Source: a virus
Taxonomy: Duplodnaviria > Heunggongvirae > Uroviricota > Caudoviricetes
DNA: 64,000 bases
Strand: one strand, 5' to 3'
IMG/VR virus record: IMGVR_UViG_3300046522_000748
The notes under the pieces: model-generated
Databases searched by the model: none
Told to the model about the DNA's origin: nothing
The model's input: only the letters and a program-made list of their open reading frames with translations
Shown: positions 1-64,000 of the stretch, piece after piece
How positions within the stretch are numbered: the first letter of the stretch is position 1
How the letters are laid out: each line of letters opens with the position of its first letter
Position numbers and translations under genes: made by a program

Positions 1-189
1 CTCATCGTTGGTTCGCAGGTAGCGTGTTTCGCAACAGTCTTGGCCCGCATCAACCAGCAAGATTTTGAAGCCCGACGCCAGCGTTATGACAACCTGACCG
101 TTTCCACCGTTACCGGCATCGTCCAGGACGATATCGGCAATAACATGAGACGCGGAAACGGTATTCAGCAAAGCAATTTGATGGTTCAT
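1..189 (-). CDS. Hypothetical protein, 5' part (runs off window)
   Basis: My translation: MNHQIALLNTV...LLVDAGQDCCETRYLRTND; QDCCE motif typical of small phage-type proteins; promoter at 290-318. Confidence 0.6.
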   Translation of the reverse strand, partial: MNHQIALLNTVSASHVIADIVLDDAGNGGNGQVVITLASGFKILLVDAGQDCCETRYLRTNDE

Positions 190-289
190 AAGAATTTCTC
201 AGATGTGATTTTCGATCACGTTCCTACGAGAAATCCGTACTATTGAATCAAACCGCTGGCGGGTGAATCATTTTCATTGAAACAGGCTT

Positions 290-318
290 ATTATATCTAC
301 AGCCGACATGCATGGCAA
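290..318 (-). promoter_or_regulatory. sigma70 promoter, no palindrome
   Basis: TTGCCA-N17-TATAAT on minus strand. Confidence 0.55.
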
Positions 319-343
319 GCAGCAGGCATCTTTCTTTGTCGGA

Positions 344-787
344 TTAAGTCTTGGGCGTCACTTGAACATTCTTGTAAAAATCCCAGGTCGGGCCAAAATC
401 GCAGCTTGGGTATTTGGCTTTCAGCGCCTCTGGCGGTACAAAATTCTCCAGCGCCTGCTGGGTCATTTCTTCGAATCGCGGCGTTGGCCAGGGATTGTTC
501 AAATCAGGCGGCAGTAGGCCCACGAGGTTGCCTGAGTTGGCGTCAAGAGCATATACATCCTTGATATCGGCGCTACCGTCTTTGAATTGAACGTGCAGAA
601 AGAGACGGGTCTTATCATCGGAGCCAATCACGTCGGCGTAGACTGTACGAGTGCGATCATGAGACAGGCTGTTGTCCCATTGTTCCGAATCGTTCACGTC
701 CAGGTCTGAGCCAAAATCGTAGGACTCAAAGACGTGTTGGGCGACGGTTGCGCGTTGATTGTCGAGTTCTTCTGGTGAAAGGTGCAT
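344..787 (-). CDS. Hypothetical protein
   Basis: 147-aa ORF in minus-strand run. Confidence 0.6.
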   Translation of the reverse strand: MHLSPEELDNQRATVAQHVFESYDFGSDLDVNDSEQWDNSLSHDRTRTVYADVIGSDDKTRLFLHVQFKDGSADIKDVYALDANSGNLVGLLPPDLNNPWPTPRFEEMTQQALENFVPPEALKAKYPSCDFGPTWDFYKNVQVTPKT

Positions 788-846
788 GCAGGGCTCCAGG
801 CGATGATCAAGGGCCAGGGAGCGGTGCTTCTGGCCCCTTCGGGATA

Positions 847-1113
847 TCAGTGATTGGCGAAGTCCGGGTGACCGTCTTCTTTGTAGTACGTGGCCGTTTG
901 GGAATTGTCGGCGGTCTGACCGAAGATGGCGATTTGCAGGGCTTTGCCTACCTTGGTGGCCGCTTCAAAATTCTTCATCTGAGGCATCGTGCCGTCAGTC
1001 ACGGCGCACACGCCATACTTGGCGTCTTCAGGATTGTAGCGAAAGATGAAGCCCACGACCGGACGCACGCCTGCGCGGCTGAAATATTGGGTGGGAACGT
1101 CTTGAAAACTCAT
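847..1113 (-). CDS. Hypothetical protein (start moved to MSFQDVPTQ)
   Basis: AAGGAG RBS before ATG at 1113; promoter at 1141-1179 excludes the longer start. Confidence 0.65.
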   Translation of the reverse strand: MSFQDVPTQYFSRAGVRPVVGFIFRYNPEDAKYGVCAVTDGTMPQMKNFEAATKVGKALQIAIFGQTADNSQTATYYKEDGHPDFANH

Positions 1114-1140
1114 GGCCAACTCCTTCGATGTGATGAAGTG

Positions 1141-1179
1141 ATTATACAGGTTCGACCCACAGATGTCAATAGTGTTGAC
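1141..1179 (-). promoter_or_regulatory. sigma70 promoter + GTCA-N7-TGAC operator
   Basis: TTGACA-N17-TATAAT; gtcaatagtgttgac 1165-1179. Confidence 0.85.
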
Positions 1180-1665
1180 ATTTGAAGAGGAAGCTGTACA
1201 TCGGAGTATTGGCCTGCAAGTGCTAGAAATGGAGCAGTTACTATTCCACTGCCAAAGCCACCGCCCGAAGGCAAAAGGGTCAGACTGTCCTATTCCGTCA
1301 CGCAGGCAGCCCTTTCTCTGCTCTGTGAAGTGTGATTTCCTTGAACCACAAAAAGCACCGAGGGTCACCGCTTCGACGCCATAAGGCTCCACTATCCCCG
1401 CTGGCCGGTTCTATAGGTGGCTCATTGTCCGGGTCGCCAGTCTTGACCTTGACGTAGATTTGCTCGGGCTCACTCACCTAAGCTGCCATGCTGCGCTACC
1501 GCTTACATAACCAGTCCCTCAGTGCGATTAATCGAAAAAGTGGTTAACCAATTTACCAGAGCAACCGCTTCTGGATTTCAGAAGCTTTATAATAACGATC
1601 TAAATATGACATGTCAATGCCATTGTTTTGTTTTTTGGTTGTGTGTGAGAAAACGCATGCGCACT

Positions 1666-2592
1666 TTAAGAATGCGCAGAGTACTTTTTGAAAAATTGAT
1701 GCGACTGGAATTCTTCAGTCAAAAAGTCAATGAATACTCGCGTTTTGGCGGGCATCAGTGCGCGTGTGGCAAAGTACATAGAGATAGTTCCTGCGTCCCC
1801 ATACCAGTCTGGAACCAATCGGATCAGCTCTCCCTTTTCTATCCATGACAAGGCGTCCGGAACAATGAGAAAAGCGGCCCCTAGACCAAGCAATGCAGCT
1901 TCGCGCATGGCTGTCGCGTCGTTTACGATAATGTCTTCATTTAGCTGTGCGACCATTTCAACGCCTGATGAATCACGCATGCTCCATTGTCTAATTCGGC
2001 CTGAATGCGTTGAGCGCATGACAATCCCTTTAAGATCTGCCAGCTCTTCTGGGTTGCTAGGCAAAGGCTTTCCAGCCATGAACTGTGGCGAGGCGACGGC
2101 AATAACATGCGCTGGGCACAGGGGTCGCGAAATAACGCCCGGCGCCAAATCAAATCCGCCGCCGATGGCTACATCAACGCCTTCAGCAATCAAGTCAGAG
2201 TGACGGTTTTCGAAATGCCATTCGGGCTTGATCAATGGGTACATTGCCATGAATTTTGGGAGCAACGGCAAGATGTGACTGATGCCGAAGGTCGGGGCCA
2301 TGCTAACTTTTAGCAACCCGGCAGGCTCACCTTTGTCGGTGCTTATGGCGCCAATGGCATGCTGAAGTGACTCAAGATGACTGCCGATAGAGGCCAGAAA
2401 TTGCTCGCCGGATTCGGTCAGTGTCAATTTTCTCGTTGAGCGATGGAACAGCCGAACGCCTGTATTTCTTTCAAGCATTGCCACATTTCGGCTGACAGCG
2501 GCGGGTGTGAGCCCCAGGAGTCTTGCTGCCGAGGAAAAGCTACCGGACTCAGCACTGCGGACGAATGATTCAAGGTTTGCGAGGGTTTCCAT
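1666..2592 (-). CDS. LysR-family transcriptional regulator (DmlR/CrgA-like)
   Basis: N-terminal HTH (GSFSSAARLLGLTPAAVSRNVAMLE...RLFHRSTRKLTLT), substrate-binding domain, 308 aa, divergent from oxidoreductase. Confidence 0.95.
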   Translation of the reverse strand: METLANLESFVRSAESGSFSSAARLLGLTPAAVSRNVAMLERNTGVRLFHRSTRKLTLTESGEQFLASIGSHLESLQHAIGAISTDKGEPAGLLKVSMAPTFGISHILPLLPKFMAMYPLIKPEWHFENRHSDLIAEGVDVAIGGGFDLAPGVISRPLCPAHVIAVASPQFMAGKPLPSNPEELADLKGIVMRSTHSGRIRQWSMRDSSGVEMVAQLNEDIIVNDATAMREAALLGLGAAFLIVPDALSWIEKGELIRLVPDWYGDAGTISMYFATRALMPAKTRVFIDFLTEEFQSHQFFKKYSAHS

Positions 2593-2702
2593 GACTACTC
2601 ACCTGATACGAATGCTTGAAGATGATTAAACTCATTTCATACTAATCAAAGGGCAAAAGGAATGCCATTATTACTTAACACAATCACAGAGGAGTTTTAT
2701 AT

Positions 2703-3305
2703 ATGAGTACTATCGGTGTAATTGGAGCAGGCGCAATTGGCTCCGCCTTTGCCAGAGCTTTGGCCAATAAGGGCATCAACGTTGTTATAGCCAACAGTCG
2801 TGGTCCTGCATCGCTGACTGAGCTAGTACGTGAACTAGGGCCACTGGTCAGGGCTGTGCCCCGCGAGGAAGCAGCTGCCCAGGAAATCGTACTTGTGGCG
2901 GTGAACTGGTCTAAATTGCCAGAGGCATTGGCCGGTCTGCCTGATTTTGAAGGGCGAATTGTGATCGATGCGAACAACTCAATTGAGGCGCCTTCGTATA
3001 AGGCAGTGGATTTGCAGGGCCATACTTCGAGTGAAGTTTTCGCCGAGTTTGTCCCAGGAGCCCGCGTGATCAAGGCATTCAATCATCTTCCGTCTCGCTT
3101 GATTAGCAGTGATCCGGCAAAGGAAGGTGGGCGGCGCGTGCTGTTTTTGTCTGGTGACGATAAAAACGCAAAAGCAACAATTTCCGATCTAATTGACAAG
3201 CTTGGTTTCTTCGGTGTTGATCTCGGCCCTCTTAGTGTGGGCGCGAGACTGGCTCAATTCCCTGGAGGGCCGTTGCCATTGCTCAACCTTGTAAAGTTCG
3301 CGTAG
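2703..3305 (+). CDS. NADP-dependent oxidoreductase (F420_oxidored family)
   Basis: GAGAIG Rossmann motif, ANSRGP, IDANN, VIKAFNHL, DLGPL. Confidence 0.9.
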   Translation: MSTIGVIGAGAIGSAFARALANKGINVVIANSRGPASLTELVRELGPLVRAVPREEAAAQEIVLVAVNWSKLPEALAGLPDFEGRIVIDANNSIEAPSYKAVDLQGHTSSEVFAEFVPGARVIKAFNHLPSRLISSDPAKEGGRRVLFLSGDDKNAKATISDLIDKLGFFGVDLGPLSVGARLAQFPGGPLPLLNLVKFA

Positions 3306-3399
3306 GTGCATCCTAACTGGTCTCTGAAGCTTTGGCGCAGCACTAGCTCGCGCTTTTGTTTTAGATAACCTACGTGGATTAAGTAACAAGGCCCACTAT

Positions 3400-3431
3400 A
3401 AAAAAGCCCCAACCTATTGATTGGGGCTTTT
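3400..3431. terminator. Bidirectional intrinsic terminator
   Basis: aaaaaagccccaa-cctattga-ttggggctttt between convergent genes. Confidence 0.8.
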
Positions 3432-3486
3432 CGTTCGACTGCGATAATGATATCGTAATCCTACTTAATGGGAATGATAATCAGTC

Positions 3487-3984
3487 TCAGAAAGGAATGT
3501 CGTCATCAAAACTGTCAAAGTCAGGTGCCGGTTCTGGCGCTGGAGTTGGCTCACCGGAACCTTGTGGTGCGGTGTTTTGCTTGCCGGTAGTCGATTGTGA
3601 AGGGCGTGGAGCGCGCTGCTGTTGCTCACCACCTTCGCCCGGCTTGCCGCCCAGCAGTTGCATGGTGCCGTTCATGTCTACCACGATTTCAGTGGTGTAA
3701 CGTTTGACGCCATCTTTTTCCCATTCACGGGTTTGCAGTCGGCCTTCCAGATAGATCTGGGAGCCTTTTTTAACGTACTCGCCAACGATTTCAGCTACTT
3801 TACCGAAGAACACTACGCGGTGCCATTCGGTCTTTTCGACCTTCTGATTGGTTTGCTTGTCAGTCCAGGTTTCGCTAGTTGCAAGGGTCAGGTTGGTGAC
3901 CTTGCTGCCGTTAGGCATGTCACGAACTTCAGGATCTCCGCCCACATTACCAACCAGAATTACTTTGTTTACGCCACGAGCCAT
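3487..3984 (-). CDS. ssb: Single-stranded DNA-binding protein
   Basis: [13 protein letters not shown]...TEWHRVV...[15 protein letters not shown]; acidic tail DDDIPF. Confidence 0.98.
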
Positions 3985-4104
3985 GTATATTTCTCTCTTA
4001 TGTATAATTAATTATCTACTGTACTTTTTACTCCGTTTCCGGAGAACAATACTATTAGATCATTATTGTCTTATTATGTCTAGCGTTATTTCATTGGCAC
4101 ATAC

Positions 4105-4131
4105 AAAAAACGCTCCTTTCGGAGCGTTTTT
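4105..4131. terminator. Intrinsic terminator
   Basis: aaaaaacgctcc-tttc-ggagcgttttt just past sHSP stop. Confidence 0.8.
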
Positions 4132-4133
4132 GT

Positions 4134-4547
4134 TTAAGCGTTGATCGCGATGGATCGAGGCTTCTTGTCTTCTGGAATTTCCAGGTCGATGTCGATTGCC
4201 AAAAGGCCATGTTCGAGGGTGGCTTTTTTCACGACAGCGTACTGGTGAAGCACAAATTCCAGCTTGAAATTGCGCTTGGCAATGCCTTCGCTTTGGTAAA
4301 CCTTGGTTTCATCACGTTGCTGGGTGCCTTCAATGATCAACATGTCATCTTTTTGTGTGATGGAGATGTTGTCCATGGTGTAACCGGCGACTGCTGCTGT
4401 AATACGTACTGAGTTGGACTCTTGATCAAGCACTTCAATGTCGCAAGGCGGGAAGCTCGGGCGTTTTGCCAAGCTGTCGATGTGGCTGAACAACTGATCG
4501 AAGCCGATGAGAAAAGCATGTGGAAGCTGGGAACTACGGGTCATCAT
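4134..4547 (-). CDS. Small heat-shock protein (Hsp20, IbpA-like)
   Basis: IGFDQLF, AVAGY, YQSEGIAKRNFKLEF, ATLEHGLLAIDI. Confidence 0.9.
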   Translation of the reverse strand: MMTRSSQLPHAFLIGFDQLFSHIDSLAKRPSFPPCDIEVLDQESNSVRITAAVAGYTMDNISITQKDDMLIIEGTQQRDETKVYQSEGIAKRNFKLEFVLHQYAVVKKATLEHGLLAIDIDLEIPEDKKPRSIAINA

Positions 4548-4620
4548 TCACTCTCCATGAGCAGTGTGTAATAGTTAAACCGCCTGTGTCAGGCAGTGAA
4601 CCCCTCTTTTGAGCGGGAAC
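4545..4620 (-). promoter_or_regulatory. ROSE-like RNA thermometer candidate in sHSP 5' UTR
   Basis: Three hairpins; last (CACUGCUC-AUG-GAGAGUG) pairs the SD with a bulged G. Confidence 0.55.
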
Positions 4621-4797
4621 AAATATAATTTAACGTTAACAATGACTTGCGTCAATACCCTTTGGCGATTTTTTTGTAATTTTGTTGCTTCGTTGTTTGC
4701 TCGGCGTTTCGTAACGTGATGCACAGCGGCACCCCTTTGTGTAGAATGTCATTTATTAAATACTAATAGGCGAGCAGCCCATCAAAAGGATATAGCC

Positions 4798-5622
4798 GTG
4801 ACGGAATCGAGACAGAGCGTTGTTGAGCCAAGCAATCTGGCCAATGTCCTTCAGCACATGAATGGTGCCATAGAGGCATTCATTGCCCTGCGAGAACAAG
4901 ATGAGCGGGATGAGCAGACCAGTTTTTTGATGGGGGTTTTCCAGGAAGAGGCCAAAACCATTGCATCAACTCTGGCCGAGTTGGGATTGATTACAAAGGC
5001 AGAAAATGTCGATGTCCTGAAATCTATTGAATGGACAATGAGCAAGGCTGAGATCAGAGAGATCCAGCAGTACACAACTATGGAGATTGAGGCTTGCATC
5101 CTCTACGGGCACCCAGCGCCACGGTCGATTAGCTCCGAAGATCGCGATTTGGTGATAGGACTTCAATCGTTGATTGCGCAACAAGCAGAGGCTAAACAAA
5201 TATCCGCAACAATAGATGTGTTGGTCAGCAGAGGTTTATTGGGAGAAAGCCAGCACGCGAGCTTGGTCGAGATCGCCCTGCGTAAATCGACTCCACACAA
5301 GCCCTTTGAAATTCGAACGATTGTGGGGCTTACTGAGACTGGTCGAGCCAAACTTCTTGATCACATCGCCAGGACAGAAAATGAGACAGAATTGTCCTTT
5401 GAGGACGCTTTCTCCGGGGTGGTGACAATGATCTCATCACAAATGAACAACCCTAATAGGGATTTGGCAGGCGAGCCCTGGTACTGCTCCATCGGCATGG
5501 CTGGAACGACGTTTCCCAAAGGTTTTGATGAGCACGAGACATCTGATTACGAAGAACTATGTTTGTCGTATTACGCTTCAGACTTTCTAATTGAGCCTGC
5601 CATTAAGGAGAAAAGTAAGTGA
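4798..5622 (+). CDS. Hypothetical protein, possible winged-helix motifs
   Basis: 274 aa; IDVLVSRGLL...VGLTETGRAKL. Confidence 0.6.
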   Translation: MTESRQSVVEPSNLANVLQHMNGAIEAFIALREQDERDEQTSFLMGVFQEEAKTIASTLAELGLITKAENVDVLKSIEWTMSKAEIREIQQYTTMEIEACILYGHPAPRSISSEDRDLVIGLQSLIAQQAEAKQISATIDVLVSRGLLGESQHASLVEIALRKSTPHKPFEIRTIVGLTETGRAKLLDHIARTENETELSFEDAFSGVVTMISSQMNNPNRDLAGEPWYCSIGMAGTTFPKGFDEHETSDYEELCLSYYASDFLIEPAIKEKSK

Positions 5623-5843
5623 AAAACGAATTTTGCGATTTGCCACAGGCTGAGATTTTTGCGCTTAACATTCCCCTCGACATGAAGGGTTTTCTGCTCT
5701 CCCCGTTTCATCTTAATCAGCAAAACGGCTACGTATTGGTGCCAGCCGAAGCTTTTAAGGAGCTGATTGCTCTCATCACAGAATACGCGATTTTGAAGGA
5801 TGGACAATCAGAGTTCAATGCCGGTAAGACCATTGCCAGCTAG
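5619..5843 (+). CDS. Hypothetical protein
   Basis: GTGA overlap with upstream stop. Confidence 0.5.
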   Translation: MKNEFCDLPQAEIFALNIPLDMKGFLLSPFHLNQQNGYVLVPAEAFKELIALITEYAILKDGQSEFNAGKTIAS

Positions 5844-6128
5844 TGGAAAGACACCGATTAGTGAAGATGTTGCCAGTATGGTTCAACGCTCCGTCATGGG
5901 TAGCTGTTTTTTTTGTGGTGAGTCCCCTGATACAAATGATACGCAACATAAACAGGTAGGATTATCGCCGGGGCGATGGCAATTATGCTGAAACCGATCA
6001 GATTACGCATGGTTCTTTCCGAGTTCGTTTATTTCTTATTATATATCACGAACCTCAGTGAAAGTGAACAGAGGTTCCCAGGAAAGAGCAAACCCACCGC
6101 TGGTCACTTTCAGGGCGAAGCACTGGCA

Positions 6129-6719
6129 TTATGGGGCTGCATAATGCTCATTGGCAGACTTCTGCTCAATTAGCAGTACATGGGAGCTGGATTGTTCGAT
6201 CAGGGCGTTGATCGCGTCGAACGAATAAACAGGTGCCCAAATCTCACTGTCATCACTATCAAAAACGGCAACGGTGTCGTCAATCTTCTTGATGCTCAGC
6301 AATACTCCGGTCACTGGATTGCGCAGATCCGCGCCGATGGGCATTCCAATGATTTTTCTGACACGGTGTGCATCAGTGAGCAAATGCACCTTATCAAGAC
6401 CCTGCTCAATCAAGAACTCCCGACTTACCGGCCCAGTGCTTTTTACCAGACACATGAATCGATCTTCATTGACCATGGTGTCTAGGTCAGAAATGTAGAA
6501 GCGCTCACGGGCAAATGCCGGGATCAACGGCACCAGGGAGATTTTGTAATTATCGCTCACCTTGTCCTGATCTTCATTGATCGCAAACAGCATGTTGGTC
6601 GTTTCATCGCTAGAGCTGACGTATCGCATGAAGCCCGCATCATTCAAAGGCGAGGCCGGGCCGTAGAAAAACACGTTGCTCGCGCCATGGCGAATAATCA
6701 GGTCTTGTAGATACGACAT
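6129..6719 (-). CDS. Hypothetical protein
   Basis: 196-aa ORF, AAGGA RBS. Confidence 0.7.
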   Translation of the reverse strand: MSYLQDLIIRHGASNVFFYGPASPLNDAGFMRYVSSSDETTNMLFAINEDQDKVSDNYKISLVPLIPAFARERFYISDLDTMVNEDRFMCLVKSTGPVSREFLIEQGLDKVHLLTDAHRVRKIIGMPIGADLRNPVTGVLLSIKKIDDTVAVFDSDDSEIWAPVYSFDAINALIEQSSSHVLLIEQKSANEHYAAP

Positions 6720-6806
6720 GGATTAATCCTTTCCTTGAGTGTTTGAGTTTTTTGGTGCCAAAACAATAATCGATGTTCTGTCAGCCGAACACAATATTCG
6801 CCGTGC

Positions 6807-6995
6807 TCACTTGGTCAGTGTCCCATCAGGCCGAAGGTAAATTGAAGAGTCAATCGTTCGTTTCTTATCGCACTTGATGCACTGAATGTCCTGGTAGCTC
6901 CACAGCGCAACGCCGAAGAACCTCAAGGGCCATCGGCGGACTTCTTTATATCGGTGATCACATCCAAAGCGTTTGAAATACTTAAATATTTTCAT
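6807..6995 (-). CDS. Small Cys/His protein (DUF1660-like prophage protein)
   Basis: FGCDHRY...QCIKCDK. Confidence 0.5.
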   Translation of the reverse strand: MKIFKYFKRFGCDHRYKEVRRWPLRFFGVALWSYQDIQCIKCDKKRTIDSSIYLRPDGTLTK

Positions 6996-6999
6996 GGTT

Positions 7000-7230
7000 C
7001 TAGTCTTTTGGTGGAATTGGGACTGTCAACTGAGCGTGGATTTGTCCGGTGATTCTTTTCTTGGAACTACGAGTGTTCCATGCCTGCACGGCTTTCAGCA
7101 AATCCCTCCTGAGAAAGGCCGTGCCTCTTGCATCGCACGAGTCACATTCAACCCATGTATCTCGCCAATTACAATTGGGGGAAGAATCGCCGCCACAAAA
7201 TGGACAGGGTTTGATGTCATGATATGGCAT
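7000..7230 (-). CDS. Lar-family restriction alleviation protein
   Basis: IKPCPFCGG...WVECDSCDARG...AVQAWNTR. Confidence 0.8.
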   Translation of the reverse strand: MPYHDIKPCPFCGGDSSPNCNWRDTWVECDSCDARGTAFLRRDLLKAVQAWNTRSSKKRITGQIHAQLTVPIPPKD

Positions 7231-7287
7231 CAAAGTTGTAGTAAACATCAACAGCATTACAATCGCTCCAATTGCGCTGACACCGAT

Positions 7288-7680
7288 TCAATGAGTTACC
7301 AGAAGGTTTTGCAGTTCTTCTACAGGCATTTTCACCAGCAGACCGGCATCCTTGCGATCCGTTAGAACCTTCGCATCCAGGCTCTTTTCCTGCATTTCTT
7401 TAAACCAATCACGCGGAATTTTGAAATCCAACACGATGGCATAATCAAAGGAAGTAAACTCTTCTTCAGTGGTAAACCATTTGCTCATGTGCTCATTCCA
7501 GATCAGATCGCACTGAGAAAATCTCTCCCGCTTCAACTCCTTATAGTGAGTCTGAGCGCTGACGAAACCTTTCTTCATGCATTCAAGAATGGATACAGCG
7601 TTAACCAATCCCCAGGCGACAAAGCCCTGCCCTACACCGACGACCTGCTTATCTTTAACGAAATATACAGCAGTATTCAT
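7288..7680 (-). CDS. Hypothetical protein
   Basis: 130-aa ORF. Confidence 0.6.
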   Translation of the reverse strand: MNTAVYFVKDKQVVGVGQGFVAWGLVNAVSILECMKKGFVSAQTHYKELKRERFSQCDLIWNEHMSKWFTTEEEFTSFDYAIVLDFKIPRDWFKEMQEKSLDAKVLTDRKDAGLLVKMPVEELQNLLVTH

Positions 7681-7739
7681 TATACACTCCGATATTGCAC
7701 GGGATGTGACCCTCTCTGGATCACTCCTGAAACGTTGGT

Positions 7740-8078
7740 TTAGGGGCGAGAGTGAACCACTGCCTGCTCTTGCATGGACTTCAGCATCGAGGAAAACTCA
7801 GCCAGGGTTTTCGGAATTGGTTCTTCAATACCGTTCAGGCGGCTAACAGCCCAACGGTTGAAGCCTTCCTGCTTGGCCATTGTCACAGTGTTGTGAATGC
7901 CAACCATAAAACGGAACTCATGATTGCCGAAATAAAAGTCGCGAGTCGATCCCCTGCTGAAGTGGGAGGGCTTCAGGCCATTGATACGAAGCCAGTGCCG
8001 CCATTGCCTCGGCAATTTCACGCCTTGATCTTCTTGACTTGGCACTTTGTATTTGCGCGTAGTCAGGTGATTAGTCAT
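7740..8078 (-). CDS. Hypothetical protein
   Basis: Start MTNHL overlaps upstream stop. Confidence 0.6.
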   Translation of the reverse strand: MTNHLTTRKYKVPSQEDQGVKLPRQWRHWLRINGLKPSHFSRGSTRDFYFGNHEFRFMVGIHNTVTMAKQEGFNRWAVSRLNGIEEPIPKTLAEFSSMLKSMQEQAVVHSRP

Positions 8079-8616
8079 GTTGATAGTCTCCTGTCCATGG
8101 CTGGATGTCTTGTTTGTTAACCAGCATGTAGGGCTGGTCATCGATCAGTTTTTGAATCGCAATGCGGCGCGGGGAGACCCGATCTTTAATACCCATACGA
8201 TCCATGGTGGCCAGCGTCAACTTTTCACTCGGTAGGTACATGACTGGATCAATGCCAAAGCCATCTTCCAGGCAGGCGCACAGTTCACCTGTGATGTCGC
8301 CGTAGTAGATCTTGATTACATCACCTTGAACGACGCCCAGACGCACTTCCCAGATGATTTCTGCACCGAGTGGATATTCGCCTTTGCGCAAGGCTTCGAT
8401 TTTCCAGCGGACATCAACCATAGGCTCGCCGTCGAGTTTGATGATGGCGTCTTCTACGATACGCCCCTCGCCCGCTTCCAGTGCCTTGTGAATGATGATT
8501 TCATCCGGTGTGCCATTAACTTCCCGAATGTCTGGGCCGTCAATAACCTGAAGGTTTGAAATGCCAAAACGCTGATATTCTTCGCGTTTTGAAGGGTTTG
8601 AGGTGACGATTAGCAT
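8071..8616 (-). CDS. Ham1/ITPase-like non-canonical NTP pyrophosphatase (divergent)
   Basis: VTSNPSKREE, KALE...VEDA, GFGIDPVMY, SPRRIA align with Ham1 motifs TSNxxK, KA, ED, GFGYDP, SHR. Confidence 0.75.
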   Translation of the reverse strand: MLIVTSNPSKREEYQRFGISNLQVIDGPDIREVNGTPDEIIIHKALEAGEGRIVEDAIIKLDGEPMVDVRWKIEALRKGEYPLGAEIIWEVRLGVVQGDVIKIYYGDITGELCACLEDGFGIDPVMYLPSEKLTLATMDRMGIKDRVSPRRIAIQKLIDDQPYMLVNKQDIQPWTGDYQHD

Positions 8617-8891
8617 GTGCTGTCCTTTCCTTCTTGTCTTGCCTGATTGTTGATAATGTCGGTCACATTGCCGTTCACATGGAGCGCCAGCTCATCGCCA
8701 TCCCCCATGATGATGGAGAAATCAATGTCCTTCATCAACATTGTTCCTGTCGCCTGCATGGATGCTTTTTCGTTCAGCCATGTTTTGTCGTGATTAAGCA
8801 GGTCATCGAAATCAACAGTCATGTGGAAAGAGATCATGCCGTCTGGAAAAACATCATGTGTTTCTCCATTTATGAATGTGTAACTTTTCAT
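8610..8891 (-). CDS. Hypothetical protein
   Basis: Start MKSYTF; coupled to neighbours. Confidence 0.6.
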   Translation of the reverse strand: MKSYTFINGETHDVFPDGMISFHMTVDFDDLLNHDKTWLNEKASMQATGTMLMKDIDFSIIMGDGDELALHVNGNVTDIINNQARQEGKDSTC

Positions 8892-8902
8892 TCTGATTCT
8901 TG

Positions 8903-9220
8903 TCATTCTGATTCTTGCTCTTCTGGATAAACGTCTGAAGGAACCTTTTTCCAGCCAATCCAAGAATTATTTGCTCGCTGATTGAACCACACGGAGGCGT
9001 CCTCGCAAATCCCGGTAATGTAGATGCCTGAACTGTTTGAGGTGCTGCTGATCTCTTTAAAATATTTGCAGCCCGAGTCACGAAGACTCTTTGGCTGTGC
9101 AGCAGGAACGGTATCGGGCTTAAAGCGTGGCTGATTGTCACTGGAGCTGCGGAACGTCTCTGCGCTGGCCTGGGAGGCGCACAGGATGGCAAGCAGGCAG
9201 GTGGCGAGAATGCGTTTCAT
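8903..9220 (-). CDS. Secreted hypothetical protein
   Basis: Signal peptide MKRILATCLLAILCASQASA. Confidence 0.7.
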   Translation of the reverse strand: MKRILATCLLAILCASQASAETFRSSSDNQPRFKPDTVPAAQPKSLRDSGCKYFKEISSTSNSSGIYITGICEDASVWFNQRANNSWIGWKKVPSDVYPEEQESE

Positions 9221-9229
9221 GGAATTTCC

Positions 9230-9526
9230 TTAAAGGACGAATTGGGGTTGATCGATGACTTGAATTTTTCCGGCACTCACCATTTCTTTGATGTTCCCCT
9301 TGATGGACAGGGTAATCAGGCTGTCTTCTCCTACATGGGAGGCGATCACCGATTCGAAGGCGAACAGATCGTTTCCGAAGACGCTCTGACTCACGTTTTT
9401 GTTGAAATCTTCCCGGCTCAATTCAAGCATACGCTCAGCAGACAAGCTGACGCTGAACTCGACCTTCTTGTTCGCTTTGACGATGATTTGCCCAGCGGCG
9501 GTGATGACAACTTTGGTTTTGTTCAT
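9230..9526 (-). CDS. Hypothetical protein
   Basis: Start MNKTKVV. Confidence 0.55.
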   Translation of the reverse strand: MNKTKVVITAAGQIIVKANKKVEFSVSLSAERMLELSREDFNKNVSQSVFGNDLFAFESVIASHVGEDSLITLSIKGNIKEMVSAGKIQVIDQPQFVL

Positions 9527-9737
9527 GATTCTGATTCCTTGATTTTTGGCTCGGTATTTTTTGCCACTGTTCGGAAGAAAAGCCCTCCGAACAGATGAAT
9601 GCGGCCAGCGGGGTGGTGGTGCTCCGATCTGTCTGCTATCCACCAATGCTCAAACCGCCAGAAAGCCGCTTGCCTGATACACACGGTTGGCACCAGCACC
9701 CATTCTGGATATGGAGCCGGTTTTTCTGTCCTGGCTT

Positions 9738-10271
9738 TCACACTGCAAGCCCGATGCTGGCCATGATTGCTCGCTCGATCAAAACGGGTTTGTAAATGAA
9801 AAAATGCTCTGAACCCGTGGACGCGTGCTTCAGCGCCTCGTTGCCGCACAGAGATGCGCCGATCAAGTTGACTTCGAATCGAGCCTTGTCACCTTCGCCG
9901 TCAATCAGGCAGATCCTGCGCATGCCAACTCTTCCGATCAGCTGAATTTCTCGCCAGCTTTCTACAGCCTTGACTTGAAGGTATTGATCGCCGGGCAGAA
10001 CCAGCGGCGTCTTGAACTCGCAAGCCTTAATGAGAATGGTCAGCCACTCTCGCAGCTCTTTTTGCTTCTCGACAGAAAGGGCCGCTTTGAACTTCTCTGT
10101 GCCCTTTTCGAGCTGGTATTCGCAATATCCTGCGACCGCAAGCTGCCGGGATGAGGTAGCAGTGGTGGAATGGCCGCTTTCGGCTTTGATTGCGAGCCCG
10201 CGATCAACGTAATTAAGAAGCAGTGGGTCGGCGCAGGCCAATACACTGATCTGTTCGTTAGCGTCACTCAT
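9738..10271 (-). CDS. Hypothetical protein
   Basis: 177 aa, first gene behind promoter 10296-10334. Confidence 0.7.
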   Translation of the reverse strand: MSDANEQISVLACADPLLLNYVDRGLAIKAESGHSTTATSSRQLAVAGYCEYQLEKGTEKFKAALSVEKQKELREWLTILIKACEFKTPLVLPGDQYLQVKAVESWREIQLIGRVGMRRICLIDGEGDKARFEVNLIGASLCGNEALKHASTGSEHFFIYKPVLIERAIMASIGLAV

Positions 10272-10295
10272 GCAATTCCCCTATTCGATGGTGGA

Positions 10296-10334
10296 ATTAT
10301 ACGCATGCCTAGCCACTCTGTCAATATCATTGAC
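10296..10334 (-). promoter_or_regulatory. sigma70 promoter + operator
   Basis: TTGACA-N17-TATAAT; gtcaatatcattgac 10320-10334. Confidence 0.85.
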
Positions 10335-10362
10335 CTCTATAATTAATTGAAAATAATCGCGC

Positions 10363-11205
10363 CTAAAGGGTTGCTGGTTTGTACTTTTTATCAAACCGCT
10401 GCAAATGCTCGTGCATGCGCTGACGCTCAGCGTTGATCTGCTGGCAGGCCCGAGGTAGTCTTTTGCCAACAAACGCTTCATGCATCAGCTCAGGCGACGG
10501 TAGAGCCATCAGGAAGTCGATGCCCCATTTGCAATACAGCATGCGCCCTTCGCTACCCAGGCAGAGTCCGATGATGGATTCGCACAGTTTTGAAGTGTGC
10601 TTTGACCAGCCCTCTGACTCAAGGGTTTCGGTAAGGTAGGCGCGAACAAACCGAATGCACAGAGTGATGCGGTTCAGCTCGTTGCGCTTGTCCGCCTTGT
10701 AGGGAGCATAGAAGTTGTGAAGACGCGAGCGCAGGCACAGGATCGGGTTGATAACCGGCACCTGAATCCCCCTCATCGGCAACAGTTCAATACCATCAAG
10801 GATCTCTTCACGGTCAAGGCCACCGACTTCGTGCAGGATGTCGATAATCACTTCCCTGCCCGTCTTGTCTATGACGCAGGTGGTCATGGCCAAATTGACG
10901 GTGATATCGAAGTTCTGTGGGCGCTTAAAGGGAATACCGAGCTTGGACTCGCAGAATTCGATGGAGCTTTTCACCCCATAAAAATCCAGATCGTCACTGT
11001 AGGCAGCCTGGAACTCCACCGCTCGCTTTTCAGTCAGCAAGTACCGGGCGTACCAAAAAGCCAGAGCCTGTCCACCGACGACAATCAGTTGGTGATTGTT
11101 CACCACATCCACGATGTCCGCGTCCTTGTAGATGCTTTCCACAAGGTCTTGGAAGTCCTGGAAATTGGCGAGGTAGTCAGTTTCGTCGAGTAGATCCCGA
11201 CTCAT
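10363..11205 (-). CDS. Nucleotidyltransferase-fold protein (AbiEii-like motif)
   Basis: IVVGGQALAFW...YSDDLDF; later IDIL third acidic residue. Confidence 0.7.
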   Translation of the reverse strand: MSRDLLDETDYLANFQDFQDLVESIYKDADIVDVVNNHQLIVVGGQALAFWYARYLLTEKRAVEFQAAYSDDLDFYGVKSSIEFCESKLGIPFKRPQNFDITVNLAMTTCVIDKTGREVIIDILHEVGGLDREEILDGIELLPMRGIQVPVINPILCLRSRLHNFYAPYKADKRNELNRITLCIRFVRAYLTETLESEGWSKHTSKLCESIIGLCLGSEGRMLYCKWGIDFLMALPSPELMHEAFVGKRLPRACQQINAERQRMHEHLQRFDKKYKPATL

Positions 11206-11405
11206 GCATGACTACCGAAGACGAAACGTTTGCTCTTTCCGAACTCGGAGGCAATGCGCTGACACGCAGCGCTGGAGCGCTCGTTGATGGCTTCGCGTTC
11301 TTCGTCGCTCAGGTTGCGCAGGCTTTCGAACTTCCGCTCCCCTTCCGACTGCTTTTGAGCCATCAGTTGGGCGAAGCTGGAGGATTCTACTTGTCGAAGC
11401 TGCAT
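11202..11405 (-). CDS. Small protein coupled to the NTase gene
   Basis: ATGA overlap; start 11405 or 11363. Confidence 0.55.
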   Translation of the reverse strand: MQLRQVESSSFAQLMAQKQSEGERKFESLRNLSDEEREAINERSSAACQRIASEFGKSKRFVFGSHA

Positions 11406-11514
11406 AAGGCACCTGATCAGCCAGTAGGTTTTGATACCCGAAGGATACCAAAAGGTGGAGCAAAACACAAGGAACGCTTGATTTAGAGCCGTTCCTCGTG
11501 TACGGAGTTGCTTA

Positions 11515-12111
11515 TCAAGCGGCCAGAAGCTGCTCGAAGCGAACTTGATAAAACCCGCGAAACACGCCGCTGTTTCCAAAAATGCGCTCAGTGCGAACGA
11601 CCTTCTGACCTGTCATGTTTTCGAATTTCAGCACCACCTCATCGTAGTGGTCCTGAAGCTGGGCGAGGTTTGATTTGTAATCGTGAGCAGTATTTCCCTT
11701 ATCGACTTCGGCCTGGATATCGAAAATGCCACGAGAGACTTCGGCCAAATAGGTCGAAAGGGCTTTCATTTCGAAATTGACGACGCCCCGCTCCATTTCG
11801 GCCTTAAGGTGATCATCGCTTTTGATGTCACGCTCGACCGACATGTTCAGACCGTTGGCGCGTGGATACTGGTTATGCCAGACGTTGCCCTCTGCATCAG
11901 CAAAGATGAAGCCGTCTTCGTTTTTTACGTCACCGGCCTCACCGGCTACCTTGTGGTGTTCCTTGCAGGTCAGCATCAGGATGTCGATGCCAATCAGCTT
12001 GTGCTCCCAGGGATAATAGGTAAAAAAGCCAATTCCATCGGCGGTGCTGAAATTGCCGCGCTCAAATTTCACATGCACGAAAGGAACCTGACTGCCGACT
12101 TCAAAACGCAT
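11515..12111 (-). CDS. Hypothetical protein, paralogue family A
   Basis: RFEVG..PF, PWEHKL..IDI, WHNQYP shared with 42878-43495. Confidence 0.8.
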   Translation of the reverse strand: MRFEVGSQVPFVHVKFERGNFSTADGIGFFTYYPWEHKLIGIDILMLTCKEHHKVAGEAGDVKNEDGFIFADAEGNVWHNQYPRANGLNMSVERDIKSDDHLKAEMERGVVNFEMKALSTYLAEVSRGIFDIQAEVDKGNTAHDYKSNLAQLQDHYDEVVLKFENMTGQKVVRTERIFGNSGVFRGFYQVRFEQLLAA

Positions 12112-12141
12112 TGGGATGACCCTGCTGAATGATTTGGTTGA

Positions 12142-12180
12142 ATTATAGCCCTACCACTCGCATTTGTCAACATGATTGAC
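12142..12180 (-). promoter_or_regulatory. sigma70 promoter + operator
   Basis: TTGACA-N17-TATAAT; gtcaacatgattgac. Confidence 0.85.
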
Positions 12181-12442
12181 TTCTGTGGTCGCCGCACTTG
12201 AGCTGGCGGGTGCGACACTGTACAATCCAGTGCTTACTTTATTGGAAATGTGATGAAAGAAATATCCTTCACCTACGAAGAATTTCTTCAAATGATGATG
12301 CCATTTAACCGAAATGATAGGTCTGGAATGCGGTGTCGTGATCTTGATAGTGATTTAGAAATTATCATGCAGGAGATTCGAATTCCCGTGACTTTTTAAA
12401 TTGCGCCTCCTTAAATTTCAAGAATAATATTGCAAGGGTTCT

Positions 12443-13150
12443 ATGAAAAAGATATGCGTAAAGTATGATGATTTTGTAAGAATTGTGGAGGGATTCGATT
12501 TCTTTTGTGGTCCATTCCCAAATTTTGATAATGTGCCAGATGATAGACTTTTGCGTTGTGAAATGCATGCTGTAAGTACGATACTCGAACTTATTGATCA
12601 GGATTTTAGGTCAACGAAAACAGGTGTGTTGGGGCTTTGTAATGCATTAAATAATAAAATAGAAGAAATCATCAGATGCCTGGAAGCTAACCCGAACTCA
12701 ATGGTGTTTGAGCAATCGGATAATGGGGTAACTGTGGCTCTTGCCGCAAATAAAGAAAGGGCAATGATTGGGTACATAGTAACTGCGCCAAGTGGACTTC
12801 CTGATTTTCATATAAAATTCTATTACAGCGGTACTTTTAGTCCATTTTTAGCAATTGTCCATGAGGGCATTGAGTATGGTCACGAAGCGATAATTGTTAC
12901 TGGATTCAAAAAAATCACCTATCAGCAGGCCAGGGATTATTGGGAAAGATACATTAATCATCAAAATGAATATCTTGCAGATAGCAGTATTAAGATAATC
13001 ACTGAGGAGGACGTTGATGGCACCTTCCGCACATTCGAGCGGCCTGAGTATTTTGATATCTCATATGCGAATCGGCAAAAATACAAACTTGCAAATGAAC
13101 TTGCCAAAAAAATATCGGCAACGAGCTATCATCCGAAAAGATTGCACTAA
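12443..13150 (+). CDS. Hypothetical protein, AT-rich, counter-oriented
   Basis: 235-aa ORF visibly AT-richer than flanks. Confidence 0.7.
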   Translation: MKKICVKYDDFVRIVEGFDFFCGPFPNFDNVPDDRLLRCEMHAVSTILELIDQDFRSTKTGVLGLCNALNNKIEEIIRCLEANPNSMVFEQSDNGVTVALAANKERAMIGYIVTAPSGLPDFHIKFYYSGTFSPFLAIVHEGIEYGHEAIIVTGFKKITYQQARDYWERYINHQNEYLADSSIKIITEEDVDGTFRTFERPEYFDISYANRQKYKLANELAKKISATSYHPKRLH

Positions 13151-13154
13151 GAAA

Positions 13155-13174
13155 GAGGCGGCAAGAGCCGCCTC
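13155..13174. terminator. Hairpin between convergent genes
   Basis: gaggcggc-aaga-gccgcctc. Confidence 0.6.
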
Positions 13175-13183
13175 AAGTCGATT

Positions 13184-14110
13184 TTAAGATTTTGGATGAG
13201 CTGAAAGCAGTTCTTCAAACACCGCGTTTGGCCCCATGGCAATGACACTTGCGATTCTTGACTCTGCAACACCAGCATTGCGCAACATGCGTTCATTACG
13301 AGCCTGGGTGGCCTCTTTGAACATTGATCGATCTCCCCATTTTAGCAGTTGATTGATCCCCATCACCCTCCCCCGCTGTATTAGGCCTCGGAGCATTGAC
13401 TCCCCGAGTCCAAATTGGCGCAACATAATAATCATACGATCCAGTCCGGAGGTGGCCTGAATTGTCGCTACAACTGTAATACCGGCTTGTACGAGTGCGA
13501 TTACCTCAAATGCCATTCTATTAGATCGAATTTCATCAACTACCACAATTTTTTCATGCATTTGGCCGTCATTGAAACATGTACCTGATTCATCCACGTG
13601 GCGAACATATACATTCCGTGGGTATACATATTCCTGGATGCCGACGTGTAGGATATTGATAGGATCATCATTGTTCTCAATTACTTTATTGAACAGTGCA
13701 TGAGCAGTAGTTGTCTTACCCTGACCTGTGCGTGTGGCAACAAGAATCAGCGATCCAGCATCGGACGATCTCATCAAGTTATTAAAACTAATTTGGATTT
13801 TAGGAAAATACTTAAAAATACCTTCAATTGAAGGCCTTTCACCCAACTTTCCTGTTATCTCAATATCGATTTCCGGCATATCGAATTCAGTCTTTTGGTT
13901 TATGCCTCCCGAAGATGCACTGGCAGCATCCCAATTAGGAAAGTTTTCCTCTTTGGATACGAGTTCCAGGGCTTGTGAGTTCGATACTTTGATGCCGAAC
14001 ATATCGGCGATGGCAGGGCGAAGCCGTTTGGCACGAGCTTTAAGTGCAATAGTCATTTTCCGTGGGTTCCATTTGGTGCCAGGGGCGCATAGCGATGTCG
14101 GAGTCCTCAT
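13184..14110 (-). CDS. Glyoxalase_8-like N-terminal domain fused to PilT/VirB11-like P-loop ATPase
   Basis: LKARAKRLR...SNSQALELVSKEENFPNWDAASA; Walker A TRTGQGKTT; Walker B VVVDEIR. Confidence 0.7.
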   Translation of the reverse strand: MRTPTSLCAPGTKWNPRKMTIALKARAKRLRPAIADMFGIKVSNSQALELVSKEENFPNWDAASASSGGINQKTEFDMPEIDIEITGKLGERPSIEGIFKYFPKIQISFNNLMRSSDAGSLILVATRTGQGKTTTAHALFNKVIENNDDPINILHVGIQEYVYPRNVYVRHVDESGTCFNDGQMHEKIVVVDEIRSNRMAFEVIALVQAGITVVATIQATSGLDRMIIMLRQFGLGESMLRGLIQRGRVMGINQLLKWGDRSMFKEATQARNERMLRNAGVAESRIASVIAMGPNAVFEELLSAHPKS

Positions 14111-14357
14111 TCTCGATGTCTGGCAATGGTGGTTACCAACAGCGTTGTATACTCTCTCACATTCACCGTACCGTTTCCGGCGAGGACGACAGGCTGTGAG
14201 CGGCCTTTTGTTGAGTCATTAACTTGCAATATTATCCATAAAACGCTTGGCGGTCAACATGGACATCGAAGTATTTAAGTTGCGTTAAATTATGTGCGTG
14301 ACAATGGATTTGTTTTGTATTTTTGATTATTATTGCGAAAACAACCGAGATTGAATA

Positions 14358-14690
14358 ATGAGTAATAATATCGCCAAATATATAAGAGCAGGCAAGCCAC
14401 TTTCAACCAGAGAGCAGCTGGCTGTGATATTGAGTATTGATTATTGCCTATCATCAGGGCTTCCTATCGTTGAAGTGATAGAGCGGCTTCGTTCATTCGA
14501 AGCTAACGATGTAAAGCGTAACCTTTTGAATAATGTGAAAACCGATATTCAAAACGACGTTCCATTTCATGAGGTGATGGTAAAAACTGGATTCTTCGAC
14601 GCTGAGGTAGAGGATATTCTTCTTGCAGTGCAAAATCCTGAGCAAGCCCTAAAGGCCTCGATTCGGTTTATTAATCTTGTGTATAACTGA
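14358..14690 (+). CDS. T2SS-F/PilC-like domain protein (short)
   Basis: LSSGLPIVEVIERL...DIQNDVPFHEVM...FF. Confidence 0.6.
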   Translation: MSNNIAKYIRAGKPLSTREQLAVILSIDYCLSSGLPIVEVIERLRSFEANDVKRNLLNNVKTDIQNDVPFHEVMVKTGFFDAEVEDILLAVQNPEQALKASIRFINLVYN

Positions 14691-14703
14691 TATCTCATAA
14701 AGC

Positions 14704-14731
14704 AAAAAAACCAGCCGCCGCTGGGTTTTTT
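14704..14731. terminator. Bidirectional terminator
   Basis: aaaaaaaccagc-cgcc-gctgggtttttt. Confidence 0.7.
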
Positions 14732-14740
14732 GTTGGGTTG

Positions 14741-15745
14741 TTAGGCTTCGTGCCCCCAAGGGGTGATCATGCGCCGCGTCTGGTTTTTGAGTGTATCCAG
14801 GTAACCGGGCTTACGGTAATCGTAGGTCTGGCGAACGTTGTCCAAAGACTGCAACCGGCGCCGCGCCTGTGGGTGATTGTAATCATCATTGGCGACACTG
14901 AGCCATAGGTAGGCGACCAACTCAGGGTTCTGAGTTCGAATTCTGCCATTCAGCACATTGTCGGCGTAGGTGTACATTGCATCAGCGTCGCCTGCGAAGG
15001 CCGCTTTCAGAAAGCAGGCACTGGCGAATTCGGTTTCACCATTTTTCAGTGAGTAGTTGCCTACGTCCATCAAAGCCTTTGGAAAGCCTGCTTTGCCAGC
15101 AAACAACAGTGCGTTTTTGGCCTCTGCGCTTGAGGACACGCGAATTGCTTTTGAGTAGTAGTAAGCCGATTCGGCATCACCTGCCTGATAGGCCATCTGG
15201 AGCAATCTCGCGCCACGGCCTGGATTATTCAGGTTCGGCTGATAGAAGCCCAAATACAGCAAGCCTGCTTCACGTTGCGCTTGTACATTCGACCGGGCGG
15301 CTTTTTCAATGAGCTGTTGGCCCATACTCACGTTCTGCGTGGTTCCAGAGCCACGAAGCGTCTGCCACGCCAGCACCCGCGTACCTTCGGCATAACCGGC
15401 AGCATCGGACTTCAACAGGTACGCATGCGCCTGCTCATTGTCCTGTCGAACAACGGCGCCACGGATGTAGAGCTTGGCCAGCTCGTAGTTGGCACTGCCG
15501 CTGCCAAGGTCTGCCGCTTGTTTCAGTACGGTCAAGCCCTGAGTGTCGAGTCCCTGCGCAAACAGGGCGCGAGCCTGCCCTTCCAGTGCGTCAGCCTGCT
15601 GTTGGGCAGGCGAAGCGGCAACCGGTGCCACGGCTGGATAAGCCTGAACAGCACCGCTTGGTTGCGCGTATGGGTTTTCTTTCATACTCCCGCAGCCGCT
15701 GAGGAGGCTAAGGGTGGCGATCAACACAAAGGCATAGTTGCGCAT
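14741..15745 (-). CDS. Sel1-repeat lipoprotein
   Basis: Lipobox LLSGC; repeated AA.LG...A.Y.LA.LY..G units. Confidence 0.85.
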   Translation of the reverse strand: MRNYAFVLIATLSLLSGCGSMKENPYAQPSGAVQAYPAVAPVAASPAQQQADALEGQARALFAQGLDTQGLTVLKQAADLGSGSANYELAKLYIRGAVVRQDNEQAHAYLLKSDAAGYAEGTRVLAWQTLRGSGTTQNVSMGQQLIEKAARSNVQAQREAGLLYLGFYQPNLNNPGRGARLLQMAYQAGDAESAYYYSKAIRVSSSAEAKNALLFAGKAGFPKALMDVGNYSLKNGETEFASACFLKAAFAGDADAMYTYADNVLNGRIRTQNPELVAYLWLSVANDDYNHPQARRRLQSLDNVRQTYDYRKPGYLDTLKNQTRRMITPWGHEA

Positions 15746-15777
15746 CGGATATTCCTTGTCGTGGCGTTGAGCGAAGA

Positions 15778-16260
15778 TCAGGCCTGAGCCTGGGTATCTG
15801 TCTGAGTTTTCGCAGCGGCTTTAAGTTGTTCTTGCAGCTCCGGGTTACGGTGGGCGGGCTCGATTTGAAACACCGTGCCTTGTCCGTGCGTGGTGAACAC
15901 GTGCAAACCGCCTTTAAGATGCACGTAGTGCTCAAAAGGCTCATCTGGGATCGGGTTGTCCAAGCGAGCGTCAACACCAAACGCAGTGTCGCTCATGGCA
16001 TTGATGAACTGATCGAGGATTTCTTGGGACAAATCATCCCAGCCATAACTCTCTAGCAACTCTTCATGGGCATAGGTGACATCATTGCAAGTGAAGCCAA
16101 TTTTTGCTTGCGCAATATCGCGGATCATTCGTTGGCAAGTCTCGGAATGATAAAAATTCTCCAGATTCTGTGTGTTATTGATCTGGTTTTGCCAAAACCT
16201 TTCCACAACATCAGGACTGATGGCGTTCAAAATGCGACTAACTCGGTCATTCAATTTCAT
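15778..16260 (-). CDS. Hypothetical protein, paralogue family B (start moved to MKLNDRV)
   Basis: CQRMIRDI...GLHVFTTHGQGTV; promoter 16316-16354 lies inside the ORF-track start. Confidence 0.75.
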   Translation of the reverse strand: MKLNDRVSRILNAISPDVVERFWQNQINNTQNLENFYHSETCQRMIRDIAQAKIGFTCNDVTYAHEELLESYGWDDLSQEILDQFINAMSDTAFGVDARLDNPIPDEPFEHYVHLKGGLHVFTTHGQGTVFQIEPAHRNPELQEQLKAAAKTQTDTQAQA

Positions 16261-16315
16261 AGCGCCATCCAGGGGTTGATAGTGGTTTGCATAAAAGGCA
16301 TTTGGTAATGCACTG

Positions 16316-16354
16316 AGTATAACTAACGCATGCAACAATGTCAATGGTGCTGAC
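16316..16354 (-). promoter_or_regulatory. sigma70 promoter + operator
   Basis: TTGACA-N17-TATACT; gtcaatggtgctgac (same 15-mer as 18400). Confidence 0.8.
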
Positions 16355-16396
16355 ATTTATTGTTGCTGATCGGTGAATATACCCATGTTTCCTGGG

Positions 16397-17470
16397 TTAC
16401 TGATCAGTTCCAATCAGCCTCAGATAGCCGCTGGCTGGCAATGACAGCACAGGTGAATCCAGGCCGTTATCTTTGTTGGTGGCGGAGCGAAAAAGCTCGC
16501 ACAGTTCAGTGTGGACGGCGTGCATGCGCTCACTCAGCGCGGCTACCAGCTTGAGTTGGGCATCAGAATAAGCGGTTATGAACACATCACTGTGATCTTC
16601 TTTATTGCTCACGCGCCCGCCAAAGAAATCCTGTCCTGTCGATGGTGCGCCCTGCTCTTTTGCTTTATCCATCAGAAAGGTTGTCGATTGAATGATTTTG
16701 CCTTGTTCGTCACAGAGGTAATACCGCTTGCCAAAACGCACGGCGACCGCGTATTCAAAATCGAAAGTTTTCGCCACAATGCTTTCTTTGGCGTTATGCA
16801 CTGACCTTGGAAACAGATCCGTGCGATCACGCTCAAGGGCGCGGTATTTTACGACGATCACCTTCTCGCCACCTTGCAAGGACATCTTGTAAAGCTGATA
16901 TGCCTCCAGAGCGATGTTATAGGGGTTGCTGGTTGAGTCAGCGACAGTGGCTGGGTTGCAGTATTTTTCGATATCGCTCACTGAATCAAACAGGATGCCC
17001 AGGTAGGACTTGGTGTCATCCTTTTTGTCGATATAGATCTTATGGATCTTTTTATCTCGCTCGCCGGGAAGTCCTAGCTCATCGACCCGAATGTCACGCA
17101 AAAAACGGTAATCCATCAGCACGACAAACTTGTTGAGCTTGGTGTCGTAAAAAATTGGCGTCTTATGCGGATGATCCATTTGAGCTTCGGTGCGCTCGTA
17201 GCGCTGCACAAGACTCATTGGCAATAGGGTGTTGAGATCAATTTCTTTTATTTTGATCAGCCCGGTCAAGGTGGCCGTTGGAAACTTCAGCACATTGTTT
17301 TTGGCGCGGATGGCTGATTCTGTTGAAAAATCACCGCGCACACCGCCGACATAGACCACGCCAGCGTTTGGATTCTGAAACATGTGGACTTCCACGTCAG
17401 TGGCCATGACAGATGAATAGCGTTCGACGTAGGTGTCGTTATCGTTGCGGTCGTATGGTTTGTTGGTCAT
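16397..17470 (-). CDS. Hypothetical protein
   Basis: 357-aa ORF. Confidence 0.75.
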   Translation of the reverse strand: MTNKPYDRNDNDTYVERYSSVMATDVEVHMFQNPNAGVVYVGGVRGDFSTESAIRAKNNVLKFPTATLTGLIKIKEIDLNTLLPMSLVQRYERTEAQMDHPHKTPIFYDTKLNKFVVLMDYRFLRDIRVDELGLPGERDKKIHKIYIDKKDDTKSYLGILFDSVSDIEKYCNPATVADSTSNPYNIALEAYQLYKMSLQGGEKVIVVKYRALERDRTDLFPRSVHNAKESIVAKTFDFEYAVAVRFGKRYYLCDEQGKIIQSTTFLMDKAKEQGAPSTGQDFFGGRVSNKEDHSDVFITAYSDAQLKLVAALSERMHAVHTELCELFRSATNKDNGLDSPVLSLPASGYLRLIGTDQ

Positions 17471-17547
17471 TGGTTTTTATCTTGTTTGAGCGATTGTGGG
17501 ATCGCCCTCTGTATCCAGACTGGGCGCGGTGCTGTGAGAAGATTTTC

Positions 17548-17730
17548 TTAAGCCATGTAAGACACGAGGGTAAACCGAACCCCGTGACGGTAGGCCGTCC
17601 GGATGAGTTGATCGACGGTCTGATGTCTCGGTGTATCAACGCCAGTTTGATCTTTAATCTGGCGAATCATCGATTCTTTTAGCTCGCGGGCAGCAACATC
17701 AGCTCCCGCAGTGCTTTGTCGAACTGCCAT
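17548..17730 (-). CDS. Small hypothetical protein
   Basis: 60 aa, AAGGA RBS. Confidence 0.5.
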   Translation of the reverse strand: MAVRQSTAGADVAARELKESMIRQIKDQTGVDTPRHQTVDQLIRTAYRHGVRFTLVSYMA

Positions 17731-17803
17731 AATCGTTTCCTTTTCCGCCTCTTATTCGCGACAGCGGCAGTAGGCCGCTGAGCCTAGGAAATACTGGAGT
17801 TGC

Positions 17804-18349
17804 TTACCAACGCTGTTGAGTTTCCCGAAGCCAATAACCTGCTGCGTAAAGACCCATGACAGCCAAAATCGTGTCATAGGCCATATAGGGCTTGATGGTT
17901 TCGTAATCAACATCCTTGGTGAGCGTGAGCAGCAGGTTATCGCCTTTGAGCGGGCTACCTTCTTCAATGAAGGCTTGAGTTTCCGTGGCGTCTCGATCAT
18001 CTCGATCCCAGGTAACTTTCGCCAGGGAGAATTCTTGGCGTTTGCCCACAACAATAAATCGGGCGTCACTCGTAGGCTCGATGGTGAAATCACAATTGTT
18101 GAGCCGAATGGGCTCTTTGAATGTGCGTTCCAGGAAAAATTTCGTCAGCCAGACGCGTGCAGCCGTCTGATCTTCCGGTGACCATTTGCGGAACGCCTTG
18201 CTGCCTGCGCAGACCTGATTGTTCGCGAAGCCTGCCATCAGGTATTGACGGGCATTGAAATGGTGGCGATCTGGACAGTGAGAAATATTCAGTCGCATGC
18301 CCTCATCAATGAGGTCGGTCACTTCCAGCGGATGCAGTGGGTTGGTCAT
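17804..18349 (-). CDS. Hypothetical protein
   Basis: 181 aa behind promoter 18376-18414. Confidence 0.7.
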   Translation of the reverse strand: MTNPLHPLEVTDLIDEGMRLNISHCPDRHHFNARQYLMAGFANNQVCAGSKAFRKWSPEDQTAARVWLTKFFLERTFKEPIRLNNCDFTIEPTSDARFIVVGKRQEFSLAKVTWDRDDRDATETQAFIEEGSPLKGDNLLLTLTKDVDYETIKPYMAYDTILAVMGLYAAGYWLRETQQRW

Positions 18350-18375
18350 GCGTAAATCCTTTATTTAGTGGGTTG

Positions 18376-18414
18376 ATTATACGTGACCAGCACTCGATTG
18401 TCAATGGTGCTGAC
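18376..18414 (-). promoter_or_regulatory. sigma70 promoter + operator
   Basis: TTGACA-N17-TATAAT; gtcaatggtgctgac abuts upstream stop at 18415. Confidence 0.85.
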
Positions 18415-19005
18415 TTAGCCCTCGAAGCGCCAGTCGCGCTTCGACACCAAGCCTAGAGCGGCTTTAAGGCAATCTGAGAATGAAAATATTTTTGTCATTC
18501 TGTAATCGAATGCATCCACATTCAGGATGTTGGACTGGAGCCCTTCCGGGTCATAAAAATCATAAAGCTCTCTAACTCCTATTCGGGTCAATTTATGATT
18601 TTCTATAACGCCAAAATAGTTCCATCGATTGAGCATGATGTTGTATGAGCCGCCGTATTCTACATCACACGTGAACTTTCTTTGGCAAAAAGCCAGTGGT
18701 TGCACTTCGGGGCTTGGATTCTCCAGAGTTGTCTTGAACCAAAGCAGGGCCTTAGTTTGCAACTCTTTGTCGAGTCTGGAAAAGTGTTTTAGGCCTTCAT
18801 TGAAGTAGTAGTCGGTCAGCCCGGAAAGGATGAGTTCATGACGAGTGAAGTCGCCCTCTTCGCTTTGGATCTCTTTGGCCTTGGCAATCAGTTTAATTGC
18901 TCGGCTTCCTGAGATCCGGTCTAGTACTCTGGCGTAGGTTGGCTCAACGTATGGCTTGCGCTCACCGGGCTCATCATTCAAAATTATCTCAACCCATTCA
19001 GTCAT
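18415..19005 (-). CDS. Hypothetical protein
   Basis: 196-aa ORF. Confidence 0.7.
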   Translation of the reverse strand: MTEWVEIILNDEPGERKPYVEPTYARVLDRISGSRAIKLIAKAKEIQSEEGDFTRHELILSGLTDYYFNEGLKHFSRLDKELQTKALLWFKTTLENPSPEVQPLAFCQRKFTCDVEYGGSYNIMLNRWNYFGVIENHKLTRIGVRELYDFYDPEGLQSNILNVDAFDYRMTKIFSFSDCLKAALGLVSKRDWRFEG

Positions 19006-19018
19006 TTTTCGATCCTTA

Positions 19019-19330
19019 TCAATTCAGGGAGCCGATCAACATGGAGTTGGCGATATCCATGTCCGATAGCCTGCTTTCCGGGTGCAATTCTCGGTGATCG
19101 CGAACAGCCTTTTCCAGCGCTGGACCACTTACAGCGCCTTCAGTCGCCACGAATGAAGCCGCGTCGTCTTGAGCTTGCTGAGTGTAATAATTGGTGGATT
19201 CCAGGCTGCTCATTAGCGACAGGCTGGCGAGGCCGACCGTCGCGGAGATGCCATCTGTTGGCGTGGAGCCAGCTGCGTGTGATTGACCTGCAACAAGAAT
19301 AAGGGCTGATGCTAATAGAATTCGCTTCAT
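19019..19330 (-). CDS. DUF2388-like exported protein (Pseudomonas family)
   Basis: Signal peptide; AQDDAASFVATEG...ALE.A...R...P....SDM.IA. Confidence 0.8.
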   Translation of the reverse strand: MKRILLASALILVAGQSHAAGSTPTDGISATVGLASLSLMSSLESTNYYTQQAQDDAASFVATEGAVSGPALEKAVRDHRELHPESRLSDMDIANSMLIGSLN

Positions 19331-19459
19331 TTACTATACCTTTTTGTTAAATTATACCAATTCAATTGCTTACTTTCCAGTAAATTGGGACTCCAGAAAC
19401 GACACGACCAGCAGTATTTCAGCTGCTGGTCGATTGTTGTCTCACTATGACGCTGTGAT

Positions 19460-19777
19460 TTAGAACGGTATGGCTGGCATACCTGACAAATCAATGGAGG
19501 ACAGATCCAGCTTTACATTATAGGGGCCGAAGTGCTCCCCTTCCTTATGATTGACATGATGAAGGGTTTTCGCATTGAATTGAACGTCGTACCCTGTTTT
19601 CGTCAACTCATTGAAGACGTGGCCTTGATACACCGATTTCTTTTTTTCCATGTCATCGACACGTCGTGAAATATGCACCAAGACGCCAAGTGGAAACATA
19701 AAACTATGCCCAGTCAATTTTGAGCATTGATTAATAGAGTGCGTTTGAATCGGCTGTTGCTTTTCTTTCGACATCAT
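19460..19777 (-). CDS. Hypothetical protein
   Basis: 105-aa ORF. Confidence 0.5.
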   Translation of the reverse strand: MMSKEKQQPIQTHSINQCSKLTGHSFMFPLGVLVHISRRVDDMEKKKSVYQGHVFNELTKTGYDVQFNAKTLHHVNHKEGEHFGPYNVKLDLSSIDLSGMPAIPF

Positions 19778-19809
19778 AACTCCGTATTTCTGCTCTGATT
19801 ATGAGTGAC

Positions 19810-20592
19810 TTAGGCAGCCAGCTCTTCGAATGTGTACAGGTGAACAACACCCGTTTTGCAGATCCCGTGATCGATCAGGCGATTATTGCCGATCTTGATC
19901 GCGCCCTTCTCTTCTACGAACACTATGTTGTGCCCGCAGATCACCAATGGTGCCCCTTCAGTTCCTAGATCATCAAGATTGGCCTCGGGGCCTCGGGCCT
20001 TACGAGTGCTGACCTTGGTTCGGCCCCATACCGCAGAGTCGAGCATGTGATGGGTTTCATCGTCCAGGCTGTAAACGAAGTCATCTGGCAGCGTTTCAAG
20101 CTGATCGCGCAATTCACTCCACGTGTAGTCCGGGTCTACCTCAGCATGTATCAAACCGGCGAGCATGTTGCCCTGCTCATCTTGATATTCAATGGCCAGC
20201 GGCATATGGGCAAAGGTTTCTACGATGCGCTTCAGCTCGTGATCAGTTTGACCCAACAGCCAAGTCCCGCCATTACTCACGCAGGTTCTTGCATCTGCTG
20301 ACTTGTTGATCTTGGCGTCATCGCCAGACAGCAGAAGCTCAGCCGTTTTGAACACAAAAGCACAGTGGTTACCCTGAAGGCTTATAAACCAGCTCTCTTC
20401 AAGGAAATCTGCCGCCCGGTGACTTTCTGGGCCGCGATCTGTCAGGTCACCCAGGCAAATCAGACGATCTGTCTTTTTGTTAAAACCTGCGGCTTCCAGC
20501 GCTTTTTCAACGAGCGTAAAGCAACCATGGATGTCGCCAATAAAGTAGTCGATGCCAAATAGATTGCGTTTCAGATAGAGGATTTTGCTCAT
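19810..20592 (-). CDS. Metallophosphoesterase (PphA/lambda NinI-like Ser/Thr phosphatase)
   Basis: GDIHG, GDLTDRGPES, QGNH, HAE, CGH motifs. Confidence 0.9.
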   Translation of the reverse strand: MSKILYLKRNLFGIDYFIGDIHGCFTLVEKALEAAGFNKKTDRLICLGDLTDRGPESHRAADFLEESWFISLQGNHCAFVFKTAELLLSGDDAKINKSADARTCVSNGGTWLLGQTDHELKRIVETFAHMPLAIEYQDEQGNMLAGLIHAEVDPDYTWSELRDQLETLPDDFVYSLDDETHHMLDSAVWGRTKVSTRKARGPEANLDDLGTEGAPLVICGHNIVFVEEKGAIKIGNNRLIDHGICKTGVVHLYTFEELAA

Positions 20593-20615
20593 AACTAACC
20601 TTTTGATTTTGACTT

Positions 20616-20653
20616 ATTATACCAGTCAATCAACTGGTGTCAATGCCATTGGC
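20616..20653 (-). promoter_or_regulatory. sigma70 promoter + operator (1 mismatch)
   Basis: TTGACA-N16-TATAAT; gtcaatgccattggc. Confidence 0.8.
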
Positions 20654-20664
20654 AGTCTTAGGCC

Positions 20665-20940
20665 TTAGTAAAACCTGTAGGTGATGTAATACTGACCGTC
20701 ATACAAAACCATGTCGATAATTTCTATGGAGCTGAACTTGTCCGATCCCTCTACAGATTTCATCAGCGCTTCTTTGAGTTTGTAAAATTTCTTTCCGCCA
20801 TCTTCAGAGCACCATTCTCGCACCACATGACAGGTGTACATGTGAACGTCTTGGTCGGATCGACCTATCTGCATTGAAATGGCTGCTACAGTCTGAGTGG
20901 AGATAATCAGGCCTGCCAGTAAACTCAGTAAATATTTCAT
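20665..20940 (-). CDS. Secreted hypothetical protein
   Basis: Signal peptide. Confidence 0.6.
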   Translation of the reverse strand: MKYLLSLLAGLIISTQTVAAISMQIGRSDQDVHMYTCHVVREWCSEDGGKKFYKLKEALMKSVEGSDKFSSIEIIDMVLYDGQYYITYRFY

Positions 20941-20950
20941 GAAAATCCCT

Positions 20951-21232
20951 TTAATATGGTGGTTTATAGGTGGTGATTCGAATCAGCTCATTAAAGTACC
21001 CGTAGGTGTAAGCCCCTAGACCGATGGCAAGCATCAAAAGTGGGCTGACTTCTTTAATCCAGCTCAGCGTTACAACGGTGCTTGCTGGTATCAGAAAAAG
21101 CACCAACAATGCCGCCATGGAGAGCTTCGAGAGTCCAGTTGGTTGCGCTGACGAAGGCATCAGCGCTGTTTTTTTCCAGCTGCCAAGGACAGCGCAGATC
21201 AAAATTAGGGAGACAATCAGGGCGGTTTGCAT
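20951..21232 (-). CDS. Small membrane protein
   Basis: Three hydrophobic segments. Confidence 0.6.
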   Translation of the reverse strand: MQTALIVSLILICAVLGSWKKTALMPSSAQPTGLSKLSMAALLVLFLIPASTVVTLSWIKEVSPLLMLAIGLGAYTYGYFNELIRITTYKPPY

Positions 21233-21243
21233 TAAGGCGTCCT

Positions 21244-22113
21244 TTAGCGAGGATTAACGACTTTACGCATGGATTGCTCCGCGTCGGAAAGAGACTTCAT
21301 CAAGCCACTCAACTTCTTTCGCTCCGATGATGGTTTGCCGTCACCACCCGGAATATCGTAACGGGTATCAAGCTGCACATAGGCCTTCAAGAAGGCGGCA
21401 TACAGATTGACCAACGCTTCAATGGGATTTCCTTGCTCATCATAAACATCGGGGTATTCCGATCTATCGTTGATAATTTTGTGGAACTCCACCGCCCAGG
21501 AGTCCATCTGACCGACCAAGCTAAAGGCCGTTCTGAAGCTGATTGGGTTGCCATCAAACGTAGGCTGCTTATCTGTCAGGCAATAGGCCAACACCGTTTG
21601 GGGATCGCCCTTCAGATTCCAGTCGATGTCTGTGGCGAGCTGATTCTGTCGAAGAGTGCCGTTGCACAAGTACACATCAACGTAATCGTGATCTGCTGGT
21701 ATCTGACCAACGTAGCCGGGAGCCATTGTCCAATCTGAGCGAGTTGGATCTGCCGATTCGTAACCCAGGCCTTTAATAGCATCGCAGGTCGCTTCGTCGA
21801 ACGTATCACCGGAGCGATAAGGGAGCGATGTAAACAGCTTCATCAATTTCTGGAGTTGCTTACGTTCTTCCAGCAGCTCATTTTGGGTCTGATTGAGCTT
21901 TGTGGTCAGGACATTGTAAATGCCTTGATCGCTGAGGGATGCTTCCGCGTCATCGTAGAACCCGTTTTCGTTACAGGCTGGGCAATAAACATCCCCTTCA
22001 GCGTCTCTGCTGCACTCCTCAGAGCTGCCAAACCAGCCGCACGAACAAGCTGCGAGATAATGGTCGCCAGTAATAACTTTGAAGCGGTTCGGGTACACGT
22101 GATTTTCGTTCAT
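21244..22113 (-). CDS. Hypothetical protein with N-terminal Zn ribbon
   Basis: CSCGW...CPAC. Confidence 0.7.
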   Translation of the reverse strand: MNENHVYPNRFKVITGDHYLAACSCGWFGSSEECSRDAEGDVYCPACNENGFYDDAEASLSDQGIYNVLTTKLNQTQNELLEERKQLQKLMKLFTSLPYRSGDTFDEATCDAIKGLGYESADPTRSDWTMAPGYVGQIPADHDYVDVYLCNGTLRQNQLATDIDWNLKGDPQTVLAYCLTDKQPTFDGNPISFRTAFSLVGQMDSWAVEFHKIINDRSEYPDVYDEQGNPIEALVNLYAAFLKAYVQLDTRYDIPGGDGKPSSERKKLSGLMKSLSDAEQSMRKVVNPR

Positions 22114-22182
22114 GAGAAACCTTTAAATTAATCGGAGTGCATTAACAGCCCGGCTACGCCGAATGAGCCCAGCGGTGGGCTG

Positions 22183-22743
22183 TTAGCTGAGAAACCGTAG
22201 CAACTCAGGTAGTTCCTTTTCCATCCACTCGCCTTTGGGCGTCATCAGGTGCTCAATCGACTGAATTTTCAGCTCGTATTCATGGTTGAAGGCCACTTTG
22301 ACCCGACCCTGAGAGTAGATGGTGTAATTGCCGAATGCCTTTTTTGCTTGTTCTGCGCTAAAGGTCGGGCCGAGGACGGTGATCGCAAAGGACATGCCAT
22401 TATCAAAAATGGTGTAAAGCAGCCCTTGATCGGCGTGGCTTGCAGCCAGGATCTCTGCGTCGGTGTCCTTGGCGATGTAGCCTGCGTGTTCTTTTTGCAG
22501 AGAAACACTTTTTCCGTAGGTGCTGAATCTAGCCTTGCGCTCTCTATCCGACCCTATGGACACGAAGCCAGCAGAGATGGCCTCAAACGGGTGATCGAGC
22601 TGGCGCCAAGTTTCTTCATCGAGCACGCTGTACGCTAGGGAGCGCACAGACTGACTGTGGGTTTGCGTAGGATCGACCATGATGAAATGCTCGGTATCAT
22701 CACCTGCGAGCTTGAACATGACGTATTTTGGATTATCAAACAT
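22183..22743 (-). CDS. Hypothetical protein
   Basis: 186 aa behind promoter 22773-22801. Confidence 0.7.
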   Translation of the reverse strand: MFDNPKYVMFKLAGDDTEHFIMVDPTQTHSQSVRSLAYSVLDEETWRQLDHPFEAISAGFVSIGSDRERKARFSTYGKSVSLQKEHAGYIAKDTDAEILAASHADQGLLYTIFDNGMSFAITVLGPTFSAEQAKKAFGNYTIYSQGRVKVAFNHEYELKIQSIEHLMTPKGEWMEKELPELLRFLS

Positions 22744-22772
22744 AGGAAGTCCCGACCATTAATTATCGGCCT

Positions 22773-22801
22773 ATTATATTGATTTCCTCGCTTTTTGTCA
22801 A
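22773..22801 (-). promoter_or_regulatory. sigma70 promoter, palindrome incomplete
   Basis: TTGACA-N17-TATAAT. Confidence 0.75.
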
Positions 22802-22806
22802 TGTCA

Positions 22807-23151
22807 CTATTCAAGTTTGCTGGTGCTGACGACGGTAAAATTGTGAAGGCTTGGGTTTTCCGCCTCCAGTACGCGGTGCAGGTACTCCCAGCTTTCGGCA
22901 GATTTGATTTCAAGGCCCAGACAATGGGTGGTTTCGGCAACACCGCCTTTGTCGCTGGCGCCATACACCCGAGCGAGCGTGTTGGGATTGGCGTCGCCAA
23001 AAATATCCTTGCTTGTGAAAATGAACACGCTGCGCGCCAGATATTCGCCTTCTTTGCAGGCCGGGGTTTTGGTGGTCTGATTCGGTGCCACCGCGAAACA
23101 TTGTGCGGTTGCGGTCATGGCCAGGATCAGTGACAAGGCAAATTTTTTCAT
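22807..23151 (-). CDS. Secreted hypothetical protein
   Basis: Signal peptide, Cys pair. Confidence 0.65.
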   Translation of the reverse strand: MKKFALSLILAMTATAQCFAVAPNQTTKTPACKEGEYLARSVFIFTSKDIFGDANPNTLARVYGASDKGGVAETTHCLGLEIKSAESWEYLHRVLEAENPSLHNFTVVSTSKLE

Positions 23152-23193
23152 GATGTCCTTTGGAGAAAATTGTTGTTCGATTGATTGATGAAG

Positions 23194-23511
23194 TTACGCG
23201 TTTGAGTTGTCATACCGCGAGTACCGATCAAGATCATCTTCAAAGGAGAATGGCATCTTCAAGAAGATCCGAATATTTCGGTCAATCAGCTCGGCCAGCT
23301 CTTGGGCTTGCTGATCGTTTCTGCAACGCGAGTGAACAATCCAGTTCCGATTCAGCATCGAGGGTTCACAGGTCAGTGTTTGACAAGCACTGAACGGATC
23401 GACGATCTTCTCAATGATCTCCTTGGCCTGCTCTGGCGTGAGGCCAGCACGGTAGTAATCTTCCAAGTGCAGCCAGATATTGATCGAGGTGAAGTATCTC
23501 AGGGTGCTCAT
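23194..23511 (-). CDS. Hypothetical protein
   Basis: Coupled to upstream gene. Confidence 0.6.
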   Translation of the reverse strand: MSTLRYFTSINIWLHLEDYYRAGLTPEQAKEIIEKIVDPFSACQTLTCEPSMLNRNWIVHSRCRNDQQAQELAELIDRNIRIFLKMPFSFEDDLDRYSRYDNSNA

Positions 23512-23804
23512 CAGTGGCGCTTCCTGGTGATTTCAGTGATTTCGTAGTGAATAACTTCCGGGTTTTCTTCTTCGGCCACGAAAATATGTTCATCATTTTC
23601 GGTTGGGAAAACCGTGATCCAGTGTCCAGCAGTGGAATTAAGTTGCTTCAAGCCCAGTGCTTCGGACATTCCTTTGGCGATCTCGAATGCACGACTGTGA
23701 TCATCCAGGCCCGAACGGAAAACAATTTCTGTTTCCACGTGCTCGACTCCGGCGTTATCTTCTCGCATTTGCTGGTATACAACTCGATAGCTCATGGGGT
23801 GCAT
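23511..23804 (-). CDS. Hypothetical protein
   Basis: Behind promoter 23844-23882. Confidence 0.6.
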   Translation of the reverse strand: MHPMSYRVVYQQMREDNAGVEHVETEIVFRSGLDDHSRAFEIAKGMSEALGLKQLNSTAGHWITVFPTENDEHIFVAEEENPEVIHYEITEITRKRH

Positions 23805-23843
23805 TGCTCCGTAGTAATGCAGTCAGGCCTATAATATGCGAGC

Positions 23844-23882
23844 AGTATACCTAGAACTAGATCGGATGTCAATGCTATTGAC
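23844..23882 (-). promoter_or_regulatory. sigma70 promoter + operator
   Basis: TTGACA-N17-TATACT; gtcaatgctattgac. Confidence 0.85.
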
Positions 23883-23891
23883 TTCAGAGCG

Positions 23892-24392
23892 TTATTCGAT
23901 GGGCAGTCGTCTTTGGCAGTGTGCGCAGGGTTGGTTCGCTTGTTCGTCCATGATCTGAAGCTGATCAATGGTCGAGCACTGCGCCATCCACAAAGGTGTC
24001 AGAACGCGATTGGGGAGGCTGTCTTGCCACTTTTTAATGGTCTTTACGGGGATGACCAGGGGCATCGGGCGCTTGTGCCCGCCTACCGCCTTGCCGTATT
24101 GGCAGCCATGGAAATCCCAGTTTTTGTTGATCCTTACCGTGGGCACAAAGATCGCCTCGCGGCTGGCATAAAGGCTTTTGCCATCCTTGTTGACGTGATC
24201 ATGAAGAGTCAGTGAGAGCATGCCGCTGTTTCTGAAATACTTGACGGGATGATAGCGCTCGTACCAATTTTGAAAATCGTCTTTCTCAAGGCTTTTCATC
24301 AGATCCAGATAGTCCACAATCCCCACGCACTCCATCCAGAATGTGCCATAGGTACTGTCGTTGTGTTCGGTATGAATGATTGGAGGGAGCAT
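23892..24392 (-). CDS. Hypothetical protein
   Basis: 166-aa ORF. Confidence 0.65.
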   Translation of the reverse strand: MLPPIIHTEHNDSTYGTFWMECVGIVDYLDLMKSLEKDDFQNWYERYHPVKYFRNSGMLSLTLHDHVNKDGKSLYASREAIFVPTVRINKNWDFHGCQYGKAVGGHKRPMPLVIPVKTIKKWQDSLPNRVLTPLWMAQCSTIDQLQIMDEQANQPCAHCQRRLPIE

Positions 24393-24397
24393 GGGTA

Positions 24398-24856
24398 TCA
24401 GGAGCCCTTAATGGCGTCTTTGAGACGTTGTAGCATCGATTTCACGGCTGGCTTGGGTGGCTCCAGGTGCGAGAGGTCATGGCTGAGCAGGTATTGCTGC
24501 CAGAGCTTTTCGAACACAAGTTTTGCGAGCGCGTAATGGTCTTTCTCTACCATGACACACTGACCATTTTTCGACCCGGTGTACCCAGCGGCTTCTGGTA
24601 GGAAGGCCAAGCTGGCCGCATTCAGCGCCCCAGCCCGCTCCCGTCCTAGTTTATTGTAACGACCCAGCCAAACCATGCGTAGGTTGTATACCATCCTTTC
24701 TTCGGCGAGCTGTTTGGCCTTCTCCAGCGTCATGGTTTGAGGCGAGCCTACTTTCCAGACGTTGAGATCTGAAGTTAGCTCAGCAAGAAACTGATCTTGG
24801 GTCATGGCAGGCGTCCGATTAGCGGGTGGCGGAGGTGGCTTCAGATTCGTCTTCAT
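24398..24856 (-). CDS. Hypothetical protein
   Basis: 152-aa ORF. Confidence 0.6.
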   Translation of the reverse strand: MKTNLKPPPPPANRTPAMTQDQFLAELTSDLNVWKVGSPQTMTLEKAKQLAEERMVYNLRMVWLGRYNKLGRERAGALNAASLAFLPEAAGYTGSKNGQCVMVEKDHYALAKLVFEKLWQQYLLSHDLSHLEPPKPAVKSMLQRLKDAIKGS

Positions 24857-25097
24857 CCACTTCTGCTTGCAGCTCGTAGTGAATGGCTGTAAAGCCTTGG
24901 AAGCCGTTCAGTCGATCATGCACCAGAATAACGTGCATGGCGCCAAATTCGGCGCAGTCAGCCGCAAACCTCATGTCATCCACATAGTCTGGGCGCGTGA
25001 TTTTAACCCCGCCTTTCAGGTCGCAGCGATCTGCGCTGAAGTGCGTGCCGTTGTGGCTGGTGTGGCTGTATGGCTTTTCATTAATCCACTGGGTCAT
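24819..25097 (-). CDS. Hypothetical protein (start MTQWINEK)
   Basis: Follows stop at 25102. Confidence 0.55.
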   Translation of the reverse strand: MTQWINEKPYSHTSHNGTHFSADRCDLKGGVKITRPDYVDDMRFAADCAEFGAMHVILVHDRLNGFQGFTAIHYELQAEVDEDESEATSATR

Positions 25098-25101
25098 GAC
25101 T

Positions 25102-25314
25102 TTAGATCCTGAAGGCGGTAGGAAAGGAGGCAGACAATCCGAGGGCGGTGGCCATGAGCATACGCGCTTGCTTGCGCTTGGCACGATCTTCCGGTGTCAT
25201 GGCGGCTTCACGTTCGCGCTGACGTTGTTCATAAGCAGCGCGCAATTGCTCCTTTTTCTCGACGCCTTGAATAACTCGCTCTTCTCGCGAGCCGCGTGCT
25301 TTGGCTTGTCCCAT
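25102..25314 (-). CDS. Small basic helical protein
   Basis: MGQAKARGSREER...; behind promoter 25344-25382. Confidence 0.65.
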   Translation of the reverse strand: MGQAKARGSREERVIQGVEKKEQLRAAYEQRQREREAAMTPEDRAKRKQARMLMATALGLSASFPTAFRI

Positions 25315-25343
25315 GATGAACCGTTCTCCGTGGTTGTGGGATC

Positions 25344-25382
25344 ACTATAAGGATACTTGCCGCCATTGTCAATACCAATGAC
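25344..25382 (-). promoter_or_regulatory. sigma70 promoter + operator
   Basis: TTGACA-N17-TATAGT; gtcaataccaatgac. Confidence 0.85.
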
Positions 25383-25388
25383 AAGTGA

Positions 25389-25787
25389 TCAAAGCCCGCA
25401 GTCTTTGAAAAAATCCTCTTTGACATTAACGCTGGCGTCCATCTCGCTTTCAGACAGGGCCAGAAGCTTATCAATTATCCTCATCTGTTTTTCCAGATCT
25501 TCTTTGGTCACAATCCCTGAGATCTTCTTGAGAATTTGATCTTCGTACTGGTGTATATGGCTAATGTCGTCAATAGCGGCGTTCCAGTCTCCGTATTGGT
25601 TTTTTGGCGCGATTACAATGCCTTGTGCAAGTTTGCAAAGGTAATAGGCCTGAGAAAGCTCTTGTTTGCTCTCTTCCGAGAGTTCTTCGGAAAGCATTTC
25701 GATTAGGGTTTGTTCATTGATTTTCACGGTCACGGCTTCGTACATCAGCGTGTGCATTCGATGATAATAAACAATTTCTCTGGCCAT
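25389..25787 (-). CDS. Hypothetical protein
   Basis: 132-aa ORF. Confidence 0.6.
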   Translation of the reverse strand: MAREIVYYHRMHTLMYEAVTVKINEQTLIEMLSEELSEESKQELSQAYYLCKLAQGIVIAPKNQYGDWNAAIDDISHIHQYEDQILKKISGIVTKEDLEKQMRIIDKLLALSESEMDASVNVKEDFFKDCGL

Positions 25788-25833
25788 CTCTTTTTCCTGG
25801 AAAGGTGATTAATTTTTTACGGGAGTGGTGTGG

Positions 25834-26412
25834 TTAAAACTGCCACCATTTTCTCTTCAGTAGGTTTGGATTCATAATGCGAATCCGGCTTTCGATATCA
25901 TAGTTTACATCTGATCCATGGAACGTTATCCATTGGTTGTCTGTTAGCCGAATAACCAGATTCTGATCGGAATTCTTGATGCTGACGGATTCTGTTTTGG
26001 CTTCCGCTATCAGCTCTGCCGGTATAATTGTGATCTCTTGAGACGATAATCTATATACAAGAACAAGTTTTTCTTCATAGCATAATAGGACTTTACCGCT
26101 GCGAACACGCTCAGTTGATGGGTCGCTTTGCAAATCCTTAAAAACAAATTCCATTCTCTCGAATTTGCGGTAAAAGTATTCGCAGCCGATATAGGCGGCT
26201 GCCAACATGATGGCCAAAACAGGGCTTGGTGTACATGCTAACAGGGCTATGGCAACCCCTATACACCAACGAAAACGAACAATATTGGGGCGCAGGGATT
26301 GCTCAAGCTCAAAGAAGTACGAATTTTCGATTTTGTGCGTTGTGATGGATCGAGGTGTATTCCCTTTGGGTGCAACGAGACCCAGGCTTTCATTTAAAGA
26401 TGGTTTTGACAT
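25834..26412 (-). CDS. Membrane hypothetical protein
   Basis: Two TM segments then beta-rich domain. Confidence 0.65.
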   Translation of the reverse strand: MSKPSLNESLGLVAPKGNTPRSITTHKIENSYFFELEQSLRPNIVRFRWCIGVAIALLACTPSPVLAIMLAAAYIGCEYFYRKFERMEFVFKDLQSDPSTERVRSGKVLLCYEEKLVLVYRLSSQEITIIPAELIAEAKTESVSIKNSDQNLVIRLTDNQWITFHGSDVNYDIESRIRIMNPNLLKRKWWQF

Positions 26413-26503
26413 TTGTGCTCGCTACGACCGTCGAATTCATAGATGTGACTACCCGGCACATTAAGCTGAGTAGTCACCCGATGTCGGAATTGTTCCTGAG
26501 TTA

Positions 26504-27136
26504 TTATGCTTTCGTTTTTACTACTGAGGCAGGCTTCGGATCTCGATGAGGCGTGATTTCCAACACGCTACCGTCCTTCAATGTGAAGGATGTGGGTTTA
26601 TCCCAAGGGAGACTCGCGACACGAGTAATCGTATAATTGCTGGTGTCCCCTACTCTAACTGCGCAGGTGTCGGTGATTTGCAATGGGTCATCCAATTGCA
26701 CGGTACTTACCGACACAGTAAGTGCGGTGTATAGGCCGTCTTCATCCAAGCTAACTGGGATAAAAAGCATTGATAGGCCTTCAGTGGCTTTGCGTTCAAT
26801 AGTGGTTGTGACTGGAAAAGCAGTGTCTTTAAATTCGCACCCTGGCGACTTAAATTCAGTACTCGTTTCAAATGTCGTCGGGTTCTTCAGATAAGTGTAA
26901 ATGGTGCTTGAAGATACAATTTCTTTACCTTTGAGCACCTTGGTTTGATAGGAAACATTGTCAATTTCAGATTCGAAAATGGGTGCGGCTTCTTTATTGG
27001 CTTGGGGGGCGGCGCTCGCGGTTTGGGCTTTCGGCGGGTGAATAAAGGCTGATACGTCTGCTGCTTGAGCAACGGCAGCAGCTGATGAAATGACGATGGA
27101 CAGCATGGTTGCTAAGATGGTCTTGTACGGCTTCAT
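26504..27136 (-). CDS. Secreted protein, paralogue family C
   Basis: Signal peptide; similar to 27504-28055. Confidence 0.7.
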   Translation of the reverse strand: MKPYKTILATMLSIVISSAAAVAQAADVSAFIHPPKAQTASAAPQANKEAAPIFESEIDNVSYQTKVLKGKEIVSSSTIYTYLKNPTTFETSTEFKSPGCEFKDTAFPVTTTIERKATEGLSMLFIPVSLDEDGLYTALTVSVSTVQLDDPLQITDTCAVRVGDTSNYTITRVASLPWDKPTSFTLKDGSVLEITPHRDPKPASVVKTKA

Positions 27137-27250
27137 TCGAAATCACTCCGGTGGTTTGGTTGATATTATATATGCACAACCACCAGTTTTGGCAAGCTTC
27201 ACATAATTCATTATCAAGCTCTTCCTGATTTCAGGAAGAGCTTGATGGGG

Positions 27251-27523
27251 TCAAACGTGCCAGTCCGGCTGCGTTGGCAGGTAATCAAGTTCAAGCAACT
27301 CTGCGTGTGCCGCAGTTCGGTCGGTTGGATTCTTCTTGTCGATGATGAGCACTGTGTAGGGTTTTTCGGTGCCCTTCTCCAGAATCATGTCATGAACCGA
27401 AAAACGACCAGAACTGTCATCGTCATTTTCAAGGTCATCATCTTTGATTAGGTTCCGCGTCAGGAACAGCGCAGCGGCGAAGGCTTCAGCCTCTTCGCCC
27501 GTTTTAAATTTTACTTTCCGCAT
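27251..27523 (-). CDS. Hypothetical protein
   Basis: 90-aa ORF, AAGGAG RBS. Confidence 0.55.
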   Translation of the reverse strand: MRKVKFKTGEEAEAFAAALFLTRNLIKDDDLENDDDSSGRFSVHDMILEKGTEKPYTVLIIDKKNPTDRTAAHAELLELDYLPTQPDWHV

Positions 27524-28055
27524 GTGTGACTCCTTGAGTGCTAGGTGGCGCTGAATTGGGTGGTGTTTCCCTGGTTACGGTTAGAACCAAGATTTGGTCG
27601 ATGAATTTCACAAATGTGGGCTTGCCTGGAGTCACGTCTAGAACGCCATTGTAAGTCTGTGCTTGCATCGTGCCGTTCACAATTGAGCAATCTGAATTGA
27701 TCTCAGTCACCCCTTTTACATCGAATTTTGATTGAGAGAGATTAACCAATGTTTTGATAGTGTCATCAGTGTCATCAATCACTAGTACCGAAATGGAAAA
27801 ACCCTCGCGCAACGGGTTTTCAATCTCAGTGATGGTGTTCTCCATCTTGATCTTACAAGTACCCCCTTGTTTTCGTTCGTCCCACAATTCACCACTGGCT
27901 ACTTTCTTCTTGGTTGCTCGCAAGGTTCCTTCAGAGGAGGCGCTCTTAATTTTAAAGGTGTATATCGTCTCACCCTCGGCGGCAACTGCCTGGGTTATAT
28001 GGCCAGACACCATGGCGAAGCAAAGACCAATGGAGATAATTAGTTTTTTTAGCAT
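27504..28055 (-). CDS. Secreted protein, paralogue family C (start MLKKLII)
   Basis: Signal peptide; EGFSIS...C...GKPTF. Confidence 0.65.
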   Translation of the reverse strand: MLKKLIISIGLCFAMVSGHITQAVAAEGETIYTFKIKSASSEGTLRATKKKVASGELWDERKQGGTCKIKMENTITEIENPLREGFSISVLVIDDTDDTIKTLVNLSQSKFDVKGVTEINSDCSIVNGTMQAQTYNGVLDVTPGKPTFVKFIDQILVLTVTRETPPNSAPPSTQGVTHAESKI

Positions 28056-28123
28056 GTGTTTAGTCCGAGAGCTGAATGTTGTAGATGAACACGAATGCAA
28101 TCCAGAAAGAGGTGCAGTCATCC

Positions 28124-28525
28124 TCATGTCACTGGGTCTGAACTGAATTTTGAATCTCTGTGCTGGAACCCCAAGTCTTGGAGGGCTTTGCGCAGACCAC
28201 CGATCACCCGATTGGCCCCTTGAATATAAGGGATCACTGTTTCATGTGTGTCGTACCCATCAGGAATGCGATCATCATCAATCGTAAAGCTTTCAGGAAT
28301 TGCCTTGAGCAGTGCTGCCAGTGCTTTTTCTGGCGACACAGCCTCTTCTGATGGCCCTTGAACGATGATTTCAATGTTGCCCATGTCGCTCAGAAAGGAC
28401 AGCAGACTGAGCTTGCTGTGGGCTGACAGAAAGGTTTCCTGTCCGGATTCGTCTACGACTTTTGCCCAGTATTTGTAATCGGACTGTTGGGCGGGTTCGA
28501 TGTAGGCTTTTTTGACTGTTGGCAT
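28124..28525 (-). CDS. Hypothetical protein
   Basis: 133-aa ORF. Confidence 0.65.
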   Translation of the reverse strand: MPTVKKAYIEPAQQSDYKYWAKVVDESGQETFLSAHSKLSLLSFLSDMGNIEIIVQGPSEEAVSPEKALAALLKAIPESFTIDDDRIPDGYDTHETVIPYIQGANRVIGGLRKALQDLGFQHRDSKFSSDPVT

Positions 28526-28557
28526 AGGTCGTCCGAATCAAATTGGGTAATTTCAAC

Positions 28558-28585
28558 ATCATATCGAAAATCGCTATTTTGTCAA
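28558..28585 (-). promoter_or_regulatory. sigma70 promoter, palindrome incomplete
   Basis: TTGACA-N16-TATGAT. Confidence 0.6.
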
Positions 28586-28632
28586 TATTATTTTCGAGTG
28601 CTCTGCGGGAGTTGTTCGAGAGTGGAATGTTA

Positions 28633-28661
28633 TTGACACAAAAATCATTGCTGGAGATAAT
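28633..28661 (+). promoter_or_regulatory. Divergent sigma70 promoter
   Basis: TTGACA-N17-GATAAT. Confidence 0.65.
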
Positions 28662-28670
28662 TAAGCATTA

Positions 28671-29156
28671 ATGCGGCTGTGTGTCCAGCAACCCTCGAAT
28701 CTGAGAATTCCTATGAAATCAGCAACCCCTTCATCCGATATTGCTTCCGGCGAATTGAAAGCCAACATCCGTCACGATATCGATCCTGAATTAGTAAGGT
28801 GTCAGATTGATGAGGCCATTGCTAAATGGGAAAGACTCAAGGTTAGACGCACGGAGGGGGAGACTCAAAACCTTGAGAACTATGAGGCAGCCAGGGCTTC
28901 CAGTAAGGATGGCAAAGCTAAAGGTTGGGTAAAACCTCCAGCAGGGCCGGGCTGGGTTGGTCCGCATTATGATGAATGTATTGAACAAGAGCGAGCCCAT
29001 TATGCGCTCGTTCGTATTATTGAACTGCCTACGAAGGAGAAAAAGCGATTCTTGCTCGTTTACGGCGACATTGATGACTCGATGGTTACTTCCGGCACAG
29101 GCCCTTTCGAAAGCGTCGATGCGGCGGCTAAATGGTTCCTGGAGTCAGGTCGCTGA
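28671..29156 (+). CDS. Hypothetical protein
   Basis: 161 aa; start may be 28713. Confidence 0.6.
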   Translation: MRLCVQQPSNLRIPMKSATPSSDIASGELKANIRHDIDPELVRCQIDEAIAKWERLKVRRTEGETQNLENYEAARASSKDGKAKGWVKPPAGPGWVGPHYDECIEQERAHYALVRIIELPTKEKKRFLLVYGDIDDSMVTSGTGPFESVDAAAKWFLESGR

Positions 29157-29176
29157 TCGTGAAAATCTGGCCATGC

Positions 29177-29644
29177 CTAACCTGATTTTTGAACAAGGTG
29201 ATAGCCTGAAATCAATCGAATGGGTTTTCCATCTGCCCATTCTTTCGCTGCTTTTGTGTAACCCGACAGCGCCACAATAAAGACTTGCTCATGTTGTTGG
29301 GCGTGCATCAGCCCAAACATCTCTCGAACAACGGCCACCCCTACCCGTCCCTTCCAGTGTTTACATTGCACGATGGCTTGCTTGCCATTTTTTGTTATCA
29401 ACAAGTCCATTCCATTATCGGCACCGCCCAAGCCGGTCATGGTGACTTTGTACCCTTTGGTCTTGAAGTAACCTGAGCATACATGTTCAAAATCTTGCCA
29501 TGACAGATTTTTCAGCGCTTCAATGCCTTTTTTGGCACTACGATGAAACAAATTAGTTTTTCTGTGTCTTGATTTGAGATCAAGTAAAGGTTCAATAGCC
29601 AATAACAATGGCATCATGGCTACAAAAATATACGCAGTGTTCAT
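29177..29644 (-). CDS. Mrr_cat-domain endonuclease with N-terminal membrane anchor
   Basis: WQDFEHVC...GADNGMDL...IVQCKHWKGRVGVAVVREMFG. Confidence 0.85.
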   Translation of the reverse strand: MNTAYIFVAMMPLLLAIEPLLDLKSRHRKTNLFHRSAKKGIEALKNLSWQDFEHVCSGYFKTKGYKVTMTGLGGADNGMDLLITKNGKQAIVQCKHWKGRVGVAVVREMFGLMHAQQHEQVFIVALSGYTKAAKEWADGKPIRLISGYHLVQKSG

Positions 29645-29715
29645 CAGTAGTAGTTTAGGTTATTGGGTTATGACTATTACAGATACTTAAACACATTAAT
29701 ATATTGCAAATCAAT

Positions 29716-29741
29716 AAAAAGCCGAACAAGAGTTCGGCTTT
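29716..29741. terminator. Intrinsic terminator
   Basis: aaaagccgaac-aaga-gttcggctttt. Confidence 0.8.
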
Positions 29742-29775
29742 TGTGTTTTTGGAGCAGTATTGCTGAATGGTCTGA

Positions 29776-30654
29776 TTATGCCGCGACCAGGACAAAGCGA
29801 TTCATATCCAGAGCGAAAGCTTCAACTGGAACCACCTCTGATTTGCCTGTTGAAACTTTATCGGCGGCGTCACCACTGACGTAGCTGGTTGCAATCTCTA
29901 CCTGATCATCATTCAGGCCGACAATTTTCACCAAGTGGAAGCAATTGGTCAGGCTGGTATCATGCCAAACCTGCCCTGCTGCCAATTCTGGCAAAATTGC
30001 CTTCAGAACACCTTCCAGTGTCTGGCCAGCTGGCACAAAGCGCTTGCTGAGAAGGCCAGTAGCAGTCAATTCAGTGAGATTCTTGCTGACGTATTCATAA
30101 CCACCCGCCTTGCCGTTGAATCGACCTTCCAGGGCGAATGTTGGTTTGGCGTAATTCACGGCCTGTGGGCGAGATCCAGGAACATCAGTCGAATAACGGG
30201 TGACAATTTGAACCTTGCCGTCAATCTTGTCGCCGACCACCTGCACGTAGCGCATGCGAGTGCCCTTCAGCTCACGCCAGATCTCGCCAGTGAGCGGTTC
30301 TGCCTTGGGCAGCGCCGAGATACTGAGAGTGCCTAGGTCAACCTTGCTGGCTTCTACCAGGGCGCGCTTGTGCAGGCCTTGAGCGAACAGAATGATGCCC
30401 AGCTGCTTGGCGTTGAACTCTTTGAGATTTTTGGCGATGTAGCTGTACCCTTCCGACATGCCATGAAAGCGATCAGCACGAGGATAGGTAATCATGCCGT
30501 TCTCAATTACCTGGGGAAGACTGTATTTCTCTTCACTGCGAAAAATGGTGGTGATTTCAACGCGACCGTGGCTATCGGCTTCTCGTGTGACCTGAACGTA
30601 ACGGGTCACTGGGGATTTGTTGTCTTTCCAAATTTCATATTTATGTGCTTTCAC
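29776..30654 (-). CDS. Hypothetical protein with three internal repeats
   Basis: EIW..RYVQV...V.I.T...RF.G...GY.Y..KNL.E repeated. Confidence 0.75.
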   Translation of the reverse strand: MKAHKYEIWKDNKSPVTRYVQVTREADSHGRVEITTIFRSEEKYSLPQVIENGMITYPRADRFHGMSEGYSYIAKNLKEFNAKQLGIILFAQGLHKRALVEASKVDLGTLSISALPKAEPLTGEIWRELKGTRMRYVQVVGDKIDGKVQIVTRYSTDVPGSRPQAVNYAKPTFALEGRFNGKAGGYEYVSKNLTELTATGLLSKRFVPAGQTLEGVLKAILPELAAGQVWHDTSLTNCFHLVKIVGLNDDQVEIATSYVSGDAADKVSTGKSEVVPVEAFALDMNRFVLVAA

Positions 30655-31004
30655 GAGATAAGTCCTAATGCGTTAAGAGAGAAAATAATTGTGTGGTTAA
30701 TGCCAGCAACGCCGCGAGTGGAAATCTGTCATATTGACTCAATCAGCGGCACATCCATCCATCGGTCACAGTCAGTGCGGGTGACACTTGCGGTTTAGAT
30801 ATATTGAAATTATCTACAAGAATTCCTGACTTGTCCAGCTTTTCATATGCATTTCTGCATATTTGGCAATTTTTTCTTCCAAATCGAAGGCCAGCCTCGA
30901 TTGCGGCCATTGTTTTGTCGAAAATATAGATAGCTTGGCGCCTTCTCCCCTTCAGATCACGTCCTAAATACTGTATACTTTGGTGATTATTAATATATCC
31001 CGGT

Positions 31005-31502
31005 GTGCCACCGAAATGGCCAGCGGGTTCTTTGGAGCTTTGCATGAACCTCAGACACCACGGCGCGCTTATCTTTGCTGGATCATTTATCTCGCTACTC
31101 CTTTTGATGTTCCTGGCAATGACCATCTATACGAAGACCGTGACGTATGAGTTCACCGTCAATCAGGATCTATCCTTGACCCTGGTGGAGGCGAAGGAAG
31201 TGCCGGTCGGCGATAAAGAGACGGAATCCACCTTGGCGTTTGTCGATCTCACCGGAAAGCGCTATTCGCAGACGCTGAGATTTACCAGAACGCACGATTC
31301 ACAGTGCTTTGATTACTACAAAAGCAGAATGGGTCAGACCATCATTCTCAAGCAGGAAAAAGGCATTGCCACTTCATTCTTCGGTAGCCATGAGTTCGAC
31401 CATACAATTGACAGCAATGGCGTGATCTTTGAAGCCTGCTGGTATGCACAGAGAAAGGTAATGGATGAAAAAATACTGAGAAAGAAAGCTGCAAACCAGT
31501 GA
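31005..31502 (+). CDS. Membrane-anchored hypothetical protein
   Basis: N-terminal TM; hairpin terminator at 31506-31530. Confidence 0.55.
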   Translation: MPPKWPAGSLELCMNLRHHGALIFAGSFISLLLLMFLAMTIYTKTVTYEFTVNQDLSLTLVEAKEVPVGDKETESTLAFVDLTGKRYSQTLRFTRTHDSQCFDYYKSRMGQTIILKQEKGIATSFFGSHEFDHTIDSNGVIFEACWYAQRKVMDEKILRKKAANQ

Positions 31503-31564
31503 TACAAAAAGCGCTCCAGGTGAGCGCTTTATTTTTGCTGTTGTGGAAAACGCAGATCTGGCTC

Positions 31565-32158
31565 TTATGTGGAGGGCTTTTGATCCTGCAAGAGCTTGGA
31601 TTTTTCTTCTGCCCATCTGGACTGTACTTCGGACGGCTCAATCACCTGTTTTTCTAGCCAGCGATACACCGACGCAAACCGGTCTTTGGCGAAATACAAT
31701 CGGGGATCAGTTTTGAATTCTTCCTGATCCGTGAGGACAATCCATTTGTTTTCATTTATGGGATCTCGCTTAACGACCCAGGCGCTAGGAGTGAGTTCCA
31801 TCACCCTCACCCGCCGTTGGTTTTTAAAGCTCACCTCGCTCCCGGTTTCCGTACCGTCCAACTTGACGATCCGCATGTAAGCGTAAGTCATGGATTCTGT
31901 CGTATCAGTGGTAATAAACGCCACGGAAAGGACGTTCTCCATTCCGAGATAACGCAGGTCGGAGGCAATGAGCTTGGAGACCTCAGCGCTCAACACCTCG
32001 TTTTCCTGAAGAAAGTTGTTAGGGGCATAGGCGTAAATTCTCTTATGTACCCCATTCGCTAGCACGATTCCCAGCGCTACAAGTAGTGCCGTCAAGAGGA
32101 GAACGAGCACAAGGCGCGTGTTGGTAAAGGCGTTGGCCGCTGTTATCTCGGGATTCAT
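31565..32158 (-). CDS. Membrane-anchored protein, paralogue family D
   Basis: YAYAPN...YAY...WVVKRD.I...KW. Confidence 0.7.
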   Translation of the reverse strand: MNPEITAANAFTNTRLVLVLLLTALLVALGIVLANGVHKRIYAYAPNNFLQENEVLSAEVSKLIASDLRYLGMENVLSVAFITTDTTESMTYAYMRIVKLDGTETGSEVSFKNQRRVRVMELTPSAWVVKRDPINENKWIVLTDQEEFKTDPRLYFAKDRFASVYRWLEKQVIEPSEVQSRWAEEKSKLLQDQKPST

Positions 32159-32167
32159 CGTCTGTCC

Positions 32168-32545
32168 TTAGGCCTTAAAAAGCAGACTTCGGATGACCTC
32201 CAGGCCATCTTGGAAGCCTTTCAGCAGGGTTTTCTGCTGCATTTTTGTCATTTCTGTCTGGCTTTCAGGGTCAACGCAGTAACCAATCATTTCGCCCAGT
32301 TTCTTCTTGGCATTGGATTCCTGCTGATCGTCGATCATCGCGAAATCGTAGATGCAATCGATATCAACAATATCGGCGCCGTCTGCTTGATAGCGGACGC
32401 CAGAATGGATCAAGACCAAGCATGGATACTGGGCCGGAGTTTGGGAGGGCTCAAAGACATTGTGCTTCTGAAAGTACGCCTGGAACTCAGCTTCACTCTG
32501 CGCAACAAAGTGTTTGATTTGGTTCAGGCTGATCATCGCTTTCAT
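32168..32545 (-). CDS. Hypothetical protein (start MKAMISL)
   Basis: Promoter -10 at 32575 excludes the longer start. Confidence 0.6.
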   Translation of the reverse strand: MKAMISLNQIKHFVAQSEAEFQAYFQKHNVFEPSQTPAQYPCLVLIHSGVRYQADGADIVDIDCIYDFAMIDDQQESNAKKKLGEMIGYCVDPESQTEMTKMQQKTLLKGFQDGLEVIRSLLFKA

Positions 32546-32574
32546 GAAATTATCTCTGTGAGGTAGTGGCGACA

Positions 32575-32613
32575 ATTATGCCCACACCTCACAGAAATGT
32601 CAATATCACTGAC
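32575..32613 (-). promoter_or_regulatory. sigma70 promoter + operator
   Basis: TTGACA-N17-CATAAT; gtcaatatcactgac contains upstream TGA stop. Confidence 0.85.
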
Positions 32614-33187
32614 TGCCAACATCAGCAAATTTGCCGTTTTGAGTGCTTCCCCATTTAAGCCGCGCCAGATAGGGCACTATGGCTTTTTTTGTGCCGTAGT
32701 AGGCATCTTCCAGGCTTTCGTTCACCTTTCGGTTGGTCGGATATTTGGCGTATTCTGAGCCGTCCGTGTACACCTTCCAGCGAGCCGGATCGAGAGAATC
32801 TCGCTTGATGACCCATGTTGAAAGATCGGGATGGAAAAATTCAGATGAGTAGATTTTGCCATCTTGAGCCTTTACATAAGCATAGCCTGGATCAGGGTCG
32901 CGTTCCTCAGAGTTTTGTTGCTCTGTGTAGATTACCGCAATGTCGATGAAATCGAGTGCCTTGAACTCCGACTTGGAAATCCTTTCAGAGAGATTGGTAC
33001 TCAGTACTTCGTTAACACGCAAAAAGACTGGATGGTTATGCCCATCGGATTTTTCATCGCTCAACAGGATGTTTGGTGCGTATACGTACAGGCTCTTATA
33101 CGGCGCGAAAACCATGGTGATCACCACTGTCAGCGCCAGCAGACACATGACAATGGTGGATTTTTTGACACTAATCTCAGATGGCAT
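32606..33187 (-). CDS. Membrane-anchored protein, paralogue family D
   Basis: YVYAPN...YAY...WVIKRDSL...RW. Confidence 0.7.
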   Translation of the reverse strand: MPSEISVKKSTIVMCLLALTVVITMVFAPYKSLYVYAPNILLSDEKSDGHNHPVFLRVNEVLSTNLSERISKSEFKALDFIDIAVIYTEQQNSEERDPDPGYAYVKAQDGKIYSSEFFHPDLSTWVIKRDSLDPARWKVYTDGSEYAKYPTNRKVNESLEDAYYGTKKAIVPYLARLKWGSTQNGKFADVGSQ

Positions 33188-33208
33188 TGATCTCTTCCAA
33201 TAAGTGAA

Positions 33209-33667
33209 TTATTTGTCGCTTTGGACTTTTGCGACAAATTCTTTCATATTCTTCCAGGATTCGGCGGCTAGCTCGCTTTCCCGATTTTCACGCTTTAGTT
33301 CAGCCGTGCCTATAGCAATCAGCGATTCGATCTCAGCAACGAGGCTCTGTACGTTGAATCGTTCAGCGCCAGACTTCAGCCAGACGCTAATGGAATCGGC
33401 TTCAATGGTGATGAGATTTATGCAAGATTTTTTTTTCGTGTCAAAAGGAAACGCGTCCCGAGTGGGACTGTACGACTCAAAATAAACGGTTGTTGTTCCC
33501 TCAAAGTACGAAATTCGTCGAATGTCATACGGGTTTTTGAACCCTTTCAGCAGATGAGTAACATAGATGCTGAATTCTTCGTTACGTGGCTTCAGGTGCA
33601 GGTCGTCAACGTCGAGTCGAACGACACGATCAAGGGTTCTGAATAGCCAGTTTTTAAATTTCTTCAC
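33209..33667 (-). CDS. Hypothetical protein
   Basis: GTGA-coupled. Confidence 0.6.
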   Translation of the reverse strand: MKKFKNWLFRTLDRVVRLDVDDLHLKPRNEEFSIYVTHLLKGFKNPYDIRRISYFEGTTTVYFESYSPTRDAFPFDTKKKSCINLITIEADSISVWLKSGAERFNVQSLVAEIESLIAIGTAELKRENRESELAAESWKNMKEFVAKVQSDK

Positions 33668-34266
33668 TGCGATTCCTCGGTGGTTGGATAGAGTGTGTAC
33701 ATACCTTGGCTAAGGCTCTCCTCCGTGGGGGTGAGGCTATTGCGAGTCTCATGATCGCCCCAGGCCAGAATTTCCAGGTCGCAGTCCTTCAGCAGAACTC
33801 GAATTCCGTCTTGAAACACCATAAAGCCGTCGATCACATCATCAGTGAAGGCGATAACAATCAGGAACCCCTCACTGTATTCTTGCTTAAGTTTTTCAAT
33901 ACCGGAGTCCTGGATAAGGCTTTCCATGATATCGAAATGAACGTGGATCGACGCTGCGTGCGAGCTTCGAACCTTGAAAAGTTCGCCGCCTTTGGTTTCA
34001 ACCAAAATCTGGAAGGCGCCATTGGGAATGGTGTGATCTTCAAGCAGAAACCATGTGGTGCCCGGTGGAGCATCCTCGACGCGACGCATGCCGCCGTACA
34101 TCAGGCCATCGCCATCTGGAGTAGGCGCCACGGTGTACACATTGGACTGCTTGTTCGCACCTGACCACGGCTCAAAGACAGCGTAAAGACCTGGGACTTG
34201 TGGGACAGTGAGTTTCCAACCGGTGGTCATAATTTCGTCCTGTGAAGAAAGAGTTAAGTTTGGCAT
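33664..34266 (-). CDS. Hypothetical protein
   Basis: 200-aa ORF. Confidence 0.65.
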   Translation of the reverse strand: MPNLTLSSQDEIMTTGWKLTVPQVPGLYAVFEPWSGANKQSNVYTVAPTPDGDGLMYGGMRRVEDAPPGTTWFLLEDHTIPNGAFQILVETKGGELFKVRSSHAASIHVHFDIMESLIQDSGIEKLKQEYSEGFLIVIAFTDDVIDGFMVFQDGIRVLLKDCDLEILAWGDHETRNSLTPTEESLSQGMYTLYPTTEESQ

Positions 34267-34295
34267 TCGGGGGTCACTACTGAATTCAGGAGTGA

Positions 34296-34511
34296 CTAGC
34301 CTTCATAGCCCCATGCCAGCGCGATGCAGTCTTCAAGATCAGAGAATCCAGACCCATCTTCAAACAGGTGGCTGGCACGCAGGCCGCAGTCTGTCTTGAC
34401 CAAAAAAATTCGATCCAGTCCGTTCTCATCTTTGCGCAGCTCGAAAGGAGGTCGTCCGTGCGTGGCAATTTCATGCCAGTGAATTTTGCTGCCTTTCACT
34501 TTCATGTTCAA
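34296..34511 (-). CDS. Small hypothetical protein
   Basis: Coupled to upstream gene. Confidence 0.55.
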   Translation of the reverse strand: MNMKVKGSKIHWHEIATHGRPPFELRKDENGLDRIFLVKTDCGLRASHLFEDGSGFSDLEDCIALAWGYEG

Positions 34512-34846
34512 ATTCCCTGCTTGACCGGTTTTTCGGTGGAATATTCCATCGTTTCGATATCCAGGTACTCGGCTTTCCCTGTTTCGAGGTTGAAGCGATC
34601 AAAAGACAGTCCCATCAGGTAAGCTGTTTTGATCGGGATGGGGCCGTCAAATACGCCTGCGTGTTCTGGGATAAAGTCCTTGTCACACTCTCGACACCAG
34701 AGGTGCTTCTCGAACTCAGACCACTCGGTCATTGAATTGCCACAGGAGCAATCTGACATGTCAAACTCTCGCGGTGGCGTTATATAGCACCATTTGCGTT
34801 TTGGCTTCTCGCCATCTGGGGCGACAACGACGTTCTGATTGCTCAC
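34508..34846 (-). CDS. Zn-ribbon hypothetical protein
   Basis: CSCGN...WSEFEKHLWCREC. Confidence 0.65.
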   Translation of the reverse strand: MSNQNVVVAPDGEKPKRKWCYITPPREFDMSDCSCGNSMTEWSEFEKHLWCRECDKDFIPEHAGVFDGPIPIKTAYLMGLSFDRFNLETGKAEYLDIETMEYSTEKPVKQGI

Positions 34847-34871
34847 TGGAAAACCCTCTCTTTGATTGGCT

Positions 34872-34909
34872 ATTATACCAGTCTATAGACTTTTGTCAAT
34901 GGTAATGAC
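34872..34909 (-). promoter_or_regulatory. sigma70 promoter + operator
   Basis: TTGACA-N16-TATAAT; gtcaatggtaatgac. Confidence 0.85.
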
Positions 34910-34932
34910 GCATCACCAGTGAGCACAGCACA

Positions 34933-35991
34933 GTGATCTCACCGGATATCTGTGATATTATCTGCAAAAATAAATCCTGCGGAGATTGGATAATGAAACA
35001 AAAGGCAATAGATGCCGCTGGTGATGAGGCGAGATCTCGCCCGGCAAAAAATGAAAATGTGGCTGCTGAGTATGCTCGTAGTTTGATGACAAAAAAGCAG
35101 AAACTGACACATTACTGGCGCAGACTAACCGCTGCTGACTATGGGAGAGTCAATCTTGAGGATGTATTGGATTGGACGAGAGCCAGTCAAATTATCATCC
35201 AAGGTCGAAACGTTGAAAAGAAGCACATTATCTTCAATAGGATTTTGGATAAGGACGGTATGAACTGGAAGCGAGGGGGATTTGCCTTTGTTGGCATGGA
35301 GCGAGCTATGCAAATAGAAGACGCCCTTGAACGCCAGGGAATTGAGGTCAATATTTTTATGATGCGCGACTTGCTGTCGAGCGGATTTGATTTTGAGTCC
35401 ATACGACTTCTCCCTGCGGGCGTAGTCACCGTTTTCGCTTATGACGGCACTGACTCTGAGGAAACCAAGAAGGAGGCCATAGATCGAGTGCGAGTGTTTC
35501 TGTCTGAGCAATTCTGGATGTATTTTGATCGTAATGATCCTTCTATCTGTAATGAGAAGCTGCTGACTCCAGAACCTGTGGAGGTTCGTAGAAAGAGAAT
35601 TGTGCCGCTAGTCTTTGAGGGGCTGTTGACCAGCTACAGTGGAGTAGGGTTATTTGGCGCTCAGATGCGATCATTTTTCACCACAGTTCACTTTGTGGAT
35701 CAGTCCTTTGCAGCAGGAACAAATTCTATTTTCGAGGCAGATGACCAAGCAGTTGTTGAGGAGGCGCGCTACCTTGTCGCCAATACTCACATGGTGCTTT
35801 TGCTAAAAGATGATGAGTTTAAGGGGGTCTATGATCGTGGGCGTTCTATCCATAATAGCCCTGTATTTGCTGAATCCTCATTGGAATTCCCCTCAAAACC
35901 TTGCTATGACGAGAGTGATCCCTATAACGCTGTCCTGACGACCGCTGGCGTTTATCTCTCAGTTGATCTGAAGAGGAAAGCAAAGAGCTAG
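34933..35991 (+). CDS. Hypothetical protein
   Basis: 352-aa ORF; start probably ~34993. Confidence 0.65.
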   Translation: MISPDICDIICKNKSCGDWIMKQKAIDAAGDEARSRPAKNENVAAEYARSLMTKKQKLTHYWRRLTAADYGRVNLEDVLDWTRASQIIIQGRNVEKKHIIFNRILDKDGMNWKRGGFAFVGMERAMQIEDALERQGIEVNIFMMRDLLSSGFDFESIRLLPAGVVTVFAYDGTDSEETKKEAIDRVRVFLSEQFWMYFDRNDPSICNEKLLTPEPVEVRRKRIVPLVFEGLLTSYSGVGLFGAQMRSFFTTVHFVDQSFAAGTNSIFEADDQAVVEEARYLVANTHMVLLLKDDEFKGVYDRGRSIHNSPVFAESSLEFPSKPCYDESDPYNAVLTTAGVYLSVDLKRKAKS

Positions 35992-36166
35992 TACAGCACC
36001 CTGCTGGCCCCTTTCCCGAAGGGGTTTTGCTCTCTTTTGTAATCAATACCTATGCATTCACTTGCACTTTGTCCGAAAAAGTGGAAGAGTAGATTGCCTG
36101 TCTGACTTATGCTTACTATGCTCTTCCAGGCAATCAAAAATTTTCTTAATCGGCAAGGTGCTCGAT

Positions 36167-36538
36167 ATGTCTCTAATCAATGAATACAATGCAACCGAAC
36201 AAGCCATCAAGGACTTGCAGGCAAAGATTGATGTCTTGCGCCAAGATCCGTCTTTGGCTCGCGAGTTGGAATTCAAAGACAAGCTGGTTGCACTGATGGA
36301 AGGCGGCAACAAGACCCTTCGTGATGTGATCGCCTTGCTTGATCCTCAGAGCCAGCGTCGTGGCAAATACGTTCCGATTGCAGCGTCTGGTCGTTCTGCA
36401 CGCCGTGTGAAGCGTTATAAGAACCCTCACAACGGTGAAGTCATCGAGACCAAGGGCGGGAACCACAAAGCCCTGCAAGAATGGAAAAAGAAATGGGGCG
36501 GGGATGAAGTCGAAGGTTGGGCGACTTACAAAGACTGA
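36167..36538 (+). CDS. MvaT-family H-NS-like nucleoid protein
   Basis: MSLINEY...ELEF..KL..LM...YKNPHNGEVIETKGGNHK.L.EWK.KWG; 123 aa. Confidence 0.93.
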   Translation: MSLINEYNATEQAIKDLQAKIDVLRQDPSLARELEFKDKLVALMEGGNKTLRDVIALLDPQSQRRGKYVPIAASGRSARRVKRYKNPHNGEVIETKGGNHKALQEWKKKWGGDEVEGWATYKD

Positions 36539-36555
36539 TTTTTCCTGATCGCCGA

Positions 36556-36579
36556 GGGAGCCGAAAGGCTCCCTTTTTT
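36556..36579 (+). terminator. Intrinsic terminator
   Basis: gggagcc-gaaa-ggctccc-tttttt. Confidence 0.85.
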
Positions 36580-36730
36580 GTCTTCAAAAATAGTCGCAAC
36601 TGATCTTCTGTCACGGCGTGTCTTAACATTTCTCTTATCAAAAATGACAGCATGACCGCTTTGTGAGAGTCGCTCGCTTGACTTAATTTAACCTAAATTA
36701 TATACTACCTCTAACTAATAGGGGCGTCAC

Positions 36731-37198
36731 ATGCTTTTTGACATTGGACAGCTAACTTCTTTTTTTGACACATTTGTAATCCTTTCGGTTACCACAAAAA
36801 AGCTCCTGATCTATGGGACAATCTTTAACCTCAGCCTGATCGCCTCAATTACACAAGAAATAGAAAAGTCGCTCGTAAGGATGGGAGCGTTTTTTTGTTT
36901 ATTGCTAGCGCCCTTTATGTTTTCTGTCTTAAGTGAAGGCGTCAATGCGAGATCTGTTAATGACCAGCCACTGATCATCGAATTGGCAGCCGATGTTATC
37001 TCCGGCCCAGCCTATGTTGGGGTGATAGCTTCGCTTGGCTTTGTGCTGTCGCTATTACCCCTCCTGGCAATGTTCTGGAAAAAGCTCTGGTTGAGTATTG
37101 GAAAGGCATCTGTAACCCGAGGTAGGTCGCTCAGCGCGCTTTCCTCTCGGCAACAATCGTCTAATCGAAAATCAGGCCGAGGCATTTTCAGGGACTGA
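36731..37198 (+). CDS. Membrane hypothetical protein
   Basis: 3-4 hydrophobic segments. Confidence 0.55.
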   Translation: MLFDIGQLTSFFDTFVILSVTTKKLLIYGTIFNLSLIASITQEIEKSLVRMGAFFCLLLAPFMFSVLSEGVNARSVNDQPLIIELAADVISGPAYVGVIASLGFVLSLLPLLAMFWKKLWLSIGKASVTRGRSLSALSSRQQSSNRKSGRGIFRD

Positions 37199-37255
37199 AT
37201 GACAAAGATCATTATTTTGCAAAGCTCTCGATAATTTCAACTTAAGGACTCACCA

Positions 37256-37732
37256 ATGGAAACAACAGTTGTAATCGGCCACTATTTCAAAGTCAGCTCG
37301 CAGGAAAAACTGCGCAAAGAAAGTAAGATGACTTGCGTGAATACCTCATGCAAAAATCATAAAAACAAGCTGCAAGAAAGTTTTTGTGGGAAATGCGGCG
37401 GGCAAGTGCAAGAAATGTCGTTTTCCGTGCCTATCACCTCAAATAATCCCTGGGACGTGCTTCCCAGACATCTTGCAGACGCGGTGTGCAGTTGGGAATA
37501 CGGTGATCAGGACGTATGGGGCATCAACATCAAAATCCCCGGTGGCTCCGGCTCTCGATTTGAAGAGCACCAGGGTGGCCCGGCGATTGTCATCACACCT
37601 GAACTCATTGTAAAAGAGCGCGAAGCTGTTCTTGGCAACGAAATCATGAAGGGTGTTATCGAGTACATGCAGCAGACGTACGGCCAAGATTCGATTAAAT
37701 TGGTTTACGGCGCATACTGCTACGCATCATAA
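37256..37732 (+). CDS. Zn-ribbon hypothetical protein
   Basis: CVNTSC...FCGKCG. Confidence 0.65.
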   Translation: METTVVIGHYFKVSSQEKLRKESKMTCVNTSCKNHKNKLQESFCGKCGGQVQEMSFSVPITSNNPWDVLPRHLADAVCSWEYGDQDVWGINIKIPGGSGSRFEEHQGGPAIVITPELIVKEREAVLGNEIMKGVIEYMQQTYGQDSIKLVYGAYCYAS

Positions 37733-37824
37733 CCACTCCACCAATAATGGTCAGCAATCACCAGCGAGGGGAAGGTGCAAAACAACGAGCAGCCAGTCTG
37801 CTCGTTTTCACATCCAATTGTCGG

Positions 37825-38154
37825 TTATTTAATCTTGGCAGCTACAGCCTTCTTTGAATCCCTTATGCAATTATCGACTGCCTGGGACAAGAATTGCTGG
37901 CGAGCAGCATCTTCTTTATGTTGAAGCGCGAAATTATAAGCCTCGATGTTCATTCGACCGATTACGGTGCTAGGGTCGAACTTGTAACGAGCGCCACGAT
38001 CTGCATTCTGCATGATTGTATTGAGGTTGTGAGATGTAGTTTGGCATTCAGCGTTTATTTCATCTCCCCGATTTTGGCCCTCAGCTTCAATTGACTGTGC
38101 TTGAGCAGCTGTCCCGCCAAACAGTGCCAAGGTCAAAAAGATCCAGTATTTCAT
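37825..38154 (-). CDS. Secreted hypothetical protein
   Basis: Signal peptide, Cys pair. Confidence 0.6.
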   Translation of the reverse strand: MKYWIFLTLALFGGTAAQAQSIEAEGQNRGDEINAECQTTSHNLNTIMQNADRGARYKFDPSTVIGRMNIEAYNFALQHKEDAARQQFLSQAVDNCIRDSKKAVAAKIK

Positions 38155-38184
38155 TCAGTAAGCTCCGATTTTCCTTGTAGTCTA

Positions 38185-38424
38185 TCAGTTAAAAGGCGAT
38201 TGCGAAGCGACTATACGAGGGCCTTTATAGTTTTCCAACATATCCTGTAGCTCCTCTTCTGCATTGCAATGGGTGCAGGCCTTGGCTTCGCGAGGGTGGC
38301 ATTTTCCGTGCTCAAGCGTCATATTGCGGAGCAATGTCATCACTCTGTGGAAACTCTCTGCATCGGCACGAATTTCTTGTTCAAGCATGTTGCACCTCTT
38401 CACGATTGATAGGTAGCCATTCAA
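38185..38424 (-). CDS. Small hypothetical protein
   Basis: CHP...CTHC. Confidence 0.45.
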   Translation of the reverse strand: MNGYLSIVKRCNMLEQEIRADAESFHRVMTLLRNMTLEHGKCHPREAKACTHCNAEEELQDMLENYKGPRIVASQSPFN

Positions 38425-38971
38425 ACTTGCGACCGCCCTCTCCTACTTCTGACTGGATTATCCGCCATTGTTCGGCAGTTATTTCCCGTGGGGATTTGGA
38501 GGCAAAAAACGCTGATCCTTTAATGTTGCTTCCCATTAGATAATTAAAGCACATCAGAACGAAATCTCGGCTTATGGCGCTACTGGAAGGAACAGTAATT
38601 GCCCCTGATCCGTCTCTGTTTTTTACGATAAAGACCTTCTTATCACCCCACTCTCGGTCTCTCTTACGAGAAAAACCGAGCGTTTCAGCAGTGGCCTTGG
38701 CGCGCAAGCCATCGCGGCGATGCATGAAGAACTCATGTTTTTCGTTTTCGAATGAATACAATCTACAGTCCGATTCATTCAAAAATTGGTTGCACAAACG
38801 AGTCAACCCACTACGCAAATCTGCTGGAATCCATCGGTGTTTTCCTTCCAGTGCATCCACAATTCCGCTGATCATGGACAATTCGCCAGCGCAAACAGCC
38901 AAAGTTTCGCGTTTTTTGCTTTGTTTAAAGTCCCAGAGCATAAGAACAAAATCAGTATCGTTTGTTTCCAT
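38381..38971 (-). CDS. Hypothetical protein
   Basis: 196-aa ORF. Confidence 0.6.
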   Translation of the reverse strand: METNDTDFVLMLWDFKQSKKRETLAVCAGELSMISGIVDALEGKHRWIPADLRSGLTRLCNQFLNESDCRLYSFENEKHEFFMHRRDGLRAKATAETLGFSRKRDREWGDKKVFIVKNRDGSGAITVPSSSAISRDFVLMCFNYLMGSNIKGSAFFASKSPREITAEQWRIIQSEVGEGGRKFEWLPINREEVQHA

Positions 38972-39000
38972 TTGTTCCTCGATATAATTCCGTAATTCGA

Positions 39001-39444
39001 TTATTTTTCATATTGTGGCGTTCCAGTTCCGGTCTGAATGGTTCCAGGGGGCACAAGACTCAGGACTGCCGGGCGATGTGCAGGCTTGGATGGGATCTCG
39101 CCATATTCCTCCTGCGCATAATCAAGCATTGTCGGGAGGGTCTTGGCTAGATCCTGCATCTGCGAGCGCCACAAGCCCTGTGAGCGTTCGTCCAGAAGGC
39201 TGTTTAGATAGGCGCACCCGGTGTATTCACTTTGAATTGTTTGTGGTTTTCTATTCGACTGCTTCTGAAGCCAAGCGGCTGTCATAATATCATCGGGGGT
39301 AAGGTATTTTTCAAAGATGCGTTGTTTGGCGATACGTTGGCTTCGCACCGACCACGGCTGTGATGAAATAGGATGAGAAAACAGGTATTCGCCGGTTACC
39401 TCAAACGCTTTGATGGCATATTTTGGGAAGGAGTGGTCATTCAT
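39001..39444 (-). CDS. Hypothetical protein
   Basis: 147-aa ORF. Confidence 0.55.
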   Translation of the reverse strand: MNDHSFPKYAIKAFEVTGEYLFSHPISSQPWSVRSQRIAKQRIFEKYLTPDDIMTAAWLQKQSNRKPQTIQSEYTGCAYLNSLLDERSQGLWRSQMQDLAKTLPTMLDYAQEEYGEIPSKPAHRPAVLSLVPPGTIQTGTGTPQYEK

Positions 39445-39617
39445 TGAGCATTGAGTCCTTGTTTTCGGTAACTTGCTGTCGGTTGGTCGCTTGACAGTAG
39501 CGTTTCCGAGCCGTCTTTCTGATTACCCTTACGCGGAATTGAGGTGATTACCAGATCAGCGCCCTTTGCTTCCGATAATTCCGTGTATCTGTATAATACA
39601 GCATTTTTGCAGTGGTG

Positions 39618-39827
39618 TTACTCATCACTTGGTTCTTTAACCTGCCATCGAATTCGCGCTCTGGGCGCAATAATGACCTCCAGGCCATTGTAAAAAGGCG
39701 CAGTCTTGCGGGCTTTGATGTGTTTGCGATTAGAAAATCCAATCACCACCGCCCACTCCCGGTCATCGCATTCCACTCTCTTGAATACGTCGCCTAGTGT
39801 CAGTTGATTGGTGGACTTGATGATCAT
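39618..39827 (-). CDS. Small hypothetical protein
   Basis: 69 aa. Confidence 0.5.
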   Translation of the reverse strand: MIIKSTNQLTLGDVFKRVECDDREWAVVIGFSNRKHIKARKTAPFYNGLEVIIAPRARIRWQVKEPSDE

Positions 39828-39876
39828 GGTGCCTCCTTGCGAGCCGCCCTACTCGGGCGGAAATGGCCAGCGGTGG

Positions 39877-40077
39877 TTAGAGGTCTTTCTCTCCGCACTT
39901 TGGGCAGCACAGAATGATGGTGTACAGCTGAAATCCGCCTACGTAATAACCTGCCTGATGGCACATAGTGATTCGTTTGGCTTTGATCGGTGTGATTACC
40001 TGCATGCACGCACGACACTCGCGTGGTGCCACGACCAAATGATCATTGGTGAGATCAGCGTCAGAAACAACCATCAT
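39877..40077 (-). CDS. Small Zn-finger protein
   Basis: CRAC...CCPKC. Confidence 0.5.
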   Translation of the reverse strand: MMVVSDADLTNDHLVVAPRECRACMQVITPIKAKRITMCHQAGYYVGGFQLYTIILCCPKCGEKDL

Positions 40078-40110
40078 TTGCTCCGGGTTATCTGAGATGG
40101 CCGAGATGGA

Positions 40111-40296
40111 TCAGTAGGCTCTCAAGGCTTGCACGTCTGCCGGTAGCCGACTCCATTCTTGCTCAGTAAGGTTCTGAACACCGAAAATTTCTGGCGTTTG
40201 TCTGCTGGAGTAAATTTGTTTCAGGCCATCGTCCCATTGCATAAGGTGGCCCTTATAGGAGATACCAACAACCTCTCCATCTTTGAAAGCGCGCAT
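40111..40296 (-). CDS. Small hypothetical protein (start MRAFKDG)
   Basis: Behind promoter 40327-40365. Confidence 0.55.
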   Translation of the reverse strand: MRAFKDGEVVGISYKGHLMQWDDGLKQIYSSRQTPEIFGVQNLTEQEWSRLPADVQALRAY

Positions 40297-40326
40297 CGCG
40301 TATAAACCTTTTAATATGATTGGGAA

Positions 40327-40365
40327 ATTATAACAAATCCGGACATTGAAGTCAATGCTATTTAC
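40327..40365 (-). promoter_or_regulatory. sigma70 promoter + operator (1 mismatch)
   Basis: TTGACT-N17-TATAAT; gtcaatgctatttac. Confidence 0.8.
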
Positions 40366-40459
40366 TTTTAAGGGCGTGCTGGTTCTGTCGATATGACATT
40401 CTTTTCCGCTCGCTGCCGCGCCACAGGGGGTGATTTTCCGCTGACGCTTGGCTTTGCTT

Positions 40460-40762
40460 TTAGGCAGCCAACAGCGCCCTCTCGCAAAAATCCAGGCGGC
40501 GGATCGCTTCAATGTTGCAGTCCACTGGTTTTTCGCACTCGATGAATGCAAGGTTGAATCGTCGCCCTGTGGGCTGCTTGGCAATGATTTCGGCCTTCAC
40601 CAGCTGCCATACATCGCCACCTGTCAAGCTGAGGCGTACAGGGGCTGGCAGGCCTGCGCCGTGGACGTACCACGCGGCGGAATCCGCCTCAAGCTGGGCG
40701 AGTTCACCTTGTGAGGCCATCAGTGCGGAAATGCATTTTTGTTGACGAGAATTAAGGATCAT
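40460..40762 (-). CDS. Hypothetical protein
   Basis: 100 aa behind promoter 40791-40818. Confidence 0.55.
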   Translation of the reverse strand: MILNSRQQKCISALMASQGELAQLEADSAAWYVHGAGLPAPVRLSLTGGDVWQLVKAEIIAKQPTGRRFNLAFIECEKPVDCNIEAIRRLDFCERALLAA

Positions 40763-40790
40763 GAGAACACTATGGATTGGAAAGGCGATT

Positions 40791-40818
40791 ATTATAGTGA
40801 GTCTCGCTCAATTGTCAA
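40791..40818 (-). promoter_or_regulatory. sigma70 promoter, palindrome incomplete
   Basis: TTGACA-N16-TATAAT. Confidence 0.7.
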
Positions 40819-40884
40819 TATAATATGCCATAAATAGCAATGTTGTCCCCCAGGAAAGCTCCGGGGGTGTTCGAGACTGCTTTA

Positions 40885-41889
40885 TCAGCCTATGGATGGC
40901 TGATTGGAGTAAAGGTGAAGGGCTTTCTCCTGCCTCATCTTCACAGGCTCTCGCTCAAACATCGAGGCCTCAGGAAAGCATGCATTGCGTGCAAGATCTA
41001 GCTTCTCGTGCAAATCATCAAGGTCAATCCGGTTGTCTGTCGTGTCGTTAATGCACACTGACAGTTTCACGCCAAGTGCGTCCATTAGTTCGGCACTCAC
41101 ATCGCGTTGCTCGACATGATCGGTATACAGATAAAGCGATTGATCGTAACGGATATCAGAACGTCCTGAGGTCGCGCACCAGTCAGGATAGACGTTTGCG
41201 AGTATGCTCTGGCCAAACACGCGACGGAATTTTTCTGATCTGACTTCATGAAACATGTCCGGGTGTAGTGTTTCCAGTTCTTGCATCCAGCCTTTTTTGA
41301 TGCCTTTAGGGGTGTGTTCTGGCAGATAATCAAGTTTTGATTCACCGTAATGTTCAATCATCCACAGCTTCGCGTTTAGTGCATCGTTACCACCGGCCAA
41401 ATTACCCACTGAGTTCACTTCTGGAAGGCGTTCGTTCGTCAGGTATACACGAGATCCTTTTTCACCGAAAAAGTCGTCAAATTGAACGTGACGGCTCAGA
41501 AACACGTCGTCGTTGAAGGCCACGAAATGCTCGCTGAGTCCCGGTATTTTGTGCAGGGCCGATTCAATGACTCGGGATGAGAACGTCGGCAGGTAGCATT
41601 CATCGAGTATTTGAGTGTGATCAATGATTTTGATACGTGGATTGTCGTTCAGAAATTCCGGACGTTGATTGTCAGTTACGATAAAGATATTGCCCTGGAA
41701 CGGCCAGAATTGCTCGATGGAGCGCAGAAGAAACTTCAGCTCTCCGTTATCCCGGTAGCGGCCTTCAACATTTGAGGTTGAAAGTGTCGAAGCGAGGTTT
41801 CCGTTTTCAGAACGCTCTCTTTTTTGTCTCCAAACAGGATCGTTCCCGTTTACCCAGGTAATGACGGCATCTACTCTCATTATGATCAC
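40885..41889 (-). CDS. Stealth-family hexose-1-phosphate transferase (CpsY/XcbA-like)
   Basis: CR1 DAVITWVNGND; CR2 RYRDNGELKFLLRSI...LPTFSSRVIE..LHKIPGLSEHFVAFNDDVF; CR4 CIND. Confidence 0.92.
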   Translation of the reverse strand: MIIMRVDAVITWVNGNDPVWRQKRERSENGNLASTLSTSNVEGRYRDNGELKFLLRSIEQFWPFQGNIFIVTDNQRPEFLNDNPRIKIIDHTQILDECYLPTFSSRVIESALHKIPGLSEHFVAFNDDVFLSRHVQFDDFFGEKGSRVYLTNERLPEVNSVGNLAGGNDALNAKLWMIEHYGESKLDYLPEHTPKGIKKGWMQELETLHPDMFHEVRSEKFRRVFGQSILANVYPDWCATSGRSDIRYDQSLYLYTDHVEQRDVSAELMDALGVKLSVCINDTTDNRIDLDDLHEKLDLARNACFPEASMFEREPVKMRQEKALHLYSNQPSIG

Positions 41890-41962
41890 TCGTTTTATTT
41901 TTATTATATGGACATTGTAACATCCAACTTATCATAATATGACCATTATTTAATAGAAGGAG

Positions 41963-42703
41963 TTGATTATGAGAACCCCTGTTCTTAGAACACACAGTCC
42001 CATTGTTAAGATTGAAAACACTGAGTTAGTCTCGCATGCCGATATCAGTGGTGATGGAGATTTCGTTCTTACCACATTCAAAAAACAGTTTTTCTGGGTG
42101 CGTACCGCTGAGGCTTCAGTGTATCTTTACCATGATGAGCAATTTATTAATCACCTGGAAACATTTTCTACGGATTCTTATGATAAGCATTTGAAGTGCC
42201 TTGATTCAGCCATTGAATACGCCAAGGCGTTTTGTCAAAAACATGGAGTTACTTCCACAAGTAACATTAGGGTTGCTGTGCAACTTATAATTGACGACAT
42301 CCCTGCGGTATTCGACATGTCTGCATATGCGAAGATTATTATGGATGCGCCTTTCTACTGGAGAAAGCAAATAACGTACAAAGTTTTCGATGGTGGACAT
42401 GATCTTGTATCTAACAATTGTGCCACGTGCTCTTTTGCTTACGATAATAATGGTGAGGGGGCTAATTCCATCCGAACATGGTTAAATAGTTGGAATAGCG
42501 ATGCTGAACACATGAACGGCGATGCCATTCCATGGGTCGAGAAAACCTGTGTGCTTAATGATCTGTATTTCTGGGATAGCCGTCTTCATTTAGAGGATCA
42601 AGAGGCAATTAGCGCATTGCAGGCTGACATCGAGTCCCGGCGCAACGTTCCGAATCTTCTGCAAGAGCTTTTGGTTATTTACGATGCCAAGAGAGATGGC
42701 TGA
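41963..42703 (+). CDS. Hypothetical protein, counter-oriented
   Basis: 246-aa ORF. Confidence 0.65.
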   Translation: MIMRTPVLRTHSPIVKIENTELVSHADISGDGDFVLTTFKKQFFWVRTAEASVYLYHDEQFINHLETFSTDSYDKHLKCLDSAIEYAKAFCQKHGVTSTSNIRVAVQLIIDDIPAVFDMSAYAKIIMDAPFYWRKQITYKVFDGGHDLVSNNCATCSFAYDNNGEGANSIRTWLNSWNSDAEHMNGDAIPWVEKTCVLNDLYFWDSRLHLEDQEAISALQADIESRRNVPNLLQELLVIYDAKRDG

Positions 42704-42877
42704 CTCTTGTGATGATGACAAAATTATGTAACTTCAGATGGTGCCCCTCCCCCAAAGGAGTACCTCTTTAGGCTTTCACCTTAAGAGGTTGAAGCGAACA
42801 GCTTGGCTATCCGCCTCAAGGCTCTGTCAAATCATGTGATCTAATCGCTCAGAAGGACGCTTTTAACCCTTGTCACA

Positions 42878-43495
42878 TCAAGCAAGCACACCTTGCAATG
42901 GTGAGATTTTCACCTTTGCATAGTGCTCCAGCAGATGTTCTTCAGGCAGTTGAGGCTCAAAGCCAATGTCCATTCCGAATTGTGTGCGGAACTGCTCGCA
43001 CACCGCATCCAAATGCTTCTGAAGCTGCGCCGCCAACTCTGGCTTGTTGTGCTCGTTCAGCTGGTAAATGCCGAATGCCACGTTTGAGAGATAGCTTTTC
43101 AAACAGGTGCCCGAGAGGATATGGCCACCCTCTTCCACCGCATTTTGAATTTCCTCGCGGCTCTCAAAGTGACGGCGGGCAATCCAGTTAGCGTTGTCGC
43201 TGATTTGCCCAAAATGGGCGACTGGATATTGGTTGTGCCACGTCTTGCCATTCGAATCGCGCAACACGTAACCGGGCGCTGTGCGGTCTTCACTGTACTC
43301 GACGGGGGACTGGTGCTCCATCAAAGATTCCAGATCAAAGATGTCGATGCGCAGCAGCTTATGCTCCCAGGGAAGATAAGTGCTTGGGGTCAAGCCGTTG
43401 TTATTACTCCGGCCATTTCCGAATTGAAAGCGAACGAAGATGAAGGGGTGCTTCTGGCCAACCTCAAAACGCTGTTCAGACATGTCGATATCCAT
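42878..43495 (-). CDS. Hypothetical protein, paralogue family A
   Basis: RFEVG..PF, PWEHKL..IDI, WHNQYP. Confidence 0.8.
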   Translation of the reverse strand: MDIDMSEQRFEVGQKHPFIFVRFQFGNGRSNNNGLTPSTYLPWEHKLLRIDIFDLESLMEHQSPVEYSEDRTAPGYVLRDSNGKTWHNQYPVAHFGQISDNANWIARRHFESREEIQNAVEEGGHILSGTCLKSYLSNVAFGIYQLNEHNKPELAAQLQKHLDAVCEQFRTQFGMDIGFEPQLPEEHLLEHYAKVKISPLQGVLA

Positions 43496-43549
43496 ATGGG
43501 AGAAAAGTGGAAGTTTGGCCTGCCGCTCTGGGTGCAGCAGGTTTGGGAT

Positions 43550-43942
43550 TCAGATGACTTCTTCAAGACCTTCGCGAGAAATCAGTTGAGCGCTTGCCCA
43601 ATCACCACCATGCAGTTGCAGGAGGCGACCGTCTTTGTACTCAATGATGATGCGTTCATCGCCCCAGGTGAGATCGGCGCCAGTGTTGTCTTTGTGGCGC
43701 TGAAAGCCTTTGTTGGTGTTTTCAAGACGATCAACCGTGCGATTGAGATCATCAACGGCCTTGGTTTTCTTTTCGTCGTGATACCAATAGCCAGTGGCGA
43801 ATGTGGCTTTCACTTCTGGGCCGAACAATGCCTTCGAAATCTCAGTCAGCGGCTTGCTTTTTTTGATCAACATGCTGCTAGCGGTCATGAAAGACTCCTG
43901 TTGGACTTGAACACGGTTTTGTGTTCGACGTACCAAAATCAA
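43550..43942 (-). CDS. Hypothetical protein
   Basis: Behind promoter 43957-43985; true start may be downstream. Confidence 0.5.
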   Translation of the reverse strand: MILVRRTQNRVQVQQESFMTASSMLIKKSKPLTEISKALFGPEVKATFATGYWYHDEKKTKAVDDLNRTVDRLENTNKGFQRHKDNTGADLTWGDERIIIEYKDGRLLQLHGGDWASAQLISREGLEEVI

Positions 43943-43956
43943 AATTTATGCGTTAG

Positions 43957-43985
43957 AGTATAGTGAACCTTGAGACAAATGTCAA
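43957..43985 (-). promoter_or_regulatory. sigma70 promoter, palindrome incomplete
   Basis: TTGACA-N17-TATACT. Confidence 0.7.
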
Positions 43986-44524
43986 TGACACAAACATTAG
44001 TATCTACTCATCATTATTTCATTACCCATGAGTACGCCCGGTGGACGGTAGTGTCTGCTTTGCGTCGCGGCGCAATTCGGAGTAAATCCGCCATTTACTC
44101 GGCCTTGATCAAAGTGGATTTTTCGCCTCTTTTCGACTTGTCGTTGGGCGTTATCGATGAAAATGAATTTTCACAATGGCATGACAATGCCTTGACCGTC
44201 CTAGTCGGCACTGCTGGGCTGGAGAATCAATACGGCTGGGCAGCTAAGATACTGAATGTCTACCTCAAGACCACTGTCTACGTCGCAGGCCTTGGTCGAT
44301 CAGGCTTGATTGAATTGGTTCATCCCCCCATCGACACCGGGCTTTGGGGTGGCTTGCGGGAGCAGTTTCCTGGTCATGATGTGTTGCGTCAGACACATCG
44401 TGTTCAGGCAATTGTGGGTATTGCCAATTTGGCCATCTATCACGACATCATTGATGGGATGAAGCAGATGGCCAATATGCGTCAGTGCCTGCTGATCGAG
44501 CTGGAGCAGTTCTGGCTCAATTAG
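43970..44524 (+). CDS. Hypothetical protein
   Basis: AAKILNVYLK...HPPID motif; 184 aa. Confidence 0.6.
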   Translation: MRQMSMTQTLVSTHHYFITHEYARWTVVSALRRGAIRSKSAIYSALIKVDFSPLFDLSLGVIDENEFSQWHDNALTVLVGTAGLENQYGWAAKILNVYLKTTVYVAGLGRSGLIELVHPPIDTGLWGGLREQFPGHDVLRQTHRVQAIVGIANLAIYHDIIDGMKQMANMRQCLLIELEQFWLN

Positions 44525-45575
44525 CGACTATTGCAGTGCCTTGATGCCCCAGGCTGTCCATCAGGCTCACAATCTCATCATGATGCACCAGATGGACTTT
44601 GTTACGCGTTGCAACTGTCCTGGCTGCTTTGGTGTAACTGGCGTTCGACACCACCACGGCAGCCTGACACTGGTAAAAGTCTTTTGCCGTGTATGCTTCT
44701 TGTACACTGCTGTTCCCGACAGGCGATGAGTACAGCTTGCATTGAATGGCGACTTGAAAGCCACCTTTGTTGGCAATGATATCCGCGCCATGATCCCCCG
44801 TTGCCGGTGTCAGCGTGGCCTGCCACCCTGCTGTCTCCAGAAGCCCGGCGACAAATGACTCGTAATCAATGCCTGTAATCACATCGCTCATTGTCAGCGC
44901 CACAACCTCGGCGGAGACATATGGCACCATGTCATTGATCATTTGATGCCAATGAGCTGGGGGTTTGTCATACACCCCATAAGTATCAATGGAGATAAAG
45001 GCCACACGAGCGACAAAATAATTGGCTTCCTTGCGCCAGTCCGACTCGCGCAGCACGTCATACTCATCAATGAACGTGCCCTGACTGCGTTTTCGGCTCA
45101 GCAGCAGAAAGTGTTTTTGCACCAGCTCGGAAAACTCGGCGTTGGCCAGATCTTCGACGACCTTTGCAAAGTCCTGTTTGAACCGCACTTGCGCCGCATC
45201 GAAGCTGTCCTCATTACGACAATGCCAAACATTAAGCCGTCGAAACGCTACGTTGTCCGATCTTGGGGCTGCCAAATACTCTTGCCTCAATGTCCTGTAG
45301 CGGGATGAGACGCTGTAGACGTACATGACCAATCGTGTCAGATAAAACGCAGGCAAAAACAGCAGAATGACACCCAAGGCAATGACAAGCTGGGTTTCGT
45401 ACGCGCTCACTATCGACTTGAACAGGATCAGGATAACCCAAATAATCCCGGCGCCCAGAGTATGCCAAAGTGGTTGGCGCAGCTCGCAGTCAAGTTTGAC
45501 GTAAATGGCTACCAGGACGACTGTAATCAGTCCAACGGTAGCAACTAGCGCTGGTGTTATTTCAAGTGCCGACAT
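44517..45575 (-). CDS. Membrane protein with C-terminal Mrr_cat endonuclease domain
   Basis: 3 N-terminal TMs; GIDYESFV...GDHGADII...AIQCKLYSSPVGNSSVQEA. Confidence 0.88.
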   Translation of the reverse strand: MSALEITPALVATVGLITVVLVAIYVKLDCELRQPLWHTLGAGIIWVILILFKSIVSAYETQLVIALGVILLFLPAFYLTRLVMYVYSVSSRYRTLRQEYLAAPRSDNVAFRRLNVWHCRNEDSFDAAQVRFKQDFAKVVEDLANAEFSELVQKHFLLLSRKRSQGTFIDEYDVLRESDWRKEANYFVARVAFISIDTYGVYDKPPAHWHQMINDMVPYVSAEVVALTMSDVITGIDYESFVAGLLETAGWQATLTPATGDHGADIIANKGGFQVAIQCKLYSSPVGNSSVQEAYTAKDFYQCQAAVVVSNASYTKAARTVATRNKVHLVHHDEIVSLMDSLGHQGTAIVAN

Positions 45576-45623
45576 ACCGCGTCCTTGTTACGAAGAGAAA
45601 GACGACATTACCGCATGCATCCT

Positions 45624-46409
45624 CTACAGCTCAACTGGAGGTACGGCCTTGATGTCCTTCTCATAGGTTTCCTGATCTGGGAAAAAGGTGTCGTGCCGAC
45701 TCATAACTTCAACCAGATGAGTGCATCGATACGATTTTCCTTCCTGCTCAAGCGCCATCATTTTACCAATGGCGGAATTCGGATCGGTGTACAGGTCATA
45801 CCCGCCTTTCCAATACAATGCGCAGGCTTCCTCAACAAACTCTTTGTAGGCCGTCATGTCGAGCAACGATTTTGCGGTGTCGATGTCGCCGGTTTCCAAT
45901 GCTTGCAGTGCTTCATTCATCCGCACCAACAAACCACGGTAGTCTTTATGCAACTCTGATTGGTGGCTGAAAGCTGCATCCAGGTAACCGTCCACACTGT
46001 CGGCGAACAGGTGCGCTTCAAATGGCGAAGTGAAGAGTCTGGCAAATGCCAATCCCCATGGTCGGCCTAGCGCTTCTCCGTCCACGTTTTTCGGGCAAAT
46101 TCGAACAGACCAGCCTTCAAGATCCCACACGACAACCGTCCAATTGCTGTTCGGTCGCATGTGATCCAGTTTCGGCATTCCAGGCACATCAGAGGTGTCA
46201 CCCGTAACACCATGTTCTTTCATGTGGGCAGCACTGGGCACACCAATGGAAAATGTCGGCACCAGTTGACGGAGAATGACGATTGTTCGATTGCAGCAGG
46301 GTGTTACCTCAAACGACTGTTCCGGCGAATCAGCGTTGTACTCAGGGGTGATGACCGCATTGCAATGTGGGCAGTTGTAATCTTCCATTAGGCGCCTCAA
46401 GGGGTACAA
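45624..46409 (-). CDS. Hypothetical protein with N-terminal Zn ribbon
   Basis: CPHC...PCC. Confidence 0.65.
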   Translation of the reverse strand: MYPLRRLMEDYNCPHCNAVITPEYNADSPEQSFEVTPCCNRTIVILRQLVPTFSIGVPSAAHMKEHGVTGDTSDVPGMPKLDHMRPNSNWTVVVWDLEGWSVRICPKNVDGEALGRPWGLAFARLFTSPFEAHLFADSVDGYLDAAFSHQSELHKDYRGLLVRMNEALQALETGDIDTAKSLLDMTAYKEFVEEACALYWKGGYDLYTDPNSAIGKMMALEQEGKSYRCTHLVEVMSRHDTFFPDQETYEKDIKAVPPVEL

Positions 46410-46428
46410 GTTAAATTTGGTTTTAATA

Positions 46429-46845
46429 TTAGGAGGCGAGCGCGTCTTCTACAGCTTTCAGCGAGCCTTCAAAATAGCCGTTCTCATAATCACCTTTGAG
46501 GTAGGCGTAATACACCGGCTTGCCCTCACGAATGAGCAGCCCGATCCGAGGATCGGAAATGGCCAGCGGTCGGTGGCTCTCTTGGGCTTCTTCCTTGAGA
46601 ACGATGGACTCTTCGAAGTACTCATCGTCAAGCGTGCCGGAGCCAAGTTCCTCTTCTCGGAGCCAGACTATGGTGCATTTGCCAAATGGAATGAACCCTG
46701 AGCGAGCAGCTGCCCGAGGGGTGTCCTGACGATAAGCCTGTGCAATAATCTGCCGAGCTTCTGTCTTGTTCTTGGCATCGACGTAATCTTCTTGACCCTG
46801 ACCTTCAGGCGAGTCCAGACGATAAAACAATCTGAGCATGATCAT
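46429..46845 (-). CDS. Hypothetical protein (start MIMLRLF)
   Basis: AGGA RBS. Confidence 0.6.
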   Translation of the reverse strand: MIMLRLFYRLDSPEGQGQEDYVDAKNKTEARQIIAQAYRQDTPRAAARSGFIPFGKCTIVWLREEELGSGTLDDEYFEESIVLKEEAQESHRPLAISDPRIGLLIREGKPVYYAYLKGDYENGYFEGSLKAVEDALAS

Positions 46846-46894
46846 GTCCTTTGGCAAAGCAGGGGCGCAGTTCATGCGCCCCTGTGGGTATGGG

Positions 46895-48367
46895 TTAGAC
46901 GCTGACCGAAATGGTGCCTTTGTTCATGTCGATCCAAACGTCCATGTAGTCACGCAGTTCCACTGCCTTGTCCCACATGATGATAGGTACATCCAGCTCG
47001 CGTCCTACAGTCGCCATGTGCGCCAGCGGCCCGCCTGTGATGCAGATGATCGCGCAGCCGTGCTTGGCAGCGGAGCGCAGTGCTGCATCGAACTGGACAC
47101 CGGCATGTGCAATGACGCCGATCTGCCCTTTGTTCAGTGTCTCACCCGGCTCCAGGCGTTTTACCTTGCCATTGATCGAAGCTTTGCTGGATTTGCTGAG
47201 TACAGCGAATTCAAAATTCATCAGCTCGCGGGCCAGCTTCTGACGCAGAACGTAGGAGCTGTCGGAAACATCCTTTTGAGCCGCGTAGAAGTTTTCAGGA
47301 TTGAAACCGGCACCGATTACCCAGTCATTGTGATAGGCGTTGTCGTTCATCATTTTCATGCCTGGAGGGCTCACCCGAGTCCACTCAGGTGCCACGCCAA
47401 AGGCTTCAGCACGCACATCGCCCAGCGACCACAGCAAAAATGGGGCTTTAGGCACTTGCACGTAGCTGTCAGGCGCTGCGTCGTAGTGACGCGAAGACGC
47501 TTCTTTGAAAACTGGCAAGCGCATCCAGCCGTCACCGTCGATGGGGCCTGCTTGGGCGACAATTTTTGCTCGCAGCTCGGCTACGCCCTCTTCGTATTCT
47601 TTTGCCAGCAATTCGTCACGAGCGGCATAATCGTCCCAGCACAGGCCACGGTCTTTTCGCAGAAAGGATTTGTAGCCTTCCGGGTTGTCGCGAATCATGT
47701 CCAGAATTTCGGTGTCGGCCCCGTTCACCTGAATGCGGCGATGCTCCACGTAATCGGCCAATGCCTTGGACTGGTCGTGATGCGGCGACATCCACACCGG
47801 GTAGTCATCGCACGGCGCCCACAGGACGATCCACTCGGCTGGATTTTCTTCATCCCGCAGGTCAACACGCTGCGTGGTCGCCTCCAGGCTATTCGGCAGG
47901 GTAATGTGGTAAGGAATGCCGCTGGTGCCTGCGTAATACTTGGCACGCCAATACAGGAATTCACGGGAGTCAGATGCAGAGCATTCCTCGCTGGCGAACT
48001 TGTGGTCTTCCACGCCGAGCGCTTCGATGCGCCATGATGGGCGATAAACCCGGCCTTCATGCTTGAGCAGGCCGCTGTACTGGAAGGCCAGGGTTTCGAG
48101 GTATCCGGCAACCGCATCGCTGTTGATGTCGTCGTCTGCCAGAGTAACACCTGCTTCGGAGCTGGAGTTGCCGACGAATTTCTTTTCACCTTTGAGAATG
48201 GCGTAAGCGATTTCGTGGGTGCAGCCACCGATATCCTCGATCATCAAGTTCAGCGCGCCGCGCCAGTCGTTGGACAGAACGCGGTGGCGCAAATGATCAG
48301 TCAGCCACTCGCCGCAAATCGAGAATGCTACAGACTTCATTTCAGTGCGTGCAGTGGCTTTGCTCAT
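46895..48367 (-). CDS. Unknown N-terminal region fused to PEP-utiliser mobile (phospho-His) domain
   Basis: C-terminal AIICITGGPLAHMATVGRELDVPII. Confidence 0.8.
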   Translation of the reverse strand: MSKATARTEMKSVAFSICGEWLTDHLRHRVLSNDWRGALNLMIEDIGGCTHEIAYAILKGEKKFVGNSSSEAGVTLADDDINSDAVAGYLETLAFQYSGLLKHEGRVYRPSWRIEALGVEDHKFASEECSASDSREFLYWRAKYYAGTSGIPYHITLPNSLEATTQRVDLRDEENPAEWIVLWAPCDDYPVWMSPHHDQSKALADYVEHRRIQVNGADTEILDMIRDNPEGYKSFLRKDRGLCWDDYAARDELLAKEYEEGVAELRAKIVAQAGPIDGDGWMRLPVFKEASSRHYDAAPDSYVQVPKAPFLLWSLGDVRAEAFGVAPEWTRVSPPGMKMMNDNAYHNDWVIGAGFNPENFYAAQKDVSDSSYVLRQKLARELMNFEFAVLSKSSKASINGKVKRLEPGETLNKGQIGVIAHAGVQFDAALRSAAKHGCAIICITGGPLAHMATVGRELDVPIIMWDKAVELRDYMDVWIDMNKGTISVSV

Positions 48368-48400
48368 GTTCGAGATTCCGTGAATGTTTTTGATGTGTCC

Positions 48401-48439
48401 ATGATAGCCATTCTATTTAGAATTGTCAATCACAATGAC
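48401..48439 (-). promoter_or_regulatory. sigma70 promoter + operator
   Basis: TTGACA-N17-TATCAT; gtcaatcacaatgac. Confidence 0.8.
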
Positions 48440-48455
48440 ACTTGCAGCCGAAGAG

Positions 48456-48869
48456 TTAGGCTGCGGTCGCTATGAGCGGATGCGATACACTTTTGATCAT
48501 TACTGCGCCATCCTCGGCTTCACCGAATAGCTCAAAGCCACAGGCTGCGTACCAATGGTTGATTGCGCTGCTGGGCAGTTCTGATTCAAGGCGTGTTGCG
48601 ACCAGCATGAGCAATGTGGCGCCCTTGGCCACGGCGCTTGTAGCAAAGCCGTCGATCAATTTACGCCCGGCCCCACCGCCTCGCGCACGAGGCTCAATAA
48701 AGATGTTGTTGATGATTGCAACGGTTAGGTTCTGAGTCCTGGCCCACTCAATGAAGTGGTGGGCAGGAATAACGGGATCGAACAGATGACTGAGGGCATT
48801 TTCTTCGTGGCTATGAACAACTAGACCAGAAATTTCGCCAAATGATTGGCTGATGTCGAGAAAATGCAT
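48456..48869 (-). CDS. GNAT-family acetyltransferase
   Basis: IFIEPRARGGGAGRKLI...WYAACGF. Confidence 0.8.
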   Translation of the reverse strand: MHFLDISQSFGEISGLVVHSHEENALSHLFDPVIPAHHFIEWARTQNLTVAIINNIFIEPRARGGGAGRKLIDGFATSAVAKGATLLMLVATRLESELPSSAINHWYAACGFELFGEAEDGAVMIKSVSHPLIATAA

Positions 48870-48876
48870 GCGTGCC

Positions 48877-49002
48877 TCATTTGCTGGCGACAGCTAGCCC
48901 CTTCGAGCCAATTTGTCCCGTGATTTGTTTGTAGGCAATCGTCGTAGGTGCTGCCAAAACGATGGTGGCCACCAAGACGTATCCAGCTATTTTTATAATC
49001 AT
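48877..49002 (-). CDS. Small membrane peptide (41 aa, below ORF-track cutoff)
   Basis: MIIKIAGYVLVATIVLAAP...; ATGA-coupled to upstream stop. Confidence 0.45.
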   Translation of the reverse strand: MIIKIAGYVLVATIVLAAPTTIAYKQITGQIGSKGLAVASK

Positions 49003-49232
49003 CCCAGTGCCTCCTTGGCCAGTGTCAGGGCAGTAGTTTCGTCAGCTGTTGGGCCGTATGCATCCAGGGCAATCCAGTCATTAAGCATGTCGCAAGCTTC
49101 GATTAGAAGCCCACGGTTGGTCTTGGTATCCATGTCACCGAGGATTAGCTCGGTGGCATGAACAGGAGCGCCAGCATCGACCCAGCGTTTTTCAAGAGCG
49201 TTTTTGATGTGTTGGCTGGCTGAATCGAGCAT
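48999..49232 (-). CDS. Small hypothetical protein
   Basis: 77 aa, GAGG RBS. Confidence 0.6.
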   Translation of the reverse strand: MLDSASQHIKNALEKRWVDAGAPVHATELILGDMDTKTNRGLLIEACDMLNDWIALDAYGPTADETTALTLAKEALG

Positions 49233-49292
49233 GGAAATTCCTCGGTATGCATGGCTATTTCAGGCCATTTAAATCATGAATATTAGTTTGAT

Positions 49293-49331
49293 AGTGTAGC
49301 ATCGAAGTGACGAATTGTCAATTTGAATGAC
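49293..49331 (-). promoter_or_regulatory. sigma70 promoter + operator
   Basis: TTGACA-N17-TACACT; gtcaatttgaatgac. Confidence 0.8.
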
Positions 49332-49465
49332 CAAAAACACTTAATTAATGTCGTTTGACCATTTTTGTAATGGCTGGTCGATCAAAACCCTTTAGGGAGT
49401 GTCTTGATGACAGTTTTGGTGGGGTTGTCGGCGTGAATGGTTGATTGATCCTGAAGCGGGGGAGA

Positions 49466-49882
49466 TCAGTCGTCATCATCCTCATCTTCAAAAACACTCA
49501 CTGAAGCGAAGCCGCCCTGCCCTTGCATCACATCGATCCGAAGGCCGCGCTTAAGCATGGAGACATCGTAATAGCCGCCCAGGTCTTCGTCTTCGGAGAA
49601 TGGGCTGCCATCATCGTCAAACTCATGCTCCTCATCGCCGAGGTCATAATCTTGAAGACACTGAAGCAGTAGAATCATGTGTGCATGAGTTACGCCCATC
49701 CAGTCGAAGCGCTCGATGAGCACTTCGGGCTGGTACATGATCTCCAGGCTTGTGAAGCCTTTCTTGGAGCGAAGAATGTCTTCGATCATTCTCAGGCAAA
49801 CATCATCATCCCAAAATGAACTGATTTGCTGATGACGTTGCAACAGATCTTCGAAGAAGACATCCATGCTGTCCCGCATCAT
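49466..49882 (-). CDS. Hypothetical acidic protein, paralogue family B
   Basis: CLRMIEDI...KRGLRIDVMQGQG. Confidence 0.7.
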   Translation of the reverse strand: MMRDSMDVFFEDLLQRHQQISSFWDDDVCLRMIEDILRSKKGFTSLEIMYQPEVLIERFDWMGVTHAHMILLLQCLQDYDLGDEEHEFDDDGSPFSEDEDLGGYYDVSMLKRGLRIDVMQGQGGFASVSVFEDEDDDD

Positions 49883-50385
49883 TTTTCCATAACCAATGCC
49901 AGCTCTTCAACCGTTGCAGGGCGAATGAAGTACACGGTGCCTTGGCCACTGAGCGAGTTGATGTGCAGCCCTCGCTTGATGCAAGACCATTCGGAACCGT
50001 CGTCCTCTTCGCCTTCCTCAAGCTCACGCTCCAGGTGGTGCTCTATCGCAGTCACCTCGCCATCGGTCATGGTGTCGATGAACAGTTGGATGACCTCTTT
50101 CGGAAGATCGTACCATCCGAAGCGCGCCTGTGTTTGCTTGAGAACGTAGGAAAACTCAGAATCCAAACCTGCCTGTACGCGCATGATGTCACTGATCATT
50201 CGCTCGCACAGTGGAGAGCTTGCGAACTCAATACGATCACGTATCTGTGCGTCTCTGACTAGACGCACATTATCCAAAATAGAGCCAACAGGAGGCGACA
50301 TCGCCCGAGTGTGCTGAGCCACTGAAAGACCGTGGGCTCGCACCTGCTCTACTGTCAGATCTGAAAAATCGGGCTTCAAAGTCAT
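49879..50385 (-). CDS. Hypothetical protein, paralogue family B
   Basis: CERMISDI...KRGLHINSLSGQGTV. Confidence 0.75.
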   Translation of the reverse strand: MTLKPDFSDLTVEQVRAHGLSVAQHTRAMSPPVGSILDNVRLVRDAQIRDRIEFASSPLCERMISDIMRVQAGLDSEFSYVLKQTQARFGWYDLPKEVIQLFIDTMTDGEVTAIEHHLERELEEGEEDDGSEWSCIKRGLHINSLSGQGTVYFIRPATVEELALVMEK

Positions 50386-50412
50386 ACTGAATCTTCCTTT
50401 TTTGATGGCAAG

Positions 50413-50451
50413 ATCATATCAGAACAAGGTGCCTGTGTCAATACTATTGAC
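50413..50451 (-). promoter_or_regulatory. sigma70 promoter + operator
   Basis: TTGACA-N17-TATGAT; gtcaatactattgac touches upstream stop. Confidence 0.85.
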
Positions 50452-51374
50452 TATGCGCTGATGAAAAGCAGTTCTCCGCAATCCGGACGACCGTTCCTAT
50501 CCTTCAGGTTCTCATGGCCTTCATTCTCATCATGAAACGGGCCGAGCGTGTTCACGTGTGCCCCCTTTGTGATGCAATCAAGGCTATGCACATTTATTCC
50601 GGGGAGTGTTCTGACGACAACGTACTTGGGCGACTCTGTAGCATTGTGTGTTTTTTCAAGGAATGTGGCTTCGTCAATATGACGATGCTTGTATTCCCTT
50701 TGCTCCTTTCTTTCCAGTTCGACGATCACTCCCTCAGGAAACGCCTCGACAAGGAAATGAGCCTCCTTGGAAAATCCGAGAATCTTGAAGGTTTTGCCAT
50801 CAGATCCAATTGCCGCGTACTCGGCGATCTGACTAGAGTCAGGAATATAAGGATTGCGAGAGCTGATGTCGCACGGGCTGGTGTCAACGGGGTTGTTCGA
50901 GACCTCCCTCGGCATTTTTGATGCATCAAGATACTCATCGCTCAAAACATCGGTGTTTACGCCATAGTAATCGTTGGCCAAGCGCTCCAGGTCATGGTGC
51001 GTTTTTTCTATAAGGCCGATATTTTTTGCCTGGAGCCATTCAAGAAATTTAACCACATTCCCTCGGCCACCGGCTTCTGCAACCACCAGTCTAGAGATTT
51101 CAGGAAAGCGTGGTTCGCAGGTCATGAAATCAAGGACGGGTTCGATTTGAATAACATGAGACGGCATACGGTTTCTTTTGCGATCTTCCCAAGATGGCTG
51201 TTTATGACGGCGCCAATCTATATCGCCAGCTCGACCTTCAATTGTCTTGTCCGCCCAGCGCACCTTTACGTGCTCATCAAGAGGAACAGGGCATACACCA
51301 TCCTGATGAGGATAGGGATGGACTGTCCAAACGAGTGGCTCGCCAGTAATAAGCTTAAAGGTATCGTGATTCAT
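50451..51374 (-). CDS. Hypothetical protein
   Basis: 307-aa ORF. Confidence 0.7.
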   Translation of the reverse strand: MNHDTFKLITGEPLVWTVHPYPHQDGVCPVPLDEHVKVRWADKTIEGRAGDIDWRRHKQPSWEDRKRNRMPSHVIQIEPVLDFMTCEPRFPEISRLVVAEAGGRGNVVKFLEWLQAKNIGLIEKTHHDLERLANDYYGVNTDVLSDEYLDASKMPREVSNNPVDTSPCDISSRNPYIPDSSQIAEYAAIGSDGKTFKILGFSKEAHFLVEAFPEGVIVELERKEQREYKHRHIDEATFLEKTHNATESPKYVVVRTLPGINVHSLDCITKGAHVNTLGPFHDENEGHENLKDRNGRPDCGELLFISA

Positions 51375-51625
51375 CTAGGATTCCTGATGGGTTTTGGAGT
51401 CATTTCCAGACGCCTGAAGGTCTTTGGGAATTTCAAATAATGCCAAGTACGTAGCAAAAACAATGAGTTAAGCGCATTTCGTCGGCAATATCTCGACACT
51501 TAATTCTCAGGTATCATACAATTGATTTACATCGCGCCAAGCTTTCAAGATTGATTTATTGAATATTATTTGCCAGTTACTACACATTTAGTGATAGTAT
51601 TTCCTAAAAAAATGGAAGCGAAACC

Positions 51626-52228
51626 GTGTTAGTTCAAATTGTGCGAAATCTGTTTACAAAGAAGGCACCAGGAGCCGAGTCAGTCTGTGAGGTGTGTGAG
51701 AAATCCTGTAGCTCGGAACTGCTTGAGCCAATACCCCTGACGTTAAGTCGGGCCACCTCCTGCTTGGCCTGCCCTGACTGTTCAGAGCGCTACGCCAACA
51801 CGTATGACGGCGCCGCAACCTTCGTGGTTGAGTGCGTGTCTGCGTGTAATGTTAAGGCTATGCATGAGCAGGAGCTAGATATGAAGTCGTTGATTGAGCG
51901 AAATTCTTTATTTCAAGAGATGCTTTCTCATTCGCAGGTCTTCGACGGCAATGGGTACGTTCCCGCAAAATCACTGGTCATCAACAAAACAACCGAGTTG
52001 GTCGCTCACTACGTGCGTGGATACGAGGATCGAATGACGCTCTCGCAAATTGAGGGTCGTGAGTTTGCCTCCAAGGTCGCCATCGGACAGCTAGATCTGC
52101 AAAATCTGATGGATGCGAACAAATTCAGCCGCATTGACTCGGGAAAGTTCTCTTTTTATTTTGACAGCAACAACAGCAGTGATTTATCCGGTCATAAATT
52201 GAGGGCAGTAGAAAGACGCTCGGAGTAA
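51626..52228 (+). CDS. Zn-binding hypothetical protein
   Basis: CEVC...CPDC. Confidence 0.6.
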   Translation: MLVQIVRNLFTKKAPGAESVCEVCEKSCSSELLEPIPLTLSRATSCLACPDCSERYANTYDGAATFVVECVSACNVKAMHEQELDMKSLIERNSLFQEMLSHSQVFDGNGYVPAKSLVINKTTELVAHYVRGYEDRMTLSQIEGREFASKVAIGQLDLQNLMDANKFSRIDSGKFSFYFDSNNSSDLSGHKLRAVERRSE

Positions 52229-52269
52229 ACAACTTACCGGCACCGCCGTGCAGTGCCGGATATGTTTGC

Positions 52270-52884
52270 TTATTTTTCCAATTGAGCCAGTGCGGCGACT
52301 GCGGCCCGCAGAGTGGTTTGGTACTTCTTCCCTTCTCGAATGGACTCCATGATGTCGCCCATTGCCCGGTGGCTGGTGCCTTTTTCGGTCGCGAACTGTG
52401 GCGAAACTGTCAGCAAAAACTCGTTGACCGATGACATGTCCATGTTGCGGTAGTGAATGAAGTCACTCAGCGCTGGCATCTTGATTTCGATGAAAACCCG
52501 ATCCAGGTACACCGAGTTTCCGCACAGGCGCGCTTCCCAACCATTCACGCCATTTTCTTTGAAGAATGCCAGTATCTGAGCTTCGGCCTCCTTCACGGAA
52601 AGACTGGATTTTTCGCATTCTGCAAACAAGCCGTTGTCGGTGTGCATCTTGATTACTACATCATCCGAAACAGGTAGGTAGTCTTCGGGCTTGTAGTGAA
52701 TCACGACGTTCAGGCTGGCGAAGGGATTGAGATCACTGTCCGTCAGCACAATCGCCATTTCCAGCAGGCAATGCTTGTAGGCCATTTGTTCGGAAAGCTT
52801 CGTAAACCCGGTTGTCTCTACGTCGATCCAGGCATACTTTCGGCTTTCAAGGCTGCTGTCCCACTGTTGTTTTCCACCGGTCAC
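52270..52884 (-). CDS. orn: Oligoribonuclease (DEDDh)
   Basis: WIDVETTG, LEMAIVLTDSDLN, MHTDNGL, LCGNSV.LDR.F, HYRNMDMSSV, HRAMGDIMES. Confidence 0.93.
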   Translation of the reverse strand: MTGGKQQWDSSLESRKYAWIDVETTGFTKLSEQMAYKHCLLEMAIVLTDSDLNPFASLNVVIHYKPEDYLPVSDDVVIKMHTDNGLFAECEKSSLSVKEAEAQILAFFKENGVNGWEARLCGNSVYLDRVFIEIKMPALSDFIHYRNMDMSSVNEFLLTVSPQFATEKGTSHRAMGDIMESIREGKKYQTTLRAAVAALAQLEK

Positions 52885-52917
52885 AAGGCACCTATTTGAT
52901 TAATTTAACAAGTCGTC

Positions 52918-52956
52918 ATTATAGGTATCAGCCTTACAAGTGTCAACCATAATGAC
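52918..52956 (-). promoter_or_regulatory. sigma70 promoter + operator (orn)
   Basis: TTGACA-N17-TATAAT; gtcaaccataatgac. Confidence 0.85.
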
Positions 52957-52969
52957 ATATATAATGGGA

Positions 52970-52998
52970 TTGACAGGCGAGCATTTCATCGTTAATAT
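52970..52998 (+). promoter_or_regulatory. sigma70 promoter for ncRNA copy 1
   Basis: TTGACA-N17-TAATAT. Confidence 0.7.
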
Positions 52999-53004
52999 TC
53001 ACTC

Positions 53005-53225
53005 AACGGCGCCGCTCCAACGGCTAGTGCTTCAGGGCATGACATCAAGCAGAGTGGAATCTGCACCTGGGGGTTCTAACATTCCCCTCAATGTTGGCGT
53101 GTGGCAAACGTTAGATCAGGCATGAGGAGCTGGCGAGCCCGGAAATGGGCGCTTGAGCCAATAGCAATTGCTTGCACTTGATGTATATGTATCAGCTACA
53201 GATTAACCGCTTCGGCGGTTTTTTT
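53005..53225 (+). ncRNA. Unclassified structured RNA, copy 1
   Basis: Own promoter and UUCG terminator (53205-53225); no credible ORF; helices homologous to 53858-54069. Confidence 0.75.
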
Positions 53226-53231
53226 GTTTTC

Positions 53232-53270
53232 GCCAACAGCGTTGACAACTTTAAAAAGCGTCATTAGAAT
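53232..53270 (+). promoter_or_regulatory. sigma70 promoter + operator (1 mismatch)
   Basis: gccaacagcgttgac; TTGACA-N17-TAGAAT. Confidence 0.8.
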
Positions 53271-53276
53271 TCGCGA

Positions 53277-53460
53277 AGTTGAGAGTGGGGCACAATTAGC
53301 GATGCCGTCCGTTATTGGAGGACGTTAAAGGCCATGTCTTCGGACTTACACCACCACCAGCCGACTTGCGACCGGCCCTCTCAAACGATATTAAAAGTGA
53401 TTGCGGCATCCCTGGCGGGCTCCACCAACTGAAACGTTACGGGAAAAGGACGGGATGCGA
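53277..53460 (+). ncRNA. Structured leader / ncRNA
   Basis: ttgagag/ctctcaa closing stem at predicted TSS, cgtcc/ggacg and gtc-ttcg-gac hairpins, gcatccc/gggatgc helix over next ATG. Confidence 0.55.
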
Positions 53461-53787
53461 ATGAGGAGTAAGTTTTTGAGGGGCTCGGCCCTGCTTCTGG
53501 TCACATGCTGCATTCAGGCATCTTATGCTGAAGAAAGCACATGGAATCAGAACGGGGAAATCCTACCTTTGGGTGTGGTGAGAAGATGTATAGGTGATCA
53601 GTTTTACTTGGTGGTAGTTGATGGCGGGATTCCCGGTGGTGGCTGGGCGAAATCAATTACTCTAGCACTGGAAAACGGTCAGCCAGAACGATGCAAACAA
53701 CCTTCGGTTTCATCCGACCCTAGCGCGTATGGGGATCGTCTCCGTGAGTTGGAAGCGGATAGACTGCGAAGGAATGCGTCGAGCTAG
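53455..53787 (+). CDS. Secreted small protein
   Basis: Signal peptide ending ASYA; Cys pair. Confidence 0.6.
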   Translation: MRMRSKFLRGSALLLVTCCIQASYAEESTWNQNGEILPLGVVRRCIGDQFYLVVVDGGIPGGGWAKSITLALENGQPERCKQPSVSSDPSAYGDRLRELEADRLRRNASS

Positions 53788-53857
53788 GTAGGAAATGTCT
53801 GCCCCCGAATTCGTTGTGCAACTGTTCGAACAGATCGCAGGCGGTCATTCTTTTTTA

Positions 53858-54069
53858 AACGTGCCGACTCTCATCGGCTAGTGCCTCCGTGCATGACGAG
53901 AAACAGGAGAGAGACCTGTAGCGGAACGGCCAACGCGGACCAGTTGGCGGGTGGCAACGTCAGTCCCAGCTATGCGAGCTTTAAATGGCGTCTGAGCATA
54001 GTAACAAGGACAGCTCGATTGGTTACCGCAAGTAACTAAAAGGCCGCATATTCGTATGCGGCCTTTTTT
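53858..54069 (+). ncRNA. Unclassified structured RNA, copy 2
   Basis: Homologous to copy 1; ends in ggccgcata-ttcg-tatgcggcc-T6 terminator. Confidence 0.75.
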
Positions 54070-54090
54070 ATTGCGTAAAATTTATCAGAC

Positions 54091-54438
54091 TCAACTGGTT
54101 TCCGTATCGGCAGTCTTCAGCAGTCGTTTCAGGCGACAAATTTCATTGTCGTTCTTCATGATCCTGCTGTGATACGAAGTGCGATAAGACTTTGTACTGT
54201 CCGCTGGATAAAACATTTTTGACCAAGAATGAGATCGTAGGTGGATGGTGCGTCTTTCATTATTATCTTCAATGCTCATGTAGCTGACACAATGAATCAT
54301 GTCGTGGGCGCACCGCCGCGCAGACTTCACAGCCACCTCAAGTAGATCGGCCAGAGAGTTAAAGGATAGCTTCTGCGGAAACCGGCTGAAAATAAATGCG
54401 AGGCGAATCTTGGTGATCAGCGTAATTATTGAATTCAT
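54091..54438 (-). CDS. Hypothetical protein (start MNSIIT)
   Basis: AGGA RBS. Confidence 0.5.
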   Translation of the reverse strand: MNSIITLITKIRLAFIFSRFPQKLSFNSLADLLEVAVKSARRCAHDMIHCVSYMSIEDNNERRTIHLRSHSWSKMFYPADSTKSYRTSYHSRIMKNDNEICRLKRLLKTADTETS

Positions 54439-54455
54439 GTTTTTAGTTCCTTGTC

Positions 54456-54803
54456 CTAAAATGGAATCTCTTCTGGATCGGCTGCGTCCAGACCTCGTGC
54501 TTTGCACATCTCACGAAGCTTGGCAATTTCTCGCTCTTGCTCTTCCGCTATACCAGTCAACTCATCGCAGTAGGAAATAAGCCCACCGACTGAGGCTGTC
54601 GCGTCAAACCATTCATCAGCGTGATTGCTAAAAGCTGACCTCATCTGCGGGTCATCGATTTGAGCGGCACACTCTTGAAACTCTTTGGCGCAGGCATTAC
54701 CCGAGGAGAGGTAGGTTAGGAGCAGCCCACCGCTGGCCACATTCAATTCATCCAGGAGCTGAAAGCTCTTGATGAATTGGTAAAATCGTTTGAGTGGATT
54801 CAT
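54456..54803 (-). CDS. Hypothetical protein
   Basis: 115 aa, AAGGA RBS. Confidence 0.6.
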   Translation of the reverse strand: MNPLKRFYQFIKSFQLLDELNVASGGLLLTYLSSGNACAKEFQECAAQIDDPQMRSAFSNHADEWFDATASVGGLISYCDELTGIAEEQEREIAKLREMCKARGLDAADPEEIPF

Positions 54804-54896
54804 GTTGATTCCTTATTTTGTAATTAACATCGGTGTTTATAATTAATCAGGAATTGCTGTATTATCGTCATGATCACACACTAATAAGGAACACCG

Positions 54897-55070
54897 ATGA
54901 AACTATCAGATCATGAAATTAATGAGGCTTATCGTAATGCTATTAAGACTGCGCTCAGATCGGAGCCTGACTTCTGGTACGTCTATACACCAGGAATCGG
55001 CATGCATAAAGTTGACAGCGCAGGTCGGGATGCTTATGTGAAGGCTCGCTTGGAGAACCGCTCACATTGA
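54897..55070 (+). CDS. Small protein (57 aa, below cutoff)
   Basis: TAAGGA RBS; MKLSDHEINEAYRNAIK...; hairpin at 55087-55116. Confidence 0.5.
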   Translation: MKLSDHEINEAYRNAIKTALRSEPDFWYVYTPGIGMHKVDSAGRDAYVKARLENRSH

Positions 55071-55126
55071 TTACTCCATGAATAACAAGGAGGGCTACAG
55101 CCCTCCTCTTCTTTTTGCTGACAACC

Positions 55127-55999
55127 TTAAGCGACTTCGATTTCCCCAAACACTTCATCAGGCTTGAATCCATCGGCATCTACCAGCGATACATCTTTTT
55201 TCAACACAGGTTTGGCTGCGTTGAAGATGACTTCCACCGGGTTGGCCACAGAGCTGAACTTCGGCATTTCGATCACATCGATCTTCGAGCGAATGATCGC
55301 CAATTCAGGGTTGCTGCGTGCCAAGTGCTTCTCAGGCAGCTTCTCCAGTTCCTCGACCGTGAATGGCTTGGAGAAGAATTTGCGTTGCACATAGGTGCCT
55401 CGTTTGAAACTCACTGGATAATCGTTCCAGTTGATGCCGTTCTGGAACAGCAGCTCTTGTTTCTCAGCCCCATTCTTGCCTTTCAGCTGACTCACGGAAT
55501 AAAACTCTGAAGCGGCCATGGTGATACTGTTTTTGGTAGCATCCCACTCGCGCCACAATACCGAGTTCGCTGCTTCTATGGCGGTCGGAACCTGCCAGAC
55601 ACGAGCGTCGAAGGTTGGCAGACGCCGGGCATACTTTGGCATGGTGCGCAGGATTTCGTTGTAAAAACCAATGGTGGCTTGAGCAGCCAGCTGCGAAATC
55701 ATTTTGGTGATTCGGGCGTTAAACCACACAGCCCGTTTTTTGGCGTGCGGGTTGAACACCAGGGTGATTTCATCACTCTGCGTATAACCGATACAGGCGT
55801 TGGTTTCCTTGACCAGAAACTTGGTGGTTTCGATCATCGCATTTGTCATCAACTGATCAAATGGTCGGCCCATGCCTTTGGTGAATTTGCTGAAACCACG
55901 ACCGTCTACACGGGCAATGATTGGAATGCCTGGCATAAATTTACGAGCGGCTTCAAGCCCTTCGTATTCCTTCATCCGGTCGCCAAGTGCGTCGTTCAT
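55127..55999 (-). CDS. tRNA(His) guanylyltransferase Thg1-like protein (3'-5' polymerase family)
   Basis: RMK.YE, RVDGRGFSKFT, YTQSDEITL, FDAR, WRE.DATKNSI, INWNDYP..FKRG. Confidence 0.93.
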   Translation of the reverse strand: MNDALGDRMKEYEGLEAARKFMPGIPIIARVDGRGFSKFTKGMGRPFDQLMTNAMIETTKFLVKETNACIGYTQSDEITLVFNPHAKKRAVWFNARITKMISQLAAQATIGFYNEILRTMPKYARRLPTFDARVWQVPTAIEAANSVLWREWDATKNSITMAASEFYSVSQLKGKNGAEKQELLFQNGINWNDYPVSFKRGTYVQRKFFSKPFTVEELEKLPEKHLARSNPELAIIRSKIDVIEMPKFSSVANPVEVIFNAAKPVLKKDVSLVDADGFKPDEVFGEIEVA

Positions 56000-56057
56000 T
56001 CTATTGCTCCACGATATTTGATAATTGGCTGATCACTTCAGATCAGCTCAAAGTAAT

Positions 56058-56567
56058 TCAGGCGCTGGCCTGTTCAGCGTTTTGAGTCAGCTCGTGCAGA
56101 CGACCTTCACGCTTGAGCATTCGAATATGGCTTTTCGACACACCAAAACGTTCTTTCAATTCGTCAACAGTGCCTTCCGGCGCCGGTTTATTCATTTCAC
56201 GCACTGCCGCTGCCGTTTTGGCTAGATCGCGAGCTTTCTGCGCTTTGCTCAGCTGTTGCTGGTGGCGCTCTTCATTTTTCAGGTCGCTAGCACCCATATT
56301 GAACAGCGATTGAAGCTCGCGTCGATACATGCCCTTCAGGCGCTCCAGCATCCCGACAATCTCGCTGTCTTGCAGATCTGACTCGTACTCTGGCAGTTTT
56401 CCGTAATGCTTGTGGTAAAGGAAAACTGAAATATCCTTGTCCATCTGCCCCATGAGGAGCATCGGGACGTTGCTCATATTAATTGAGCCCATCAGTGCGG
56501 CGCCCATATAGGCTGTCGCCAGGGTCACGTCGAGTTTAATCGGATCGGTCATCGATGTTGCCCTCAA
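56058..56567 (-). CDS. Hypothetical protein, possible C-terminal HTH
   Basis: VDELKERFGVSKSHIRMLKREG. Confidence 0.6.
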   Translation of the reverse strand: MRATSMTDPIKLDVTLATAYMGAALMGSINMSNVPMLLMGQMDKDISVFLYHKHYGKLPEYESDLQDSEIVGMLERLKGMYRRELQSLFNMGASDLKNEERHQQQLSKAQKARDLAKTAAAVREMNKPAPEGTVDELKERFGVSKSHIRMLKREGRLHELTQNAEQASA

Positions 56568-56569
56568 AA

Positions 56570-57004
56570 TTAGTCGTTAATCAGGAACCGCTCTATCAAT
56601 GGCGCAATAATGAGAGCGGCCACAACAGATGCAAAAAAGACCGGTAGGAAGAAAAACAACAGGTTCTGTCTTCCTGTTTGTTTCATGTCAAAAGGCCGGA
56701 CATACACCACGCGCTTTTCACCAACGACCGCTGACGCGAAGGTGCCCACTGACACCTCTCGGTCAAAGAGAATCTTCTCTCCGGCATTCCAGTACGAGAT
56801 CATTGGTCGGTCGTGGCTTTTCCTCGACTGCGCAGCCAGGATCATCTTGGCGTCCACAGTGACGTTTACATCGCGTGGCGTCATGTAATCATTACTCAGA
56901 TACAACGCGGCAAGCGGCGCCAAAACGAGCAATACTACGGCCCAATAGAGCGGGCACTTGTATTGGCGGATCTTGGCTGTCAGCTTTTGCACTGAAACTG
57001 TCAT
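56570..57004 (-). CDS. Membrane protein (start MTVSVQ)
   Basis: Two TMs; ATGA-coupled. Confidence 0.6.
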   Translation of the reverse strand: MTVSVQKLTAKIRQYKCPLYWAVVLLVLAPLAALYLSNDYMTPRDVNVTVDAKMILAAQSRKSHDRPMISYWNAGEKILFDREVSVGTFASAVVGEKRVVYVRPFDMKQTGRQNLLFFFLPVFFASVVAALIIAPLIERFLIND

Positions 57005-57387
57005 GGGTTGCCTGCGTTCGGGTTTGCCGAGTAATTGATGATCGGATTGCGCATTACCATCTGAAGGTTTTGGTAGTGACTGATCCATTCGGCGGCAACG
57101 TTGTTCAGCTCATTCGTCAGCATCGCTACAGCCTCTTCCACACACGACTCCTCGCAATAGGTGAAGCGCATCAGGTGTTTGGTGTCGTCGCACAGCGAAT
57201 GTGGGGCCATGACCGTCTCAAGCTTGATATGGGCGTTGTTCCACATCAAAACGTAGTGCGCATCGGTTCGCCGGGCAAAATACGGCTGCACACTGATCAC
57301 GAAATCCTCGCTGCCATTTTCCCCAGGCGTAGCCGAGACGTAGCAGAGGACGACGGGAAAGTCTTCGCGGTTCTTCTTGGCAGTCAT
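57001..57387 (-). CDS. Hypothetical protein
   Basis: Behind promoter 57421-57459. Confidence 0.6.
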   Translation of the reverse strand: MTAKKNREDFPVVLCYVSATPGENGSEDFVISVQPYFARRTDAHYVLMWNNAHIKLETVMAPHSLCDDTKHLMRFTYCEESCVEEAVAMLTNELNNVAAEWISHYQNLQMVMRNPIINYSANPNAGNP

Positions 57388-57420
57388 GGCATTCGCTCAC
57401 AATCGGTACTTTATTCGATT

Positions 57421-57459
57421 ATTATACTAGCGCCACGGATGATTGTCAATGTATCTGAC
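57421..57459 (-). promoter_or_regulatory. sigma70 promoter + operator
   Basis: TTGACA-N17-TATAAT; gtcaatgtatctgac. Confidence 0.85.
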
Positions 57460-57472
57460 TTAGCTGAACAGG

Positions 57473-57916
57473 CTATTCTGCCTTGAGTAGTTGAACACTC
57501 ACAAACGGGATATCATCGCCTCGATGACATGTGTTTTCGCCGTTATCTTTAATGATTTGCACGAAATTTTTGCAGAAATCTTCTGCTCGCCGCTGAATTT
57601 CCAGCAATTGCTCTTCAGATGGCGCAGTTTCAACCAAAAATTCCACAGAACTGTGCATTCGGAATTCGGTGCTGTACCGTATCGCCACTTTGCGTTGATC
57701 GACGTATTCGTCACGCGTGTAGGGTACATCCAACAGGTTGTCCTCCCACCACTCCAGGAGCTTGTTACTTTGATTGAATTTTTTTCTGACGCCCGCGCCA
57801 TACCAGATGTCATCAGAGATGCCGGTGATGTAGGCACACATATGGCGTTCAAAATTGCCGGTATAGGCACCTGTATTGACTACTACCAAATGGTTTTCCA
57901 TATCAATATCTCTCAT
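57473..57916 (-). CDS. Hypothetical protein
   Basis: TGAYTGNFERHMCAYITG; directly downstream of RNA/terminator. Confidence 0.7.
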   Translation of the reverse strand: MRDIDMENHLVVVNTGAYTGNFERHMCAYITGISDDIWYGAGVRKKFNQSNKLLEWWEDNLLDVPYTRDEYVDQRKVAIRYSTEFRMHSSVEFLVETAPSEEQLLEIQRRAEDFCKNFVQIIKDNGENTCHRGDDIPFVSVQLLKAE

Positions 57917-57947
57917 TTTAAGTTTGGCTAAAGTGCTGAATTTATTG

Positions 57948-57978
57948 AAAAAAAGAAACCACCGTTTCCGATGATTTC
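57948..57978 (-). terminator. Intrinsic terminator
   Basis: GAAAUCAUCG-GAAA-CGGUGGUUUC-U7 on minus strand. Confidence 0.85.
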
Positions 57979-58137
57979 GTTTTAGTCTTGCTTTGCCCGC
58001 TGCGTTGTCAGTACCCCTAGGTGCGCTATAACCGGCATCGCTGACGGCACTGGTCTTCGCGGTAAAGATAGAACCACACTAGCCCCATCGGTGTTCCATT
58101 TAAGGAATTCAGCGATCAGGACGGCTCAAAGCAAGGA
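57948..58137 (-). ncRNA. Structured RNA (sRNA or riboswitch/attenuator candidate)
   Basis: 9-bp closing stem 57987-57995/58127-58135, 8-bp inner stem 58037-58044/58109-58116, own promoter and terminator, no ORF. Confidence 0.7.
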
Positions 58138-58141
58138 TTAC

Positions 58142-58180
58142 ACTATGGCAATCAAATTCTGTTTTGTCAATATTATTGAA
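58142..58180 (-). promoter_or_regulatory. sigma70 promoter + operator (1 mismatch)
   Basis: TTGACA-N17-CATAGT; gtcaatattattgaa contains upstream stop. Confidence 0.75.
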
Positions 58181-58856
58181 TGGCCATATTTTCGGTCGTG
58201 TGAATCTGTGCAATTGTCCCGAAAAGCCGCATATCAATGGCCAGCGCCTCAGCATGAGCCTCCATGATCTCCATTTGGATCATTACAGTGTGCAGACTCG
58301 ACAAGGCGACGGTCAGGGCTCCCTGGATGTCGCCGAACCGGTCGGTGAAGACGGTGCCGCGTGACAAATCAGCGAACGTGCCGCGAACAGCGCAGATGTT
58401 GTCACGCACGGCGCTGATCAACTTGCTCGACGGAGTGTCCATATCCACACCTTGCCAAGGATCAACCGTGGCGTTGTCGGCCATGGACTGCCTTTCCTCG
58501 CGGGTAAAGGCTTTGTCAGGCAGTATCGCCGGTTCGTACGGCGATGGCCCTGTGTCTCGGCAGTGCTGCTCGTAACGCTCCAGCTCTACCATAACGTTGT
58601 CCAGGCTCATGATGCTGCAAGTCATCAGGCCCACGTGGGGCTCAAGACGTTGCGTCAGCAGAGGGATCAGCTCCCGAAGAACATTCAGTTGGCTCCGGAT
58701 TTTTACAATGCTGATTATTCCGCCTTGAACCAAGTGGCTCACGGGTTTTGAGAAATCAGTGCCCCAAATCGGGCGTTTTTTGTAGTTGATGCGATCCTGC
58801 CACTGACCTTCCGAAGTGGGTTTACCGCAGCAATCACACTTGAGTTGCTTTGACAT
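58173..58856 (-). CDS. Hypothetical protein
   Basis: 227-aa ORF. Confidence 0.6.
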   Translation of the reverse strand: MSKQLKCDCCGKPTSEGQWQDRINYKKRPIWGTDFSKPVSHLVQGGIISIVKIRSQLNVLRELIPLLTQRLEPHVGLMTCSIMSLDNVMVELERYEQHCRDTGPSPYEPAILPDKAFTREERQSMADNATVDPWQGVDMDTPSSKLISAVRDNICAVRGTFADLSRGTVFTDRFGDIQGALTVALSSLHTVMIQMEIMEAHAEALAIDMRLFGTIAQIHTTENMAIQ

Positions 58857-58925
58857 GACAATTCCTTGAGAAAAGTGCGTTGAGGCCTGCCTATTTGTAA
58901 TTGGTAAGCCTCAGAAAAAGGGCAT

Positions 58926-59303
58926 TTAGTCGTCTGAGTCTTCGTTGGGACGCACGGTGAGCATTGGCTCCGCGTCAAAGCTGGCAAGCATTTTGGCATA
59001 GCTGGCAGCCAGATTTTCGGCCTGCTTCTTAGCGCCAGCCAGAACGTAGGCTTTCGCTCCTTCAAGCTGATCTTCCGTGCAGTGAACATACCGCGAAATG
59101 GAAAACTCATTCTGATCGGATTGCAGCAACATCAAGGAGTTGAGCTTGATTCGCTCGCCTGAAAACTTGATGTAGTTGCTTGCAGTTTGCTTGACCTGAA
59201 AGCTCTTCACGGTGAGCCGTGGGCACTTGTCATCGGACATGACGTTGACCGACACGCGGTACAGCGTCAGTGGACATTCTTTCAGGATTTGTTCATTGAT
59301 CAT
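58926..59303 (-). CDS. Hypothetical protein
   Basis: Behind promoter 59339-59377. Confidence 0.65.
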   Translation of the reverse strand: MINEQILKECPLTLYRVSVNVMSDDKCPRLTVKSFQVKQTASNYIKFSGERIKLNSLMLLQSDQNEFSISRYVHCTEDQLEGAKAYVLAGAKKQAENLAASYAKMLASFDAEPMLTVRPNEDSDD

Positions 59304-59338
59304 CAGGGCGTCTCGATGAATAAATAATTTATTGGGTG

Positions 59339-59377
59339 ATTATACTGATCAAGCGCCCAAATGTCAATCGTGCTGAC
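59339..59377 (-). promoter_or_regulatory. sigma70 promoter + operator
   Basis: TTGACA-N17-TATAAT; gtcaatcgtgctgac, 1 nt from upstream stop. Confidence 0.85.
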
Positions 59378-59378
59378 A

Positions 59379-59918
59379 TCAGGAGTCCATGAATGCTTTG
59401 GATTCTTTAACGCTACACAAATCCATGATCGGGCCTTGCATCGACGATGGTCTGGTCAGCGAAATCCTTGCGCGCCCCTCAAAGCCGTTGTGCTCATCGG
59501 CCCGCTCAAACCATGCGTAGCCCTGGATCACAGGATTAAATGCCTCAGAGCGGCTTTTGACGACGGGAGCGTCGATTTTCTGCGTGATGTTCTGGCTGGT
59601 GAGAAATTCTTGCGCACGGCGAGCCCAATTTTGCTGTTCTGGTCGTGTCGGCTCCCGGAATTTACCGTCATCCTGCTGCATCATGGTCACGGCCATTTCC
59701 TGCAAAAGCGCCATTGCTCCCAAATACGCATCTTCCTTGGCCTCATGCTCATCTTCTGTCACCAGTCGCGCTTGCACGACGCGGCTGCCAAGGTCTTTAA
59801 GTTTTTCCCAGCCTGGAACCTCTTGCATGCTTTCTTCAACAGCATCCATGGTGCTCTTGCAGGTATATGGCAATAGCTCGCCAAGATCGTTCACAACAGC
59901 GGCGCAGAGTTTATTCAT
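59379..59918 (-). CDS. Hypothetical protein
   Basis: 179 aa, GAGG RBS. Confidence 0.65.
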   Translation of the reverse strand: MNKLCAAVVNDLGELLPYTCKSTMDAVEESMQEVPGWEKLKDLGSRVVQARLVTEDEHEAKEDAYLGAMALLQEMAVTMMQQDDGKFREPTRPEQQNWARRAQEFLTSQNITQKIDAPVVKSRSEAFNPVIQGYAWFERADEHNGFEGRARISLTRPSSMQGPIMDLCSVKESKAFMDS

Positions 59919-59935
59919 AATGACCTCAAATATTG

Positions 59936-59957
59936 AAAGCGCCCCTAAGGGCGCTTT
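59936..59957. terminator. Hairpin terminator after antiporter gene
   Basis: aaagcgccc-ctaa-gggcgcttt. Confidence 0.7.
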
Positions 59958-59975
59958 GTCTTAGTTGTTGGTGGT

Positions 59976-61157
59976 TTACAGTCCCAAGAAACATAGCATG
60001 ATGAAGGTCATAAAGATCACGAAGTGTGTCATGCCTTCGATGGCGTTAGTTTCACCATCACTCACGTTCATGCCTGCCACTACAAGTGTCACGCCGAGCA
60101 TCAGACCTTGCACTGGAGTCAGCGCCATTTCGATATCCTGGTTATTGAAGAGTGCAATGGCTTCAATAACTGGAACTGTCAAAATAACCGTAGAAAGAGT
60201 GGCGCCTAGTGCAATGTTAATTACGACCTGATATCGGTCTTTCATCGCCGCTCGCATCGCCGTAAGCAACTCTGGGCTTGCAGAAATACTGGCCACTACT
60301 AGGGCAGCGAATATTGGTGGCAAACCAGATCCTTCAATACTTACGCCCATCGTTTTTGACATAATTTCAGCCAAAATACCTGTCCAGACAATGCCAACAA
60401 CCATCATCATGATTGAAAAACGTGTGCTTTCGTGCTCGAATTCCTCATCATCTTCAGGGCTTTCGACTGCAATCACACGTTTTTCAGCTTTTGCTTGTTC
60501 TGCTCGTTTCTTTGCTTCGTGCTTTTCATAGTTATAGTTGAAAAAATAACTATGTTCTTTGGTTTGCATGCGCAGAAACAAGGCGTAGAGCAGAATCATA
60601 GTGCCAATGGTGAAAGCGGAATAAACCTTCCATTGACCTGTTGGAAGAAACGCTGGGACAGCCATCGAAATGGCAATCGCCGTAATGATCATGACAACGT
60701 AAACCCGACCGGAATCGTGGTTGTAAATTTGCTCGCCATGTTTAAGGCCACCAACTAGCGCGGCAATACCCATGAGCGCGTTACAATCGATCATCACCGC
60801 TGCGTAAATAGTGTCACGAGCAAGTGTTGGGGATGGCGAATGTTGCATCATAATTGCCAAAATGACAACTTCCACCAGTACTGCGGCAAGGGTCAAAATC
60901 ATTGTTCCGTAGGGGTCGCCTACTTTCTCGGCGAGCACTTCCGCATGGTGCGCAACCCGAATCGCAGTTGCGATAATGGCCCCCACTAGAATGACGGTTG
61001 CCAGACCAGCCACGCCTTTTCCATGGCTTACCAGCATATGCTCAAGAGGATATGCGATCAGCGCAATCAGCGCGGACAGAATAATCAACTTCTCATTGAA
61101 GATTCGTTGATAAATCGATGGTGCTACCCCCAGGATGGGGGCGTTGGCGGTATGCAT
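59976..61157 (-). CDS. chaA: Ca2+/H+ (Na+/H+) antiporter, CaCA family
   Basis: ~11 TMs; HAEVLAEKVGDPYGTMILTLAAVLVEV; SASPELLTA..AA; NAIEG..HF. Confidence 0.9.
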   Translation of the reverse strand: MHTANAPILGVAPSIYQRIFNEKLIILSALIALIAYPLEHMLVSHGKGVAGLATVILVGAIIATAIRVAHHAEVLAEKVGDPYGTMILTLAAVLVEVVILAIMMQHSPSPTLARDTIYAAVMIDCNALMGIAALVGGLKHGEQIYNHDSGRVYVVMIITAIAISMAVPAFLPTGQWKVYSAFTIGTMILLYALFLRMQTKEHSYFFNYNYEKHEAKKRAEQAKAEKRVIAVESPEDDEEFEHESTRFSIMMMVVGIVWTGILAEIMSKTMGVSIEGSGLPPIFAALVVASISASPELLTAMRAAMKDRYQVVINIALGATLSTVILTVPVIEAIALFNNQDIEMALTPVQGLMLGVTLVVAGMNVSDGETNAIEGMTHFVIFMTFIMLCFLGL

Positions 61158-61180
61158 TTTATGTCCTTTGTGTTGGATGC

Positions 61181-62221
61181 TTACTTGGATTTTGAGTTTT
61201 CGTATGCGGTTTTGATGTCTGCAACAATCGTGTCTTGATCGGTGTTCATGACATAGCCTTCAAATTCACTCTTTGAAGCAAATCGCGCTTTGAATTGGGT
61301 GATGAAATCACCCAGCTCCTTGCGCTCATAGCCAGTGATCTCACTGATCAGATGGCCGTTGAATTTTTGCTGGCAGTCCTTCTGGCGCTGAATAACCGAG
61401 AAGATAGCGTCAAACTCGACTTTCGCAGCCGGGAACAGCTCCCACAGGTTTTCCCGTAGCGCTTGGCTGTAGGGGAACCAGTTAAAACGCTTGTGTTTTT
61501 CAGGGTGAGCATCCACCCATTCAATGAAATTCATGTAGCCTGGGCGCTTGAGTACGCCTTTGCGGTCGGCCTCGTTCAGGCGATCAAGACTGAAGACTTT
61601 AGGGTGAAAGCCTTTCCACTCGGAGAAAAATTCGTAGATTTCTTCAAGGTTGTTGAAGCCTTGGCTCCAGCGGTCAGCATCCAGGCACAGGTACTCCAGA
61701 GCGACTTTGAAGTCTCGGGTGAGCATCACCCTTCCCAGCTTGTTAGTGCCTTGCTTGACGCTGTAGGAAAGCCCATTGATGCCAATGCTTAGGCCCATCC
61801 GCGACGTGACTCGCAACAGAATGGTGGATACGTCATTCCACGACAGGTAGCTCACAGCAAATTGCAGTGCTTCGTCCTTTACGCAGATCAAATCAAGCTG
61901 ATAGGCCTTTTCACCATCGATCAGTACGCAGTTCACCATATTGCCGAATTTGCGAAACTCGATCTTTTCAACGCCCAGCTCTTTGGCCAGACGGTGTACC
62001 AGCTTGTCCGGATTGCCACCAAAGCTGTCGTGCGGCACTACGACATCGATATCGCCGTGGTCAGTCTTATCCCGGCAGCTTGGCACCAGCACCGCTGATT
62101 CGGTAGAACCCAAAGAATTCAGGGCCGCGTTGATGGCTTCCAGCGCCTGAGTGGACACACGTTCATATGTGACCTGATCCAGTCGGGAGACGCCGAATTT
62201 TTGAAGTGCCTTGCCGCCCAT
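61181..62221 (-). CDS. Pol-beta-superfamily nucleotidyltransferase-like protein of unknown substrate
   Basis: MGGKAL...VPSCRDKTDHGDIDVVV...YQLDLI (GDxD plus third Asp). Confidence 0.65.
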   Translation of the reverse strand: MGGKALQKFGVSRLDQVTYERVSTQALEAINAALNSLGSTESAVLVPSCRDKTDHGDIDVVVPHDSFGGNPDKLVHRLAKELGVEKIEFRKFGNMVNCVLIDGEKAYQLDLICVKDEALQFAVSYLSWNDVSTILLRVTSRMGLSIGINGLSYSVKQGTNKLGRVMLTRDFKVALEYLCLDADRWSQGFNNLEEIYEFFSEWKGFHPKVFSLDRLNEADRKGVLKRPGYMNFIEWVDAHPEKHKRFNWFPYSQALRENLWELFPAAKVEFDAIFSVIQRQKDCQQKFNGHLISEITGYERKELGDFITQFKARFASKSEFEGYVMNTDQDTIVADIKTAYENSKSK

Positions 62222-62253
62222 TGGGTGACTCCGAATGCCTGATTTAGTCTGCT

Positions 62254-62281
62254 ATTATACTCACCCCTCATTTTTTGTCAA
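62254..62281 (-). promoter_or_regulatory. sigma70 promoter, palindrome incomplete
   Basis: TTGACA-N16-TATAAT. Confidence 0.7.
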
Positions 62282-62395
62282 TGCCAAAAACATAATGATT
62301 GGGATGTCAGCAAGCATTTCGAATTAGGCGTTTTCTTTGAATTGGCATATTGAGCAAATGCGCCCATGTGCCCAGCGCTGCCTTTATGGTTCCGC

Positions 62396-63502
62396 TCAAC
62401 CAAACGCCCCAGCGCGATAGAGTCTTTCCAGATTGTGGGCTGGCCTAAGGTGCTTCTCCGTGCGATTCAAGAAGCTGCTGATGGAACCATTGCTCAGTGA
62501 AAAGCAGCAGTCTGGCCGGACATCGCGCTGGGTAAGCATGCTGGTTGAGGTGGTAGTAATCAACACTTGGGCTGATGACTCAAGCGCACGCTGAAAAGTA
62601 GGGCCTGAGGCTAGATGATGAAGACCGTCCATGTCATCAATGAAGATGAACGATGCCTGCTTGCGCTCTGACTCCGCTGTCTTCATCCAGAAAAAGAAGG
62701 TAATCAGCGTCCTTACCCCAACTGAGGTGTTGCGCAGCAAATTCATGGTTTGGTTGCCAATTCGCTGCCCTATGAATGCTTGGCCTTCCAAATTTTCTGC
62801 GGTCAAGCGGTAGCTCAGCCCGCACTCACGCAGGAACGAGACTAGCTCATCGAGCCAGCCATTTTTCAGGATAGCGGCGCCAAGGTCTCTTCTCCCCTGG
62901 GTAAACCCAATGTAAGAATTGACATCGACTGCGCTGAAATACAGCATATTTTCGACGAAGCTGATGAATTTCTTAAAGCATTCATTCGCCGGGGTTTTTT
63001 CGAGCAGTGAGTTTTTGTGAATGTATGAGGCGATTGAAATGGTGGAGCTGGAAAGATCTCGCTTCAAGTGCTCGGCACCATCTGCAAGGATGGTGGCGCC
63101 TCCACCAAAACGGCGATCAACTTCCGCGTAAAGGCCCCCATCGATTATTATGCGTTCGTACACGAGATCTCCGGGTGCCGAACGAGCGTACGCATAGGTC
63201 AGATCCTGATCATCAAATCGGAATTGATAGGTGAACTCCATCATCTCGGCCCCACTGCCGAGGCTCATGTCAGAATCGTGACTGCCAATTACGTGACTAT
63301 CCGTAAGGTGGCGAGTCAGGTCGAAGATGGCCATACCCAAAGCGGTTTTTCCTGCACCGGAGTTGGCGAGGACAATGCCAGTCTTCACCAGCCGATTCGT
63401 AACCGACGCCTCGCTGAAATCTTGGCGACCCACAGAGCCGAAGTCCAAAAACAACATTTCATCAAAGCATCGAAATCCGGTCGCGGTGAAATAATGGAGC
63501 AT
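62396..63502 (-). CDS. AAA_15/AAA_21-like ABC-type ATPase (degenerate)
   Basis: GFRCF N-terminus; Walker A LANSGAGKT; signature SVGVR; Walker B IFIDDMD; HNLERLY tail. Confidence 0.75.
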   Translation of the reverse strand: MLHYFTATGFRCFDEMLFLDFGSVGRQDFSEASVTNRLVKTGIVLANSGAGKTALGMAIFDLTRHLTDSHVIGSHDSDMSLGSGAEMMEFTYQFRFDDQDLTYAYARSAPGDLVYERIIIDGGLYAEVDRRFGGGATILADGAEHLKRDLSSSTISIASYIHKNSLLEKTPANECFKKFISFVENMLYFSAVDVNSYIGFTQGRRDLGAAILKNGWLDELVSFLRECGLSYRLTAENLEGQAFIGQRIGNQTMNLLRNTSVGVRTLITFFFWMKTAESERKQASFIFIDDMDGLHHLASGPTFQRALESSAQVLITTTSTSMLTQRDVRPDCCFSLSNGSISSFLNRTEKHLRPAHNLERLYRAGAFG

Positions 63503-63545
63503 GGCTAGATTCTCAAGATTTTAGGACATTCAAAAGTGTTGCCTT

Positions 63546-63584
63546 ATGGTACGCATCCAAAAGGCACTTGTCAATATCATTGAC
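63546..63584 (-). promoter_or_regulatory. sigma70 promoter + operator
   Basis: TTGACA-N17-TACCAT; gtcaatatcattgac (same 15-mer as 10320). Confidence 0.8.
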
Positions 63585-63613
63585 CGCATTTGCCGCGAAT
63601 GGGGGTGGATAAA

Positions 63614-64000
63614 TCAGTCCTGGTGAATCCTGATTGAGCCAACACCTTTATTTTTCTTTCTCACATTTTCAGGCTTGCCATAAACATCAATGGTTCCACA
63701 ACCGGTGTTGCGGATGTCCGCTGTCCCGCTGACCGAAACGTTGATATCCCCCGGCCCAGAGTATGAAACCTTCAAATTTCGACTTAACAGTTTCTTTGCG
63801 TGAAGACTGCCCGCACCATCATGATGAATATCAAGCTCGCTGGTGCTTCCTTTGATGCGAAAATCTCCTGGCCCACCATGCTCGATTTCTGTTCGATGAC
63901 TTTTCATGCCTTCAACGCGCAGGTCACCTGCTGCAATGTGGACAATCTTTAGATGGGTCGAACTGCCTTTAATGTAGAAATCCCCAGGCCCGTCTTTTCT
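63614..64000 (-). CDS. GIN-domain (DUF2807-like) beta-helix protein, 3' part
   Basis: Frame open to window edge; GPGDF.IKG repeats; SGPGDINV...GCGTIDVYGKP...GVGSI. Confidence 0.8.
   Translation of the reverse strand, partial: RKDGPGDFYIKGSSTHLKIVHIAAGDLRVEGMKSHRTEIEHGGPGDFRIKGSTSELDIHHDGAGSLHAKKLLSRNLKVSYSGPGDINVSVSGTADIRNTGCGTIDVYGKPENVRKKNKGVGSIRIHQD

What the first reader, a model, noticed from the sequence alone, without database searches (positions are those of the whole stretch)
1141..63584. Dispersed regulon: 20 sigma70 promoters share one 15-bp palindrome (GTCA-N7-TGAC) over the -35 box
Seen: exact GTCA-N7-TGAC at 1165, 10320, 12166, 16340, 18400, 23868, 25368, 32599, 34895, 48425, 49317, 50437, 52942, 57445, 59363 and 63570, and one-mismatch copies at 20639, 40351, 53232 and 58166. 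In every case one arm is the -35 TTGAC and a TATAAT-like -10 lies 16-17 nt away. The other arm (GTCA) is not required by sigma70 but keeps exact spacing. About 8 equally good promoters lack it, which gives an internal control. Established: large replicons use one repressor on many scattered operators (P1 C1, IncP KorA/KorB), producing zygotic induction in a new host. Inference: an undescribed global regulator controls >40 small unknown genes plus an RNA locus. The site is 1 bp longer than the FleQ box (GTCA-N6-TGAC) and fits the LysR T-N11-A geometry. No obvious cognate repressor is in the window.
Basis: partly seen in the sequence, partly recalled or inferred. Interest (0 to 1): 0.88.

Follow-up and report, generated by a model that had tools for sequence, protein, structure and literature searches.

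The report
Shared palindromic operator on megaplasmid promoters
Most promoters in this stretch of a giant (about 1.1 million base) Pseudomonas-type plasmid carry a mirror-image copy of their own -35 box just upstream, most likely the docking site of one still unidentified plasmid regulator; this is a familiar kind of plasmid control circuit that has not been described for this plasmid group.

Summary
GTCA-N7-TGAC occurs 19 times in the window against about 1 expected. Three further exact hits lie inside genes and are chance. All but one of the true sites are minus-strand sigma-70 promoters of the form GTCA(A/G/T)(T/C)-N3-ATTGACA-N16/17-TATAAT. The upstream arm sits at -45 to -42 and is the exact mirror of the -35 box.

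The enrichment is specific to the 7-base spacing: every other spacing gives 0-4 hits. It also holds among promoters alone: 23 of 49 in this replicon and two relatives, against 0 of 36 in more distant relatives. The arm is kept at orthologous promoters whose proteins are only 44-53% identical. Four complete related megaplasmids lack it.

The best reading is the operator of a clade-specific dimeric DNA-binding protein, probably a repressor that competes with sigma for the -35 box. No reader protein was found. The FleQ and LysR resemblances do not hold up.

This is a new member of a known kind. The scan has reported analogous promoter-operator regulons on other megaplasmids.

The parts
1141..1179 (-). 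Class-A promoter: GTCAAC-N3-ATTGACA, N17, TATAAT
10296..10334 (-). Class-A promoter: perfect 6+3+6 palindrome GTCAAT-N3-ATTGACA, N17, TATAAT; heads gene 9738-10271
12142..12180 (-). Class-A promoter (GTCAAT...GTTGACA, TATAAT); heads the 198-aa gene 11515-12111. The orthologous promoter in L124 also carries GTCA
16316..16354 (-). Class-A promoter (GTCAGC subclass, -10 TATACT)
18376..18414 (-). Class-A promoter (GTCAGC subclass, TATAAT)
20616..20653 (-). One-mismatch copy (distal arm GCCAAT), TTGACA-N16-TATAAT
23844..23882 (-). Class-A promoter (GTCAAT, -10 TATACT)
25344..25382 (-). Class-A promoter (GTCATT, -10 TATAGT)
32575..32613 (-). Class-A promoter (GTCAGT, -10 CATAAT)
34872..34909 (-). 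Class-A promoter (GTCATT, N16, TATAAT)
40327..40365 (-). One-mismatch copy (distal arm GTAAAT; TTGACT, TATAAT)
48401..48439 (-). Class-A promoter of the 490-aa swivel-domain gene 46895-48367. The 16-mer GTCATTGTGATTGACA is identical at the orthologous promoter of L122, and GTCA is kept in L124
49293..49331 (-). Class-A promoter (GTCATT, -10 TACACT); the orthologous L122 promoter keeps GTCAAT
50413..50451 (-). Class-A promoter (GTCAAT, TG-extended -10 TATGAT); the L122 orthologue has GACAAT
52918..52956 (-). Class-A promoter of the RNase T-like gene 52270-52884; the L124 orthologue's promoter also carries GTCA
53232..53270 (+). The only plus-strand copy (distal arm GCCAAC, TTGACA-N17-TAGAAT), beside a structured-RNA region
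57421..57459 (-). Class-A promoter (GTCAGA, 12/12 core) heading the unit that holds the T4 Y05C-like, 169-aa HTH and Thg1-like genes; the L122 orthologue carries GTCAAT
58142..58180 (-). One-mismatch copy (distal arm TTCAAT, -10 CATAGT). It is followed by a terminator at 57978-57955, so it probably makes a short RNA
59339..59377 (-). Class-A promoter (GTCAGC, 12/12 core)
63546..63584 (-). Class-A promoter (perfect GTCAAT-N3-ATTGACA, -10 TACCAT) of the 368-aa gene 62396-63502
62254..62291 (-). Degenerate class (GTTTTT at -45), 12/12 core promoter
43957..43995 (-). Degenerate class (GTTTGT at -45). The same GTTT(G/T)T is kept at the orthologous promoter in L122 and L124
40791..40828 (-). Degenerate copy (GCATAT), 12/12 core; the L124 orthologue has an exact GTCATT
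28558..28595 (-). Degenerate copy (GAAAAT), TTGACA-N16-TATGAT
22773..22811 (-). Strong promoter (12/12) with no recognisable distal arm (AATAGT): the cleanest 'lacking' control in the window

Best explanation
The 15-bp palindrome is an operator built into the promoters of one clade of giant Pseudomonas-type plasmids.

Its promoter-proximal half (ATTGAC) is the sigma-70 -35 box itself. Its distal half (GTCAAT, core GTCA at -45 to -42) is a mirror copy placed one helical turn upstream. I infer that a two-fold symmetric DNA-binding protein dimer encoded by this clade reads both halves. When bound, it would occupy the same major groove as sigma region 4. The most likely effect is repression of many very strong, near-consensus promoters, which would keep the small-gene domain of the plasmid quiet in an established host. 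Expression would then burst when the repressor is absent, for example just after transfer.

Shown: the motif, its fixed geometry, its restriction to promoters, its graded presence on nearly all promoters, its conservation in relatives, and its absence from sister lineages.

For: 1. Enrichment and geometry. There are 19 sites against 1.14 expected. Only the 7-base spacing is enriched: 19 against 0-4 for all other spacings. The half-site centres lie 11 bp apart, which puts both on one face of the helix (read directly from the sequence).

2. Promoter lock. GTCA sits at exactly -45 to -42 in 15 of 25 minus-strand promoters of the window and in 23 of 49 promoters across the three motif-bearing replicons. 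No other tetramer or offset stands out. An independent scan ranks these same sites as the best promoters.

3. Symmetry beyond the -35 hexamer. The distal arm shows T at -40 (14/23) and a purine at -39 (20/23), mirroring A at -36. A 6-base element that is the exact reverse complement of its neighbour is not expected by chance.

4. Purifying selection. At orthologous promoters in L122 and L124, where proteins are 44-53% identical, the arm is kept while the spacer and flanks diverge.

5. Clade specificity. None of 36 promoters in L002 and L125-L128 carries GTCA at -45. Whole-plasmid counts in FeN3W, pBASL58, pMPPla107 and pPL1 are near background, and hardly any of those hits lie on a TTGACA box. 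This argues for a lineage-specific reader rather than a general property of RNA polymerase.

6. Core strength. The window holds 12 perfect TTGACA-N16/17-TATAAT promoters in 64 kb. ATTGACA-N17-TATAAT occurs once in FeN3W and not at all in the other three complete megaplasmids. Strong promoters held down by negative feedback are the documented design of plasmid networks. In R388 all regulators are repressors and ArdK controls five promoters (PMC3937220).
Against: No cognate protein was found. In the window Pfam recognises only a cargo-type LysR, an MvaT-like silencer, SSB and a sub-threshold helix-turn-helix protein. That last protein keeps an identical DNA-reading region in plasmids that lack the motif.

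No stand-alone operator occurs away from a promoter.

The direction of the effect (repression or activation) has no direct evidence.

Nearly all promoters carry at least a degenerate copy. That would equally fit a general transcription accessory factor.

Only 64 kb of a roughly 1.1-Mb replicon could be read.
Confidence: 0.55

Rival explanations
1. The distal GTCA is a positive element. A clade-specific accessory protein, or a class-II-type activator dimer, binds at -45 to -40 and helps RNA polymerase. This would be comparable to the Spx/alpha-CTD contact with the -44 element in Bacillus, or to lambda cI at PRM (both from my own knowledge). It would mark plasmid promoters for preferential use.
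For: The arm lies where the proximal UP subsite and class-II activators sit, at -46 to -38. Nearly every promoter of the clade carries at least a degenerate copy, which suits a general factor. L124 promoters with weaker -10 boxes still keep the arm.
Against: The core promoters are already at or near full consensus, with 12 perfect ones in 64 kb, so they should not need activation. A dimer on this palindrome would occupy the -35 box and clash with sigma region 4. If only the distal arm were read, its mirror symmetry with the -35 box would have no explanation. No such protein was found.
Confidence: 0.17
2. No plasmid factor is involved. The arm is read by a host component, either RNA polymerase itself or a host regulator such as a FleQ-like protein, and was selected for promoter strength or host-signal coupling in the particular Pseudomonas hosts of this clade.
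For: The half-sites resemble the published FleQ box GTCaNTAAAtTGAC (PMC6120874). One motif-bearing relative comes from a Pseudomonas viridiflava assembly and the window comes from rhizosphere metagenomes, whereas motif-less FeN3W comes from marine sediment. The hosts may therefore differ.
Against: The spacing is one base longer than the FleQ box, and the N6 form is not enriched (2 against 19). The centre is variable, not TAAA. The arm is not A/T-rich, so it is not an UP element. pMPPla107 and pBASL58 live in plant-associated Pseudomonas and lack the motif. Host genomes could not be searched.
Confidence: 0.12
3. The motif is the target of a DNA methyltransferase with a symmetric bipartite specificity (4-N7-4, as produced by half-size Type I specificity subunits; from my own knowledge). 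Adenine methylation inside the -35 box would tune promoter use, so that unmethylated or hemimethylated DNA behaves differently after transfer.
For: The geometry GTCA-N7-TGAC, with an adenine in each arm, matches symmetric Type I recognition sites. The strict spacing fits an enzyme's specificity.
Against: Degenerate arms (GTTTGT, GTAAAT, GACAAT) are conserved at the same position and at orthologous promoters, which suits graded protein contact better than an enzyme's exact site. The motif is confined to promoters. No methylase or specificity-subunit domain was seen among the window ORFs scanned.
Confidence: 0.06
4. The similarity reflects common descent only: one promoter cassette was copied around the replicon, as with the promoter-bearing repeats of T4-type phages, and the distal arm itself is under no selection.
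For: Two pairs of sites share identical 15-mers: 10320 with 63570, and 16340 with 18400.
Against: The spacers, flanks and inner bases differ completely between copies, including within those pairs. Conservation is position-specific. It persists at orthologous promoters across 44-53% protein identity.
Confidence: 0.03

Closest known systems
ArdK / KorA / StbA network of IncW plasmid R388, with the related conserved upstream promoter repeats of IncN plasmids (PMC3937220; IncN from my own knowledge)
   Same: Several strong promoters of maintenance and establishment genes, scattered over the plasmid, share one operator. In R388 all regulators are repressors and a burst of transcription follows entry into a new host. 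This window also holds an ssb gene, as the ArdK regulon does.
   Different: Here the operator uses the -35 hexamer itself as one half-site. It marks most promoters of a 64-kb stretch of a ~1.1-Mb replicon, against five promoters in a 34-kb plasmid. The regulator is unknown and there is no sequence similarity.
IncP-1 (RK2/RP4) KorA/KorB global regulon and phage-plasmid P1 C1 repressor with its dispersed operators (from my own knowledge)
   Same: One repressor acts on many dispersed operators at promoters of a large replicon. Zygotic induction follows.
   Different: KorA sites overlap the -10 box and KorB can act at a distance. P1 C1 operators are asymmetric 17-mers. Neither is a mirror of the -35 box, and no KorA, KorB or C1 homologue was seen.
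FleQ box of Pseudomonas aeruginosa, GTCaNTAAAtTGAC (Baraquet and Harwood 2016, as quoted in PMC6120874)
   Same: The half-sites are the same (GTCA / TGAC, often GTCAAT / ATTGAC), and the host genus is the same.
   Different: The FleQ box is 14 bp with N6 and an A/T-rich centre. Here the spacing is strictly N7 with a variable centre, and N6 is not enriched. FleQ sites are not locked to -35 boxes.
Promoter-operator regulons reported earlier in this scan on other megaplasmids (e1-5345548, e1-4045455, e1-3083439, e1-1722140)
   Same: One of them (TTGAC-N4-GTCAA on Bacillus-type plasmids) also uses -35-like half-sites.
   Different: The hosts, motif sequences, arm orientations and positions relative to the core promoter all differ. 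I did not re-test those reports.
Phage T4 early promoters (from my own knowledge)
   Same: Many near-consensus sigma-70 promoters stand in front of small unknown genes in one orientation, with extra conserved positions upstream of -35. Neighbouring genes include a T4 Y05C-like protein.
   Different: The upstream element of T4 is A-rich and read by the alpha subunit. It is not a G/C-containing mirror of the -35 box.

Membership tests
Sigma-70 (housekeeping) promoter | -35 TTGACA and -10 TATAAT hexamers separated by 16-18 bases | tested here: met
   All listed sites match. The window holds 12 perfect 12/12 promoters, and an independent scan ranks the motif sites highest.
Sigma-70 (housekeeping) promoter | Transcription actually starts there | not testable with these tools
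   No RNA run holds this DNA. Gene starts and ribosome-binding sites lie 20-60 bases downstream.
Plasmid global repressor-operator regulon (KorA/KorB, ArdK type) | The same operator is repeated at many dispersed promoters and overlaps the core promoter | tested here: met
   20 sites cover -45 to -31, with strict spacing.
Plasmid global repressor-operator regulon (KorA/KorB, ArdK type) | The operator is conserved in related plasmids at the same promoters | tested here: met
   Met for L122 and L124. Sister lineages lack it.
Plasmid global repressor-operator regulon (KorA/KorB, ArdK type) | A plasmid-encoded, usually autoregulated, cognate repressor | tested here: inconclusive
   None was recognised in the 64-kb window or in the 20-kb stretches of L122 and L124. 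The remaining ~1 Mb could not be read.
Plasmid global repressor-operator regulon (KorA/KorB, ArdK type) | Promoters are repressed in the presence of the plasmid | not testable with these tools
   Needs reporter assays or RNA data.
FleQ binding site | 14-bp box GTCaNTAAAtTGAC (N6, A/T-rich centre) | tested here: not met
   N7 gives 19 hits and N6 gives 2. The centre is variable. The consensus is as quoted in PMC6120874.
LysR-type regulator binding site | T-N11-A dyad, typically centred near -65 and next to a divergent lysR gene | tested here: not met
   T-N11-A is trivially contained in the motif. However, the sites are centred at -38, and 19 of the 20 lie 7 kb or more from the only lysR gene (1666-2592). 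The one nearby site (1165) lies downstream of that gene, not in its divergent promoter region. That gene is 74% identical to chromosomal Pseudomonas LysR proteins.
UP element | A/T-rich tract at -40 to -60 read by the alpha C-terminal domain | tested here: not met
   The arm is GTCA, and positions -53 to -46 show no strong A/T bias.
Face-to-face divergent promoters sharing a palindromic -35 pair | A -10 box 16-18 bases beyond each arm | tested here: not met
   No plus-strand -10 lies beyond the distal arm at any class-A site. The arrangement does exist elsewhere, in L150, L152 and L170.
Symmetric Type I methylation site | A matching methyltransferase and specificity subunit, and a modified adenine | not testable with these tools
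   Only the geometry fits. No such domain was seen among the window ORFs scanned.

The most novel reading that the evidence does not exclude
One clade-encoded dimeric protein uses the sigma-70 -35 hexamer itself as a half-site. Through a mirrored copy one helical turn upstream, it gates essentially every promoter of the small-gene domain of a ~1.1-Mb replicon. If the window's density holds, that is some hundreds of sites. The result would be a single on/off switch that keeps a megabase of foreign DNA transcriptionally dormant and releases it as a burst on transfer or on a signal.
Probability: 0.3. Interest if true: 0.7.

Novelty: new member of a known kind. Interest (0 to 1): 0.45.

Why it matters
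Megabase-size plasmids of Pseudomonas impose large and poorly understood costs on their hosts, and most of their genes are unknown. A single cis-element that marks most promoters of such a replicon gives three practical handles. It can serve as bait to fish out the master regulator. It allows transcription units to be mapped without RNA data. And it marks this plasmid clade in metagenomes.

The design is economical and may be general: the operator is the -35 box plus its mirror image, so host promoters would offer only half-sites. The scan has met -35-like palindromes on unrelated giant plasmids too.

Tried and rejected
1. Close relatives by DNA: none in the phage collection. Among plasmids only a short stretch of FeN3W matched.

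2. The viral-contig scan with the promoter-plus-arm pattern returned more than 119 mostly single hits, which is noise. The protein scan of viral contigs found nothing.

3. The genome-contig scan with the 490-aa family found nothing.

4. Expression: no RNA holder is listed for this DNA, so promoter activity and the direction of control could not be tested.

5. Population variation: contigs of four runs were laid on 44001-64000. Only 40 of about 630 differences were printed, and none fell inside a 15-mer. That is too little for a test.

6. Candidate reader 1, the LysR protein at 1666-2592, was rejected. It is of chromosomal type (74% identity to Pseudomonas LysR proteins) and only one motif site (1165) lies near it, downstream of the gene rather than in its promoter region.

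7. Candidate reader 2 is the 169-aa protein at 56058-56567.
   - It lies behind a class-A promoter.
   - Its C-terminal helix-turn-helix is invariant, with sub-threshold Sigma70_r4 and HTH_17 hits.
   - Its model shows a 58-residue helix followed by a 3-helix bundle.
   - pMPPla107 and pBASL58, which lack the motif, keep the same helix-turn-helix.
   - The fold search gave no match.
   - It cannot be a clade-specific reader and is kept only as a weak lead.

8. The MvaT-like protein (36167-36538) binds A/T-rich DNA as a family property and does not fit a GTCA palindrome.

9. Also rejected: divergent-promoter, hairpin/RNA and cassette-duplication readings.

10. The literature search for the motif strings found no paper. 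The pMPPla107 family paper does not mention a promoter motif.

Full report

Yes. The exact pattern GTCA-N7-TGAC occurs 19 times in the 64-kb window. One hundred dinucleotide-preserving shuffles gave a mean of 1.14 and never more than 5. Three further exact hits (17396, 30771, 59229) lie inside coding sequence. They have neither the ATTGACA arm nor a -10 box, and their number is what chance predicts.

The spacing is decisive. For GTCA-Nk-TGAC with k from 0 to 15 the window gives 19 at k=7 and 0-4 at every other k. The reversed arrangement TGAC-Nk-GTCA gives 0-4 throughout.

**2. Anatomy**

Flanks were printed and the minus-strand alignment. With one exception (53232, plus strand), every true site is a minus-strand promoter. 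Read 5' to 3' on that strand the consensus is GTCA(A/G/T)(T/C)(R)N(Y)-ATTGACA-N16/17-TATAAT, followed a few bases later by a preferred CAT around the likely start.

- ATTGAC is invariant in 17 of 19 sites. The other two have GTTGAC.
- The -35 hexamer is TTGACA in 18 of 19.
- The arm sigma-70 does not need (GTCA) lies at -45 to -42.
- The whole 15-mer spans -45 to -31 and is centred at about -38.
- The half-site centres are 11 bp apart, so both lie on one face of the helix.

To avoid selecting on the motif, I listed every TTGAC-N17-19-TAnnnT in the window. Of 25 minus-strand promoters, 15 carry GTCA at exactly that offset. An independent consensus scan of 44001-64000 ranks these same sites as the best promoters of the region.

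Roughly 50 minus-strand ORFs lie downstream of exact sites, 12 behind one-mismatch sites and 20 behind the rest. These are upper bounds because terminators were ignored.

**3. The "controls" are not clean controls**

I pooled 49 promoters from the window and its two motif-bearing relatives. The 26 without an exact GTCA still have G at -45 in 18, T at -40 in 18 and A at -42 in 15. Among 36 promoters of more distant relatives, G at -45 occurs only 3 times.

The variants are GTTT(G/T)T, GTAAAT, GACAAT and GCCAAT. One of them, GTTT(G/T)T, is kept at the orthologous promoter of the 130-aa gene (43550-43942) in all three replicons. So nearly every promoter of this clade carries the element in graded form. 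Only a few, such as 22773-22811, have none.

The A at -36 is not specific to the operator, because the distant relatives share it.

**4. What the replicon is**

- A window protein is recorded on a contig of 1,136,521 bases, and the DNA is held by rhizosphere metagenome runs.
- There are no tRNA genes and no Rfam families in the window.
- Genes are mostly small, unknown and on the minus strand.
- Recognisable ones include SSB, HSP20, two Mrr-type nucleases, an RNase T-like exonuclease, a Thg1-like enzyme, a Stealth-type transferase, a Na/Ca exchanger, an MvaT-like silencer and a LysR regulator.
- The nearest complete relative by protein is the 910-kb plasmid of Pseudomonas sp. FeN3W, at 47% identity for the 490-aa protein.
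- A 169-aa protein is shared at about 40% identity with pMPPla107 and pBASL58.
- Earlier notes of this scan also call the molecule a ~1.1-Mb plasmid-like element.

**5. Comparative evidence**

Two relatives carry the motif:

- L122 is a 76-kb contig from a public run. It is syntenic with window 37.8-59.9 kb, with proteins 35-64% identical.
- L124 is a Pseudomonas viridiflava assembly contig, with proteins around 30-69% identical.

In L122, 3 of 12 promoters have an exact GTCA at -45 and several more are one mismatch away. In L124 the figure is 6 of 9.

At the orthologous promoter of the 490-aa gene, the 16-mer GTCATTGTGATTGACA is identical in the window and L122. L124 has GTCAGCGTTATTGACA. FeN3W and L125 have unrelated bases upstream of the same ATTGACA. 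The arm is also kept at the orthologous promoters of the 77-aa, RNase T-like, 198-aa and Y05C-unit genes.

Elsewhere the arm is missing:

- None of 36 promoters in FeN3W (L002) and L125-L128 has it.
- Whole-plasmid counts are near background: FeN3W has 23 sites in 910 kb against 10 for the reversed control; pBASL58 has 6; pMPPla107 has 18 and pPL1 has 16. Hardly any of these lie on a TTGACA box.

The clade also stands out for the perfection of its core promoters. The window has 12 perfect TTGACA-N16/17-TATAAT and L122 has 4 in 21 kb. ATTGACA-N17-TATAAT occurs once in FeN3W and never in the other three megaplasmids.

**6. Mechanism**

The arm is the exact mirror of the adjacent extended -35 box over six bases. 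It has a strict one-turn spacing, it is under purifying selection, and it is confined to one lineage. Together these point to a two-fold symmetric reader that this lineage has and its sisters lack.

A dimer bound to both halves would sit in the major groove that sigma region 4 needs. The promoters are already at full consensus and should not need help. I therefore favour repression by competition. Strong promoters held down by negative feedback, with a transcriptional burst on entry into a new cell, are the documented logic of plasmid networks. In R388 all regulators are repressors and ArdK controls five promoters, including that of ssb (PMC3937220).

Confidence is about 0.55.

**7. Rivals**

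- (a) A positive accessory factor or class-II activator at -45 to -40 (0.17). This suits the near-universal presence of the element. It does not suit the consensus cores or the mirror symmetry.
- (b) A host reader (0.12). The published FleQ box has the same half-sites but is 14 bp with an A/T-rich centre (PMC6120874). The N6 form is not enriched here, and plant-associated Pseudomonas megaplasmids lack the motif.
- (c) A symmetric Type I-like methylation site inside the -35 box (0.06). The geometry fits. The conserved degenerate arms and the promoter lock argue against it, and no methylase domain was seen.
- (d) Copied promoter cassettes (0.03). Spacers and flanks differ even between sites that share identical 15-mers.
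- Divergent promoters were tested and rejected, because no -10 box lies beyond the distal arm.

**8.

Pfam scans of about 100 ORFs found no classical repressor fold.

The LysR protein is of chromosomal type and is not associated with the sites.

The 169-aa protein (56058-56567) lies behind a class-A promoter. Its C-terminal helix-turn-helix is invariant and gives sub-threshold Sigma70_r4 and HTH_17 hits. Its model has a long helix followed by a three-helix bundle. However, the same helix-turn-helix is kept in motif-less pMPPla107 and pBASL58, and no fold match was found. It cannot explain a clade-specific arm.

**9. Novelty**

No paper in the library contains the motif strings. The pMPPla107 family paper does not mention a promoter motif.

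The circuit type is well known: one operator on many plasmid promoters. This scan has already reported analogous regulons on other megaplasmids, including one on a Pseudomonas megaplasmid-like element and one with TTGAC-type half-sites on Bacillus-type plasmids. I did not test those reports.

I therefore class this as a new member of a known kind. It has two unusual traits: the operator recruits the -35 hexamer as its own half-site, and it marks nearly all promoters of the region.

**10. Limits**

- Only 64 kb of the replicon and 20-kb pieces of two relatives could be read.
- There is no expression data.
- The population-variation table was truncated.
- Both genome-collection scans were uninformative.

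Noticed in passing
window 36167-36538 (+): An MvaT-type xenogeneic silencer homologue (PF22055, E 5.8e-20) sits in a plus-strand block, opposite to most genes. A plasmid-borne silencer would be a second, sequence-unspecific layer of transcriptional quieting on this replicon.
   Followed up: partly
window 56058-56567 (-); L122 5541-6065; L251 5923-6420; L252 5953-6438: A 169-aa protein family has an invariant C-terminal helix-turn-helix (APEGTVDEL..GVSKSHIRxLKREGRLHEL) following a 58-residue helix. It is conserved from this replicon to pMPPla107 and pBASL58. It matches no Pfam family above threshold and no PDB fold. It is probably a backbone DNA-binding protein of these megaplasmids.
   Followed up: partly
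window 57955-58180 (-): The one-mismatch promoter at 58142-58180 is followed about 190 nt downstream by a strong terminator (10-bp stem, T-run) with no ORF between them. This points to a short non-coding RNA, as another note on this window suggests.
   Followed up: no
window 52970-53270 (+): Two plus-strand promoters (52970 and 53242) and a terminator-like hairpin (53205-53220) lie in an ORF-poor stretch, back to back with the minus-strand class-A promoter at 52918-52956.
   Followed up: no
L150 984-1046, L152 3389-3451, L170 7575-7637 (Clostridia assemblies): The same palindrome TGTCAAT-N3-ATTGACA occurs with a TATAAT 17 bases beyond each arm, forming face-to-face divergent promoters that share a mirrored -35 pair. 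More than 100 single copies of the one-sided form turned up, mostly in Clostridia assemblies. The half-sites also fit the TGTNA-N7-TNACA box of GlnR/TnrA (from my own knowledge).
   Followed up: no
window 43957-43995, 62254-62291; L122 4699, 14439; L124 3538, 15445: A second recurrent upstream word, GTTT(G/T)T, sits at the same -45 position and is conserved at one orthologous promoter in all three replicons. It could be a weak form of the operator or the site of a different reader.
   Followed up: partly
window 46895-48367 (-) and relatives (alignment A1): A 490-aa family has a phospho-histidine swivel domain (invariant GGxxAH...VGRE) fused to an unknown 380-aa region. It is found only on giant plasmids and metagenomic contigs (16 clusters), always behind a strong promoter.
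   Followed up: no
window 55127-55999 (-), 52270-52884 (-), 3487-3984 (-), 40885-41889 (-): A Thg1-like tRNA-His guanylyltransferase, an RNase T-like exonuclease, SSB and a Stealth-type transferase sit among the small unknown genes. Syntenic copies in L122 lie next to a T4 Y05C-like protein, which gives the region a phage-early flavour.
   Followed up: no

Follow-up and report, generated by a model that had tools for sequence, protein, structure and literature searches.

The window analysed here, a stretch of viral DNA of 64,000 nucleotides, carries on its plus strand two homologous RNA genes, c1 (53005..53227) and c2 (53857..54070), with a third, unrelated RNA between them. A preliminary description of this region had reported two related structured RNAs of ~210 nt, and both copies do lie where it placed them. 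The window contains exactly two instances of their shared 23-nt core, CGGCTAGTGC-N6-GCATGAC, where 0.07 would be expected, none of 100 shuffles gave two core matches, and a covariance model built on c1 plus its near-identical orthologue alone recovers c2 at 37.2 bits (E=4.7e-9). The same model, with all filters off, finds no third copy in the 64-kb window. A model-guided alignment gives c1 and c2 an identity of 66% over 154 aligned columns, besides 34 columns with gaps, and MAFFT places long identical blocks between them. c1 and c2 are paralogues in a family of free-standing structured small RNAs, ~210-220 nt each, that has not been described before and is restricted to one lineage.

A promoter scan places a sigma70 promoter, TTGACA-17-TAATAT, directly ahead of c1 (52970..52998, plus strand), as had been claimed. 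The start predicted from it, A53005, is the exact point where the homology with c2 begins, and in the related loci L028 and L095 the promoter hexamers are conserved while the spacer varies. Both copies also end, again as described earlier, in intrinsic terminators with a UUCG loop: that of c1 at 53205-53220 is followed by seven U, and that of c2, a 12-bp stem at 54039-54066, by six U. For copy 1 it had also been stated that no credible ORF is present, and the family has no conserved one. Small ORFs of 19 codons in c1 and 7 codons in c2 were considered and rejected: neither has a conserved counterpart in the other copy, c1 and c2 differ by indels whose lengths are not multiples of three, and where variants change the only small ORF the substitutions are non-synonymous.

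The RNA between the two copies has a near-consensus promoter of its own, TTGACA-17-TAGAAT (53242..53270, plus strand, promoter scan), and its body, together with the 5' arm of its long terminator hairpin, was placed at 53278..53423 (plus strand) by alignment to L028 and by a consensus fold drawn from three relatives. On the related contigs the unit is 164 nt long (L028:301-464, minus strand of that contig) and ends right before c2. In the consensus fold a clamp of 7 bp (UUGAGAG/CUCUCAA) closes the body, three hairpins stand inside it, and the 3' arm of a 14-bp terminator leads into a T tract. This middle RNA is well conserved among the relatives; it matches no Rfam family and shows no sequence relationship to c1 or c2. 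In the window its terminator is interrupted: an insertion of 417 bp (53424..53840, plus strand) sits in the apical loop, and the 3' arm with its T run follows at 53841..53856, directly abutting c2. Seven of the eight related contigs lack this insertion, which carries an ORF (53461-53787) for a secreted protein of 108 aa with a signal peptide. At the DNA level the ORF shares 85% identity with a gene of the Pseudomonas siliginis plasmid NZ_CP099597, a plasmid that has none of c1, the middle RNA or c2. The 108-aa gene is therefore a small mobile cargo gene that landed in the terminator of an RNA gene. The scan found no sigma70-type promoter for c2, which begins directly behind the T run of the middle RNA terminator; because of this arrangement, c2 is probably made by read-through past the terminator of the middle RNA, by processing behind it, or by both.

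On the minus strand, divergent from c1, lies a gene for an RNase T/Orn-like exonuclease (52270-52884). On the other side, the gene after c2 is convergent, with its stop codon 21 nt from the end of the c2 U tract; the minus-strand genes there encode two 115-aa proteins, which are not clear paralogues of each other and belong to no Pfam family, and then a Thg1-like protein. Four related loci (L090 at 2743-2973, L091, L092 and L095) have ~600 nt of additional sequence, with a called ORF of 76-78 aa, between the c2 terminator and a 113-aa gene; this segment is absent from the window.

The shared fold of c1 and c2

Both copies can be drawn with one fold, in which two 5' hairpins (P1 and P2) are followed by a five-way junction where the long-range helix P3 closes P4, P5, P6 and P7/P8, and in which a pseudoknot, PK2, joins the P2 loop to the linker between P4 and P5. 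In c1 the helices are P1 (53011-14/53021-24), P2 (53027-30/53037-40), P3 (53043-48/53178-83), P4 (53049-53/53060-64), P5 (53076-83/53090-97), P6 (53099-105/53110-16), P7 (53131-34/53157-60) and P8 (53137-41/53146-50), with PK2 at 53032-36/53066-70. Their counterparts in c2 are P1 (53863-66/53875-78), P2 (53881-84/53891-94), P3 (53897-900/54014-17), P4 (53903-07/53915-19), P5 (53929-34/53943-48), P6 (53949-55/53959-65), P7 (53972-75/53996-99) and P8 (53978-80/53987-89), with PK2 at 53886-90/53921-25; c2 has in addition a hairpin at 54020-54038, ahead of its terminator.

The helices were drawn from both copies, a model (R1) was built on c1, and Infernal then aligned c2 and the relatives to it (alignments A7 and A9). 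A9 comprises 17 hits, or 12 distinct sequences. The drawn pairs form in 95.8% of its 497 cells, a share that drops to 30-41% if partners are shifted by 1-3 columns, and PK2 is paired in 100% of the sequences; since both copies were known when the structure was chosen, and since the alignment was made to fit that structure, these counts lean towards it. RNAalifold, given A9 without the drawn structure, nevertheless recovers P1-P8, and P6 was its own suggestion. The helices named in the preliminary description are among those that it finds unaided in the 17 sequences: GCAGA/UCUGC in c1 against ACAGG/CCUGU in c2 (P4), and CUAACAUU/AAUGUUGG against GCCAAC/GUUGGC (P5), are both present. The long-range pairing ACAUCAAG/CUUGAUGU against CGAG/CUCG (P3) is present too, but its outer pairs are lost in close variants of c1, and it is a core of 3-5 pairs that holds. 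A further adjustment concerns the linkers GUGGCAA..CGUYAG and CGAGC..UGAGC, which had been taken as conserved single strands: part of this sequence is better read as the small helices P6, P7 and P8.

Changes on both sides occur at 11 pairs in A9 (three in P3, two each in P4, P7 and PK2, and one each in P8 and P6). The compensatory changes reported earlier are present, but they amount essentially to one paralogue split, the strong covariation consisting of a single c1/c2 divergence plus a few changes among variants that are ~95-99% identical, and they are suggestive rather than statistically robust. In the c1 lineage, variation is seen in 6 of the 66 paired columns and in 29 of the 119 unpaired ones. 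At three of these six paired positions the pairing is kept (C-G to U-G); at the other three, which are pair 3 of P2 and the two outermost pairs of P3, it is broken. Sequence and length vary freely in the loops of P1, P4 and above all P5, and the strands conserved at the junction are UAG, UGA, GCG, GA/G-YY-UGA and AUAG. The fold needs seven G-U pairs in c1 and five in c2, which become A-C mismatches on the opposite strand, so that it is specific to the plus-strand RNA. Taken singly, the sequences do not fold exceptionally well (z-scores of -0.57 for c1 and -2.19 for c2), and minimum-free-energy structures differ among near-identical variants.

Several further contacts were considered and rejected. 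The conserved 5' end, (A)ACG, is complementary to the CGU, likewise conserved, in the GGCAA(A)CGU box, and all variants are compatible with a pairing of the two, but this pairing and P6 are mutually exclusive and indistinguishable here, and it is not significant against composition-preserving shuffles. The P1 and P4 loops are complementary in each copy (UCCA/UGGA in c1, CUCUC/GAGAG in c2); phi29-type pRNA, which oligomerises by loop-loop pairing, would be marked by two loops with a covarying complementarity of 4-5 nt. In composition-preserving shuffles this complementarity has p=0.08, uncorrected for 66 segment pairs, and a kissing interaction was set aside as not significant, with variants that weaken the pairing and do not compensate. 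A pairing of the P5 loop with J8-7 (the G-YY-UGA linker) is likewise not significant over the 66 segment pairs, and both loop pairings come down to just 3 bp in several variants. A kink-turn at GA / G-YY-UGA would have a loop of 4 nt, not 3.

Known RNA families and the distribution of c1 and c2

The family had been described as unclassified, and it remains so: the whole window has no match at gathering score to any of the 4227 models of Rfam 15, and ARAGORN finds no tRNA or tmRNA gene in the window. With E values up to 10, Rfam yields sub-threshold matches driven by the terminators, such as STnc320 (27.6 bits against 50). The rsmX model reaches 17.5 bits, against a gathering score of 56, over the 3' half of c1 including its terminator. 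An Rsm-type sponge (RsmX/Y/Z) was rejected on its GGA content, with three GGA in c1 and four in c2 per ~215 nt where ~3 are expected by chance. A tRNA-like body was rejected as well, as the linkers between P3, P4, P5 and P7 (11-33 nt) are far longer than in tRNA. From clamped tRNA-like cassettes c1 and c2 differ in having no cloverleaf and no ARAGORN match; the YTGYATTGGAA core of these cassettes has six matches with at most one mismatch in the window, which equals chance, and none of them is in c1 or c2. A riboswitch or cis-acting leader does not agree with the layout, in which c1 runs into a terminator followed by a separate promoter and c2 runs towards a convergent gene.

Tandem sibling small RNAs such as PrrF1/PrrF2 of Pseudomonas and OmrA/OmrB of E. 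coli are ~80-150 nt long and consist of simple hairpins with a conserved open seed. Like them, c1 and c2 are diverged, untranslated, side-by-side paralogues with intrinsic terminators, and c1 has its own sigma70 promoter. Unlike them, they reach ~215 nt, fold into a five-way junction plus a pseudoknot and have their conservation distributed along the junctions, an unrelated RNA lies between them, and they share no sequence or Rfam similarity with these pairs. Of the promoter and terminator that each sibling of such a pair should have, c1 has both and c2 the terminator only. With 6S RNA, bacterial Y RNAs and CsrB/RsmX-Z, c1 and c2 have in common that they are free-standing, apparently abundant and structured, and would act through their shape, yet they have neither the rod with central bubble of 6S RNA, nor the Ro-binding stem and tRNA-like module of Y RNA, nor the GGA enrichment of CsrB/RsmX-Z. 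Species 1 and 2 of phage T4 (RNA C and D) share a transcript with tRNAs, from which the enzymes of tRNA processing release them. They resemble c1 and c2 as small stable RNAs encoded in clusters by a mobile genome of large size in which tRNA-related genes are found too; the window, in contrast, has no tRNA, and c1 has its own promoter and terminator.

Relatives were reached through the RNase T-like protein, whose 90%-identity cluster contains nine variants, the contigs of which gave eight related loci from soil and rhizosphere assemblies. None of the eight has lost c1 or c2, as judged from every locus that extends over them, and in seven c1, the middle RNA and c2 stand head to tail with no ORF, the starts of c1 and c2 being ~419 nt apart. 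Genes for the neighbouring proteins are on JGI contigs of 1,136,521 and 442,984 bp. The replicon is a giant (~1.1 Mb) Pseudomonas-type extrachromosomal element with a three-gene RNA array of c1, middle RNA and c2, and the earlier assignment to a replicon-encoded class of non-coding RNA is borne out, in that an unclassified structured RNA with a promoter and terminator at c1 and no conserved ORF lies on a mobile replicon. The closest plasmid relative of the Orn-like protein is on a 1.17-Mb plasmid of P. silesiensis. The Thg1-like gene (a 3'-5' nucleotidyl transferase; 55127-55999, minus strand) has relatives in 52 IMG/VR contigs, eight of them >300 kb, and its product is ~50-53% identical to proteins of the Pseudomonas jumbo phages Viktualia and 201phi2-1. 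Several window proteins match PHROG families. As a side observation, the replicon combines PHROG-type phage proteins with a megaplasmid-like size, and the nearest plasmid relatives of two of its proteins, at 47-49% protein identity, are on Pseudomonas plasmids of ~0.9-1.2 Mb.

Outside this lineage the searches gave no members. The window has no nucleotide match in PLSDB or phage records beyond the inserted ORF (blastn, E up to 10). The core pattern has 24 exact matches in 185,579 species genomes and two in IMG/VR, all in unrelated or coding sequence, and a longer pattern meets only RecG-like coding sequence in JGI metagenome contigs. A second covariance model (R2) finds nothing at the 52 Thg1-bearing IMG/VR (jumbo-phage) loci, in the 0.9-Mb plasmid of Pseudomonas sp. 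FeN3W or in 154 Pseudomonadales genomes, sampled from the order to which a Moraxellaceae centre belongs, and in P. silesiensis pPL1 (1.17 Mb) gives only partial matches of 13-15 bits that miss most of the model. Since some c1 variants change the core itself (GCACGA, UGA), exact patterns could miss distant members, and the family is better called not found than absent in these collections. As the relatives found belong to one lineage only, the searches gave no larger, diverse alignment.

To our knowledge, the giant plasmid- and phage-like elements of soil pseudomonads are almost unstudied. With the promoter of c1, the terminators and a testable fold, the c1/c2 pair offers a concrete entry point into how such elements use RNA, and it would add a new family to RNA databases. 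The value of the family is limited by its confinement to one lineage, which also leaves the proof of the fold and the clues to function thin. It is a real and undescribed but narrow structured RNA family, of a kind, structured small RNAs encoded by mobile elements, that is already known.

Expression and mode of action

The stretch is present in several rhizosphere and soil metagenomes, four runs of which were examined. In each of two soil RNA libraries, which come from different studies, one contig falls completely within c1 and has no loose ends (182 nt at 53018-53199 in one, 175 nt at 53021-53195 in the other), and these contigs carry natural variant letters in the P5 and P6 loops. DNA contigs of other runs, in contrast, continue across the borders of c1. 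This gives a weak hint that c1 is a discrete, abundant transcript in soil, and it agrees with c1 as the most abundant RNA of the element in the two libraries sampled. Neither library has a contig over c2 or the middle RNA, a lack of cover that proves nothing.

The overall reading that we favour, at a probability of roughly 0.6, is that c1 and c2 are orphan structured small RNA genes in a three-gene array; in it, they would most likely act in trans, through their shape, by binding a protein. They would titrate or scaffold a host or element protein that recognises their three-dimensional shape, and pairing with mRNAs would be the less likely mode. Action in trans through shape is suggested by the conservation, which is spread over junction strands and stems, and by the layout, as no gene lies downstream in the same transcription unit; the retention of both paralogues further speaks for a shape-dependent RNA that binds protein. 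Taken by itself, as a share of the total, the proposition that c1 and c2 are shape-dependent, trans-acting scaffold or decoy RNAs is tentative and falls short of an even chance, the binding of a protein being judged from the pattern of conservation.

The best of the competing explanations, though still an unlikely one, is that c1 and c2 are sibling base-pairing small RNAs of the Hfq/ProQ type, like PrrF1/PrrF2 or OmrA/OmrB, in which an exposed segment pairs with host or element mRNAs and the fold serves as a stabiliser. The tandem arrangement of the paralogues fits such RNAs, as do the intrinsic terminator and U tail at the end of both copies and the AU-rich stretch UAUAUGUAU that precedes the terminator of c1. 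A single open seed is what one would look for, however, and the conserved blocks of at least 7 nt (CGGCUAGUGC, GCAUGAC, GUUGGCG and GUGGCAA) are instead in stems or at the borders between stems and junction, while a five-way junction with a pseudoknot is unusual for small RNAs of the seed type. Complements of the conserved boxes within the window are confined to the antisense strand of the copies themselves.

A trans-acting ribozyme, or an aptamer or sponge, whose active site or pocket would be made of the conserved junction nucleotides, is improbable. The compact, pseudoknotted fold and the conservation of junction strands next to covarying helices would suit such an RNA, but there is no Rfam ribozyme or riboswitch match with E up to 10, no hammerhead, twister or other core motif discernible by eye, and neither an expression platform nor a downstream gene, and in so narrow a family invariant catalytic positions cannot stand out. 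Of similarly low probability is the broader notion of a new compact, pseudoknotted RNA class of giant Pseudomonas elements with an activity that resides in the fold, be it as a ribozyme, as a self-assembling RNA or as a partner or substrate of RNA-end enzymes. Self-assembly is brought up by the complementary pair of loops that each paralogue has for itself. The role of partner or substrate would involve the adjoining Orn-like exonuclease and Thg1-like 3'-5' polymerase, and the possible pairing of the (A)ACG 5' end with the CGU box is cited with it. The Orn-like/Thg1-like neighbourhood of the RNAs is conserved inside this lineage only and is not seen at other Thg1 loci, and the link of the RNAs to these neighbours therefore weighs little.

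A cis-regulatory role, in which the ORF at 53461-53787 would have c1 and the middle RNA for leaders and c2 for its 3' UTR, is very improbable. In the window the promoter of the middle RNA would indeed drive the ORF, and c2 follows it, but in seven of the eight relatives the insertion is missing and the RNAs abut, the same ORF occurs on the P. siliginis plasmid with none of the RNAs, and c1 stops at its own terminator, with a separate promoter next. The relatives that have no ORF largely refute this explanation, and together with the plasmid homologue they largely exclude a leader or UTR role for the RNAs.

Just as improbable is an element that works as DNA (operators, an origin or a partition site) with inverted repeats that merely look like hairpins, for even though GCCG-N6-8-CGGC and TGC-N6-GCA are palindromic in DNA and the locus is a strand-switch region with several strong promoters, the P1 loop differs in length between the copies (6 against 8 nt), the 5-7 G-U pairs per copy would be mismatches in DNA or on the other strand, the long-range helices covary, the RNA-library contigs are confined to c1, and no GC-skew turn occurs at the locus.

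The promoters of the region differ in one respect. The RNase T/Orn-like gene has a perfect-consensus (12/12) sigma70 promoter (52918..52956, minus strand) with the palindrome GTCAACCATAATGAC over its -35 box, and a copy of this GTCA-N7-TGAC palindrome with one mismatch overlaps the -35 box of the middle RNA promoter. The promoter of c1, 14 nt from that of the Orn-like gene, is free of the palindrome. Judging from the palindromes at their promoters, the Orn-like gene, c1 and the middle RNA may be regulated differently.

Follow-up and report, generated by a model that had tools for sequence, protein, structure and literature searches.

A strongly conserved, lineage-restricted locus that may encode an orphan structured RNA of about 187 nt in a Pseudomonas-type mobile element or phage

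The locus considered here lies on the minus strand of a 64-kb stretch of DNA (the window, by which we mean the whole stretch that was analysed), between a gene for a 227-aa protein and a gene for a 142-aa protein, and it raises the question of what the sequence between these two genes encodes. The first-pass annotation had described an operator-promoter, an RNA of ~190 nt with a 9-bp terminal stem and an 8-bp inner complement, and a strong terminator in front of a gene otherwise lacking a promoter; it had likened the RNA to the ydaO/c-di-AMP riboswitch and had proposed a terminator/antiterminator logic. Scans and a complement search recovered every one of these physical elements (Table 1), and the likeness to ydaO was lost on comparison with the family model, as described below. 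The interpretation to which we give about an even chance is that the locus is the gene for an orphan, lineage-restricted, structured small RNA of ~187 nt, the terminator of which would also end the upstream operon and attenuate the downstream gene.

Table 1. Features of the locus and their positions in the window.
Feature	Positions	Strand	Description	Basis
Upstream gene	58173..58856	minus	227 aa	ORF; no match in Pfam or PHROG
Promoter with degenerate operator	58142..58180	minus	TTCAATAATATTGACA (58180-58165), -35 TTGACA, -10 CATAGT (58147-58142)	
Promoter	58170-58142	minus	TTGACA-17-CATAGT, TG one base before the -10	sigma70 promoter scan
Predicted RNA	57949..58135	minus	~187 nt, from the predicted start to the U-tract	folds, alignments of relatives
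P1	58135-58127/57995-57987	minus	perfect 9-bp closing stem, ~7 bases past the promoter	
P1b	58124-58121/58000-57997	minus	4 bp	minimum-energy fold
P2	58120-58104/58097-58083	minus	long hairpin	minimum-energy fold
P3	58078-58073/58063-58058	minus	hairpin	minimum-energy fold
P4	58052-58046/58015-58009	minus	irregular distal part	minimum-energy fold
Inner complement	58116-58109/58044-58037	minus	perfect 8 bp, AUCGCUGA with UCAGCGAU	complement search
Near-invariant core	57968..58084	minus	117 nt, two variable columns among seven sequences	
Intrinsic terminator	57948..57978	minus	10-bp stem with GAAA loop (57978-57955), U7 (57954-57948)	terminator scan, fold
Conserved stretch past the terminator	57933..57947	minus	CAAUAAAUUCAGCAC; the last base alone varies, in one relative	alignment
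Downstream gene	57473..57901	minus	142 aa from the second ATG	ORF; PHROG 23621

The promoter appears from its sequence to belong to the element's own operator-promoter set. Approximately 30 near-consensus promoters share its orientation, and the operator word GTCAAT-N4-ATTGAC(A) occurs in 11 copies in the window versus 0.73 expected (counted over the whole window as GTCAAT-N4-ATTGACA with at most three mismatches to the copy at the RNA promoter), mainly at -35 boxes and on the same strand. The -35 of the RNA promoter sits within TTCAATAATATTGACA, a weakened copy of the palindrome GTCAAT-N4-ATTGAC. The stop codon of the upstream gene overlaps both the operator and the -35, and the left operator half-site is weak because of this overlap. 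Transcription of the RNA is predicted to start at about 58135 (+/-3). The upstream operon comprises two genes and has its own promoter at 59367-59339; the terminator scan found no terminator between the upstream gene and the RNA, so transcription of this operon would also enter the RNA, and the terminator of the RNA is the only terminator-like site downstream of the operon. The 227-aa protein is 81-97% identical to its counterparts in the relatives introduced below, and no family was assigned to it in Pfam, PHROGs or structure-based searches.

The minimum-energy fold of the RNA consists of five helices (P1, P1b and P2-P4) followed by an independent terminator. A perfect complement of 9 bp, such as that which forms P1, arises in 2.7% of 1000 mononucleotide shuffles of the 150-nt core, and the fold energy is unexceptional relative to shuffled sequence (z = -1.95 for the full RNA and z = -1.52 for the core). 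The perfect 8-bp inner complement is incompatible with the middle of P2 and with P4; the best fold that contains it reaches -47.8 versus -51.7 kcal/mol, i.e. 3.9 kcal/mol worse, and accounts for ~1% of the ensemble. By our own inspection of the alignment, one hairpin of this alternative fold is broken in six of the seven sequences, which slightly favours the minimum-energy fold. Among the same seven sequences six paired positions vary, all through one-sided, wobble-preserving transitions that break no pair. Such retention (6/6) has p ~0.002 if ~35% of random stem substitutions still pair, a proportion that is our own estimate, and this statistic covers P1, P1b and P2, since P3 and P4 are invariant throughout. 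No helix shows a compensatory change among the seven sequences, and the detailed fold is therefore unproven.

Conserved homologues, the lack of which the first-pass annotation had regarded as a reason to abandon its proposal, do exist. Six metagenomic relatives (L001 and L004-L008) were recovered through the two flanking proteins, and all of them carry the same gene-RNA-gene arrangement, a fixed neighbourhood that follows in part from their having been found via the flanking genes. The RNA of the window is 95.6-98.9% identical to those of the six. Two of these, L004 and L005, hardly differ from the window anywhere (upstream dS 0.02) and are therefore uninformative on constraint. The four divergent relatives (L001 and L006-L008) show 4-8 differences per 181 nt (2.2-4.4% divergence) in the RNA. 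Their identities are 83-91% in the upstream gene (3' end) and 69-85% (15-31% divergence) in the next intergenic region, and the downstream gene is 68.5-69.5% identical in L001 and L006. The flanking genes have dS values of 0.15-0.62 in the divergent relatives (~2 for the downstream allele of L001 and L006) and dN/dS values of 0.1-0.27, and at their rates a neutral stretch of 181 nt would be expected to have accumulated ~30-50 changes. Judged by these alignments, the RNA is under strong purifying selection, above that on neighbouring non-coding and synonymous sites.

Constraint is most pronounced in the 117-nt core, which takes in P3 and P4 with the junctions, the 3' strand of P1b, that of P1 and the terminator's left arm; its two variable columns are 58066 (U/A, in the P3 loop) and 58007 (C/U, in a junction). 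Since almost every base of the core is constrained, the RNA would most likely act by way of a specific tertiary structure or a specific partner (protein, small molecule or RNA), not by secondary structure alone. A protein-coding reading of the RNA was rejected since the core lacks synonymous-type variation. At the 5' side, near-invariance sets in with the base that opens P1: CAATAATATTGACA and both promoter hexamers (-35 and -10) are unchanged across all relatives, and the promoter spacer, the +1 region and the bases from the -10 to the closing stem vary. The boundaries of conservation coincide with the promoter and the terminator, which fits a transcript. A gene for a stand-alone small RNA would be expected to have just these properties, namely its own promoter, its own intrinsic terminator and conservation boundaries that coincide with them.

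The same alignments bear on the possibility that conservation acts on the DNA, which might serve as a platform for binding, as an origin or as a site of recombination, or that it reflects a functionless block of recent mosaic origin. The region is indeed mosaic, with identity between relatives swinging from 0.7 to 0.99 over the 12-kb comparison with L007 and L008, and the core contains the short palindromes CCGG, CCTAGG and GAATTC. For L007 and L008, whose downstream gene likewise retains 95-96% identity, part of the contrast reflects mosaic recombination; a clean contrast is provided on the upstream side by L007 and L008, and on the downstream side by L001 and L006. A single recent transfer is insufficient as an explanation because each flank diverges in some lineage and the RNA is fixed in all. 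Three sublineages in which both flanks differ share the conserved block, its start coincides with the predicted transcription start, it has both a promoter and a terminator, and the variation in its stems preserves wobble pairs on the transcribed strand. Iterons and long direct repeats were not found, and exact 24-28-mers of the core are absent from single genomes of 185,579 bacterial and archaeal species. An explanation at the level of DNA or of a mosaic accident thus appears quite unlikely to us.

A transcript with its own promoter and terminator may still act on the gene that follows. The downstream gene probably starts at its second ATG (57901, MENHLVV), because L001 begins there and a candidate ribosome-binding site, GAGAGA (57914-57909), lies 7 nt upstream. 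Measured to this start, the U-tract is followed by ~46 nt, not by the 30 nt given in the first-pass annotation, which was right about the terminator itself. The description of the gene as otherwise promoterless also holds: the promoter scan found no sigma70-like site on the minus strand between 58142 and 57449, and the next promoter after that of the RNA is a strong consensus site at 57449. The gene is under purifying selection (dN/dS ~0.1-0.13). A conserved gene without a promoter-like site of its own implies that read-through must matter and could be regulated; and since read-through of the terminator is the only visible transcription of the 142-aa gene, the RNA would also be its leader.

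A cis-acting leader, i.e. a new riboswitch-like or factor-sensing attenuator in which the folded domain would respond to a ligand, a protein or an RNA and set the read-through into the 142-aa gene, is accordingly a possible, if rather doubtful, account of the whole locus. What it would require of the terminator can be compared with the predicted structure. The terminator lies 3' of the closing stem, from which it is separated by an A-rich linker of 8-11 nt; it is independent of the folded domain and uses none of its bases. By itself the hairpin is worth -12.8 kcal/mol, and in the six relatives it has one extra C-G pair at its base and 6-8 U. The sequence CCGAUGG (58091-58085) is complementary to UCAUCGG (57974-57968) in the left arm of the terminator, as originally proposed, and the CCGAUGA of the six relatives would form seven Watson-Crick pairs with the same arm. 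We estimate the chance of such a 7-nt complement at ~0.04-0.07. The switching logic built on it is weak. Forcing the antiterminator raises the energy of the full RNA from -64.6 to -47.8 kcal/mol (a cost of 16.8), and that of the nascent RNA before the right arm from -52.7 to -43.3 kcal/mol (a cost of 9.4), in a comparison that covers folds free of pseudoknots; the antiterminator helix crosses P1 and would therefore need a pseudoknot. A cost of 9-17 kcal/mol, together with a terminator that, unlike those of classical expression platforms, does not overlap the closing stem, argues against an attenuator.

Other features point the other way. One is the existence of two competing folds within 4 kcal/mol of each other: according to the energy model, the alternative 8-bp helix at +3.9 kcal/mol could free the antiterminator strand. 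Another is the conserved stretch past the terminator, directly after which the sequences of the relatives begin to diverge. Together with the two U residues that precede it, CAAUAAAUUCAGCAC is complementary at 12 of 15 positions to 58113-58099 in the 5' strand of P2, with eight consecutive pairs. The segment AUCGCUGAAUU (58116-58106) thus has three candidate partners: CACCGAU in P2, UCAGCGAU in the inner stem and the post-terminator AAUUCAGC. An attenuator might use these competing pairings of AUCGCUGAAUU as its switch, the freed CCGAUGA then pairing with the left arm of the terminator. A purely terminated RNA gives no account of the 15 conserved nucleotides beyond the terminator, which therefore count against a stand-alone small RNA. 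That the post-terminator motif is a repeated regulatory word was rejected, as no further copies above chance were present in the window.

The downstream protein and its homologues give a divided answer on the attenuator. The model of the 142-aa protein has a ferredoxin/ACT-like fold (pLDDT 76.8, pTM 0.79), a fold that often binds ligands, and its best structural matches are unspecific (Z ~6); Pfam, PHROGs, Foldseek/PDB, VIA-align and the ESM Atlas provided nothing on its function beyond this unspecific fold. The invariance of the core, base by base, is typical of aptamers, and would speak for an attenuator as well. When the DNA upstream of the downstream gene's more distant homologues was read in four cases, out of 486 family representatives, the RNA was absent from all four: the homologue is preceded by the 3' end of a tRNA gene in L009 and by a 37-nt spacer in L010, it has no preceding non-coding gap in L003, and the genes overlap at the homologue in Cronobacter phage GAP31. 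With the downstream protein as the query, nothing was found in IMG/VR and one distant locus, without the RNA, was found in a metagenome. Judged by these loci, the RNA is not a family-wide leader of the downstream gene. In L001 and L006, moreover, the downstream gene has been swapped for a distant allele (dS ~2) and the RNA is nearly identical, a further point against a sensor dedicated to this gene family.

The GAP31 homologue matches the N-terminal ~80 residues of the 142-aa protein (38% identity, E = 3e-6) and sits between genes annotated as Prs and Nampt. The NARP1 NAD+-reconstitution pair (bioRxiv 10.1101/2024.02.11.579819) shows the same pattern of annotation, and we treat the match as a lead only. 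The Prs-like and Nampt-like neighbours have been counted among the points in favour of an attenuator, and they suggest a more specific form of it that we regard as improbable, in which the RNA would be the aptamer of a new phage/megaplasmid riboswitch class, alternating between the P2/P4 fold and the inner-stem fold, sensing an NAD-derived or defence-related nucleotide during infection and gating the ACT-like protein. For that aptamer reading, we note that the ACT-like homologue is embedded in the Prs-like/Nampt-like (NARP1-type) pair in Vequintavirinae phages.

Read-through could also be achieved without a sensor. HK022 put RNAs are ~70 nt in length, form two hairpins and act in processive antitermination. 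A cis-acting RNA of this kind, the nascent fold of which makes the polymerase ignore the terminator, would fit the order of promoter, conserved structured RNA, strong terminator and promoterless, read-through-dependent gene found here, and contact with a conserved surface of the host polymerase would fit the base-by-base conservation. The RNA of this locus is ~2.5-fold larger than the put RNAs, a single small gene separates it from the next strong promoter (57449), and transcripts of the upstream operon carry the same RNA, so that the promoters would not be told apart. We therefore consider a put-like function very unlikely. Paper searches on put RNAs and on structured RNAs of megaplasmids and jumbo phages brought up nothing bearing on this RNA.

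The distribution of the RNA was followed through several collections. INPHARED phages gave no match in megablast or blastn, and PLSDB gave none with blastn of the RNA or tblastn of the upstream protein. IMG/VR contains none of the exact invariant 18-28-mers searched, and no exact invariant word occurs in the GTDB contigs, which represent 185,579 bacterial and archaeal species by one genome each; a copy of a host attachment site was rejected given the absence of exact 24-28-mers of the core from these genomes. The covariance model R1, built on the 150-nt core, recovered the known copies only, with no paralogue in the window at E<=10 and nothing in 52 Thg1-bearing viral loci of IMG/VR (601 kb in total), and blastn with 7-nt words likewise found no paralogue of the RNA within the window. 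A look-up of the 31-aa ORF within the RNA (the relatives' variant) for contigs carrying the RNA alone returned no record. A tRNA, tmRNA or tRNA-like cassette was rejected, as ARAGORN found no tRNA or tmRNA in the window and the Rfam tRNA and tmRNA models had no match at E<=10 in 57300-58400. As far as these searches reach, a single lineage carries the RNA, with seven near-identical copies including that of the window. Its failure to appear in the 52 Thg1-bearing loci, PLSDB, INPHARED, IMG/VR and the GTDB genomes is a further point against the attenuator.

Taken together, these observations suggest the following scheme for a structured small RNA. Its carriers would form a narrow lineage, made up of giant mobile elements or phages of Pseudomonas type. 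The RNA would be transcribed from an operator-type sigma70 promoter of the element's strong-promoter set, would fold into a domain in which the 9-bp stem clamps the 5' end to the 3' region, and would end at a separate, canonical intrinsic terminator, with the terminated RNA as the main product, presumably acting in trans. The same terminator would close the upstream two-gene operon. If the RNA is made as predicted, it is one more uncatalogued, strongly constrained structured RNA for a mobile element, and a 117-nt core with two variable columns, set against neighbouring genes that reach synonymous saturation, suggests a precise molecular partner. The RNA is consequently small and well suited to pull-down experiments, probing or structural work, and its narrow distribution limits its present value.

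Comparison with catalogued families begins with ydaO. Rfam 15 yields no match at gathering scores in the whole 64-kb window, and a permissive scan of 57300-58400 (E<=10) returned chance matches to csRNA and PVX_3 only; covariance-model searches with RF00379 and with all of Rfam thus give no family match at the locus or in the window. The ydaO/c-di-AMP riboswitch (RF00379) was rejected because its model has no match on the locus even at E<=10, and nothing at this locus speaks for a riboswitch of the c-di-AMP type in a Pseudomonas-type element. The likeness that had been noticed consists in a general layout, with a structured RNA (100-200 nt) and then an intrinsic terminator upstream of a gene, and in a few short strings, which are present in the same order here and lack statistical support. 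The ydaO riboswitch precedes genes for osmoprotectant transport, the cell wall or related functions in c-di-AMP-producing organisms, whereas the gene downstream of the present RNA encodes a ferredoxin/ACT-like protein of a Pseudomonas-type mobile element; the predicted closing stem and three hairpins differ from the pseudo-symmetric architecture of ydaO, and the RNA is limited to one mobile-element lineage. Unlike in classical expression platforms, the terminator and the closing stem have no bases in common, and, whereas the aptamers of transcription-terminating riboswitches recur upstream of functionally related genes in different genomes, the present RNA is absent upstream of the four distant homologues read.

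Closer to hand are two candidate RNAs at 53 kb (53005-54069), for which a common sequence with the present RNA had been pointed out. They belong to the same element, have operator-type promoters, measure ~200 nt, have no Rfam family and are restricted to the same lineage, and all three RNAs of the window contain GGCUAGUG. The 8-mer GGCTAGTG is indeed shared, with three copies in the window (53022, 53876 and 58077) that all fall within candidate RNAs; at least three copies also occur in 9 of 100 shuffles, which is within the range of chance. In contrast to this common setting, no homology is detectable by blastn with 7-nt words or by the core covariance model, and kinship through GGCUAGUG was rejected because this model finds nothing at the 53-kb RNAs at E<=10.

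Small RNA genes of phages and plasmids that end at intrinsic terminators, and small RNAs released by premature termination of leaders, are known kinds, and the present locus resembles them in its sigma70 promoter, its length of ~190 nt, its conservation above that of the flanking genes, the A-rich stretch, hairpin and U-tract at its 3' end and the read-through into a downstream gene. It differs from them in its closed multi-helix domain with invariant junctions and hairpins, and on these grounds it is reminiscent of RNAs with a tertiary structure or a bound partner more than of small RNAs that pair through a short seed.

In L001 and L006, two of the six metagenomic relatives that carry the orphan RNA (the ~187-nt minus-strand candidate RNA), the downstream gene, together with the intergenic region beyond it, has been replaced by a very distant allele (dS ~2); the exchanged segment corresponds to 57933-57400 of the window. 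The genes on either side of this allele show a dS of only ~0.25-0.27, and on its left side the swap breaks off immediately past the conserved stretch that follows the terminator. All six relatives have a G that extends the terminator stem by one basal C-G pair; this G is missing in the window (57955-57954), and the window terminator would therefore be slightly weaker than theirs. An 18-nt direct repeat, with copies that are 72% identical and 64 nt apart, has one copy in the -10 and start region of the orphan RNA and the other in its interior (see the table).

Comparison of the window with L007 and L008, two further relatives, over window regions 53465-53864, 54089 and 62271-62410 revealed insertion/deletion differences. 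A segment of ~400 bp around 53.5-53.8 kb is present only in the window. Both relatives possess ~0.5 kb of additional DNA at window position 54089 and an additional 151-aa gene near 62.3 kb.

The window contains ~30 near-consensus sigma70 promoters, all in the minus-strand direction, and the -35 box of many of them is fused to an operator-like palindrome, GTCAAT-N4-ATTGACA, with 11 sites in the window versus 0.73 expected (≤3 mismatches). Two short words also recur among the candidate RNAs. GGCTAGTG occurs three times in the window, each time within a candidate RNA gene, and AGCGATGCCG is common to 53298-53307 and 58042-58033 (two copies versus 0.15 expected in the window). Since a covariance model found no homology between the RNAs bearing these words, their recurrence may reflect either chance or a common binding word.

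Coordinates of the sequence features
Feature	Coordinates	Description	Sequence
Word copies	53022-53029 (+), 53876-53883 (+), 58084-58077 (-)		GGCTAGTG
Repeat copy 1	58145-58128	-10 and start region	TAGTGTAATCCTTGCTTT
Repeat copy 2	58081-58064	Internal GGCUAGUG/P3 (hairpin) segment	TAGTGTGGTTCTATCTTT
Palindrome sites	Span 1164-63584; examples 10334-10319, 50451-50436, 63584-63569	Minus strand	GTCAAT-N4-ATTGACA
tRNA gene 3' end	L009:1-27	T-arm, acceptor strand, CCA	
GAP31_181 neighbourhood	L002:1668-4770 = NC_019400.1 79935-83037	Cronobacter phage GAP31	

In L009 (L009:1-77), the closest outgroup to the downstream gene, P0007 (145 aa), is preceded by a tRNA gene whose 3' end lies ~50 nt ahead of the P0007 start; the tRNA there thus holds the place of the orphan RNA in the window. 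GAP31_181 (177 aa) is homologous to the downstream protein over the latter's N-terminal ~80 residues, and is flanked in its phage by one Prs-like and one Nampt-like gene. These flanking genes show the same annotation pattern as the NARP1 NAD+-reconstitution pair, which is described as a two-gene operon in Bas63 (bioRxiv 10.1101/2024.02.11.579819).
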